From Salpingoeca rosetta (lineage: Eukaryota; Protista; Choanoflagellata): a stretch of DNA of 64,000 nt. The translations under genes were made by a program, and so were the position numbers. Positions 1 through 64,000 of the stretch are shown piece by piece. The first letter of the stretch is position 1, and each line of letters starts with the position of its first letter. The stretch is taken from the NCBI GenBank assembly GCA_033442325.1, contig JAWQFM010000017.1:83775-147774 (forward strand), read 5' to 3'. The notes under the pieces are model-generated. The model did no database searches, was not told where the DNA came from, and saw nothing but the letters and a program-made list of their open reading frames with translations.

Positions 1-192
1 TTGTGTGGTTGCTGGCTGCCAAGTGCTGCCAAGTGGTGCCACGAGCCACCGACTACTGAGAGGAGATCCACTAATCACTCACACACCACTCACTCTTCGA
101 GTGGTCTCCTTTCCTTTCACTTTCCTTTCACTTTTCCTTCTTGACCCTTTTCCGATCAATCAATCACAGGTAAGGTACTTGTTGTTTGGTCT

Positions 193-250
193 TGGCTGTT
201 GTGTATCTGGTGGTGGCTGTTGTGTATCTGGTGGTGGCTGCTGTGTATGG
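193..250. repeat. 21-bp tandem repeat (TGGCTGTTGTGTATCTGGTGG), about 2.7 copies
   Basis: Directly visible. Confidence 0.85.
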
Positions 251-580
251 TTGTGGGCAGTGTCTTGTCATAACTGTCGCAGTATGCATGTGCGTGGTCG
301 TTCTTTTGTGTGCACCCGTTCCTCGTGGCTGTAGCTGTTCTCTCTTCATCTGCGCCTTCGTCCTGCACCCTTCGTCCTGCACCCTGCGTATGCACCCACC
401 TGCGTGTCTTTCTACCCACCCACACGACACACATCTCACGCGCATCGAACCCCCCCCCCCTTGGCACACACACAGCGCCTCTCCTCCTTGCTACTGGTGC
501 TGTGGTGGGACGCCACCTTGTTTGTGACGTCACCGTTTGCCACCCTCCACACCCAGCTACACGCAAACTTCCTTCTGACC

Positions 581-731
581 ATGGTACGCCCGTGAACGCT
601 GCTGTTGTGCTTCTGCCATCCTCCCTGCATGCTGCCTTCCACCATCATCATCACCCTTCACCCCCCGCTCCCAACACTCATCATCAAATTCACACCATCC
701 CTCCTTTCCCACACACACACACACACACACT

Positions 732-765
<34 letters not shown>

Positions 766-3700
766 ACACACACACATACATTCACACAACACAACACACA
801 CACACACACAACACGCTCCCACACCGTTTGTCTCTCCCCCACCCACCCACTCACACCCCTCACACCCTCTCCCCGTTCTCCCCACTTCCCCTCTCACAAC
901 AGGCACGCCGCGCTTCCCCCATGGAGCTGCTGCTGCTTCTTCTTCTGACAACCGCCTTGAGCCCAGTCAAGGCCGCCACCACCACCTACGAGACGGTGGA
1001 CATCACGCTGATTTCTGACACTGGAGCGACTGTCGTGTTTGAGCAGACGTTCGAGCTTTTGGACGATGCCAACATCTCCACCGTCGTGCCATCATTTGGA
1101 CAAGTGGGAACCCGCGTCACCGTCTCTGGGCAGCTGCTGCTTGGCGGTGGTACTCGCATCTCCGGCGCCACGCTGGCTGGCGTCCCCGCGCGCCGCATCC
1201 TCTCGTCCAACAACACCTTGGTTGTTGTGGAGGCTGCTGCCAGCGACCCAACGCCCGTCGGAGACATTGTCCTCACCGCAGACACGGGCGCGCTCACCAC
1301 CATCCGTGACGCCTGGACATACCGGCCCCAGGGCAACGTGTCCGCCATCACGCCCAGCAGCGGCCAGCGCGGCACCCACGTCACCATCACGGGCTCCAAC
1401 TTGCTTGGCCACGCCACGCGCCTCGCTACCGTGACGCTCGGGTCCGTGCAAGCGCGCATCCTCGAGGCCGCCAACGAGCGCGTCGTCGTGCGTGCCGCCC
1501 CTGCCCCGGCCGGTAACGTCGACGTCTTGCTCAAGGCAGAGTCTGGCGCGGAGGTGGCTGTTCCCGGTGGGTTCGACTACACACCGCAGGGCGTCATCAC
1601 GGGCGTCCAGCCGTCCTCGGGACAGCTGGGCACCTTCATCACGGTCACCGGCACAAACCTGCTCGGCGCGGCGCCCTCCCTGGCTACCGCCGCCTTTGGC
1701 ACCGCCCAGCCGTCCCAAGCCACCATCCAGTCGGCAACCAACACGCAGGTGGTCCTGCGCGCGGGCGCAGAGCCGGCGGGGCCCGGCCAAGGCCGCACGA
1801 ACCTCACCCTGACGCTGACAGCCTCCACCCACGCCATAATCGACGCCAACGACACCTTCTCCTACGTGGACGCCAGCAGCATCGACACCGTGGCGCCGTC
1901 TTCGGGCCAGGTCGGAACCCGCGTCACCATCACCGGCCAGCGCCTCTACGGCCTCGGCTCCAGCATCGTCAGCGTCACCTTCAACGGCGTTGAGGCCCGC
2001 GACATTGTGGAGGCGTCCCCGACTCGCGTCGTTGCCATTGCCCCGTCCGCGCCGGCCACCACGGGCCTGGCAGACGTCGTCGTCACCGCAGACACGGGCG
2101 CCACCGCCATCGCCTCCGCAACGTGGACGCAGCTCGAGGAGTCGGTCGTCTCCAGCATCAGCCCTTCCTCCGGCCAGCAAGGCACGCGCGTCATTGTGAC
2201 GGGCTTCCGCTTCTTTGGCGGCGGCTCCCGCATCGTCAACGTCACGCTTGCCGGCGTCCCCGCCACCATTGTCATTGCCCTGCCGACGCTGGTCACCCTC
2301 GACGCCGGGTACGGCGCAAACTCCACGGGCGACCTGCTCATGATCGCAGACTCGGGCGCGGAGACGCGCGTCGTCGACGGCTTCACCTACCTCGACCCTG
2401 GCGTCATCGCCGCCGTGCGGCCGGCAACCGGGCGCGTGGGCACCCGCGTCACCATCACGGGCAAGAACCTGCTTGGCGGCGGCACTTTTGTGGAGGCCGT
2501 GTCCCTTGCCGGCTTCCCGGCCGAGCTCGTCTCCGCCACCAACTCGCGCATCGAGGTCGTCACCGCGCGCGGGCTCGAGGGCACCGGCGACGTGGCCATC
2601 AGCACAAGCACCGGCGCCACCATCGTCCGCCCAAACGGCTTCTCCTACCTCTCTGCCGGCCAAGTTGAGACGGTCGTGCCAGACATGGGCCAGCTCGGCA
2701 CCCGCGTCACCCTGGCTGGCCGCAACCTCCTCGGCGGCGGATCCACCCTCGTCTCCGTCAAGCTCGTCGGCGTCGAGGTGCAGGAGATTGTGTCTGCAAA
2801 CAACACGCAGGTGATTGTGGTCGCCGCCGCACCCGCGCCGGGCTCCTTGCCCTCCCCGGCCATTGGCGACGTTGAGTTCGTCGCAGACACGGGCGCGCGC
2901 TTCACGGCCATCGCCGCCTGGCGCTACCGCACACCCGGCGCCATCACAGACATCTTGCCCACGTCGGGCCAGGCTGGCACGTTTGTTCGCCTCACGGGAA
3001 CCTCGCTCCTGGGCGGGGGCACCGCCGCACGCCGCGTCACCTTTGGCGCCAGCGTCACCGCCGATGTCATCGCCCAAAGCAGCACCGCGCTGGTGGTGCG
3101 CATCAACGTGGACGAGGCAACGGCGCTCGTTGCGTCAGACGCCGTTGTCGACGTCACCATCGAGTCAAACACGGGCGCCATCGTCACCCTCCCAGCCAGC
3201 TTCGCCCTGCGCGCCACCGGCCGCATCGACTCTGTCTCCCCAGCCACGGGCCAGGTCGGCACGCGCGTCACCATCGCGGGCTCCCGCCTGCTCGGTGGCG
3301 CAGCGGCGCTCGACCGCGTCGTCCTCGCTGGCACTGACGTGCAGGCCATTGTCTCCGAGTCTGACACGCAGGTGGTGGTCATTGCGGGCGTCAACGTGCC
3401 CAGCTCCGGCGACGTGGAGCTGCTCGCCGAGTCTGGTGCAGTCGTCACCCTCAGCCCCAACGCCTTCACCTACGCGCCCGTCAACGCCGCGCCCGAGGTG
3501 CAGGCGCCGGCCGCCGTCACGCTGGACGAGGACGCCAGCCCCGTGCCCGTGGACGTCACCGTGGCCGACAGCGACGCGGAGGAGTACAACGGCACCATGG
3601 TCACCAACCTGCGCTGCACGGAGGGCACCATCTCCGTTGACGGCGGCCTTCGCCGCAGCAGCCGCATCACCGTGGTCGGCCAGCTCCGCGTCATCAACCA

Positions 3701-6700
3701 CCAGCTCAACGGCCTCACGTACAAGCCCAACCCAAACTTCTTCGGCAACGACACCCTGGTGGTGGATGTTGACGACAGGGGCAACAGCGGCTCCGGCGGC
3801 AACCTCACCGCGTCCGCCAACGTCACCCTGCATGTGCGCTCCGTCAACGACCAGCCCGTCCTCTCCACCACCGCCGTCGCCGTCCTGCCCACCATCAACG
3901 AGGACGTGTCGGAGGACATGAACGAGGGCGCCACCGCCGCCTCCCTCCTCACGGGCCTGGTCACGGACCCCGACGACGCCATGTTCGGCATGGCCATCGT
4001 GCACATTGCCAACTCCTCGGCCGCAGGCACCTGGCAGGTGGTGCCGGCTGCCGCAGGCGCTGCACCCGTCAACCTGACCGCGGCCGCCACCACCCCGGCC
4101 AACGCCACCCTGGTTGGGCCCTACGACCACCTGCGCTTCCTCCCCGCGCCCAACTTCAACGGCCGCGCCACCCTCACCTTCCGCGCCTGGGACCTCACCC
4201 AGCACGCGCCGCTGGCCGTGGTGGACACGACGCAGGCCGCCTCCACCGCGTCCTCGCCGTTCTCCCGCGACACCACGCGCGCCGTCGTCACCGTCGTCTC
4301 CGTCAACGACGTGCCGGAGGTGCTGCTCAACACGCCCTCGGGCAACTACCGCGCCACCTTCCTGGAGCAGTCGTCCACGGGCGCGCTCATCCTCCCGTCC
4401 TCGCTCACCATCACCGACGCCGACCACGCCACGCTCGACAGCGCGCGCGTGGAGATTGTCAACAGGGAGGATGGCGAGGCGGAGTTCCTGGCCGCAAACT
4501 CGGTCGTCACCGCCAACATGGGCCTGTCCCTGCTGGTGGAGGCCAGCAACACCACCTACACCATTGTCATCCGCTCCCGCAGCGCCGCCCGCATGCCCAT
4601 CTCCAACTACGCCACGGTCCTCAAGTCGTTGCGCTATGTCAACGCCGCCGACGAGCCAAACCCGGCCACCCGCTCCATCGCCCTCACCGTGAGCGACGGC
4701 ATCGACGCGTCGCCCGTCGTCCACACCTACGTCGACATGCAGCTCGTCAACGACCACGCGCCCGTCATCACCTACACGCAGACGCAGCCGCTCGTCTTGC
4801 GCGAGCCAAACACCAGCCTTCCGCTGCTCGACACAGACCCGCTCACCGTGACGGACCAGGACCACGCCTCCTTCCTCCTCGTGTCCGCGCAGGCCTCCAT
4901 CACCGCAGACTCCCTGCGCGACCCGGCACACGAGCGCCTGGCCGTGACCACCCCGGCCGGCTTTGGCTTCACCGTCACCTTTGGCAACGGCTCCCTCGCC
5001 GTGTCCGGCCTCGGCACCGCCGAGGAGTACACCGCCATCCTCAACTCGCTCGTGTACGTCAACGCCGCGGAGGAGCCCACCCCGGGCCCGCGCCGCGTCA
5101 GCGTGGTCGTGCGCGATGCGGACTTTGAGAGCGAGCCTGTCGTCATCAGCGTGGACGTGCAGGTGATCAACGACCGCGCGCCGGAGGTTGACCTGAGCGG
5201 GCCCTCGCAGCCCGGCATCGACTCTGCCGTGGACTTTGTGGAGGAGGGCCACCCGGTCCGCATCGCGGCAAGCGACGCCACCGTCACGGATCCGGACAGC
5301 GGCAACTTCACCATGGAGGCTATGTGGGTGCGCATCGACGATGCCCTCGACGGCGACCTCGAGTCCCTCGTGCTGTTGCCGCCGCCGGAGCTCGGCCTGG
5401 GCACCGCCGTCATCAACGCCACCGTCCTCGGCAGCAGCAGCAGCAGCGCGCCCGTGCAGCTTGGCCCGCTCTCCGCCTCCTACGATGCGGGCTCGCACAC
5501 GCTCATGATCGCGGGCTCTGCGTCGCCGGACGTCTACACGGCGGCCCTGCGTGCCGTGGCGTATGCCAACGTGGCGGACCTCCCCAGCGGCGTGAGCGCC
5601 CGCACCATCTCCGTGGTTGTGTGGGACGGCGGCTTCAACTCCACAGTGGCCCGCGCCGCAGTCCACATCATCATGATCAACGACCCGCCCATGCTCAACG
5701 TGGGCGGGCCCGCCGCCGACGACCACAGCAATGTGGTGCACTACCGCGAGGGCGGCGCCCCGCTGGCGCTCGTTGACCCAGATGCCCTGCTCTCCGACGA
5801 GGACCACACCGTGCTGGCCTGGGCGCGGCTCCTCCTGGTCAGCGCCCCAGACTACACGGACGAGGTGCTCGCCGTCGACACCACAGGCACCAGCATTGTG
5901 GCCTCCTTCGAGCACACGGTCAACGAGGACCGCGGCCCGGGCGAGGGCAAGGCAAGCACCACCGCGGAGATTGAGCTTGCCGGCGTTGAGGCGTCCGTGT
6001 GGGCGGCCGATGCCGTCCTCCCATCGCAGTTTGAGAACATCACCGCTGACCTGCTCAACCACGAGCTGGGGCTCCCCGGCGGCAACGAGACGGTGGTCGT
6101 GCGCGTGCTCAACGCCACGGCGTCTGCGCTGGACGTCAACGGGCAGCCGGCCTCCCGGCCCATTGCCCGCATCTCCCTGCAGGTGGTGGCCGACGACCGG
6201 TTCCTCAGTGTCATGTCCAGCAACCTCACGCGCGTCGTGTCCTCCTCGGGCCTGCTGCTGACCTCCCTCAAGCAGCACTCGGGCGCGTACTTCTACGTCA
6301 ACACCATCCCCTTTGTTGTCGAGCCGCAAACGCGCGCGTTTGACGTGGTGGAGTTTTACGCCACCCTCACCCTCACGGGCCCAGATGCGCTCGACAACTT
6401 CCTCAAGGTCCTGCGCACGGCCACGTACCAGAACCTCGAGTCGCGCCCGGGACAGCCCAGCACCCTCACCCGCACCGTCGAGTTTGTGGTCAGCGACGGC
6501 AACCTCACCAGCACGCCCGTGTACTCGTTTGTCACGTTTGCGGCAGTGAACGATGCCCCGCTCGTGGACCTCAACGGGCCCACCGAGGCCGGGAACGACA
6601 ACACCATCACCTTCACGGAGGAGACGGAGCCCGTCCCCATTGCCGCACCAAACGCCACCCTGCGCGATGTCGACAACGCCACGCTCGCCTGGCTCACGGC

Positions 6701-9700
6701 GCGCATTGTCAACAACCTCGACGGCGCTGGCGAGGTGCTCAGCGCGGGCCCAGACGTCCCCAGTGCCGTCCAGGTCTCGTACGCGGCTGGCACCGCAACG
6801 CTCACCTTCACGGGCGTGGCGTCCACCCGCCGCTACCAGGACATCCTGCGCGGCATCACCTTTGTCAACACGCGCGACGAGCCGGACCCGACGCCACGCG
6901 TGGTGGAGGTGATTGCCAGCGACGGCGACCGCGCGTCGCTCTCGCGCTTCACCACCGTCAACATGGCCTTCACCAACGACCCGCCCGTGCTGGCCCTGGG
7001 CACCGCGCAGGCCACCAACTGGACCACCGCGTTTGTTGAGGACGAGCGGCCCGGCTCGCCCATCGCGTCCCCAGACACGCTCATCACGGACGACGATGAC
7101 ACGCACCTCACCTCCGCCCTCATCCGCATCACCAACGTGCAGGACACGCCCGCGTTTGAGGTGCTCACCGTGCCCGCAAGCGTGGTGCCGTCCGGCGGCA
7201 GCGCCACGGGCAACAACACGGACACGCTGCTGCTCTCCTGGCCGGCGACGCTGGCGCAGTGGGCGGCCGCCCTGCAGGAGGTGCGCTACCTCAACCTGGA
7301 CAACGATCCCGAGGTCGACACACCGCGTGTCGTGGCCGTGTCTGTCGTGGACGCCGCAGCCACGGGCGCCGGCGCGCCGCAGCAGCGGTCCAACACGGGC
7401 GTTCACCACCATCGACCTGACTGCCGTCAACGACGCTCCGCAGGTGGGCTTCAACGGGTCCACAGACGCGCCGATGCACACCACGTTTGTGGAGGGCGGG
7501 TCCGCCGTGGCCCTGACCACGGACGCGCTGCGTGTCTTCGACTACGACGACGACTACGTCCAGTCCGCGCTCGTGCGCATCGAGAACCTGATTGACCGCA
7601 CCCTCGCCAACACGTTTGAGGTGCTCTCCGTCAACGCGTCCGCTGCGCCCGCCCTGAGCGTGCAGTACTTCCCGGACGGCTTCCTCTCCATCACGGGCAA
7701 CGCCACGAAGCAAGCGTACCGCGCGCTCCTGCGCACGCTCACGTACGAGAACACGTTCCCCAACCCGTCGACGCAGCCGCGCATCGTGTCGCTCGTCATC
7801 AACGACGGCCGCCTCACCAGCGAGCCCTCGTACGCTGTGGTCGCCATCGACGCGCAGAACAACGCCCCCATGCTCGACCTCAACGGCGTGCTGGCGCCCA
7901 GCGTCAGCTCCTCGGCGCTCTTCATCCAGGGCCTGGGCGACGTCCCCGTCACCAGCAGCCAGTCGTATGTCACAGACTACGAAGGCGACCTGGTGCAGGG
8001 CATGAACGTCACCATCACGCCGCTCCCCGACGCGCCGTCAGAGCAGCTCTTCCTCACCTACACGCCGCCTCCCCCAGGCCACGTCGAGACGCTGTCCACG
8101 TCCACGCTCAACGCAGCCATCGCCTCCTCCTGCGCCACCGCGCCCACGTCGTTCTGCACGTCCGCCGTTCTCACCAGCGGCAGCGCAGGCGCCACCGTCT
8201 CCGACGTGCAGGTGGTGGTGGACATTGACCACCCGTACGTGGGCGAGCTCATCCTCACCCTCTCGCACGCAGGGCGCTCCGTGCAGCTCGTGGCCAACCC
8301 GGCCAGTGCCAGCGGCGCCTCGGGCCAGTGCGCCCTCGCCGACTTTGTCAACCTGCACTTTTCTGATCGCGCCAGCCAGAGCGTGACCACGCGCTGCGCC
8401 TCCGCAGAGGGCTACACGGGCTCTGTGCGGCCCGAGAACGCCCTCAGCGCCTTTGACGGCCTGGACATGGGCGGCGACTGGGTCCTGGAGGTGCAGGACA
8501 CGGTGCGCTTCTTCTCCCACGGCTCCCTGCGCAGGTTTGCCCTCATCCTCACCTCCGGCACACGCACGTACACCACGTGGTCCGCCTCGCAGGCCGTGTC
8601 GCCGTCTGCGCCAAGCTCCATCCCGCTCAGCGTGTCCAGCGCCAGCGCCGTGGTCGACGCAGACGTGCACGTGCACCTGACCTCCGCCTCTGTGGAGGAC
8701 GTGCGCGTGTCGCTCACGTCCGCGGCCGGCGCAGACGCGGGTGCCGCCCCCGTGGTGCTCAAGGACTTTGGCGCCGTCAACGGCCCTTGCTCAACCGCCA
8801 GCACGGGCTCCCTCGTGTTCGACACGCGCGTCGACAGCACGGCCGCCGGCCACGTCGCAGCAGCGGACACCTGCCCCGCATACCCGACCTCCATCCTGCA
8901 GCCCGCAGCGCCAGCGCAGCCCCTGCACGACCTGGTTGACCAGGTGTCGCTCGGCACGTGGTCCGTGCTCGTGGAGACGCGCGCGGGCGTGACGGCGACC
9001 GTGCACTACGTTGAGCTGCGCCTGGCGGAGCGGCCCAACGTTGAGGTTGGCTACGACGCGGCCCAGGGCCTGCTCACCATCCGTGGCGCAGACTCCGCCG
9101 ACGTGTACACGTCCCTCCTGCAGACGCTGCGCTACAACAACCAGCAGGTTCTCCCCACCCCCGTGGAGCGCGTGCTCAGCTTTGTCGTGTCGGACGGCCA
9201 GGACAGCAACGCGGACGCCAACATCACCCTCACCACGCACAACCAGCCCATTCTCGACTTGGACACCGCCTCTGGCGACACGTCGCTGGACACGAGCGTC
9301 GTGTTTGTGGAGGGCGGCGCCGCGAGCCCCATCCTGCTCACGGACCAGTCCAGCCTCTCCACGGACGGCCTCTTCCAGATCCAGTCGGCACACGTGCGCC
9401 TGGACAACCCGCTCGACGGCGGAAACGAGACGCTCTCCTGGACCCCGACCAACGCCAGCACTGCCGCGGGCATCACGGCGGTAGCTCTCGATGCGGAGGC
9501 GCACGAGCTGCTGCTCACGGGCCTGGCGGGCCCAGGGGACTACCTCACGGCGCTGACAAACGTGCACTACCACAACAGCGACCGCAACCCGCACGCGGAC
9601 CCGCGCGTCATCACCACCACCGTCACGGACACCGCCACCCTCACCAGCATTCCCCGCACCACCACCGTTTTTGTGCACCCGGTCAACGACCCTCCGGAGC

Positions 9701-12700
9701 TGTACAACGCCTCCCGCGCGGCCGCCGATGCCGTGTTCGTGGAAGGTGCTGCTGACGGCACGCCCGTCGTGTCGGAGGACCTGTTCGTCTTTGACGCCGA
9801 CAACGCCTTCTTCACGCGGGCCATGTTTGCCATTGTGAACCCGCTCGACGGTGCGGGCGCGGAGTCGATTGTGCTGGACTCCCCCACCGCCACGGACCCC
9901 GCCGTGTTCACCGTTGCGGACGCCAGCAGCTGGCCATCGTGGTTTGCACCGCCGGGCAGCGTCGTCGTTCAGGCCACTGCCGTGGGCAACGTTACCCTCG
10001 ACCAGTTTGTCGACGTGCTCCTCGGCGCCAAGTACATGAACACGGCCATCGAGCCCAACATGACCACGCGCCACGTGCGCTTCTTCATCCGCGACACGCT
10101 CAACGCATCCAACGTCGTGGACTCGTACATCTCCGTGCAGCTCATCAACGACAACGCGCCCGTGCTCTCGCTCGTGCCGCCGCCGTTTGACGCCACCTTC
10201 TTTGAGCCAAACGGCTCCTGCGTCCTGCACTGCACGGAGGCGCCGGTCTTCAACGGCAACTTCCTCATCACCGATGACGACCAGAACGACGTGTTCCCGC
10301 TGTACGGCGCCATGGTTGCCCTTCCCAACAACAGCGCCGACCTCGCCCTGGAGCGCCTCAGCGTCAGCGCCGCGCTCCTGGCACAGACCGGCCTCGACGC
10401 GCTGTACGTGCCGGACAACGGCACCCTCATCATCACCGGCGAGGCCACCGTTGGCGATTACACGCGCGTCCTGCAGACGCTCACCTACCACAACACGGCC
10501 GAGGAGCCCGACCCGGCGCAGCGGCTGCTGGCCCTGACTGTGTTTGACGGGCGCTGGGCCAGCAACGGGCTGTTGGTGCCGCTCTCCATCGTGCTCATCA
10601 ACGACCAGACCCCGGTCATTGACCTCAACACGGCCACCGCCGATGCCAACATCGACACGCGCGTTGCGTTTGTGGAGGAGCAAAGCGCGCCCCTCCCGCT
10701 CGCACCCACGGCCCTGCTCTCCGACGCCGACTCGGGCTTCCTCCTGCAGTACCCGACCAACATCTCGCACGTCGTTGTGAACCTGACTGACGCCCGCGAC
10801 GGCGCGCTCGAGACCATCGACGCCACCGCATCACCGGCGGTTGCCGTGCAGCGCGCCGGGCCGCACCTGCTGCGGCTCCAAGGGCCTTCGTCCCCCGCGG
10901 AGTTCACCGCTGTCCTGCGCACGGTGCGGTACACAAACGTGGCCGACGAGCCGCGGTACCCGCGCCATCGCGCCATCGCCTTCACCGCGTTTGACGCAGA
11001 CTTTGCCAGCGACCCGGCCTATGCCATTGTCGACATCATCTCCGTGAACGACGTTCCCCGCGTGTTCCTCTCGGGCGGCACGCCGCCACCGACGCCAGCA
11101 GACGTCAACACAGCCTTCCTGTACACGGAGGGCCAGGGCGCCCTGCGCGTGGCGCCGGACGCCGTGCTGGAGGACGACGACAACACGCAGCTGCAGTGGC
11201 TCGATGTTGAGCTCGTCTCTCCCCCAGACGGCTTGAGCGAGAGTTTGAATGCCAATGCCACCGGCCCGGACGCCAACGTCACCGTGGTTCCTGCCACCGC
11301 TGCACACCATATGCTCAGGCTGCAGGGGCCGGCATCGCTCGCAGAGCTGCAGGCCGTGCTGCAGACGCTCACCTACACGCACAGCGAGTACGGCCCGGGC
11401 AACCCGGACACCTCGCAGCGCCAGGTGCGCGTGGTCGCCTTTGACGGCACAAACACCAGCGTGGTTGCCGTGGCGTTTGTGGGCTTTGACAGCGTCAACG
11501 ACGCCCCGATTCTCAACCTCAACGGCGGCGGCGCCGACCCAGACTTCTCCGCGACGTTCACAGAGGAGCAGGGCCCCGTGCCAGCCGTCTCCGCGGCCCT
11601 CACCATCATGGACATTGACGGGCCCATCATCGATGCCGCTCGCGTCGCGTTCACCGTGCGGGATGCCGGCCTCGAATTCCTGGCCGTCAACACCACGAAC
11701 TCCAACCTCACGGCCGCATACGACCCGGCAACGGGGGTGCTCGACATTACCGGCAATGCCACCACGCGCGAGTACGCCAGCGTGCTGGCCACCCTCACCT
11801 ACGACAATCGCGCAGACGAGCCCACGCCGACCCCGCGCGTCCTCACCGTTACGGCAAGCGACAGCATCGCCTGGAGCGTGCCCGTGTACAGCACGGTGGC
11901 CATCGTGCTTGTCAACGACCCGCCACGCCTCTACTCCCCGGTCGTCGGGCGCACCTGGAACGTCACTTTCGTGGAGGACCACGCGCCCGCGGCCGTTGTC
12001 CCAGCAGACACGGTTGTGGAGGACGACGACGACGCGTTCTTCGTGCAGGTGACCGCCGTCCTGCACGCCGCACCGGACGCTGAAGCGGAGGTGATGCGCG
12101 GCAACACCACCACGGCCTCCGGGAACGCGCTCAACGAGACACTCACATATGACGCAGGCACGGGCGCCACCACACTGCTGGCGCAGGGATACGTGTCGCT
12201 CGACGATGTCATTGACTATCTGCGCAGCCTCGTCTACGAGAACCTGTCCGATGCACCCACGCCGAGCGTCGTGCGTCGCATCACCACCACCGTGTCTGAC
12301 CCGCACTTTGCCCCCTCAAACGCGTTTGTCACCAACATTCGCGTGCAGCCGCACAACGACGCGCCCGTGCTCACCGCAGCCACGACGGAGCTCGACGCCA
12401 TTGCCGAGGACGCGTCCCTGCAGGAAAACAACGGCACAGACGTCTATGCGCAGCTCCGCTCCCTCATGCAGGACTTTGACGCCGCGCCGCAGTTTGGCGT
12501 GGCCGTGGTTGGCGTGGACACGTACGGTGGCGAGTGGCAGGTCGCTGTTCCGGTTGTACCTGTCGACACGGGCATGTCCTCCGGCAGCAGCAACGCCACT
12601 GGCATGTCTGCAAACGCCACCACGGCAATGCCAACGACAGTGCCCACTGGCCCAATGTTCCGGTGGCAGGCCGTTCCCGCCAACGCCAGCATCACGTCCG

Positions 12701-15700
12701 CCTTCTTGCTGCCGCTCACAGATCCGTTCACCATTCGCTTCGTGCCCAAGAAAGACTTCTTTGGGCGCGCCGACCTCACGTTTGTGGCCTGGGATCACAC
12801 ACAGGGCGCACCCCTGCAGGCCAACGTGGACGCGACGTACGCATCCGACGGCGCTTTCAGCCGCGACACGAGCGTGGTCGCCATCGACGTTGAGTCTGTG
12901 AACGACGTTCCCGTGGTGCTGCTGGAGGGCCCCGCGGCAGCCGCTGCGCGCAACGGCGACGGCAACGCCACAGCCACGTTTGTGGAGCAGGGCGGCGCCG
13001 TCTCCATTGTCAACAGCACGGGCCTGTCGCTGTGGGACGTGGACAACTTCCAGCTGCAGTACGTGGACATTGACGTGACCAACCCGCGCGACGGCGACGC
13101 AGACGTGCTGCTGATCCAGGCTGAGACGGAGATTGAGGGCCTGGTGGTGGAGCGCATTGACGCGTGGCACGTGCGGCTGGGCGTGGGGGCGTCGCCATCC
13201 AACGCCAGCCACGCGCCGCTGTACGACGACCTGCAGTACCGGGACAACCAGACGGTGCGGCTGGAGGCGGCGCTGCGCAGCCTGGCGTACAACAACACGC
13301 TGGACGAGCCAAGCCTGGAGACGCGCGTGGTGCGCGTGGGTGATGGTTCCAGATAGATCGTCGATAAAGACATCTTACGGCACCGAAGATTGCCTTCTGG
13401 CTATCGACTGATCAAAAAGCCCGGTTATGGCCGCTTGCATATTAATCGGCTTCGCACGCATTCGTCTGAAATTTTCATGTTACAAGGAGCGCAAGACGTA
13501 CGTGGGAGCACGGCGGGCCTGTGCGGCTGCTGTCTGCGGGTGCGTTTGGCGTTTCTGACGAGGACCACGAGGCCGAGTTCCCGATGCAGGCTGCGAGCGT
13601 GCGGTTTGTGTCAGCGGGAGACGTTGATGCCGCGGACGAGGCGCTGTGGGTTGACGCGGGCGTTGTCGGTAGCGTGCCTGGGCTGAGCAGCTGGTACAAC
13701 GCGACGACGCGGACGCTGAGCGTGCGTGGGCCTGCGCCGTACAGCGCGTACGCGGCTGTGCTTGCGACGCTGACGTACAACAACAGCGCCGAGGAGCCTG
13801 AGCCTGGCCCGCGGGCGGTTGAGATTGTTGTTGACGACGGCGTGTTTGAGAGCGCGCCAGCGCGCGTTGACTTTGACGTTGCTGTGATCAACGACCGGCG
13901 GCCCGTTGTGTATGTCGGGGATGCCGGGAACGGCGTTGTGAACGCGAGCGTGGTGTTTACGGAGGAGGGCCCAGCGGTGTCTGCTGTTGGCGCAGATGCC
14001 GGGATCACGGACGCGGACAGCGGGGACCTTGCGCTTGCTGCTGTGCGTGTTGTGCTTGTTGACGGACGGGATGGTGTGCTCGAGGAGCTGTCTGCGACGG
14101 ACGGCGGGAGCAGCAACATCAGCGTGGAGTACAACAGCACGGCGGACCCGTATGTGCTTGTGCTGCGCGGGCCTGCGCTGCGCACCGAGTTTGTGGCGGC
14201 GCTGTCGACGCTGACGTACCGGAACGTTGCGGATGAGCCGAGCGGGGCTGATGTGGTTGCTGACGGAGACGACGGCAGCGCGCGGCGGACGCTGATGGTG
14301 ACGGTTGACGACGGCCTGTTTGTGAGCGAGCCCGCCTACACCCACATTGAGATTGCCATGGTCAACGACGAGCCGCTGTTTGACGCCGGTGGCAATGGCA
14401 TGCCGGACTCGACTGTGACGTTCTTTGAGGCGTCTCGCCCTCTGCTGCTGTTCGACCCGCAGTCGGCTGTGACAGACTCCGACGACACCATCCTGCAGAA
14501 CGCCAGCATTGTGCTCTCTCCAACACCAGACTCGCCAGACGAGTACCTCATTGTTGCTGACCAGGGCACCTCCATCACCGTCACGGCCACCAATGACGAC
14601 ACCGTGTTTGAACTTCGCGGTCCTGCGCCGCTGAGCGAGTTCACTGCCGTGCTTCGTGCCGTTGCGTATGTCAACACAGTGACAGACCCGCGCAAACCCA
14701 CGGGCGGCTCCCGCATTGCAACGGTGACGCTTGACGACGGGCGCGCGCGCTCCGAGAGCACCGCCACCATCCAGTTCCAGGCTGTCAACGACGAGCCCGT
14801 GCTGGACATTAGCGGGCCAGCGGTGCCTGGTCGCCAGTACGCGACAGAGTTTGTCGAGGAGCAGGCGTGGCCCGTGCCCGTGGTGAGCGAGAACCTCACC
14901 CTGACCGACTCTGACAACACCACACTTGTTGCTGCCCGCGTTGTGATGCAGCCTGTGCCCGACCAGGAGAACGAGACGCTGCTCTGGGACACGACGCTTG
15001 CGGCTTCCGCTGGCCTGACTGCAGCCTACAACGTGTCGAGCGGCGAGCTGACCATTGGCGGCGAGGCGGCCGTTAGCGACTACGAGGCCCTGCTGCGCAC
15101 GCTCGCGTATTTCAACAACGAGGACGAGCCATCCCCTGCAGATCGCCTTATCCGCATCTCTGCCTTTGACGGCCTTGCGTGGAGCATTCCGCGCACAACC
15201 ACGCTGAAGATTGTGCTCACCAACGACCCGCCGCGCCTGTACTACCCGGGCGATGCACCCGACGTCAACTACGTCGAGGACGCGCCCCCGGTGCTTGTAT
15301 TTGACCAGGGCCTGTACCTGCAGGACGACGATGACCTGGACATGCAGACGGCGATGGTCACCATCGACAACGTGCAGGACACGGATCACGAGTTCCTCAC
15401 GTTCGCTGACAGCCCGGTTGCCACGGGCATCACCGCCTTCCGCACCAACGACACCACCCAGCTCAGCTTTGCTGGCGTCGACAGCATTCAGCACTACCTG
15501 CGTCTGCTGCGCTCGGTTCGCTACCGTAACACCGACCAAGGCCCCACCACATCCGTGCTGCGCTCCATCACCCTGCAAGTTCGCGATGCGCAGGGTGGCC
15601 TGAGCAACCTCGTGCAGGTCTACGTCAACGTGAGCGCCGTGAACGACGCACCTGTCCAGGATGAGCACACCACACAGCTGCCTGCCGTGCCGGAGGACGT

Positions 15701-18700
15701 GGGCACCAGCAACACCGCCAACCCTGGCCTGCCCATCCTGAACGCGATTGTGGACTCGACGGATGTGGACGACGACGCCGTGATGGGGATGGCCATCTTC
15801 TCTGCCGACTCCGCCAACGGCACCTGGCAGTGGCAGCCCGCCACCGGCAGCGCTTGGAACGACGTTCCCAGCGACACCAGCGTGACCAACGCCGTGCTGG
15901 TTGCCGCTGGACCCGCGTCGCGCCTGCGCTTTGTGCCCAACGCCAACTACCACGGCAGCGCGGCCCTCTCCTACTACGCCTGGGACCAGACGCAGGGCAG
16001 CGAAGGAGACCTGGTTGACGCATCCGTTCGTCCGCAGACCGGCGCCCTCTCCGACGCGCCGAGCCACGTGGCCATCACCATCCTCAGTGTCAACGACCGC
16101 CCTGTGCTCGACGCAGCGCGTGTTGCCAACTTTCCCACCGTCCTGGAGGACGTCCCGCCCAGCAACAACTCTGGCCTGTCCATCCCGGAGCTGCTCAACG
16201 GCTCGGTGTTCGACCCAGACCTGCTGCTGCACAATGGCGTGCGCCTTCCCGATACCAGCGTGGACGGCATTGCGGTGACGGGCGCAGACAGCGCCAACGG
16301 CGTGTGGGAGTGGTCGTCTGACGGCGGCGCGTCCTGGACCGCCGTCGACACGGACGTGGCCCCCGCACAGGCGCTGCTGCTGCTCTCGGAGCCACGGTTC
16401 CGCCTGCGCTTCCTCCCTGCCGCGCACTTCCACGGCACCGTGCCGCTCACCTTTGTTGCGTGGGACGGCACCCGCGGTACGTGGGGCCAGACGGCCAGCA
16501 CGCTCTCATCGGACGCAGACGAGCCCTTCAGCCTCGCCTCCGCCACCGCCCACCAGGAGGTGGCGTCGGTCAACGACCAGCCGGTCCTGCAAGCCGGAAC
16601 ACAGACGGAGGCCATCTTCGAGGACATCCCCGATGCGGAGAACGCTGGGCTGTCGACCGCTTACCTTCTCCAGCAAGGGTCTGCGGCCGACAACGATTCG
16701 GATGCCACGCTGGGTGTTGCACTTGTCCGCCTAGAGTCGCTGAACGGCGAGTGGCAGTTCACCCTGGACAGCAATGCAACGTCCGTGACGTGGACGCCCG
16801 TGTCGGCCAACACGTCCGACGCGCGTGCAGTTGTGCTCACATCCGCCGACACGGTGCGGGTGCGCTTCGTGCCCAACCCCAACTACTACGGCAGTGCTGA
16901 ACTCGAATTCCGCGCCTGGGACCAGACAGATGGCGCGGCGAGCGGCTCCGTGACTGGTGTCAGCCTCGTCAAGACAGTCGCGCTCAAACCGGCCTTCAGC
17001 GATGACACGCGTACCCTGCACCTCAACGTGACGCAGGTCAATGACTCACCCGTTGTCAGCACGAGCCTGGTCACGCTGCCGACCATCGACGAAGACACGC
17101 CGCCCGCAAACATCACGGGCGCCACGTTTGAGTCTCTGCTGGACGCGGACGTGAGTGACGTTGACGACTACTCGGACTACGGCGTTGCCGTGATTGCGCT
17201 CGACCGCCGCAATGGCGAGTGGCAGTTCCGCAACGGCTCGCACACCGCTTGGGTCACCTTCCCTGGTGGCATCGCAGAGACCTCTGCAATGCTCCTGAGC
17301 AAGACCAGCACCGTGCGCTTTGTGCCATTCAAGGACTTCTACGGCATCGCTGACCTTCAGCTGCGCGTGTGGGATATGACCCAGTACACGCTTGGCCAGC
17401 AACACGTGGACGCACAAAACACCAGCCCATTTGACAGCTTCAGCGCACAGGTTGTGGACGTGCGAGCACCGGTTGAGTCTGTGAACGACGTTCCCGTGGT
17501 GCTGCTGGAGGGCCCCGCGGCAGCCGCTGCGCGCAACGGCGACGGCAACGCCACAGCCACGTTTGTGGAGCAGGGCGGCGCCGTTTCCATTGTCAACAGC
17601 ACGGGCCTGTCGCTGTGGGACGTGGACAACTTCCAGCTGCAGTACGTGGACATTGACGTGACCAACCCGCACGACGGCGACGCAGACGTGCTGCTGATCC
17701 AGGCTGAGACGGAGATTGAGGGCCTGGTGGTGGAGCGCATTGACGCGTGGCACGTGCGGCTGAGCGTGGGTGCGTTGACTTTGACGTTGCTGTGATCAAC
17801 GACCGGCGGCCCGTTGTGTATGTCGGGGATGCCGGGAACGGCGTTGTGAACGCGAGCGTGGTGTTTACGGAGGAGGGCCCAGCGGTGTCTGCTGTTGGCG
17901 CAGATGCCGGGATCACGGACGCGGACAGCGGGGATCTTCCGCTTGCTGCTGTGCGTGTTGTGCTTGTTGACGGACGGGATGGTGTGCTCGAGGAGCTGTC
18001 TGCGACGGACGGCGGGAGCAGCAACATCAGCGTGGAGTACAACAGCACGGCGGACCCGTATGTGCTTGTGCTGCGCGGGCCTGCGCTGCGCACCGAGTTT
18101 GTGGCGGCGCTGTCGACGCTGACGTACCGGAACGTTGCGGATGAGCCGAGCGGGGCTGATGTGGTTGCTGACGGAGACGACGGCAGCGCGCGGCGGACGC
18201 TGATGGTGACGGTTGACGACGGCCTGTTTGTGAGCGAGCCCGCCTACACCCACATTGAGATTGCCATGGTCAACGACAAGCCCGTTTTCGACGGCGACGC
18301 ATACAGCGGTGCCCCTGTGGTCGTGGAGTTCGTGGAGGGCGAGGGCCCGTTGCTGCTCTTTGCGAACGGCACACTGGCTGACGCCGACGACACCATCCTG
18401 CAATCTGCCGTGGTGTCGCTCAACGCTCGCCCCGATGGCGATCAGGAGTTTCTGCTGGTCAACCTAACGGGCACGGCGCTGACACGCGTGGATGTGTCTG
18501 ACACGGTGCTGCGCCTGCAGGGACCCGATACCGTGGCCAACTTTGAGCGCGCCTTGCGCTCCCTCGCGTACAACAACACGATTGCGCGCCCAGGGAAGCC
18601 CACAGCCATCACCCGCATCGTCACCGTGACAGTGGACGACGGCCGGCGCAACAGCTCTGCTGTAACCGCCACTGTGACGTTTGCCGCCGTCAACGACGCA

Positions 18701-21700
18701 CCCATCCTCGCCCTGAGCCCAACGTCCTTTGACTTTGAGGCGACGTTCGTGGAGGAACTGGGGCCTGTCCTGGTCGTGTCGCCGGCGCTCTCCCTGGTGG
18801 ATGTGGACAACACGTCCCTCAGCTGGGCCAGTGTCACGCTCAGCCCCGTCCGCAACGGCCGCAACGAGTCGCTCTGGGTCAACGCGTCTGACACCGGCCT
18901 CACCTGGTCCTATGATCACGGTTCTGGGGAACTGCGCATTGTCGGGCCGGCGCCCGTTGAGTCCTTTGAGCAGGTTCTGCGGACCACGCGCTACAACAAC
19001 GAGCTGGACGAGCCAGATGCCACCGAGCGCACCGTGACGTTTGTGATGAGCGACGGCCTGGCCGACAGCATTGCGCGGCAGACGCGCCTGAACATCTCGC
19101 TCACCAATGACCGCCCGTTTGCGGACTTTGAGTGGGAGACATCGCGCCAGCGCGCCGACTACAATGCATTTACGCACCTGCCGACCACGCCGGCGCTTCG
19201 CACGTTTGTGGAGGGCACGGCACCGGTGCCAGTGGCCGACAACCTCCGCGTTGGTGATGACGACAACACACGCCTGATCCAGGCCACGGTGAACATTGCT
19301 AATGTCTTGGACGCGGGCCTGGAGGTGCTGTACTACTATGAGACAGACAGCCGCATTGTCAGCTTTGCCTCCAACGGCACTCACACGCTGACGCTGAGTG
19401 GGCTTGCGCCCGTGGCCGCGTGGAACCGTGTCCTCTCCTCTGTCGCCTACGCCAACCTGGACACGAACCCAGACACGTCCGCGCCACGTCGCATCGACAT
19501 CACCGTCAGCGACGGCGAGCTGACAAACGTGGCTACGGAGCCCGCACTCGTCACCGTGGTTGCACGCAACAACGTGCCGCACGTTGTTCCCAGTGCTGTT
19601 GGCAGCACGCACCTGACCACCATTTTGGAGGACGAGACGGAGAACGACGGCACCCGCGTATCGAGTGTTGCCGTGGACAGCGTGCAGTTTACGGATGCCG
19701 ACGAGACCACCGCGTTTGGTGTCGCCATTGTCAACGCCAGCGATACCCTCGGCACCTGGCAGGTGGCGCTGGCCAGCGAGAGCGCTGTTGCTGGCAACGG
19801 CACCGTGATGTACACCTGGGTGGACGTCGATGCGTCGTCGCTTGCCCCGTCCTCTGCAGCCATCCTGCTTGGGCCCAACGACCGCGTGCGCCTCGTTCCC
19901 AACACGCACGCCAACGGCGTCACAGGCCTGGATGTGCGCGGATGGGATCTCACGGGCGGCGTCAACGCGTCCACTTCTCCCCAGGACATTTCTGTGCTGC
20001 TTGCCGACACGGAGCGCGGGCCCTTCACGGCCGACGTGCTGCCCGTGCAGCTGACGGTGACGGCGGTGAACGACGCGCCGTGGTTTGTGACCATGACGAA
20101 CGTGACCACGCCAGAGGACGTTGCCCTGACGCTGCCGCAGGTGGTGCTGAATGACGTGGATGCTGCCGAGGCACCTTCCTCGCCCTACACGGTGACGGCG
20201 GCTGCGTCTGTTGGCGGCCTGCGCGTGAACGATTCGGACGCGTTCCAGCCCCAACTCACCTTCTCGCGGCCGCTGGCCGAGGCAAACGCCCTCCTGGCGA
20301 ACCTTGCTTTCCTTGGGCCCGCCAACTACCATGGCATGGCCACCATCACCATCACCGCCAGTGACAACGGCATCGCGGGCGTTGGCCAGCCGCTCGAGGC
20401 TGCCACCACCGTGCACGTGCGCGTGCTGCCTGTGAACGACCAGCCCGTGTTTGAGCACGCGCTTGCGTCGCCCTTCGAGGTGTTTGAGAACGACGTCGCC
20501 GACGGCACGGGCTCCCGCATCTCGGACAACGCTGTCGTGATTGGCGTTGGCGCCAACGTGACGGGCGAGGGCGTCTTCTCCGATGTGGACGAACCCACCG
20601 CTTCGGCGCTCGGCCTGGCGCTCACGGCTGTCGATGCCACGCACGGCAACTGGTCTTACCGCACCGCAGACATGCCTGCCGGTGTGTGGACGCGCATCAC
20701 GGCTGCGGATGCCATCGGGGAGGAGAACGCGCTTGGCCTGCCGCCATCCGCCTTGCTCCGCTTCGTGCCCACGGCCTTCTACTATGGCCCGGCCACGTTC
20801 ACCGCCCGAGGGTGGGACCAGGGCGAGCGCTCAGCCGCCGCGCGTGCCAGCGGCACTGCGGTCACGAGCCTCAACGCGACCACGTCCCTTGTGCGTGCTG
20901 ACGCACCCTTCAGCCAGCAGCCGCTGGTGGCCACGGTGCAGGTCTTGCCCGTGAACAACGGGCCCGAGGCGTTTGCGCCGGCCGCCCTCACCATGTGGGA
21001 GGACATGGGGCCCTTCAACGTCACGGCCGTGTCCGTGTTTGACCGCGACGCCGATGTTGCTGGCGGCGTGACGACGACCGTGCGCGTGAGCACCGGAACG
21101 CTGGCCACAACGGCAACTGCTGGTTGGAGCTCCCAGCTGGTTCTGGCCGGGTATGTGGCGGACGTCAACGCCGCACTCGCCACCTTGCAGTTTGACCCGC
21201 CCCAGGACTTTGTGGGCGATGCCATTGTGACCCTGAACGTGACGGACCACGGGCGTTTCGGCGCCGGTGCTGGCCCCAAGACAGCTGTGGCGCAAACTAC
21301 CATCACCGTGCAGCCGCTCAACGACAGGCCCGTGTTCGCCACCACCGACCCCGTGCCACCGCCGCAAGCGCTGCGCTCCATCCTTGAGGACGTGCCCGTC
21401 GCTGACAACGACGGCACGCCCGTGCAGGACCTGCTGGCGCTGGCATCGGACGTGGATGCCGGCACCGTGCTTGGCGTGGCCATCGTGGAGGTGCACAACG
21501 CGTCCTTGGGCGTGTGGCAGTACCGCGCAAATGCGTCCGCTGCTCCCGGCTCCCCCGACGCGCAGTGGCGCAACATGTCTGCCATGGCGACCCGCGACGA
21601 CGCCGCCCTGCTGCTGGGTAGCGAGGCGTGGGTGCGCTTCCTTCCGTTCCTCAACGTGTTTGGCACCGTGCAGCTGCGCTTCAAGCTGTGGGACCAGACG

Positions 21701-24700
21701 GACGGCGGCGTGAGCGGCCAGGACAACGCGGACACCACGGGGCCCGCACCCACCAGCGCTTACAGCCTGCAGACGGCGACGGCGCTGCTCGACGTGCTGC
21801 CCGTGAACGACGTCCCCGTCGTCTCCAGTACGCACCCCACCAACGTGTTCACCTTTGTCGAGGACGGCGCGCCCGTGCGCGTGGCGCAGGCCGTCTCCGT
21901 GGTGGACGTCGATGACACCACGCTCACGGAGATGCGCTGCGTCGTGTCCGGCATCCGGGACGAGGGCAGCGAGGCATTGCTGCTGGACAGCCCCGCGCAC
22001 GGCCCACACGCCCTCAGCATCACCCGCACCGCCACCACGTTTGAGCTGCGCCTGAAGCCGTTCAACAACGGCGAGCGCACGCTGGCGCAGGTGCGCGACT
22101 GGATTGCGGCTGTCCGCTACGTCAACACGGCCGACGAGCCAACACGCGGCCGCCGCACTCTCACCTTCACCGTCCTGGACCACGTTGGCGAGAGCCTGCC
22201 GTTTGTCACGTCCGTCGTCATGTCCATGATCAACGACCACTTGCCCGCGCTCGCGGCTGAGGCCGACGGCGCCACCATCACGTTTGTGGAGGGCACAGCC
22301 GGCGACAGCGTGGCCCTGCTTGGCCCGGGCACCGTCAACGTGTCTGACGCGGACCACGCGGACCAGTTCTACATCCAGCGCGCCGTGGCCACACTCACCC
22401 CTGCACCGGACGGTGATGCCGTGGAGCAGCTGAGCGTGGACGCGCAGAACCTCACTGCCACATATGCCAGCGCGGGTGGCGTGGGCGTGCTCGAGGTTGT
22501 GGGCGCTGGCGCGTTTGGCCTGTACGAGCAAGTGCTGTCCAGCCTGGCGTACGTGAACAGCGCTGAAGAACCGACGCTTGGCGATCGCACAGTCTCGCTG
22601 GTGATCAACGACGGCTTGTTCAACAGCACGCCGCCCGTCACCCTCACCGTGAGCGTGGTTGGCATCAACGACCAGCCGCCCACCGTGCTCTTTGCTGGTA
22701 ACACGCCCACAGGCACGGCAGCCTTTGTGGAGGAAGGCCCCGCTGCGCCAGTCATGCCCGCGGTGACGCTTGGGGACGCCGACTCGGGCGTGTCTGTGAT
22801 TACCGCGGCTTGGTTGCGGCTGCCTCAGCACGTGGACGGTGCCGGCAGCGAAGCGCTGGCCCTGAACAGCGCGGCGCAGTCGCTGGCCAGCAGCGAGGGC
22901 GTTACCGTCTCCATTGGCGACGATGGCGCCGCTCTCAACCTGACTGGCACGGCCACACCGGCCACGTACCAGGCCATCCTCCGCGGCGTGTTGTACGACA
23001 ACACGGCGGTTGAGCCAAACCACCCGGACTGGCGCGAGGTGCAGGTTCGCGTGTCTGACGGCGACCTCCTCAGCTCCCCAACGCACGTCAACGTGTCCAT
23101 TGTGCGTGTCAACGACGTGCCCACGCTCGACCTGGGCGGCAGCGCCCTCCCCGGCGACGGCTTTGTGCTGTCGTACACGGAGGGCGATGGCACCGTCCGC
23201 GCCGTTGCTGCCGACGCGGTGGTTGGCGACGTCGACAACACCGTGCTTGAGGCACTGGAGGCGCGCCTGTCCCCGTTCCCGGACGGCGCCGCGCTGGAGA
23301 TGATCAACATGACCGTCAACACCCCGGCAACGCCCAACCTGTGGCTTGCTTCCGGCACCAACGCGACGCGCGTGGTTGTGCGCGGCCCGGCACCGCTGGC
23401 AGAGTTTGTCACGGCGCTGCGGTCGCTCACATACACGCACGCGGGCGCCATGCCTGGCAACCCGGACACGCGGCCACGCGCGATTGAGGTGCGGGCGAGC
23501 GATGGCGATGGCTGGTCCGCGACGGCCACCTCGTCCATCGTCTTCACAGCCGTCAACGACGCGCCGCGCATTGATCTCAACGGCAAGGCGCCCGGTATCG
23601 GCTACCAGACCACGTTTGTGGAGGAAGGCGATGCGGTGGCCATTGCCAGCACCAACGCGTCCTCGATTGTGGACGTGGACAACTCCACGCTGGCCTCGTT
23701 GACCGTCACCATCACCAACCCGCTCGACGGGCCTGCCCAGGAGGTGCTTCGGGTCGACACCAACGCCTCCGCCGCCGCAGCCATCCCCACAGCGCAGATT
23801 GCGGTGGCGTACGACGTGGCCACCAGCACGCTCACGGCAAGCGGCGTTGCCCCTGTTGCCGGCTACGTGGCTGTCCTGCAGTCGCTTGCCTACCAGAACC
23901 TGGCGGATGAGCCCTCGCCGCAGCCGCGCATCCTGCACGTGGTGGCCAGCGACGCGCTGCGCGACTCCCTCCCTGCCGTGTCGCAGATCAACATCCAGCT
24001 CATCAACGACGCACCAGCGCTGCACCTTGGCGCCGCCAGCACCGACCCGCAGGCCCTCAACTTCTCCACCGTCTACGTGGAGAGCACGAGCCCCGGCGCC
24101 GCGCTTGCCGCCACAGCCAGCGACCTGTACCTGAACGACGACGACAACGCACAGCTGTCGCGCGCCACCGTTGAGCTGCTCAATGCGGCAGATGGCGCAG
24201 ACGAGGGCCTGTACCCGCCCGTGACCGGCTTGAACGGCGGCGTCGCCGTCGGAACCGGAACGCACATGCTCGAGCTGAGGCTGAACGCGTCGCTGGCAGA
24301 CTGGCGCGCCGTCCTAGCCGCCACCACCTACAGGGACGCGTCCGAGAACCCGACAGTTGGCGACGACCGCGTGCTTCGCGTGCGCGTGTTTGATCCTGTT
24401 GGCGCCGGGTCTGCGCCCGCGTACGTGCACGTGCGCATTGCACCAGTGAATGACGCGCCCATGTTCTCGTACACGGCCTCCTTTGGTGCCGCCGCACCGA
24501 CCCTCAACTACACAGAGGACGCCTCGCCACTGCCGCTTGCGCCGTCTGGCGTTGTCCGCGACTACGACAACACGCACCTTGCGCGCGCCACGTTCGTCCT
24601 GGAAAACCTGCAGGACGTTGGCCTGGCGCAGCAGACGGAGGTGCTCTCCGTTGACCGCGCCCTTGCGCAGGCCAACGGCATCTTCGTGGACTACGACCGT

Positions 24701-27700
24701 TCCGGAACGCTGCGGCTCGTTGGTGACGCGCCCGTGGCCGCATACCAGGCGCTGCTGCGCACGCTCACCTTTGTGCACTACAGCCAGAACCCCACGGCAA
24801 GCCCGCAGCGGCGCATCTCGGGCTACTTCTCCGACGGCATCGACAACGGGCTCATGCAGCTCGTGTTCGTCAACGTCATTCCCGTGAACGACGCGCCCGT
24901 CGTGAGCGCTTCGGGCAGTGGCGTCTTCATCCAGCACGGCGAGCCCGTGCGCGTGTTTGATGCGGTTGCCCTCACTGACGAGGAGAACAACCACCTGCAG
25001 AACGCGAGCGTGTGGATTGCCGATGCGCAGGACGACGCGCTGGAGAACCTCACACTCACCTACACCCCGCCGCCCATTGAGAACAGCGCCGCTGGCCGCA
25101 AGCTCGGCCTTGCCACCACCACCGCCATCGACACGCCGTGCGCGGACGAGCCAGGCTTTCTGTGCGCCGAGGACACCATGTCCCTCGCGGCGTCCGCCAG
25201 CGCGCCCAACACGGGCGCGGTCTCTGCCGTGTTTGTGTCCATGCAGCTGCAGCACGACATGCTGGGCGATGTTCGCGCATACCTCGAGCACGACGGCGTG
25301 CGCGTGCTGTTGTTTGACCGCCTCAGCGCCTCCACCAGCACCGCAGCAGGTGCGGGCGACTGCCAGGCCACCACTGCCCTGTTCCACTTTGCAGACGGCG
25401 CGGGCACGCGTGCCAACCAGGCCTGTGCCCGTGACACGGGTGCTGGGGAGCCGCTCGCGTCCTCCATCGAAGGCAGCTTTGCGCCCGCATCGTCGCTGGC
25501 CGCCTTTGTTGGCCACGCTGCCGACGGTGACTGGACGCTGCAGGTTGTCGACACGTACCTGCCCTACCGCTTTGGCCAGCTGCTCGATTGGTCTCTCGTC
25601 GTCACCGTGGGCACGCGCAACATCACGCTGTCGCCCGAGCTCGTTGCCGCCTCGGGCCCACCAGCGGTTGCCCTGCCCACGACTCCGTACACGTCGCTCT
25701 CCGACGTGCCGCACTCCGGGGTGGTCACGGACGTGGACGTGGCCGTGTTCCTCAGCCTTCACGACAGCGCCACGGAGGTGCGCCTTCGCCTGGCCCACCC
25801 CGACGGCACAGCCGTGCAGCTGCTGACCAAGATTGGCGGCGGGTGCGCCTTCCAGGGCACCGGCGCCGTTGTCCTTGACGGCAGCGCCGCGTCCCCCATC
25901 ACCTTCAACCAGCTGTGTGTGGACCTGAGCAGCGGCCGCTACTTTGCCAGCGAGCCGCTGTCCACCTTCCACGACAAGCTCGCCGCGGGCGAGTGGTCCC
26001 TCACCGTGGACCAGGTCGATGTCGGCTACGTTGCCCTGCACGGCTGGGCGCTCTCCCTCACCACGCGTCCGAACGTCGGCGTGTCGTACTCGGCGTCCCA
26101 GCACGCACTGTCGCTTGTGGGCGAGGACACGCTCGAGGTGTACAGCGTGCTGCTGCGCTCCATCACCTACCGCAACGACCGCTACCGCCCCACCGGCACC
26201 AGCCGCGACGTGCGCGTGCGTGTTGCCGATGCCGACCCATCCAACGTGGCAGGCGTCACCGTCCTCGTGCACCGCGCCGCTGTGGTGTCGCTCGGCGCAA
26301 CGCCAGCCATGCTCAACAACACGGCCGCCACATTTGTGGAGAAGGGCCCTGCCATCACCATTGCCCCAGCGGCTTCCATTGAGTACGACGACGTGTTCGT
26401 GCTGTCTGGCGCCACCGTGCGCATCACCAACGTGCTTGACAACGGGTTTGAGAGCTTGGCCGCGAACGTCTCCCACCCGCTCCTCACCGTCTCAGCGGCC
26501 ACACAAGACAGCACCGAGCTGGAAGTGAGCGGCGAGGCGCCCGTGGCCGTGTACGAGGACTTGCTGCGGAACATCCTGTACACCAACCTGGATCGCGACC
26601 CAGACAACACGACGCGCCTGGTGGCCGTCACCGTCCGCGATACGGCCAACCTCTTCAGCGACGTGCACTTCTCCCACATCACCATTGGGCCTGTCAACGA
26701 CCCACCAGAGCTTGTTGTCGGCGCTGGCGATCCATATACGCTGGCGACGAGCGAGCACGTGGAGCACGGCGGCCCAACGCAGGTCCTTCCCGTCGGCGCA
26801 ACCTTGTTCGACGCAGATTCGCCAACGCTCAGCTCGGCCACCGTCAAGCTCCTGAACAGCCTGGACGTGTCAATGGACACGCTGCAGCTGAATGACCCGG
26901 CCTTTGTCTCGGATGTGTCCACGACCGTCGTGCTGTGCGCGTCCATCCCGTCTTTCGTGCCGTGCCCGCACAGCCTGCCCCAGACGGTGCTCACGCTCAC
27001 CCCGGCCCCGCAAACAACAGCGACCGTGGCGCAGATGCTGCAGGCCCTCTCGTCCGTCACGTACAACAACACGGCGGACGAGCCAGACCCGGGCCCGCGC
27101 TACTTTGAGCTCTCCGTCTCTGACGGCGAAGACACGAGCATCCTGCAGTACGTGCGCATGGACATTGTCCTCGTCAACGAGAACCCGCCCAGCCTCTCGC
27201 TGGACCCATGCGAGTGCACTGGGCAGACATTGGCCGGCGCACCAGAGGGATACGGCTCGTTTTGCTTCAACCACGCAAACCCGTTCCCGGACGAGAACGG
27301 GCCCTTCTGCTTCGTGCGCCCGTCATGTCCAAAGGCGCAGGCGACAGTGCAAGGCCTCTTCTTCGCGTACTGCTCTGAGCTGCAGTACACCGAGGGGCAG
27401 GCGGCGCTTCGCCTGGCTGGAAACGGCTCCATCTCCGACAACGACGACCCTGCCCGCTTCCCGCTGTACAGTCTGCAGGCTGTCCTGGTCGACGCTGAGC
27501 CACAGGAGCGGCTCTTCCTTCTGGAGGACGTGGCCACACCTGCCGGCCTCAACGTCACCTACAACGCAACTTCGGGCACCTTGCGCGTTGCTGGCGAGGC
27601 GCACCTCTCCACATACGTGGCCGTGCTGCAGCAGCTCGCGTACACCAACAACGCGGAGGAGCCTCTCGACCAGAACCGGCGCGTGCTGGTCACGGTCTAC

Positions 27701-30700
27701 GATGGTGCATCAGACAGCAACACGGTTTCGCGAATCATTGAGGTCAACCTCATCAACGACCAGACGCCCGTGGTTGATCTGAGCGGCGACGCTGCTGCGG
27801 GCATCGACTACGACAACGTCACCTTTGTGGAAGAGGGCGCGGACGTCAGCGTGGTGGATGCGCAGCGCCTGACGGTGCGCGACGATGACTCTGGACCTTT
27901 CCTCATGCAGTGGGCCAGCGCCACCATTGTCAACGGCCAGGACGGCAGCGCAGAGCAGCTGTACGTCACGGCAACGTCGCCCAACATCACGTCCGTGGTG
28001 TACACGCCAGCAAACTACACGCTGGAGCTGCGCGGTGCGGCGGAGGCGAGCGAGTACGAGCGTGTGCTGCGCACGCTCATGTACGGCAACAGCGCGGACG
28101 AGCCGCAGCCGCCGACAGAGCGCAACATCAGCGTTGTGGTCGCAGACGACAGCCACGTGAGCGCGGCGGCGGTGAGCAGGGTGCGCATTGAGCTGACCAA
28201 CGACGCACGCTGGCCTTTCGACCTAAGAACCTCTCTTGCTTCAGCCCCTTAACACTTAGATGCCTGGTTTGATTAACCAGGTGCAACTATGCGGTATGAG
28301 TTATCGTGTATAGCTCACAGCTGCTATATACTCCTGGTGGCCACCGACTCTTTCCGAGGTGTATGTTACACTAGATGGCACCCCAGTCTGGTAATGCGGC
28401 AGGATCCCCTGTAGCTGAGACGTGGCTTCTGTGATCACGCGACCTCAGGTATTCGGTTAGACTAACGGGGTCAAAAGACGTGACGTCAGGGTCCCCTATA
28501 CGATCTTTAGGGAATCAGGGCACTGCCGGATCCCACGACGCCGGTCGGACACCACTGCGCGGATGTTTGTTGCATCAACTTTTCCACAGTAGTCTGATTT
28601 GGGTAGTAACTCCGAACCATAGGAATGACAAGGTATCCAGTACAAGAGACATCGCAGCTGGACGCGGGCTCGTGAGCGCATCGCATATTGATGGAGCGCG
28701 TGGCACAATAGCAGAATGGTTCGTCCCGGGCGGCGGCGTGTCGCTGCAGTCGACGGCGTTTGTGTCGTTTATGGGCGTGAACGATGCGCCGATCCTCGAC
28801 CTTGACGCGTCGTCGCCCGGCAGCGGGTACAAGGCGGTGTTTGTTGAGGAGCAGGGCGCGGTGGCTGCTGTGTCGCCAACGGACCTTGTGCTGATTGACG
28901 TGGACAACGCGACGGTGTCTGGGGCGTGGGCGCGGCTGTGGAGCGCGGAGAGTGCGAGCAACGCCGACGCGCAGGAGCTTGTGACCGACACGAGCGGGAC
29001 GGGCCTGTCGTGGTCGTACGACAGCGCTTCCCGGGTGCTGAGCGTGAGTGGTGTTGGGACGACGGCTGAGTATGCGACGGTGCTGTCGCGCGTGCAGTAC
29101 AACAACATGGAGGATGAGCCGCACCCAGCGAACCGCACGGTGACGTTTACGGTGTCTGATGGGCTTGCGACCAGCACGCCCGTGAACAGCACCATCCGCA
29201 TCCTCCTCACCAATGACCCGCCGCGCCTGTACCTGAATGGCAGCGCCATCGTCCCCGATACCAGCATCGTGTATGACGAGGGCGAGGGCCTGCGGCAACT
29301 CTTTGACAATGTGCTCGTGCAAGAGGATGACGTTGGCGACCTCATCACTCAGGCTGTGCTTGAGATCACCAACCCGCAGAACGGCAATCTGGAGAGCATG
29401 GCGCTCCTCTCGTTTGTGGGCGCATCCGTTCAGCTTGGCCCGGCCTCGCTGACCCTGACCAAGCCCGACGGCGTCGCGGCGTGGATTCAGATTCTGGAAA
29501 CGGTCGCATACACCAACGACGCCAAGGCCCCGCGCGGCGAGGTGCAGCGCGTCATCACCGTGCGCATCAAGGACCTTGCAGGCGCGTGGTCAAACACGGC
29601 GTCCTGCTTTGTCACCATCATCGAGCGCAACGACTCTCCTGTGCTGACCAGCACCGCATTTGCGCTGGCGGACGAATTCGAGGATGAGACAGACACCACC
29701 GCAACACCTCTGGCCGCGCTGATTGGCCCATCCATCACAGATGCTGACGCAGATACCCTCGCTGGTATTGCTGTCACGGGCTTTGACACAGATGGCGGCC
29801 GCTGGCAGCTGTTGGTGAACAACACGCTGTGGGTGGACATCCCCGTTGTGTCGCCAGCATCCGCACTGCTGCTGCCACTGGACGACGCTGTCATTCGCTT
29901 CGTGCCCTTGCCAGACTTCAATGGCGTGCAAACGCTCTCCTTCCGCGCATGGGACCAGACAGAGGGCGAGGCTTACAACTACACGGACACGACGGCCGCA
30001 GCAGCATCGGCATTTAACGCCTTTAGCGCCTCTGTCGGCACGCTGTCCATCAACGTGCTCCCACTTAACGACCGCCCACTCCTCAACGCCACCCGCGTTG
30101 CCGCCTTCCCAGACATCAACGAGGACGTTCCTGTTGCCGACAACACTGGTGCGTCGCTGGCTTCGCTCGTCGTGGGCGCTATCGACGACATTGACGCGGG
30201 TGCTGTGCCTGGCGTGGCTGTTGTGGAAGCAGACGTCAGCAACGGTGCTTGGCAGTTCTCCCTGGACGGGGGCTCATCCTGGACAACCGCAAACGTGAGC
30301 AGCGCGCAGTACCTGCTTCTGGACGCCTCCAGTGCACAGACGCGCCTGCGCTTCCTGCCAAACCTGCAGTTCCACGGCACCACGTCCCTCACCGTGCAGG
30401 CCTGGGATCAGACCGACGGCGAGGCAAGCGGCTCCTACGTCAACTCGACACGTGCCGATGCGCCAACGTCACCGTTCAGCCTGGCCCACGCCCGCCTCTT
30501 GCTCACCGTCCTGCCTGTGAATGACCAACCCGTGCTCAACGCCACGGCAGCCACGGCAGTGAGCCTCACCCCGATCATGGAGGATGTCCCGTCAGCCGCC
30601 AACACCGGCGACGCTGTGTCATCGCTGCTCGAGCGCGTGGTGGTGGACTTTGATGCGGACGCCGTTCTGGGCGCCGTCGTGACCGCTGTCGATGACACCA

Positions 30701-33700
30701 ACGGTATCTGGGAGTACCGGGGCATGTATGCCAGCGCGTGGCGCGCCATGACGCCGCCCAGCGGCAGCGGTCTGCCGCTCCTGCTCAAGGGCACTGCGCG
30801 CGTGCGCTTCCGCCCCGGCCTCAACTTCCATGGCAATGCCACGTTCACCTTCCACGCGTGGGACCAGAGCAGCAACTCCACAAACGTCACGTCCGCGCTT
30901 GGCGACATGACGGCGGCCATCAGTGACGCCAGCGCCATGGCAGCAATCACCGTGCTGCCCGTCAACGACGCGCCAACCTTCACCGGCGTGCCGCTGCGCC
31001 TCAACAGCATCTTCGAGGACGTGCCTGCACGCAACAACTTGGGCACGACCATCGCTGACATTGTCGACGCCGGCGTGATGGACGTGGACGAGGATACGGA
31101 GCTTGGCCTCGCGGTCGTCGACTCGAGGGTGGAAGGCGGCTCATGGGAGTACCAGGTGGTTCCTGGTGGCAACTGGTCCACCTTCTTCGGCACCATCCTC
31201 ATCAACGGTGCGCGCTACCCCGAGTATGCGACGGAGCGCCGTGCAACGCTGCTTGGCCCCGACGCCCGCATCCGCTTCCTGCCCGATCGCAACTTCAACG
31301 GCGTGGCCACGCTTGTTGCCAAGGCCTGGGACATGACCGCTGGGTACTCTGGACAGTTCAACGTCGACACGCGAAACGCAGTGCCCACAGGTGCGTTCAG
31401 CCTGAACACGACGCAGGTCAGCATCGACGTCGAGTCCGTCAATGACATCACACAGTTGCAGCTCAACGCAACGGGCAACGCCACAAACGCCTTTGTCACG
31501 TTTGTCGAAGGCTCTGACGGAACCCTGGTGACGGAGGGTGTCACCCTCACGGATGAGGACGACACGCACCTGGCCTGGGTCGAGCTGCTCCTGGCTGACA
31601 TTGAAGACGGCACAGACGAGACGCTCACCGTGCACATGGTGAACAGCACGGCCAACGTCACGCTGACAGCGGTGCGCATGGGCATCAACAACGACATGCT
31701 GCGCCTGACCCTGAGCGGCAGCGGCCTGTCCCTTGACATGGCTGCGTTGCTCCTGGAGAGCACGACGTACAGCAACGCGGCGCTGGAGCCTGTCGTGGGC
31801 GAGCGTGTTCTCACCGTCTCCGTGAGCGACGGCCTCAACCCGGTCTCCGCACAGACGCGCATCAATGTCGTTCCCATCAACGACAACGCGCCCCTCATCT
31901 CCAACGTGACCACGGACCTCGTTTATGACGAGAACTCTGGGTTCGTGCACGTTTCCCCCTGGCTGCAGCTCTCGGATGACGACCACAACGACCTCTTCTT
32001 CATGGATAAGGCGCTGCTGGAGCTGGAAGACCCACGCACAACCGAAGTGCTGCGTGTCGATGCGCAGAGTGCAGCTGCATCCCTGCCTGGACTGCAGGCG
32101 TCATTCGCCAACGGCGTCCTCACCCTCAACGGCCCTCTCTCCGTCAACGACATGCAGGCGGTGCTGCGAGAGGTGGAGTATGCGGACGAGGCGGAGGAGC
32201 CCGATCCGGACGCACGCCGTATCCATCTCACAGTCCTGGACGATGACTTCATCTCAAACGAGGTGGTGTTTGAGCTCGAGATGGCTCTCATCAACGACCA
32301 GACGCCCGTGGTTGATCTGAGCGGCGACGCTGCTGCGGGCATCGACTACGACAACGTCACCTTTGTGGAAGAGGGCGCGGACGTCAGCGTGGTGGATGCG
32401 CAGCGCCTGACGGTGCGCGACGATGACTCTGGACCTTTCCTCATGCAGTGGGCCAGCGCCACCATTGTCAACGGCCAGGACGGCAGCGCAGAGCAGCTGT
32501 ACGTCACGGCAACGTCGCCCAACATCACGTCCGTGGTGTACACGCCAGCAAACTACACGCTGGAGCTGCGCGGTGCGGCGGAGGCGAGCGAGTACGAGCG
32601 TGTGCTGCGCACGCTCATGTACGGCAACAGCGCGGACGAGCCGCAGCCGCCGACAGAGCGCAACATCAGCGTTGTGGTCGCAGACGACAGCCACGTGAGC
32701 GCGGCGGCGGTGAGCAGGGTGCGCATTGAGCTGACCAACGACGCGCCCGTGATTGACCTGAGCGGGCCCAGTGTGCCTGGGCGCGACGTTGTTGCGCAGT
32801 ACCGCGAGGGCCAGGGCGCGCTGTCGCTCGTGGACAGCAGCGCCGCGCGCATCTCGGACGACGATGACACGGAGCTGGCGTACGTGAGCGTGTCGATTGT
32901 GCCTCGCCCGGACGCGGAGGCTGAGGTGCTTGCGTTTGACGCTGGCGTCCTGAGCGGGGCCGGCAGCGGCATCACGGTGAACGCGACGAGCGCAGGCGTG
33001 GTGCTGCGTGGCCCCGCAAGCGTGGGCGCGTTTGAGGCCGTGCTGCGGACGCTGACGTACGAGAACACAATGGCCAAGCCCGGGCGGCCGAGCACGGCGC
33101 TGCGGCACGTGGAGGTTGTTGCCGAGGACGTGCGCGGCGGCGTGTCGCTGCAGTCGACGGCGTTTGTGTCGTTTATGGGCGTGAACGATGCGCCGATCCT
33201 CGACCTTGACGCGTCGTCGCCCGGCAGCGGGTACGAGGCGGTGTTTGTTGAGGAGCAGGGCGCGGTGGCTGCTGTGTCGCCAACGGACCTTGTGCTGATT
33301 GACGTGGACAACGCGACGGTGTCTGGGGCGTGGGCGCGGCTGTGGAGCGCGGAGAGTGCGAGCAACGCCGACGCGCAGGAGCTTGTGACCGACACGAGCG
33401 GGACGGGCCTGTCGTGGTCGTACGACAGCGCTTCCCGGGTGCTGAGCGTGAGTGGTGTTGGGACGACGGCTGAGTATGCGACGGTGCTGTCGCGCGTGCA
33501 GTACAACAACATGGAGGATGAGCCGCACCCAGCGAACCGCACGGTGACGTTTACGGTGTCTGACGGGCTTGCGACCAGCACGCCCGTGAACAGCACCATC
33601 CGCATCCTCCTCACCAACGACCCGCCGCGCCTTGCCGCCTCGAGCAACCTTCGCAACGTGTTTGAGGACGCGGCGTTGGCCGTGTTCCCCGACCTGGTTT

Positions 33701-36700
33701 TGGAGGATGACGACAGCGACTCGCTCTCCTCTGCTGTGTTCCGCATCCTCAACCCCGTCGATGGCGTTCTGGAGCGAGTGTACCTGCCTGCTGATGTTGC
33801 TGTGCCTTCTGGCCTTGAGCTGCGGGACAACGACACCAACAGCATGAGTGTTGTCGGTACCGCGCCTCTGTCAACGTGGCAGGACGTCCTCTCGTCCGTC
33901 CACTACCGCTCGCTCTCACAGCAGCCATACCCGGCTATTCGCGAGGTGACACTGCAGGCGCGTGACGACATGAACGCCACCAGCAACACGGTGCGCGCGA
34001 ACATTGGTGTGTCGACGCAAAATGACGCGCCGCGCCACCGCTCCAGCTACCCGTACGACGAAACAGTGTCTGTGCTTGAGGATGGCGTGCTCGTTCTGCC
34101 CTCGCTGCGGTACTTCCACGATCCGGACGACGTGCTGCAGCCGAGCGGCGTCGTCGTGACGCCTTCACCCCATCACGGTACAGCCCAGGTGAACATGACC
34201 AACGGTGATGTTGTGTACACGCCCGACGCCAACTACTTTGGCAGCGACTCGTTTGGCTTCCTCGTGTGCGACAGCAAGCAGGCGTGCTCCCCAGCCACCA
34301 TTGACGTGGCTGTGCAGCCTGTGAACGACCGACCAACGGCCGAGAACCTGACGGTGACCGGCCCCGAGGACACGCTGTTTGTGATTGATCTCCTTTCGCT
34401 GGTGGACGACGTGGAGGATGCTGCCGAGCTCTGGCGCGGCCTGAGCATTGTGAGCGAGCCCGGCCGCGGGCGCCTCGTTGGCTGGCTTGCAGGCGACGGC
34501 ACCAGCACCACCACATCCACCGCTGCATCGACGCTGTCTTCAACGACGATGGATGGCTCTGGGATGGACGCCACCATGCCCCCGATGTCCGGTGACGGTG
34601 GTTCTGGCGATACAACCACCACCGCCACTACCACTACCACGAGCACGAGCACGACAGCAACGACGACGACGACCATGACCACGTCCTCTTCGTCGTGGTC
34701 ACTGGACATGGGCTCTGGTGACACTTCTTCTTCTTCTTCTTCAACAACGACAACGGCCACGACAACAACCACAGGATCTGGTATGTCACCACCAGTGTTC
34801 AGCACGACAACTACCACGACAACCACTGCACCGGGCAGCACAACGGCCTTTGCTGGATCCGTGACGCCCGCACCCCCGACAGAACCCACGCTGCCGGACA
34901 CCCTATTTGAGCCGACACTTGGGCTTGTGGGGTACATTCCCGATGCGCACTACCACGGGGAGGACGCGTTCCGCTTTGAGGTGTGCGATCCAGAGGGCCT
35001 GTGCTCGCAGGCTGTGATCTCACTGGTGATTGAGAGCGTCAACGACGTGCCTGTCGCCGTGAGCATTGCGCTGACCACCGAGGAGGACATGGCCGTTGCT
35101 GTGGACGTTGGCCCGTACGTCGCTGATGTGGAGGATGCCGACACGTCCCTGGCGCTGACGGTGACGCAACCAACCAGCGGCACGGGCATTGCTGCCGGCA
35201 ACACCATCACATACCAGCCAAACGCGCAGTTCACGGGCCAGGACGCCTTCACGTACACGGTGTGCGACCGCGACGGCGCGTGCGCAACGGCAAATGTGAG
35301 CGTGTTCGTGCACGCCATCAACGACCGCCCGCGCGCCGCCAACATCACTGGCGAGCTGCTTGAGGATTCATCGCTGACCCTGAACCTCGTAGACCTCGTG
35401 TTTGACGTGGAGGACCAGCTCGACGGCATGGACGTCACCATCACCGAGGACGTGCAGAGCGGCGCGCTCACGTACGACGCCAACTCGGGCATTGCGCTGT
35501 ATGTGCCCGATGAGAACTTCAACGGCTGGGATGGCTTCACGTACCGCGTGTGCGACACGCAGGGGCTGTGCAGGGTTGGCCGCGTGGACCTGACGGTGTG
35601 GGCGATGAACGACGTGCCCGTGACCTCCACGGCGACGCTGACGGTGCGCGAGGACGAGGCACACGCGCTGGCGCTGCGCCCGTACGTGTCCGATGTGGAG
35701 GACAACGCGGCGGACCTGCAGTTCACCGTGGCCGTTGCCCCACTCCACGGCACGGCCAGCATCGACGCCAGCACGGCCGTGCTCACGTACACGCCTGCCA
35801 GCGACTACTCTGGCCTGGACACGGTGCGCTACCGTGTGTGTGACACGGAGGGCGCGTGCGCGCGCGGCGAGGTCGACATCACGGTGACTGAGGTCAACGA
35901 CGCACCGGTGGCGTCGGATGTGGCGACCACCACGCCGGAGGACACGCCACTGCTGCTCCTCGCAAGGGACTACGTGGTGGACGTGGACGACGACGTTGCG
36001 GACCTGTCCGTGACCGTGGGCGCGCCAACGACGGAGCATGGCACGCTGCGCGTGGACACACGCACGGGTATCATCTCCTACACCCCGGACGACAACTTCC
36101 ACGGCACAGACGCGTTCAACTTCACCGTGTGCGACCTTGCTGGCCTGTGCGACACTGCCAGTGTCAGCGTGGAGGTGCTGAGCGTCAACGACGCACCCAC
36201 CGTGGCCGATGTGCAGGAGAACGTGCTTGCAGGCACGGCCATTGTGCTTGACGTTGTGTCGCTTGCGGAGGACGTGGACGAGGAGCCGCCGTCCGACCCG
36301 AACCACGTGCTCAACCCGCTCTCCGTGCGCGTCACGCGCCAGCCGGAGAACAACCTGGCCTTTGTGGAGGTGGTGGACGGGCGTGCCGTGGTGACATACG
36401 TTGCGCAAGAGACCACGTCCACGTACGGCTTCTTCGGCACGGAGACGTTTGAGTTCGAGGTGTGCGACAAGTTCCAGGAGTGCGCGCGCGGCACGGCGAC
36501 CATCACAGTTGACTTTGAGGGCCCCGCCGTGGCCTCGGTTGTCGCATCTGACCCGGACGACGGCGACTTCACCTTCTCCACCGGAGACGAGATTGTGGTC
36601 ACGTTCAGCGAGGCCACCAACATGCCGTTTGGCACCTCGCTTGACGAGGAGGACGTGGCGCAGCTCCTTGAGCTACCGACCGCCCTCGCCTTCTCCGGCC

Positions 36701-38700
36701 GCTTCACGGGCGCATGGGCAAGCCCGACGGAGCTCGTGCTCACCGTGGCGCAGTGCCTCACGTGCCGTGGCGAGGAGACGGGCTTGCAGTTTGACACAAC
36801 ACCGCCGGCCGTGAGCCTCATCTTCATGGACCAGTTTGCTGGCGAGCGCATTCGCGTGCGCGCCGAGGGCGGCCTGCGCAACGCCGCAGAGACGTCGCTG
36901 CCGTCCACGGCGGTGGCACCGCGCTTCACGGGCGACTGGGGCCGTGCTCAGCCGCAGGTCACCACGATTGAGGTGAGCTCGCCAACGGACGTGAGCCCGT
37001 CCGAGGCCGGCTTTGCGCTGCCAACGGGCACGCAGCTGGTGCTGTCGTTCAACGGCCCTGTGAACCGCCTCGCGTGCACGGAGCTGACGGCCGAGGACTT
37101 TGACCTGGTGTTCCTGCAGCAGGTGCTGAGCCGCGGCGACGACGACGCGCTCACGGCTGACCTCGGGTCCGTTGTTGGCCGCTGGGTGGTGGCTGGCAGC
37201 GACGAGTGCCCGCTGACGGAGGACGAGGCGATGCAGCTGGGTGCAAACGGCGGTGCTGTGACTGCACGACGCCGCCGCGCAGCCAACGTGCCCACGTACG
37301 CAGACTCACTCATGCTGTACGTGGTTGACGCCAGCACACAGACGCTGCCGTCTGTGTCTGACCTGACGCTCTTCCTGAGTGTGGATGACACGTCGCTCGG
37401 CACGGAGTTCAACAACTACCTGCAGTCGTCCTCGCAGACCACGCGCAAGGTGATTGACGTCATGGACCCGAACTTCGACCCCGTGACGGATGCGTCCACA
37501 ACCAACGAGGGCGTGTATGTCGTGACATTTGTGGCCGCCGACCCCGACAACCGCGACTCGGAGTTCTCCGTGGGCGACACGCTCACGCTGACGTTCAACA
37601 CGGCCGTGGTGAGCAGGGACGTGAGCACGAAGCGCGCCATTGACGAGGCACTCGTGTTTGAGCAGGAGGGTGTGGCCGTGGACATTGCGGATTACGAGGG
37701 CGAGTTCACGGCGCCAGATACGCTGGTGATCACCGTCCTCAACGCGACGAGCAACATTGTGCCTGCTGTTGGCGGGATGCGCGTGCGCATGCTGCCGGAG
37801 ACGTTCGTCGCCGCAAACGACGAGAGCGTGGTGAACGTGCAGTCCGGCCGGCTGCTGGAGGGCGACTTTGGCAGCCCGCGCGAGACCAGCGCCATGTACT
37901 ACGTGGCGCCCGTGCTGCTGTTTGTGATTGCGGGCCTGTTTGCGCTGTTTGCCCTCTTCAAGCAGAAGCGCGCGGAGGACAAGCGCAAGATGTCCGCAGC
38001 CGTTCTCACGAGCGGACAGGAGCAGACGTGGATGCAGCCGCCACCAGCGGTCACCATGCGCAAGACACAGGACCCCTTCACCAACTTTGACACGCTCGGT
38101 GCCAGCCAGCACGGCAGCGCAGCAGCAGCGGCGGCCTCGTCCACAAAGCCACAAGAGAAGCGCGTGTCTGTGCCGCGGCTGTCGTTTGACGCCAACGCGC
38201 ACCGCTCGCTGCCTCAACCGCCGTCGCAGCAGCAGTTCTCGCCGCGCCGCCGCCCATCACTCATCGCTCGCTCGGGATCAACATCCTCCCAGCAGCAGCA
38301 GCAGCAACAGCAGCAGTCAAACCCGCTGTCTCCAGTTGCTGTTCCGCCCCTGCGCCGGGACAGTGCAGGCGAGGGCGCCGTGCCCCGCCGCTCCAACATG
38401 CCCAAGGGCTCACTGCCACCACTTCGCACGCAAGACCCCTTCCGTGCTGCCAGCGGGGCGCCGCATTTCCTGCCGCCACTGGCCAAGCGGCCTGGCGCAG
38501 GCACCACGCGCCCGCCAAGCCTGTCCCGCCCGCCGCCACCAGCAGCTGGTCGGCTGGCGTCGCTCTCACGTGCACCGGGACAGGGCGGGGCCAAGCGGCC
38601 GTCACTCGCTGCACCGCCACGCCCGTCGCTGCCGAGCCTGAGGCGCGGGCCACCAACCATGAGGCCGCCGCCAGGCACACGGGGCGACAGCAAGCAGTAA
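581..38700 (+). CDS. Giant (~12,500 aa) type-I transmembrane adhesin-like surface protein (IPT/TIG, cadherin-like/Ig-like repeats, P-domains, tandem-95/Big_9-like repeats, mucin segment, TM, Pro-rich tail), broken into 5 ORFs in this assembly
   Basis: ORFs 828-7595, 6913-13356, 13521-17795, 17747-28252 and 28480-38700 carry the same repeat families and continue across the breaks. There is only one signal peptide (MELLLLLLLTTALSPVKA, ATG 921) and only one TM helix (37894-37959). A possible micro-exon ATG 581-583 is joined by a GT..AG intron (584-902) in frame. Confidence 0.8.
584..902 (+). other. Putative spliceosomal intron after a lone ATG codon
   Basis: ATG|GTACGC ... (CA)n-rich ... ACAACAG|GCA. 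Splicing gives M-ARRASP-MELLLL in frame. Confidence 0.55.
921..7399 (+). CDS. Giant adhesin segment 1: signal peptide, IPT/TIG x9, first super-repeat
   Basis: ORF 828-7595. The repeat consensus is lost after ...QQRSNT, where GGG at 7397-7399 shifts the frame. Confidence 0.85.
1070..3480 (+). repeat. Nine tandem IPT/TIG-like domains (~85-95 aa)
   Basis: Repeated I..V.P.SGQ.GTRVTI.G..LLGG ... GDV...ADTGA...F.Y motif. Confidence 0.85.
7400..13338 (+). CDS. Giant adhesin segment 2: cadherin-like modules plus first P-domain pair
   Basis: ORF 6913-13356 matches the repeat consensus from AFTTIDLTAVNDAP to TRVVRV. Confidence 0.85.
8190..9030 (+). other. Tandem proprotein-convertase P-domain pair (copy 1)
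   Basis: VSDVQVVVDIDHPYVGELILTLSH ... LSAFDG...GDWVLEVQD...GSLRRFALIL matches the recalled P_proprotein signature. Confidence 0.75.
12889..13192 (+). repeat. Near-identical internal duplication A1 (copy at 17472-17775)
   Basis: Direct comparison: offset 4583, only about 4 substitutions seen. Confidence 0.95.
13339..13495. other. Compositionally foreign, non-coding ~157-bp segment inside the giant gene
   Basis: Abrupt loss of codon bias, lower GC, TA dinucleotides and stop codons; no host-type microsatellite. Confidence 0.8.
13496..17775 (+). CDS. Giant adhesin segment 3
   Basis: ORF 13521-17795. It extends upstream as TYV(g)EHGGPVRLL with one extra G at ~13505. Confidence 0.85.
13864..14369 (+). 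repeat. Near-identical internal duplication B1 (copy at 17772-18277)
   Basis: Direct comparison: offset 3908, very few substitutions. Confidence 0.95.
17472..18277 (+). repeat. Second copy of A+B, fused at a GCGT microhomology
   Basis: Matches 12889-13192, then jumps to 13864-14369. Confidence 0.95.
17772..28206 (+). CDS. Giant adhesin segment 4: includes second P-domain pair and Cys-rich minidomain
   Basis: ORF 17747-28252 follows the consensus from VDFDVAVINDRRP to ELTNDA. Confidence 0.85.
25215..26065 (+). other. Tandem proprotein-convertase P-domain pair (copy 2)
   Basis: LQHDMLGDVRAYLEHDG...GDWTLQVVD...GQLLDWSL and VTDVDVAV...LAHPDGT...GEWSLTV...LHGWALSL. Confidence 0.75.
27749..29228 (+). 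repeat. Near-identical duplication C1/D1 (copy at 32287-33632), interrupted by foreign segment 28207-28729
   Basis: 27749-28206 matches 32287-32744 (offset 4538); 28730-29228 matches 33134-33632 (offset 4404). Confidence 0.95.
28207..28729. other. Compositionally foreign, non-coding 523-bp segment replacing one repeat module
   Basis: Borders defined to the base by the duplicate at 32287-33632; random-looking sequence of roughly balanced composition. Confidence 0.85.
28730..38700 (+). CDS. Giant adhesin segment 5: last super-repeats, Big_9-like repeats, mucin, RRRR site, TM, cytoplasmic tail
   Basis: ORF 28480-38700 follows the consensus from GGVSLQSTAFVSF; stop TAA at 38698-38700. Confidence 0.85.
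32287..33632 (+). repeat. Intact second copy of the C-D duplication
   Basis: Open frame; contains the 389-bp module (32745-33133) that is missing from copy 1. Confidence 0.95.
34020..36520 (+). repeat. Seven tandem-95/Big_9-like repeats, each with a VCD-x4-C cysteine pair
   Basis: Repeated YTP..N(F/Y).G.D.F.(Y/F).VCD..G.C....V...V..VND.P.A motif. Confidence 0.8.
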
Positions 38701-39552
38701 TCGATTTGGGTGTGAGGAAGTGGGTGGTGATCTTTGTGTGACGTGACAAGGGTGAAGTTTGTTGTTGATGTGTGAGTGTGCGTTGTGTACTGTGTTCGAC
38801 TTGTGTTTGTGTTCCGTGTGTTGTGTTTGTGTGACCTGGGAGATGAATGAGCAGTGCTGAGGTGAGCTGCGGTCTGGGATGTGTTGTTTTCGCATGTGTA
38901 CGAGCGTGTGTGGAGTGATATGATGACGTGACGTGAGTGATGTGATGATGTGATTCGTGTGACATTCCCATTTCGTTGAATATGTTCTTTTACTTGTGTA
39001 TTGTGTCGTTTGTTTTCCTGTCATTCTGCCTTGTGACCCCCCACTCTTTGCCTGCAAGCAAGCGGTGCAGTGTGGCTTTTGATGTCGGTTCCGTCCTTTC
39101 TTTTTGTCATTGATTTGTTGTGCCCATTGTGTTTGAGTGTTGGGTCTCATCTGACTGTTTGTTGTTCTGCCCTAACCATGAGTGCGCAAGTGGCAAGAGT
39201 GAGCTGAGAATGACCGGGGCATGTGGTGTGCGGGCGTGGGAAGCAACAGCTGTTGTCTCCACACCTCCGCCATCTCGTTCGCGGCGTCTCTCGCTCTGGC
39301 TCTCACTTGCGCCATTCATTGTCAGTAAACAGCAACACTGCATTCACTGAGCACGCACAACGACTTTGCTATGGGGTGGCGGTACGTTTTGGGTGTAACG
39401 TGATGGACTTGATTTCACACCACTGCTTTGGTTCTTTTACTGTTTGCTGTGTTGTTGCAGAAGAAGGGAAAGAGGTGGGGCGGGGAGGGGAGACACGAAG
39501 GAATGACAAAACAACAAAAGTTACACCCAACACCACGTCGCAGTGCAACGAG

Positions 39553-42225
<2,673 letters not shown>

Positions 42226-42333
42226 CTCCGCCAACAAACGCACAAACAGCAAGGCAAGCGACAAGCCGAGCAACAGGGAAGAAGTGTGTGATTTCCTCCT
42301 CTTCTTCCTCTTCGCACAAATCCAAACAAGAAG
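42226..42333. promoter_or_regulatory. Putative very short bidirectional promoter between COPS5 and the scaffold gene
   Basis: Divergent ATGs at 42225 (-) and 42334 (+), 108 bp apart. The second ATG is not certain. Confidence 0.4.
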
Positions 42334-43130
42334 ATGGAGGCGAAGAGAAAGACAGCAGCCACAGCAACTGCTGGTGGTGGTGGTGGTGGTGCGCGCACAC
42401 CGCGCACGCCCCAACAGCAGCAGCAGCAGCAAGCGCAGGGACGACCGGCGTCTTCAAGCAGCAGTGGCAGCTCCACAACAGGGTCTGCTCGCTCTTCTCG
42501 TCGTCGCACAGGTGGGGTGTTTTGGGAGAAGCAGAGTACGAGAGCACGTTGATCGCGTTGACCGTGTGATAGTGTGGTTGCAGTTGTTCTGCTGTATCGC
42601 ATGCAGCATCTTGCCAGCATCCACAATGATGCATGCACACACACACACACACGCACATACACTCATCCACACACGCACATGCACTCACACTCGCTCACAC
42701 ACATGCACTCACACACACACACACACACACTCTCTCTCTCTCTCTCTCTCTCCTCTCTCACCGAACCACACATATCGCACTGCCTCCAACAGGCCGCCGT
42801 TTACCAACACCAGGTCAGTAGTGCAGTGCAATGTGACGATCCGATCGCTGTTGTAGTGTCACCCCCCCCCACCTTCTCATCATAGACACAAAGACGCCGA
42901 CTCTCATCCTTTGTTGCACGCATGCATGCACCTGTTGGTGGAACCAAAGGGGCGAAAGCGCCAGCGACAGCACGGACGCCATCCAGCAAAGCTCGGCCTG
43001 GCAGCGGCTCATCTGCGGCCGATGCAGAAGCACGGCGCAAACGCATGGAGGAAGCGCGTGCGCGCAAGAAGGCAGAGGACAAGGCTCGCCACGAACACAT
43101 GGTCGCTCTCGCACAACAGTCCGAGGTGTG

Positions 43131-43178
<48 letters not shown>

Positions 43179-43766
43179 TCACTCCGGCTTCAGTTGTCTT
43201 GTCCACGACGTCTTTGCTATCCCTTTCCATTCTCGCCCCCCCCCCTCACCACCGCCACCATCATGTGATTACAAAGGCTCGAGCGGCCAAGGCAGCACAA
43301 CGGCGTGCAAAGCAGCCGTCCCCGAAACAACAGCAGAAGCAGACACACGCACCTACATCCCCGACTCCCTCGCCAGCAGCGAAACACCCAAAGACTGCCA
43401 AGACCACACGTTCCCCAGCCAGCAGCACTTCCGCAACCACAGCGATCGCTGCTGCAGCCACCAAGAAGGACAATGCCAAAGCAGATAAGGGGAAGGAGAA
43501 GGGGAAAGAGAAAGGAACGGGGAGAACAGGCCTGTTCCGCGCAGCCCGCATGTCAAAGGGGAAGGAGGATAAGAACGGCAAGCAAGACAGCAACAAGAAG
43601 AAGGCCGATGTGCAGGTGTCACTCATGGAAGCGACAACGGCTGGTGCAGCAGCATCCCAAACGGCGAGCACCAAATCGCATGCAGCGCCGCCATCGCCGA
43701 CGCGGCCCACGTTTTCTCGCTTCTCTCAACTCGACCCAGCGCCATCCACGGTACGCTGTATGGATG

Positions 43767-43842
<76 letters not shown>

Positions 43843-43898
43843 CGCGCATGTGTGTGTATGTGTGTATGTGTGTGTGTGTGTGTATGTGTGCATGTGTG

Positions 43899-43936
<38 letters not shown>

Positions 43937-45256
43937 TGTGCCGTTTGTGGGCGCATTTTTTCCTTCCTCACGTTGCGCGCAAGCAACCCTCCCTTCTTAC
44001 CCACTTTGCACACTCACGCACACTCACAACACACCCCGTGCACGCTGCCAGCCCACCACGAGTGCGTCATCATCGCGTCGCAGCAGCAAGAGAGATACGC
44101 GCGCCTCCAAGGACGTCGGCAGGGCACAACCTGCCAACGGCGAAGCAGCCGATGAGGACGTCGGCGGCACACGCGACCGTGATCGTTCCAACACTGGTGC
44201 CGACAGCGACAGCGGTGAGGGCGAGGATGACGAAGTGACGAGTGCACGCGGGTCTGGCGGCGGCGGTGAGCACACCTTCTCCCGGAGCGCGAGCGTCCGC
44301 AAGCAGATACAGTACACGCTGCGCCGGCAGGAGTCTGAGGCGCTGATACAGGAGCTGTTGGACGGTGATGTGGCGTCGGCATCGTCATCCACATCATCTC
44401 CATCGCTCTCACGCACGCAGCACGCCCGCCACAGTCAGCAGCAGAAGCTGAACGAACTCGGCGAAGAGGAACAGCAGCAGCAGCAGCAGCAGCATCATCA
44501 GCAGCGGAGGGAGGTGGATTTGCGGCTTGGCGGGAGTGTTGGTGATGATGCCGGTGCTCGCGATGGCAGCGGCAGTGATGAGGACGAGGAGGAAGGCCCG
44601 CCACCGCCACTTCCAACATCATCGCCACCGCCACTCGATGTGCACGAGGAAGCGGATGAGGAGGAAGCACGTTTGGACGATGCAGATGCAGGCGCGAAAA
44701 GGGATGATGCGGAGAAGAACGAAGAACGGGCCGCGACGACAATGGGTGGTGATCACGGCGCCACTTATGGTGGCGAACGTGACGCAAAGGCGACGCACAC
44801 GGCCGCACACGCTGCCGACACAGGAACGTCAGCAGAGAGCGAGGCCGCTGCGTCACTGCCAGCAGAATCCCGCGTACACACGCGCGATGAACGACCACTT
44901 GTCCTGGCGGAACGCAAAGCTTCACTGCGATCGGCACTGGCCGACCACCTAGGCGGTGGCGGTGGCAGTGGCGATGATAACCAAAAACAGCAACAACAAC
45001 TGCTGCAGCCTGGTGAGCAGGAGCCAAAGCTGGTGTGGAAGAAGCATCAGCTGCACATCAACAAAGGCCACGGTCCCCTCGGTTTTGCCATCAAGAAGAA
45101 ACGCAGCACAGATCTCCCGTACCACCTCTGCACAGGTAACACTTTTAATTGTGTGTGTGCGTGTGTGCGTGACTGTGGGTGTATGCACATGTGTGTGTGT
45201 GTGTTCGTGTGCGTGACTGTGGGTGTATGCACATGTGTGTGTGTGTGTCTGTGTGG

Positions 45257-45315
<59 letters not shown>

Positions 45316-46941
45316 TCGGTGCACCTTCGTGTGCAAGCACCTTGCTTTTGTTTCCGCTTCCAAGATTGCGTTTTGCGTTATTGGGGCCGGCTGCCTTGCT
45401 CATATCCACCGCCATCACCACAACCATCACCTGCCGCCGTGTCAGGCACGGTGAAGGAGGGTGGGGCTGCGCGCCACGCTGGACTGCGCACAGGGGATGT
45501 GCTGTGCCGCATCAACGGCCGTGATCTGAGGTCAACCAGCAAGGAGCAGGCCACGTCGCTGCTGCGGCACGCATCCGGCACCGTCGCCATCACCGTGTAC
45601 AGGCGGCAGCTGGCGAGCGAGACAAGCGGGCCGACAACACCGCAGATGGTGCGGCGACAGCGATTCATGGCAGCCCAGCAGCAGCAGCAGCACCAACACG
45701 ATGCCGACCAGCATCGGCAGGAGCGTGACCAGCACCAACAGTACGGGGAAGTGCCACCGTCGCCGGCGTCTGTGGTGACGGCCACATCACCGCTCACGCC
45801 ATCGGGCGACGCGACGGGCGCAGAGGAGAAGGAGGATAGCAGTGATGCAAAGGGCGCTGGCGCAGTGGTGGTTGACTTCACGACGCCCAAGGAGCAAGAA
45901 GAGACGATTGCAGAGATGCGTGATACAGAGCAGCGGGAGACGAAAGAGGCAGGAACAGCACAAGAGCAAGAAGCAGAAGAAGGGAAAACAACAGAGTCAA
46001 CAGCGACGACGGATCGCGTGCAGACCGAAGCAGAACAGCGGCAACAGCTGCGGACAGAAGAGGCAGAAGAGAGGGCGGAAGCAAAGGCCGCCGCCTCCGA
46101 CACGGCCGCCGCTGCTGCTGCTGCTGATGGCACCACCGACCAAGTCATTGACGAAGACGATGATGATGATGATGACAATGAAGATGATGACGAGTTCCAT
46201 GATGCTCGAACAGGTGAAGAGGAGGATGAGGACGACGACGACGACGATGAGAAGTACTGCGGTTTCCCATCGTCGCCCGACCAGCGGGAAGCGCACGCAA
46301 CTACCGTCACAAGAGCCGGTGCTGGTGACCATGATGATGTTGGTCGTGGCAGCGGGCGTGGTGGCATGGCGATGTCTGGCCCTCCGTCGCGTTTCTCCGG
46401 TCCGCGAACGGAATATCTCCAGCGGCAGGTGAGATAACATGGAAGCAGTGCTGACGTGATGGCAACACGCTGGGTCTTTGCCTTACTTAACTGTGACATG
46501 CTGTTGTGTTCTTCGTGTGCATAGTGTTCTTCGTGTATATGCCCACGTCCACGCTCACATGTGCGTGTGTGTATTTGTGCGTGAACAGGTGTCGGCCATG
46601 CGTAGTGTTGACGAGGAAGAGATGCAGCAGCAGTTTGAAGAGGCGCTTGCATCCACCGCTCGTCCGCAGGTGCGAACACACCACGCGTACTGCAGTTGAT
46701 GTGTTCGCTCGTGCAAGCCGTCCAGTCACAACCACACTGCGATGGTCACTCAAGCACAACTTGGCGCGTGCTTGCTTGCATGCATGTATTCATGTTTGTA
46801 TGGGTAGGAGACGCGTGTACATGTGACAACTGAGGGCGGGGAACCAATGCCCATCGACGCTGCGTTTGTTTCTGGCGCCGTGGACAACAACAGGCGTTAC
46901 ATCATGTCCCAGGTTGGCGCTCGCGTCCGTGTTTTGTGGTG

Positions 46942-47024
<83 letters not shown>

Positions 47025-47577
47025 ATCACCTTGTAATTTGTTGTGTTGTGTTACAGGTTCGTGCTTGTGGTGTCGTTTCATGGACACTTCCGTTCCTTCA
47101 CCGCGGCGCACAAGCAATCGCTCACTCGTTTGCACGCGTCACTCACACCACCACCACCGCAGCCACCGACCGAGGACACGGCAGCCGCCTTCTGGCAGAT
47201 GGTCTGGGATCAGGATGTCAGAGCCATCATCGCTGTCTCGGACAGCAACAGCGGCGACGACAGCACCGGCGTATCGTGTGTGCCCAACACACTAGCAAGC
47301 GAAACGTACGGACGCGTTGTGGCGGGTCTTGTATCCAAAGGAGAAGAGGAGTGGTGGGTACAGCGACAACTGCTGATTGAGTGCGATGGCCGCCGCCGCC
47401 CAGTCCTGCACATGACCGTGCACATACCGACACCGGTGTCAACACATCGCCAACACCTTCAATCCCTGACAGCCCTCGTTCGCCACCTCCGCACCCTCGC
47501 CGCAGCCGCCGAAGGTGTGAAGCAACCGTACACGTGCGTGGGTGTGCTGTGTGTGCGTGCGTGTGTGTGTGTGCGTG

Positions 47578-47623
<46 letters not shown>

Positions 47624-49809
47624 TGAATTTCGTGCCCACATCTGTGTCTGTGTCCGCATGTGTCCGATTCTGCCCACCTGCGTAACAACCGGCTTTGGTC
47701 TCGCAGCATTCACGCACACTCATTCACTCGCTCGCCCTTTGCAAACTCAACACACCTTCGCACACACCTGCACACGCGCCAACAGGTCCGCTGCTGGTGT
47801 ATGAGACGAGCGAAGCCGAGCAAGAACAAGATGGTGACAATGACGAGGAGAGCCGTGGTGCCTCGGGCCTTGCTGGTGTTCTTGTCGCTGTTCACCGCAT
47901 GTACGACGCGATTGCGGCGCAGCTGGAGCCCATCAACACCGCCGCCACCATCGCCGACATGTGTGCACAGCGGGAGGGCGCCGTGCGGACGCGTGAGCAG
48001 TGCGCAACCGTGCACGCAGCGGTGCTGCTGCTGTTGGAGATGGAACAGAGCGAACTGCAAACGCAGCTGGAAGCAACAGAGGAGCGTGCCCACTCACGAC
48101 AACAGGCGTGGTCAGATGCCAGCAGCAGCACGGCCACAAAGGACCAACAGCAGCACGAACAACAGCCGCCATCCAAGTCGTCGCCTTCTGCAGTCCATCC
48201 TGCACCACCCAAATCCTCCACCGCAACACCGTCATCAACAACAGCAGCAGCTGCTGCGTCAACAGCAACATCAACAGCAGTGCGTGCACTGGAGACGGGC
48301 ACGGCGTATGGGCCAACGCGTCCCATGAACGTGACGCAGGAGCAGCTGCAACACTTGCGGCAGACCCCTGTACAGCGCTGGCGGCACAACGACGTGCTGC
48401 TGTTCCTGGCGTACCTGGACCTGTCGTGCCTGCAGGCACACCTCTCGTCCAAGAAGGGGCGCAAGGGGCGCAAGGTGAACGGGCGCGTGCTGGCCTCTCG
48501 ACCGCACCAGCTGCTGGCGTGTCTCGGCACCAGCGTCGCCAGCCACCACCGTGAGCGGCTGCTCGCCGGCGTCTCCGCCCTCTGTGCGCGCGATTCCCGC
48601 CTCCTCTTCACGGCCGACCGCGATGCAGAGCTGATCAAGCACACGGGGGCGCACCAGCTCTCGTGCGGGGCCACGGCACTGCCTGCATTTGTCAAGCGGG
48701 GTGGCGCCGTCGCCGTGCGCATCGACTGCTCAGACGTGTGTGCAGGCATGGGCCGCGTCATGTATGTCATGCAGCCAAAGGCAGAGGCAACGACGGAGGA
48801 TGTGCTGGCGTTTGCGGTTGGCAAGTGCAACCTCGGCACCATCCCACTCACGGCGCTGTCGTGTGTGCTTTACTCGCATACCCACGACACGGCACGTGAG
48901 ATTGGGCCGTCACCGCGTGATCTCCGCGACGCCGCCCTCCGCATCGTGCACTCGTGCGGGGAGGAGGACATGTGCATCCGCTGGCGACACACGTGCGCAA
49001 CCGGCATGAAACGCGTCCACGTCGACATTTCCACCCTCACTGGCGCAGCTGCCACCGCCGCTGACACAGCAGACCGCACAGGCAACAGTACTCGTGTGTC
49101 TGTGATGGCGGGGCCAAGGACACCGGTGTCGACGGTGATTGCATCCGTGCTCGCCGCTGCTGCTGCTCCTGAATCTGTGGAGTCGTTTGCTATCGAGTTC
49201 TTTGACACGCGGCTCATGCCAACAGATGCCCTCGCACCGGCCTTTGCCAATGGTGTGTGTATGTGTGTGTGTGTGTGTTGAGGGGGGGGGGGGGTTGTGT
49301 TTTTTCGGGCCTGTGTGTGCCTGTGTGCCTGTGTGTTCCTGTGTGCCTGTGTGTGCCTGTGTGCCTGTGTGTCTCGTGTGTGTGTGTGTGTGTGTGTGGT
49401 GTGTGTGAATGTGCCTGGACCTGGAATTTCACCGAAATATTTAAAAAACCCAGCCAATTGTTTCTGACACTGGTTGTTCCGCATTTGAATTCCTTTTAAA
49501 GTTTAAAAGGGAGGGGCGGGGGATCCTAAAAATAAGACCGGGCCGAAATTTNNNNNNNNNNNNNNNNNNNNNNNNNNNNNNNNNNNNNNNNNNNNNNNNN
49601 NNNNNNNNNNNNNNNNNNNNNNNNNNNNNNNNNNNNNNNNNNNNNNNNNNNACACACACACACACATATGCAAACACATACACGCGTGTTGGCTGCGTTC
49701 GCCATTTCAGGCGGAGAATGCGCAGTTGCGCCAACAGCTTCAACAGCAGGCTGATGTTGATGACCTCAGACACCAGGTGTGCGAAGGGCGTACTTTCAAC
49801 GCTTGTGGA

Positions 49810-49890
<81 letters not shown>

Positions 49891-52800
49891 TGCAAGCAGG
49901 CATATTTGAAAGCTTCCAGCCCCTCATGCCATGTCATGCCACCGCCTTGTGCAACGTATGGTCGTAGGTCGCTGCATATGAACAAGAGATTGCACAGCTG
50001 CGGCAGGAGTTGCAGTCAAGCAACAACGAACGAGCCCAAGCAGAGGCAAAGGCAGCAGAGAAGACGGATGACGACTCAACGCTGCAGGCGAAACTCAAGT
50101 ACAGATATTGAAGTGCTGTCATCACACTCACTCACTCACTCACTCACTCACTCACTCATTTGAGTTAACCTAATTCATGCACTCGCTTACATACACACCA
50201 CACTCACCATGACAGCGCGGAGGTGGCTGCCCTTGAGGCGCAGGTGGCGGCGGCGCAGGAAGAAGCGACGAAGCAGCTAGCAGCAGAACGAGCAATGCGT
50301 GAGGAGATGGAGCAAGCGCTCACATCTGCAGTGCACAGCGGCAATGATGAAGCACTGCCCGCTGCCGCTGCCCTTGAGGTACAAATCCCTGTCATTCTGA
50401 CCCTGGCAAGGGCGGTAGTGGTCACTGTTGTGTGCAGTGAAGGCACGCGGGCGTACGTTCTTTTGAGCACATACATACGCTTACAATCACACACACGCAC
50501 ACACATTTACACACCCATATTCACACACACACATATTCACACGCACACCAACGACCCACCACCACCGTCAACCAGCGTGCTGCGTCCGCCCGTGACGCGA
50601 TGGTGCGTGACTTGTCTGCGCAGGTGTTTGCGCTGCGCCGCGCGTGTGTCGAGAAGGAGCGGCTGCGGTTTTCAGAGCAGAGCAGCGACTCGCCCGAGGC
50701 GAAGGAAATCCAGGCCATGCTCGACGAGAAGCTGAAGCTGGCGGTATGTGGTATTGGTGGCGGTGGTGGCGGTGATGGTGGCCGAGTCATGTGATCGATT
50801 GTTCGTGTTGTTTGATTGTTGATGTTGTTTGCCATGTTGTTGTTTTGTTCAGTGTTTTCCACGAGATGGTGGCATCCGATATGGCAGCTGTGATGTGGGA
50901 CAGATGAGTGCTGTTTGTTGTGCTTGTTTGGACGCGCACACCACACTTGTCTCACATTCAACATTTACATACGCACATACAATGCACGCGCAAACACACA
51001 CACACACATGCAACACACATGCATTCATGCGCACAACCCGTTCCCCTGCATTCGACATTGCAGGGCGAGGTGCAGACGTTGACTGCGCGCGTGTACGAGC
51101 TGGAGACGGAGCAGGAGGCGACAACACGATCACGCATGGCCATGAGCCCGGCGTCCCACGTCGCATCGGTGTTTGGGGACGCGTCAGCGCGCAACTCACC
51201 CGCACTCTTCCGCCGCGCGAACAACGACCGTGAAGGCGACAGCGACACGGGCGCCAGCAGCGACGTGGTTGGGCCAACGGCGGCTGTGCCTGCAGGCACA
51301 AATGGTGATGGCGGTGGCACCTTGACGCAGCTCTTCAGCATCATCCAGTGCAGTCTTGTTCTTGCTGTGGAAGTGGAGAAGGCGGATGAACCGCTGGGCA
51401 TGGCCCTTCGGTCGTCACGGTTCGGGTCAGACTCCAACGCCCTGTCGGTGATTGCTGTTCGCGGCGTCACGCCAAACGCGGCCGCACACCGGGCCGGCAT
51501 TGAGAGCGGCGACCTGGTGGGTGGCGTTGTTTGTTTGTTTGTTTGTTTGTTTGTTTGTTTGTTTGTGTGTGTTTGTTTGTTGTGTGTGTTTGTGTTTGTT
51601 TGTTTGTTTGTTTGTGTTTGTGTGTGTTTGTTGTGTTTGTTTGTTTGTTTGTGCGTGTGTGTACATTAGTGTGTGTGTGTGTGTGTACGTTAGTGTGTGT
51701 GTGTATGTTTGTCTGTCCGTCTTGTGTGTGTGTGTGTTACTGTGTGCGTATGTCCATATGTCCGTGTCTGTATCTGTGTATTCATCCATCAGGTACACTG
51801 CCGCGCACACGGCGTACAAATTGCAAACACCTTTCCCCTTTCCCTCGCCCCCCCCCCCCCTCACCACAACCCAACCTGCACACCCCACAGCTGTTGCAGA
51901 TTGACGACGTGTATCTGGTCGACGCCACGAAGCGACAGGCCGTGGCCGCGGTGCAGGCAGCCGGCGACCGCGTGCGTATTGTGCTCGCCCGTCCCGGTGG
52001 GCTTGACGTCGCATCCAGGAAGGCAAGTGCACCGCCGACCGCAACCGCAACGACCACGACCACAACAGCCGATGTTACGATGGGTGCCGCTGGTGGCACC
52101 AGCGATGGTGATGGCGATGGTGCTGTTCCCTCGGCGGGCAGTGGCAGTGCGCTGAACGACGACGCGGAACAGCTGTTGCAGCGGCTGCGGGAGAAGGAAC
52201 GGGAGACAGAGAGCCTTCGTGCGCGCCAGAAGTCGCTGTTGAAGCAGCACGACGAGCACGTGGCCGCACTGCAGCGGTACGAGAGAGAGCGCGATGCTGT
52301 GCTGAGAAAGGCAGCCAGCACCCGTGCCCGCCTCAGCCGCAGCAGTGGCAGCGACAGCACGTCGCACATCACGACCGCCACGAGTGCTGTGAACACACCG
52401 TCACCGCCGCCCAACAAGGGCGATGAGGGAGAGGCAGGAGAAGAGCACGAAGAAGAAGAAGAGGATTTCCAGTCCCGGGTGTTTGGCGTGCTGGAGACAT
52501 CGCAGCAGAATGCAGTGGAGGTTGAGCGACTGCGCGGTGAGGTGGAGCGGCTCAAGGCGAGTGTGCAGGAGTACAGCGACGCGCTGGCGAGTGCACAGGC
52601 GACGCTGGCAAAGGAGAAGGAACTACACACGTCCGCATCCGACACGCGCGCGCGGGAAGAGCAGCTGCGACGTGACCTCGCTGCAAAGACGATGGAGTTG
52701 GATGTGCTCAAGGGGACAGCGGCCGCGATTGAGGAGTCGCTGCAGGAGGCGCACAGCACCATCAGCGGTCTGCGCACAGAGAACTTGCAGCTGCACGAAA

Positions 52801-52964
52801 AGCTCAACAGCGAGGGCGGCTCCCCGAAACAGGTGTGTGTTTTTGTGTGTGTGTCGTTGTGTGTGTCGTTGTGTGTCTGTGTGTCTGTGTGTCTGTGCGT
52901 GTGTCTGTGTGTCTGTGCGTCCGTGTGTGCGTGTTTTTGTGTGTGTGTGTCGTTGTGTGTGTCG

Positions 52965-53007
<43 letters not shown>

Positions 53008-54710
53008 AGTGTGTGTTTTTGTGTCGGTGTGTCGGTGTATCTGTGTGTGTCTGTGTGTCTATCTGTGTGTCTGTGTCTGTGCGTCTGTGCGTCTGTGTGT
53101 GTGTGTGTGTGTGTGTGTGCGTCTGTGTGTCTGTGTCTGTGTGTACCTGTGTCTGTGTGTCTGTGTGTGCGAAACCACATTTCGCTCCCCGTTCGCCCAT
53201 GCTTGGGATTCATTGGCCACACGCTTTCCTCCCCCCCCCCCTTTTTTTTCTTATCAATCCCACGCTTCCCCCCCCCCCCTTCCACCCAACACGCACGCAC
53301 GAATTGCAGACGGCCAAGCTGAAGGAGGTGATGGCGAAACACAACCAGGAGAAGGCCAAGTACCGGTCCCAGCTCGATGCCATGAAGAAGAAGGTGAAGG
53401 AGGCAGAGGCACGCCAACGCGGCGACACCAAGCGGCTGCAAGGCGAACTGACACGCCTGCAGAAGGCGCTGGCTGATGAGGAGGGGCGGGCGGCGCAGTT
53501 GGAGGAGAAGGCACGCGAGTTGCAGCAAGAGCGCGACGAGCTGCAGTCACGCGTGCACAAGCTGGAGACAGACGCATCGACGCTCACGGCGCAAGCTAAG
53601 GAGGCGGCAGATGTGCAGCAGCGCACAGAGGCCGCGATGAACACGTCCATTGGTAGTCTGGACCGCGACCTGCAGGCAAAGACGGCAGAGGCGGAGCGGC
53701 TGCGAGCGCGTGTGCAGGAGCTGGAGAAGCAGGTGGGGCAGCAGCGCAGCAAGCTCGACGGGCGTGCAGCCGACTTTGAGACGGGGAAGAAGGAGTACAG
53801 GGAGGAGATGAACGCGCGTGTTGCGGGTGCGGAGGCGGCGGCGACAGAGGCACGGCGGGAACGCGACAAGTCTCTACAGGAGCTGGCGCAGCTGCGAGCT
53901 GAACTGCAGGCGAAGGACTCACTGGTGTCATCACTACAAGAGGAGCGCCATCAGTTGCTGCAGCAGGTGCAGCCCGGTGCAACAGCACGCCGTGGTGATG
54001 GTGGTGATGATGGTGGCCACAGCGGCCAGGCGAAGAACGGCAACGGGAAGCCAGCGTCATCAGAGGTGAGCGTTTGTACGTGTGTGTGTATCTGTTGTAT
54101 GTGTGTTGTGTGTGCGAGTGTGTGTGTGTATGTGGTGTGTGTGTGTGTATGTGTGTGTGCGTGTGTGTGTGTGTGTAGGAAAGAGTTGTGACTTGAGACT
54201 TCATCGTGTATTCATGCACCTGTCTCACACTCGCGTTCTCACAATGCACTCGCTCCCTCTGCCACCTCTCTGTCCATTTTGTTTCTTGCTTGTGCAGCTG
54301 TGGGACATTGTGTGCAGCAAGAGCAAAGAGGAGGTGCTGAAGATGCTTGAGGACCGCGACGAGGAAGCGGAGCGGCTGCGCACGTACATCGAAGGCCTTA
54401 TGGAGGTCATCATCGACAAGTCGCCAGACATCCTGGAGCACGTCAACAAGCTCAACGTCTCGGTACGCGTGCGTGGCAGGGTGTTGTCGAATCCACCATG
54501 CTGTGTGCATTGTGCTGCGTGGCTTGCTGTCTCGCTACACTGTCGGTGTGCTCACTCACTCATGAATAGTACTCACACGTGTTTGACGACTTTGCACGAC
54601 CTTGTACGTGACAGCAACACGGCTTTGTTGGGTCGCTGCGTCGCTCACACCGCCGATCCATGCGCTCCAAGAAGGACAAGAACGGCGATGGCACCGATGG
54701 CAAAACCTGA
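42334..54710 (+). CDS. Large multi-exon scaffold: PDZ, PTP-like pseudophosphatase, SAM, possible ubiquitin-like/RA region, coiled coil, PDZ, coiled coil, C-terminal Rab11-FIP-type RBD
   Basis: PDZ1 [10 protein letters not shown] / [27 protein letters not shown] (45034-45610); PTP motifs [23 protein letters not shown] (46810-48040); [23 protein letters not shown] (48360-48590); PDZ2 [24 protein letters not shown] (51350-51990); [45 protein letters not shown] (54298-54462); last exon 54615-54710. The 5' exon structure is uncertain and an N gap at 49552-49651 could hide a gene boundary. Confidence 0.65.
49552..49651. other. Assembly gap (100 N)
   Basis: N run; upstream ~150 bp looks like a low-quality read end. 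Confidence 1.
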
Positions 54711-54802
54711 CAAGCCGTCGTCTGTTTCCTGAGCGGTCGGCCGCGTTGTCGTAGGCGTAGGGGAAATGATGTTTCTGTTTTGTTGTGTTGCGAGAGCGAT
54801 GT

Positions 54803-54835
<33 letters not shown>

Positions 54836-55017
54836 CGGTAGTGCGTATGCTGCTGATAGGGCAGGCGCAGACGCGGGGCTGGGGGCGGGGAGCTGTGCGC
54901 ACTTCGTTATCCGAGTGTGGGAAGGGACGAGGTGGTCAAACCCGGTTACGACACCATAAAAGTTTTGGATGTAACGGCTGGCAGATATCGCACCAACAAC
55001 AAACAAAGCAAACCGTG

Positions 55018-55110
55018 ATGAGTTTGAAGAAGGTGTCGCTTGCCAAGCTCAAGAAGACGCTGCGTGGGCCTCAGGACCCATTCAGAGTTGAGAAGAACGT
55101 CGAAACACTG

Positions 55111-55151
<41 letters not shown>

Positions 55152-55707
55152 GTGTGTGTTGTGTGTGTATTTGCTGTGTGTGTATGTGTTTGTGTATGTG
55201 TGTGTGTGTGTTTGCTTGTTTTGTGTGTCTGTGTGCGTCTGCACTTGCATCTGCACTTGTATCTGCACTTGTGTTTGCACCTGTGTCTGTCTGCAATCCT
55301 CTGTGTGTCTGCATGCATACAGTTGTACGCGTGCACGAGGCCTTGTTCTCTCCCTCACTGTTCGTTCACACGTCCTCTTTTCACGCTCACACAATGTTTT
55401 TGGACGCTGCTTGGACAGGTGTACTTGGAATGCATCGTGTACCTGCGAGAACTGGCGAAACAAGCAACGGTGGAAGCACAACGCTCTCGCATGAAGGTTG
55501 GTGCATGCTGCTGGCACAGCGTGTGCACACCTGGCCACAGCTTGATTTGTGAAGGACCACGATGTTCTTCTCCGCCATGCGAATCGCTCTTGCACTCACA
55601 ACAACAACGCACGTGCACAACACATACACACACACGCATACACATAAACACGCTGTTTTCGAATTCGATAGACGATCCAATCCGCACACATCGCAAAGGC
55701 TGCCAAG
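55018..55707 (+). CDS. CENPW: CENP-W-like histone-fold kinetochore protein (last exon not resolved)
   Basis: Exons 55018-55110 (MSLKKVSLAKLKKTLRGPQDPFRVEKNVETL), 55419-55496 (VYLECIVYLRELAKQATVEAQRSRMK) and 55672-55707 (TIQSAHIAKAAK) have phase-0 GT-AG junctions. They resemble the recalled CENP-W pattern LKR..K....LRLEK..DLLVHLNCLLFVHRLA....A......I...HV..AAK. Confidence 0.7.
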
Positions 55708-56198
55708 GTGCGTTTCTCACACACGCACAGAACACGCTGCTCTCCCTAACACACGTTGCATACTTCAGCAATACCCCCCCCCCACACACACACACACTAT
55801 TCACTCCTGTTCCTCTTCAGCACCAGTCTTTTGATTCGTTCATTGTCTGTGAACAACCACAGTATGCATGCACAACAACCCATATCAACAACAACACAAT
55901 GGGCAAATGCCCTTGCTAGCAACACAAACAAGCAAACACACACACAGGTCACAACAGCACACGCCAAAAAGGTCGGCGTGAGCACATCTCACATGACTAA
56001 TCCACCCTGTACACACGTGCACGCATGCACTGCTGACGCGCAACAAACACCATTAGGCAATCGAGGCCAAGCTGTCCGTGGACTGACGGGCGTGTGGGAG
56101 ATCACACACACACGCGCGCATAGCACACCACGGCGCACCCGGCAAGAAAACGCACAACGAAGCAAGCAGCTTGACTACGTACGCTGCTGCTAATGAAC

Positions 56199-56235
<37 letters not shown>

Positions 56236-56494
56236 CGACGACGACGAACAACGGGTATTAGGAGCAAGCGAACGAGATTCCAACAGGCTGGGCGTGATTA
56301 GACGAAGCACGCGAACAAGCCAAACAACCGCTTGAGCGCCTGTATGTCCTTTGAACGACCTTGAACCCCCCCCGCCCCACACACACCCACACACACACTC
56401 TCTCTCTCTCCTTCCTGTAAGCGTATAATGTGATTCTCTCACTGCCCTGCCCCCGTAAGTAAACGACCACATGTGATGCCATGTCACGCAGCCG

Positions 56495-56619
56495 TCACTT
56501 CCTCCTCATGCTTGCTCGCGCTGACGACGATGACGACGGGGGCCTTGGTGCGGCTTCTTGGGTCGTGTGCACCGTCGTGATGAACGCATGCTTGTCCTCG
56601 GGCACCCGGAACTGCACAG

Positions 56620-56668
<49 letters not shown>

Positions 56669-57852
56669 CACTCGAATGCAACCTTCTTGATACTCAATCA
56701 CAACAACAGCAGCAACAAACTGGCAACAACAACTCCATCCCACCACACACCACCATGTCCCACCTTGATGACAAAACTGGAACGGCTAAACACGCTGCCG
56801 CGCCGGCTGAGGCGGAACGAACCGCTGCGTGAAATGCCCTTTGATCGCCCGCCAGTCATGTCCAGATTCTGCAGCAGCACGCACGTGTCCCCATGCGCTG
56901 TGGTGTGTGTGTGTGTGTGTGTACGTATGTGTGTGTGTGTGTGTGTGTGTGTGTAGTTGTGTGTACGTATGTGTGTAGTGTGTGTGTGTGGTGTGTGTGT
57001 GTGTCCCCCAATGGTGGTGGTGGTGTTCCGTGGGGTGGTGTTCCATAGGTGGTGGTGGGGTGAAAAAATTTGAAAAAAAAGCGTTTCAAACACCGCGGCG
57101 TGGTTTGAACCACACCAATAGGGCGTTGAATTTTCCTCTGGTTTTGGAGAAGGCCCCCCGTCAAAACTTTTTTTGTTTTAAAGAAACAAGGGAAAATTGA
57201 AAAANNNNNNNNNNNNNNNNNNNNNNNNNNNNNNNNNNNNNNNNNNNNNNNNNNNNNNNNNNNNNNNNNNNNNNNNNNNNNNNNNNNNNNNNNNNNNNNN
57301 NNNNAGGCACACACAGCACACCTGTACATGCATACACACTCGCACACACACGCACTTGTACACGCACGCACACACGCACACACCTTGCCGTGCAGTGCCT
57401 CCTTGCCTTTCTTCATCTTGGTGACAATCACCATTGTGGGCAGCACATACACAGCCGCTTCCTGCAAAGGGTGAAGTCAAATACATAACAGACGACACGA
57501 AGCACGAGTGAGCTGAGAAACAGAGCGCGAGTACTCAGGTACACACGCAATCACATTGATACGCACTTTCACATACACACGCACCGCACACACAATACAA
57601 ATGCCCACTTCCTACAGCAACACCATTCCCCATATCCATACACACCTTGTCATCCTTAAAGTGCGCCTTGCGCTCAAACAGCACCGTCGCGTTTTTGTCG
57701 AGTTTGTGCTTCGAGTCGAGCAGCGACTGCAGCGCCGCCAGCTTGATTCTCATGTCCACTCCTTGCACGACAGACACACATGTGCGAATTGCATTGTCCA
57801 GCGCAGCATGCTCCTCGCTCTCAGCAGGCGTGTACTGTGAAGTAGCAAGGGT

Positions 57853-57913
<61 letters not shown>

Positions 57914-60306
57914 ACGGGACAGCATGTGGAACGTATGTAATGGCATATGAAAGACACAAGCAACATACACCCAAAGCGCAAACCCACACAGTCAAGCACT
58001 CACGACAACCAACCCAAGACAAGACAGTAGACAAGAACACAATCGCCCCTCGACCGCACCTTGAGGATTCTGCCGAGGAGGAGCTGGTACGATGTGAGTT
58101 TGTGGCGTGGAAGATCAAGGAGCGAGGACAGATCCATGCGGTGCAGATGCGACAAGTCGCGGCCTGTCTGTACGGCGTGGTGGTGGTGGTGGTGTTGGTG
58201 GAGATAAGGTGCAGGTAGGGCCGGCGATGATGGAGAGACGAGAGAAACGGGTGAGTGGAAGGAGTCGTGTGGGGCAGAGGAAGCGGATATCATCAGAACG
58301 CAACACAGAAAAGCGTAAGCAACTTGCTCAATCATCTTCACCACATATCACGACAATACTCTGCCCATTCCGTGGAAACCCCACGTCCACACACGCACGC
58401 ATTACATGCACAGCTCACCTCGACAAACTCGAGAAAGACGCGGCTCTCCTTGCGCAGTGTCTCCAAGAGCCCTTTTGCCTTGGCCTGGTTGCTCAGGTAG
58501 TCGCTGTACACGTCTGTCACCTTTGGAATCTATCGAATCAAATACACGCACGCACGCACGCACACGCACGCACACACACGCACACACACACATGTATGTG
58601 TGAGTGACGGTCAGTTAAGGCGAACAAGTCACGCTTGAGACGTCGTTGTCGTGTACAGTGTGTTGAAATGTGGCATGCCATGCCACAAGCAAGCACAAAA
58701 CGCCTGTGCGCACGCAAACGAACAAACAAACACACGCACATAAAACAAAACACCACGGCTTCGACGCGTGTCACGACACATACATCTCACCCATTCTGCG
58801 ACAATGTTGCCAACATCACCAACACCATTCTCATCAATGGCACTGTTCAGCTGCACATACAGCTCTGTTGGAACAACAACACAGCAAACGAGATCCAAGT
58901 AGCAAGCATGTGTGAGGAGTGCAAGCGAGGACGCCCTGAAAAGGATCGGCACGCACACCTGCACGCACACGCACAACACACACAACACACACAACACACA
59001 ACACACACAACACACGCAACACACACACACACACACACACACAACACAAACACACACACTCATCGCATGCAAAAAAACAGCGGCGCGCACCCACCCTGGT
59101 GGAGGTCTCGGATTTCCGTGAGACGGAAGAAGATGAGCTGCTGCTGTGCTTCGGATATGGCCTTGAACTTGAGCATCGGTCCCGCGTACACATTCAGCGT
59201 CTCCGAGATGTGGGCGAGGAACGACTGCTCGCGGTGGCACAGCTCGTGAATCGCCTGCCCGTGCGTGCCGTGGTGGAAGTAGAAAATACAAATGTCAGCG
59301 GAGCACAAATGCAGGTTACATCCAAGTGTATATTGCACACACGCCTACAATTGGGATGCAGGGCCGTTCACAAGAGACAGACAGACACACACACACACAC
59401 AGACACACACACACACACAGACACACACACACACACACAGACAGACAGACACACAGACACACAGACACACACACAGACACACACGGAGACAGACAAACAC
59501 ACACAGACACACACACACAGACAAACACACACAGACACACACAGACACACAGAGAGGGGACCAGACCACTTTCTTCTCATCAAGCAAAACACACCCCTTC
59601 GCCCCAGGCTCTCAGCTTTACTTCAACGCCAAACTCTCAATGTTCCCACACGTCACCACTCCCACGATACGAACAAACTTGCATCCCTCCTCCCATCTTC
59701 CACCCCAACCCCTTCCAAAAACCAACGCACCTCTCTGCGCGCCTGTTCTCGCCGTGGGACGTCCTTCCGCTCTGCCTCCGACACGCCCGAAGCCCAGGGC
59801 GCAAAGTCTGCCCTGCACCGCTCTGGCTCGCCAAAGTAGTGCCGCGACGGCGTCTGCTTGTGGCGCGCAACCCGCTGGCGTGCACGCTGGCTCACGCTGC
59901 GGTACATGCCCTTCATGCGACGCGTCACGGAGTTTGTGCGCTCGCGTGGACCGTGGAAATCGCTCACGGAGGTGCTGCGCGAAGCCGTCCGCTTGCGCTC
60001 AGCAAGCGACGTTGAAGTGGAAGAAGCGGCCGCGGCCGTGGAGGTGGAAGATGATGATGAGGCAGAGGAGGAAGATGCTGATCTGGATGTTGATCTAGCT
60101 GTTGATCTGGACGCTGTTCTGGAGACGGAAGCGTCTCGAGATGAAGATGATGATGATGATGATGCAACAGGTGCTGGTGATGCTTTTGGCTTTGCAGTGC
60201 CATCCTCCTCCTTCTCTTTCTTTGCGGCCTGTTCGCAATCCACGCTGGGATCACGGCTTGCGCTGGATCCCGCGTGCTTCCGCTTGGCACTGCGGGGGCT
60301 GGCCAT
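56495..60306 (-). CDS. NET1: DH-PH RhoGEF of the NET1/ARHGEF3 family, multi-exon, crosses an N gap
   Basis: Exon peptides [87 protein letters not shown] and a PH loop SGSFR match the recalled NET1/ARHGEF3 DH-PH. The N-terminus is basic and Ser-rich. The start may lie in an upstream exon. Confidence 0.8.
57205..57304. other. Assembly gap (100 N)
   Basis: N run; upstream ~160 bp is homopolymer-rich and looks low quality. Confidence 1.
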
Positions 60307-60838
60307 GTCTTTCTGCACCATGCCATAACAAAACCAAAACAACCACATACACACATTCACATGTACGTGCGCGTGTGACAACGCCAGTGGATGTCAGCAA
60401 CTATCATGCAAGCCATGCATACGAACATACGAACCAAGTTGTCTTGCCCTTTGAACAGCCACTCGACAACATACATACACGCACGAGTAACCCACAAGTA
60501 CACAAACACTCACTCACTCACTCACTCACACTCTCAATCGTACCCACATGTGCACATACACACGACTCACCCACACCAGCACACACATGCCCACACGAGT
60601 GCAAACTGTAATGCGTACGTTGACGTCCAGCCGCTGAAGTGGCGTGCATGGGATGGATGGCGATGCCGTTGCAGATGCGCCGCGACCTCTGGAGTTTGGT
60701 CGAGGGCTGCAAATTGTGTCATGCAACTCGCTCGGGATGGCCAGCTGGCGAGAGCGCGGGCGATGCGCCCCACGCAGGCTGTCTGTCATGTTGCTTGGTC
60801 GTGCGGGATGCTGTCTGCGATGGTGGAGGTGTTGTGAT

Positions 60839-60858
60839 TTCAAATTTTCGCGGCGCGG
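60839..60858 (-). promoter_or_regulatory. Candidate CDE/CHR (E2F-DREAM/MuvB-type) element
   Basis: The minus strand reads CCGCGCCGCG-AAAA-TTTGAA: a GC box, a 4-nt spacer and the CHR hexamer, lying in the divergent RhoGEF/KH intergenic region. Confidence 0.35.
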
Positions 60859-61014
60859 CATGTAATGCGACATCTTGCTGTAATTTTCTACATCTTGAAG
60901 ATATTCGCGGATATTCTGCTTTGAACAAAAGCCGCCAAAGACGACAAGGAGGAGATCGCGCGAACGCCAACCACAGCCAGCGAACACGAGCACACCTGCT
61001 CCACCGACCTGACG

Positions 61015-62139
61015 ATGTCTGACACGGAGAGCAACGACAAAGGCGCAGCTGCCAAGCGCACTGCTGATGAGGCAGAGGCAGCAGAGGCAACCGATGACAA
61101 CCACGAGGACACGCCGTTCCCCAAGCGCAAAAGTGAGTGTGTACGTTGTGTGGTGTATGGGTGTGTACGTTGTGTGTGTGTGTGTGTGTTTCTGAGTGTG
61201 TGCGTGTTCTATGCAGTGCAGTGTGGGTTTTGTGTTGTGTTGGCGCGCGCGCGGGTTTTTCCTCCTTTGGTTGCTGACAGGTGGATGACGTGATCGGGCG
61301 AACCAACTGCGAGGGGATGGTGTCTTGGTGCTTTCTCTGCTTTCAACCCAGAGATCAACTTGCATCTATTGCTGTGTACCTTTTTTTTTTTTTCCATGCG
61401 CTGTCCCTGGCACCGCCACTGATTCTGTGTTGTGGCCTCTCAACCTAACGAGCCTGACCATGTCGCTTGTTTTCCCATTGGCGTATGACGCTGGCGTGCG
61501 TGTGCCCATCCTTGTTGACACGTTTGGTGGCGCGTGCCCTCTCCTAGCGGTGGACATGGTCGAAGACGACGACGATTACGAGTCGGATGATGAGGAGCGC
61601 GGGACGGTGCGCCACCGCGCGCGCGAGGCCCACGAATCCATGGAGGAGGAAGGCGATGGCGACGAGCCCTCGCGCAACGGCGGTGACGCCAAGCAAGGCG
61701 ACAAGGCGTCCACCGACACAGACAAGCAAAGTTCCGCAGACAGCAAGGGCCGCGCCCACAGTACCAGGTCCAACGACGCGCTCCTGCCAAAGCCCAGCCG
61801 CAAGTTCAAGACCCCAACCTCGTGAGTACTCGGCTGGAACTTGGGCTGCTACACGCCTCGGCGCGCCCACTCTTGTTTTTGTCGCTGTCAGCGAAGTTTC
61901 GCGTCAGTGTGGTTGTCTGGTTCGCTAAACTTGCACTTCTTGCCGGAGTTCGCTGGCATGCTTCATGCGCTCTCATTCACCTGCCATCATGGCGCCACTG
62001 CTTTGCTGTTTCTTCTTGCGCTGTGCTCCCACATGTCACCTTACCGCCTCTCTTTTTTCAGACAAGAGGAAGCTGAAGGCACCATCACCGTGTCCGAGTC
62101 CCAGACCAGCTTCCTGCACAACTCGGTACGCAATTGTGC

Positions 62140-62201
<62 letters not shown>

Positions 62202-63419
62202 TGGTCCTCTCCTCTCTATTTTGCACGGTTCCTCTGTTTGTCCTCGAGCATGCGCCTGTTTTTGCATCCATCCCGAAACCCCCCCCCGCTCGTCTCTCCC
62301 ATTTCTCTTCTTGTTCTTCCTCCACGACTGAGAAGATGATGACGATGAGGTGATCGTGTATGAAGAGACTGCAACTGCACGCCTGGTACCCTGCCTGTCC
62401 CACCTCAACCAACCCCTCGCAACCCCATCTACACCACCCCAACAACCGCCACGGCTGTTGCCACCGCTGCTCGCACCATTTCACACAGCCCATGGGCCGG
62501 ACAGAGGGCTACAGCAACCGGCAGTGCATTGAGGCCACAGCAGACGTGATGACGCGGTTTGTGAGTCGCACCGTCCTCTCCATCCGCGGCAGGGCCAAGA
62601 ACGTCGAGCAGGCAAAGTTCTACCTTGATCTCTTCCTCAACCAGCGAAACGGTACCACGACCAGCAACACCACAGCACAGCACCAACACATGGCAACAGC
62701 TTCTCACACCACAGCTTACCACAGCATTGCAACAGCACAGCGCAGCACTCGTTCCAACACAGCGACATGTTGCTGCCACCATCAACTCCACGTCTTTCCC
62801 AACAGCTTTGCATGCACTCGCAAGCGCAGCAACAGATCCGCCCCCTTCCTCGCTCTTTTGTTTCCTTCATTGTTCATTTTCCTGTTTTCTTTGCCTTTTT
62901 TCCCCTCGCCGAGGGCGCTGAACACATGTGTTGACTGCCATCCTTTCCAGCGCACCACACCACACCGCCTAAGCTAACCCACGTTACGTTTCCTGCACCT
63001 CATTCACACATACAAACATCACACTACGCGCAAAACACACACATACAAACATCACACTACGCGCAAAACACACATGCGCGCGCACGCACGCACTGTTCTA
63101 CCGTGCAGGCCAAGTGTATCTGCCGATGGAAGATGTGGAGCAGCGGGACGACGTGACGCTGCTGCCCATCCCCTTCAAGGCGGCCGGCATCGTCAGCGGC
63201 AAGGGCGGGTCAAACCTCCGCATGCTCGAACAGCGGTTCTCCGTCCTCCTCTTCTACCTCAGGGTACGCGTGCAATTCTGGTGGGCTGGGGGATCAACAA
63301 CAGCGGCGTCTTTATATCGGTTCCGTCTCCCTTTTCTGTACATCATCCCTGTTCTTTCACCGTTCTCGACAGACGTCACCACCACCACCACCATTTTATC
63401 ATCATCATCATCCTCATCC

Positions 63420-63491
<72 letters not shown>

Positions 63492-63686
63492 CCACCACCA
63501 CCACCACCACCAGGACCGGCCGTTTGGGGACTCGGAGGAGAGTGCAGACAAGGAAGAATCTGCAAGTCTGCTCATCTTTGGCACAGTGCCGTCGCGCTGC
63601 GCCACGGAGCTCAAGGTGCTTTCCCTCATCGACTTTAAGCTCCAGGACTACGTCAAGCCAACGTTCATCACAGAGATGACCCGCAG
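61015..63686 (+). CDS. KH-domain RNA-binding protein, 5' part (likely continues beyond the window)
   Basis: Acidic N-terminal exons (61015-61132, ~61548-61821), then LSIRGRAKNVEQAKFYLDLFLNQR, LLPIPFKAAGIVSGKGGSNLRMLEQRF (GxxG loop) and LLIFGTVPSRCATELKVLSLI (63514-63686). Confidence 0.7.
63005..63075. repeat. About 33-bp tandem duplication (CACACATACAAACATCACACTACGCGCAAAACA x2) in an intron
   Basis: Directly visible. Confidence 0.85.
63398..63511. repeat. (CAT)n(CAC)n trinucleotide tract directly upstream of a splice acceptor
   Basis: Directly visible; followed by CAG|GAC at 63511-63516. Confidence 0.9.
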
Positions 63687-63915
63687 GTCCGCTGCGCAGC
63701 CGCGGTGTTGGCGTGGGGCAGTGTGATGGTGGCGTTGTTGTTGTGGCGTGGTGACGTGGTGCTTGGAGCTTGTTGTGCGAGGGTATTTACCACACAGTGT
63801 CAGTTGACACGCGCTGCACTCGCGCGCACCTTCCAAACACACAGACACACACATACATACACTCACTCTCTCACTATTTCACTCTCTCACAATCTCACTC
63901 TCACTCTTGAACCCG

Positions 63916-64000
<85 letters not shown>

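What the first reader, a model, noticed from the sequence alone, without database searches (positions are those of the whole stretch)
581..38700. Five separate ORFs are probably one ~12,500-aa membrane-anchored mega-adhesin
Seen: one signal peptide at the far 5' end, one TM helix plus tail at the far 3' end, and an unbroken register of repeat modules across four breaks. Each break has a local explanation (extra G, deletion, foreign filler). Inference: a single >1 MDa type-I surface protein of roughly 80 beta-sandwich domains with abundant N-x-S/T sequons and DxD/NDxP Ca2+-binding-like motifs, long enough to project hundreds of nm from the cell. It is a candidate for substrate adhesion, prey capture, collar/glycocalyx or colony matrix. 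Automatic annotation would fragment it into hypothetical proteins.
Basis: partly seen in the sequence, partly recalled or inferred. Interest (0 to 1): 0.9.

Follow-up and report, generated by a model that had tools for sequence, protein, structure and literature searches.

The report
One giant cadherin-like surface protein gene
The five open reading frames are pieces of one roughly 12,700-residue membrane-anchored cadherin-like protein gene; at least two of the four breaks are errors of this assembly, not of the organism.

Summary
Five same-strand ORFs (828-38700) carry one signal peptide, nine IPT/TIG domains, about 62 cadherin-like modules of ~147 aa, P-domains, seven tandem-95 repeats, one TM helix and a tail.

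- **Intact orthologue.** A 41-kb Tara Oceans scaffold carries an orthologue (60-64% aa identity) colinear with all five ORFs. It has no stop over 11,429 + 1,377 codons and is interrupted only by a 100-N scaffold gap.
- **Breaks 2 and 3.** Contigs of three independent sequencing studies contradict both. The 165-nt filler at 13340-13504 is replaced by 115 other letters, which restores the frame. The deletion junction at 17773 has no coverage. A 1,431-nt repeat contig at double depth is traversed twice, which adds 625 nt and again restores the frame.
- **Break 4.** It has the same signature: a unique filler of near-uniform base composition between near-identical repeat flanks. Not read-tested.
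- **Break 1.** It is one extra G in a GGG run. Not read-tested.
- **Selection.** dN/dS is 0.28-0.35 in all five pieces.
- **Expression and function.** Both are untested.

This is a new variant of the cadherin superfamily, fragmented here mainly by assembly error.

The parts
921..974 (+). Likely start codon and signal peptide (MELLLLLLLTTALSPVKA)
   Evidence: the orthologue starts at the equivalent signal peptide.
990..3470 (+). Nine IPT/TIG domains
   Evidence: PF01833 scores 173 bits against a cut-off of 20.9. Nine G-Q-x-G-T-x-V-x-I-x-G motifs at ~88-aa spacing.
3474..7397 (+). First array of cadherin-like ~147-aa modules (rest of ORF 1)
   Evidence: Module HMM hits; colinear with orthologue aa 80-2226 at 63% identity.
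7397..7399 (+). Break 1: one surplus G in a GGG run, shifting frame 0 to frame 1
   Evidence: No residue is missing relative to the orthologue. Two relatives read through this site. Not tested with reads.
7399..13339 (+). ORF 2 piece: cadherin-like modules with a proprotein-convertase P-domain region (8185-8886)
   Evidence: colinear with orthologue aa 2222-4189.
12889..14369 (+). Repeat R, copy 1. In reads it is a 1,431-nt contig at about twice the depth of its neighbours
13340..13504 (+). Break 2: 165-nt filler found in this assembly only. Read contigs carry 115 other letters here, which puts ORF 2 and ORF 3 in frame
   Evidence: joint 13339/13505 with '115 letters between' in runs X1, X3 and X9. 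Base composition near uniform. Unique in the assembly.
13505..17771 (+). ORF 3 piece: cadherin-like modules, including the Trp-rich subtype
   Evidence: colinear with orthologue aa 4220-5649 at 64% identity.
17472..18296 (+). Repeat R, copy 2, truncated in this assembly. Break 3 is the deletion junction at 17772-17775
   Evidence: Window 17502-18247 has zero coverage in three runs. The flanking contigs end exactly 30 nt into R. A full R adds 625 nt (208 aa); the orthologue has 209 aa more here.
17774..28206 (+). ORF 4 piece: cadherin-like modules, second P-domain region (25130-25991), Cys-rich insert (27209-27376)
   Evidence: Colinear with orthologue aa 5859-9357. A 9,531-nt read contig is colinear with 18248-27778.
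28207..28729 (+). Break 4: 523-nt filler with stops in all frames, replacing about 130 aa (one module)
   Evidence: Unique in the assembly. No match in plasmids, E. coli or GTDB genomes. The orthologue has 131 aa here. Not tested with reads.
27749..29228 (+). Repeat B, copy 1. Its flanks are 100% and 99.4% identical to copy 2 at 32287-33632
   Evidence: The read contig ends at 27778, which is 30 nt into B, so B is also a repeat in reads.
28730..34038 (+). ORF 5, first part: cadherin-like modules, including the intact B copy 2 (32287-33632)
   Evidence: colinear with orthologue aa 9489-11402 at 64% identity.
34039..36516 (+). Seven tandem-95 / Big_9 / Cadherin_5 repeats, with a Ser/Thr-rich mucin-like insert (about 34432-34940)
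   Evidence: PF17963 238 bits and PF17892 162 bits. NF012211 177 bits against a cut-off of 90. CxxxxxC pairs and S/T fraction.
36517..37896 (+). Membrane-proximal region with a conserved R-x-R-R|A site (37267-37287)
   Evidence: Alignment of three homologues. The fold prediction was poor, pLDDT 55.
37897..37959 (+). Single transmembrane helix
   Evidence: conserved in the orthologue.
37960..38700 (+). Cytoplasmic tail: KQKRAEDKRK, two conserved DPF motifs (38068, 38431), poly-Q, Pro-rich end, stop codon

Best explanation
Window 921-38700 is one essentially intronless gene. In the real genome it encodes a single type-I membrane protein of about 12,700 residues (38,217 nt after the corrections below).

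From N- to C-terminus the protein has:
- a signal peptide;
- nine IPT/TIG domains;
- about 62 divergent cadherin-type beta-sandwich modules of ~147 aa, joined by invariant N-D-x-P linkers with acidic Ca-site-like positions;
- two P-domain regions;
- a mucin-like stretch;
- seven tandem-95 repeats;
- a membrane-proximal region with a conserved convertase-type RxRR site;
- one TM helix;
- a tail with two conserved DPF motifs.

The five-ORF appearance comes mainly from errors of this assembly at two recently homogenised 1.3-1.4-kb internal repeats. Breaks 2 and 3 are shown to be such errors. Break 4 is inferred to be one by analogy. Break 1 is a one-base homopolymer error or a very recent mutation; this is also inferred.

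Inferred mechanism: a long, Ca2+-stiffened rod projects the TIG head hundreds of nm from the cell for adhesion or capture. It is possibly cleaved at the RxRR site and coupled to endocytic adaptors through DPF.
For: **Orthologue.** Tara scaffold_662, rebuilt from L003, L007, L008 and L009 with no conflicts, has no stop over 11,429 codons from its ATG. A 100-N gap follows, then 1,377 more codons to the stop, giving 12,806 aa. It is colinear with all five window ORFs at 60-64% identity.

**Other relatives.** P0257 is a single 4,530-aa ORF that spans break 1. L006 carries two adjacent gene calls, 5,286 + 4,426 aa, separated by one frame change at a run of nine Gs. Each call reads through one break site: break 3 in the first, break 4 in the second.

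**Reads.** In three studies (2018, 2022, 2025), a 1,431-nt contig at about twice the neighbouring depth equals 12889-13339, plus 115 other letters, plus 13505-14369. Position 13505 is then a third codon position in both frames, so ORF 2 and ORF 3 join. The unique contigs end and start exactly 30 nt inside this repeat on both sides of both copies. Window 17502-18247 has no coverage. A full second copy adds 625 nt (1 mod 3), which joins ORF 3 and ORF 4. The 208 aa this adds match the 209 aa that the orthologue has in excess here.

**Module profile.** The profile positions missing at the three larger breaks fit 38, 208 and 130 aa.

**Selection.** dN/dS is 0.28-0.35 in every piece, and the 12,361 codons contain no in-frame stop.

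**Fold.** AF2 gives pLDDT 88 for a module pair. The best Foldseek hits are protocadherin-15, CDH23, protocadherins and desmogleins. The module profile hits the PCDH15 linker at E 2e-4. phmmer hits include 5,000-aa proteins bearing PF00028.
Against: - Either could be real in the strain.
- The 115 replacement letters were not shown, so the absence of a stop within them is inferred.
- No RNA evidence was obtained. One raw RNA run placed 0 of 16.5 million reads on 12800-18400, and the tool itself calls this no test.
- The single 147-aa module tested on its own matched nothing in Pfam or NCBIfam, and PF00028 did not appear in any scan of the pieces.
- Function, Ca2+ binding, cleavage and adaptor binding are all inferred.
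Confidence: 0.8

Rival explanations
1. The locus is a recently decayed pseudogene. On this view the frameshift, the deletion and the two fillers are real lesions in the organism's DNA.
For: The assembly shows four lesions, and each one breaks the frame. One RNA run gave no reads on 12800-18400.
Against: Contigs from three independent studies lack lesions 2 and 3 and carry in-frame sequence instead. There is no in-frame stop in 12,361 codons, and dN/dS is uniform at about 0.3. Unchecked first-reader notes list similar lesions in otherwise intact genes across this assembly.
Confidence: 0.1
2. The fillers at breaks 2 and 4 are spliceosomal introns, so the mRNA is continuous even though the DNA is as assembled.
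For: The fillers have lower G+C than the exons. A GTGAGC at 28172 and a CAG ending at 28749 would splice in frame (my reading).
Against: The break-2 filler is absent from the DNA contigs of three studies, so it is not an intron of the organism. No GT-AG pair with a good acceptor restores the frame at break 2 (my reading). The orthologue has coding sequence at both sites. Neither filler's base composition resembles the probable 5' intron or the flanks.
Confidence: 0.05
3. The locus holds five, or several, independent genes for secreted repeat proteins.
For: The mechanical ORF list shows five long ORFs.
Against: Only the first ORF has a signal peptide and only the last has a TM helix. ORFs 2-5 begin in mid-module. 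The orthologue is one ORF.
Confidence: 0.03

Closest known systems
Large metazoan cadherins (FAT/Dachsous, CDH23, protocadherin-15)
   Same: Both have long tandem arrays of cadherin-type beta-sandwiches joined by acidic N-D-x-P-type linkers, and both are type-I membrane proteins. Structural and profile matches are. phmmer matches ORF 4 to proteins of about 5,000 aa that bear PF00028. A conserved RxRR site recalls the furin processing of FAT1; that comparison is from my own knowledge.
   Different: The modules are ~147 aa with two inserted helices, and PF00028 did not appear in any scan. There are no EGF or laminin-G domains. The head is nine IPT/TIG domains. P-domains and tandem-95 repeats are interspersed. 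The protein is 2.5 to 3.5 times longer. The tail has DPF motifs, and no catenin-binding sequence was seen.
Choanoflagellate cadherins such as MBCDH1/2 of Monosiga brevicollis (Abedin and King 2008; cited from memory, not read here)
   Same: Both are pre-metazoan cadherin-superfamily surface proteins with unusual domain partners. The known ones were reported on the feeding collar.
   Different: Those proteins are far shorter and match the canonical cadherin model. Membership of this gene in their published lists was not checked.
Bacterial giant repeat adhesins (tandem-95 / Big_9 / VCBS proteins; LapA- or SiiE-like)
   Same: The seven C-terminal repeats pass the NF012211 cut-off and are 35-43% identical to bacterial proteins. 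The overall logic is the same: a very long Ca-site-rich rod of beta-sandwiches.
   Different: This protein has a eukaryotic signal peptide, a TM anchor and a cytoplasmic tail, not a type-1 secretion signal or an outer-membrane anchor. Most modules here belong to a different, cadherin-like class.

Membership tests
Cadherin superfamily | Tandem repeats that fold as cadherin-type seven-strand beta-sandwiches | tested here: met
   AF2 model of a module pair has pLDDT 88.4. The Foldseek top hits are PCDH15, CDH23, protocadherins, desmogleins and classical cadherins at E about 1e-7.
Cadherin superfamily | Conserved acidic inter-repeat motifs (XEX, DXD, DRE-like, DxNDxP) | tested here: met
   N2, D3, P5, E25, D42, D44, D60/E64, D132 and N151-D152-P154 are invariant or nearly so in 31 module pairs. 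Ca2+ binding itself cannot be tested here.
Cadherin superfamily | Match to Pfam Cadherin PF00028 above its gathering score | tested here: not met
   PF00028 does not appear in any scan. Only Cadherin_4, Cadherin_5, Big_9 and weak CLSTN_C appear. The single 147-aa module tested matched nothing.
Cadherin superfamily | Detectable sequence homology to bona fide cadherins | tested here: met
   phmmer hits to PF00028-bearing proteins at E 1e-135 to 1e-100. The module profile hits PCDH15 at E 2.4e-4.
FAT-type atypical cadherin | EGF and laminin-G domains between the cadherin array and the TM helix | tested here: not met
   No EGF or LamG hit in Pfam scans of any piece.
IPT/TIG domain proteins | PF01833 above its gathering score | tested here: met
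   173 bits against 20.9, in seven stretches. Nine motif copies.
Tandem-95 repeat proteins (NF012211) | Repeats above the curated cut-off | tested here: met
   177 bits against a cut-off of 90 for 35248-36201. This applies only to the seven C-terminal repeats.
Pseudogene | Frame-breaking lesions present in the organism's DNA | tested here: not met
   Lesions 2 and 3 are absent from the contigs of three studies. Lesions 1 and 4 were not tested.
Pseudogene | Relaxed selection and accumulated stop codons | tested here: not met
   No stop in 12,361 codons. dN/dS is 0.28-0.35 in all five pieces.

The most novel reading that the evidence does not exclude
A single-exon gene of about 38 kb encodes a membrane-anchored cadherin-superfamily protein of about 12,700 residues. 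It would be among the largest proteins of any relative of animals, and it is conserved end to end in at least one uncultured marine relative. On this reading it is the long-range adhesive or capture element of the cell surface (collar links, prey capture or substrate attachment), with a convertase-cleaved ectodomain and a DPF tail that couples bound material to endocytosis.
Probability: 0.25. Interest if true: 0.7.

Novelty: new variant of a known kind. Interest (0 to 1): 0.45.

Why it matters
If it is expressed, this is a pre-metazoan-type cadherin-superfamily protein of more than 1.3 MDa with an unreported architecture: a TIG head, 147-aa cadherin-like modules, P-domains, tandem-95 repeats and a DPF tail. 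That bears on how cadherin-based adhesion was used before animal tissues existed. It is also a concrete candidate for knockout and tagging.

There are two practical lessons:
- This assembly misbuilds near-identical internal repeats and carries filler that the reads do not support. Apparent pseudogenes in this assembly therefore need a check against reads.
- Prokaryotic gene callers called only short antisense ORFs on the metagenomic orthologue upstream of its last 1,300 codons. Most of it is therefore missing from protein databases.

Tried and rejected
- **Database proteins from the organism's own runs.** I looked for Logan- or NCBI-derived proteins of the window's organism to recover the true sequence at the breaks. 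The profile of A-right plus B2 and the ORF 4 and ORF 5 queries returned no protein of this organism. The representative search was swamped by bacterial tandem-95 proteins and gave only two useful relatives.
- **Origin of the fillers.** They have no match in plasmids, E. coli genomes or GTDB genomes. They have no second copy in the assembly. Filler 4 is no more similar to the B middle segment than shuffled sequence is.
- **Composition scan.** A scan for stretches of near-uniform composition was not specific outside the gene.
- **Introns.** Splicing as a rescue of break 2 was rejected on frame arithmetic and then on the reads.
- **RNA evidence.** Raw run X21 laid 0 reads, which is no test.
- **Membrane-proximal fold.** pLDDT was 55, so the model was not used.
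- **Literature.** The searches found no description of this protein and no paper naming GCA_014466315.1.
- **P0255.** It exceeds the size limit of the look-up of encoding contigs.
Full report
**Setting.** The window is contig C17:83775-147774 of a 55.4-Mb, 68-contig eukaryotic assembly. Its 100-N scaffold gaps all lie outside the region of interest. The tools code the organism as 'organism A'. The genome size and gene content suggest to me a Salpingoeca-like choanoflagellate, but no tool showed that.

**The observation.** Five long + strand ORFs cover 828-38700, in frames 0, 1, 0, 2 and 1.
- The first ORF holds the only signal-peptide-like start, at ATG 921.
- The last ORF holds the only TM helix (37897-37959) and a 246-aa Pro/Gln-rich tail.
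- Pfam finds IPT/TIG at the N-terminus and proprotein-convertase P-domains in ORFs 2 and 4. It finds Big_9 / Cadherin_5 / Cadherin_4 near the C-terminus, and only weak cadherin-like hits elsewhere.
- A profile built from the gene's own repeats finds about 62 modules of ~147 aa. ORFs 2-5 begin in mid-module.

**What the breaks are in this assembly.**
- Break 1 is a one-base shift in GGG 7397-7399.
- Break 2 is a 165-nt stretch at 13340-13504.
- Break 3 is a junction at 17772-17775.
- Break 4 is a 523-nt stretch at 28207-28729.

Self-comparison shows that breaks 2, 3 and 4 all lie inside two pairs of near-identical direct repeats:
- Repeat A: 12889-13192 matches 17472-17775, and 13864-14388 matches 17772-18296, at 98.5% identity.
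- Repeat B: 27749-28206 matches 32287-32744 at 100%, and 28730-29228 matches 33134-33632 at 99.4%.

Both fillers are unique in the assembly. Their base composition is close to 25% for each base, with near-maximal trinucleotide entropy, unlike the flanks, the probable 5' intron or the coding sequence. They have stops in all frames. They match nothing in the plasmid, E. coli or GTDB collections.

**An intact orthologue.**
- A search with the C-terminal 1,150 aa gave two useful relatives among thousands of bacterial tandem-95 proteins.
- One of them, P0126, lies on Tara Oceans scaffold_662 (41,079 nt).
- On this scaffold the gene caller called only short antisense ORFs upstream of P0126. I therefore walked the scaffold with three exact look-ups and rebuilt it without conflicts.
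- From an ATG in front of a signal peptide, it runs 11,429 codons without a stop. A 100-N gap inside the Ser/Thr-rich stretch follows, then 1,377 more codons to the stop, giving 12,806 aa.
- It is colinear with all five window ORFs at 60-64% identity.
- At break 1 no residue is missing. At break 2 about 30 aa stand where the filler is. At break 3 the orthologue has 209 aa more. At break 4 it has 131 aa more.
- A second relative, P0257, is a single 4,530-aa ORF at 31-34% identity and reads through break 1.
- A third, L006 from GCA_014466315.1, carries two adjacent gene calls (5,286 + 4,426 aa) separated by one frame change at a run of nine Gs. Each call reads through one break site: break 3 in the first, break 4 in the second.

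**Reads.** Nineteen runs from six studies hold about 0.92 of the sampled words of 12800-18400. I laid the contigs of three studies (2018, 2022, 2025) and one raw RNA run on that stretch. All three contig sets agree.
- A 1,431-nt contig at about twice the neighbouring depth covers 12889-13339, then 115 letters that are not in the window, then 13505-14369. The 165-nt filler is therefore not in the reads.
- With 115 letters in its place, 13505 is a third codon position both in the continued frame of ORF 2 and in the frame of ORF 3, so the two join.
- The neighbouring contigs are ...-12918, 14340-17501 and 18248-27778. Each overlaps the repeat contig by exactly 30 nt, as expected for k = 31. The assembly graph is therefore unique - R - unique - R - unique.
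- Window 17502-18247, which holds the deletion junction, has no coverage. If the junction existed, R would branch at 13192 and 13864, and it does not.
- A complete second R adds 625 nt (1 mod 3), which joins ORF 3 to ORF 4. Its 208 aa match the orthologue's 209-aa excess and the module profile's missing positions.
- After the correction, the left and right offsets of the two R copies agree at 4,533 nt.
- The 9,531-nt contig is colinear with the window as far as 27115. It ends 30 nt into repeat B, so B is also a true repeat in reads.

I conclude that breaks 2 and 3 are misassemblies of a 1.43-kb repeat in this reference.

- Break 4 has the same signature as break 2. If B copy 1 carries the 389-nt middle of copy 2, the frame is restored, the added 130 aa match the orthologue's 131, and one module is completed.
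- Removing one G at break 1 gives exactly the orthologue's length.
- Unchecked first-reader notes list many similar frameshifts and inserts in otherwise intact genes of this assembly.
- With all four corrections the CDS from ATG 921 is 38,217 nt, or 12,739 codons.

**Is it a working gene?** The 12,361 codons of the pieces hold no stop. dN/dS against the orthologue is 0.28-0.35 in each piece. No RNA evidence was obtained: the raw RNA run laid no reads, and the tool calls that no test.

**What the protein is.**
- An alignment of 31 two-module pairs from the window and the orthologue has invariant N-D-x-P linkers, E25, D42-x-D44, D60/E64 and D132.
- AF2 folds the pair as two beta-sandwiches, each with two short helices, at pLDDT 88.
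- Foldseek's best matches are almost all cadherin ectodomains.
- The profile hits the protocadherin-15 linker.
- phmmer links ORF 4 to proteins of about 5,000 aa that bear PF00028.
- PF00028 itself did not appear in any scan, and the single 147-aa module tested on its own matched nothing in Pfam or NCBIfam.
- The seven C-terminal repeats pass the tandem-95 model.
- The membrane-proximal region carries an R-x-R-R|A site that is invariant in three homologues at 34-69% identity.
- The tail has two DPF motifs and a juxtamembrane KQKRAEDKRK stretch, all conserved in the orthologue.

**Inferred mechanism.** None of this is shown. A Ca2+-stiffened rod hundreds of nm long presents a TIG head. The ectodomain may be cleaved at the RxRR site. 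The tail may be coupled to AP-2-type adaptors through DPF.

**Verdict.** The fragmentation is largely an assembly artefact. The protein is a new architectural variant of the cadherin superfamily. Its function is untested.

Noticed in passing
window 13340-13504 and 28207-28729: Both fillers have close to 25% of each base and near-maximal trinucleotide entropy. This is unlike any flank, intron or coding stretch nearby. They look like non-biological sequence carried only by this assembly, and their origin is unexplained.
   Followed up: partly
window 12889-14388 / 17472-18296 and 27749-29228 / 32287-33632: Two tracts of 1.3-1.4 kb are 98.5-100% identical to a paralogous tract 4.4-4.5 kb downstream, which is ten modules away. 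In the Tara orthologue the corresponding modules are only ordinary paralogues. This points to recent gene conversion within the gene.
   Followed up: partly
window 37267-37287: An R-x-R-R|A site about 200 aa before the TM helix is invariant in three homologues. It is a candidate convertase cleavage site. The protein itself also carries convertase-type P-domains.
   Followed up: partly
window 38068-38088 and 38431-38451: Two DPF motifs in the cytoplasmic tail are conserved in the orthologue. They resemble AP-2 appendage-binding motifs; that comparison is from my own knowledge.
   Followed up: no
window 34039-36516: The seven tandem-95 repeats are 35-43% identical to repeats of bacterial giant adhesins. 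That is closer than most of the protein is to anything eukaryotic in the databases. Either shared ancestry or transfer of the module is possible.
   Followed up: no
L003, L007, L008, L009 (Tara scaffold_662): Upstream of the last 1,300 codons, the metagenome gene caller called dozens of short antisense ORFs on this G+C-rich eukaryotic gene instead of the sense ORF. Most of the orthologue is therefore missing from protein databases.
   Followed up: yes
L006:9880-9900: The distant homologue in GCA_014466315.1 is split into two gene calls at a run of nine Gs. This is probably a homopolymer sequencing error.
   Followed up: partly
window 581-902: ATG 581 is followed by GTACGC, and a CA-rich stretch ends in CAG at 902. 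This would add a one-codon first exon in frame with ATG 921. The orthologue offers no support for it.
   Followed up: partly
window 27209-27376: A 56-aa insert with six cysteines (CECTGQ...FFAYCS) sits inside an almost cysteine-free protein. It has no Pfam match.
   Followed up: partly
window 12800-18400: Raw RNA run X21 (library selection 'RT-PCR') placed none of 16.5 million reads here. Whether the organism's RNA is in that run at all was not checked.
   Followed up: no
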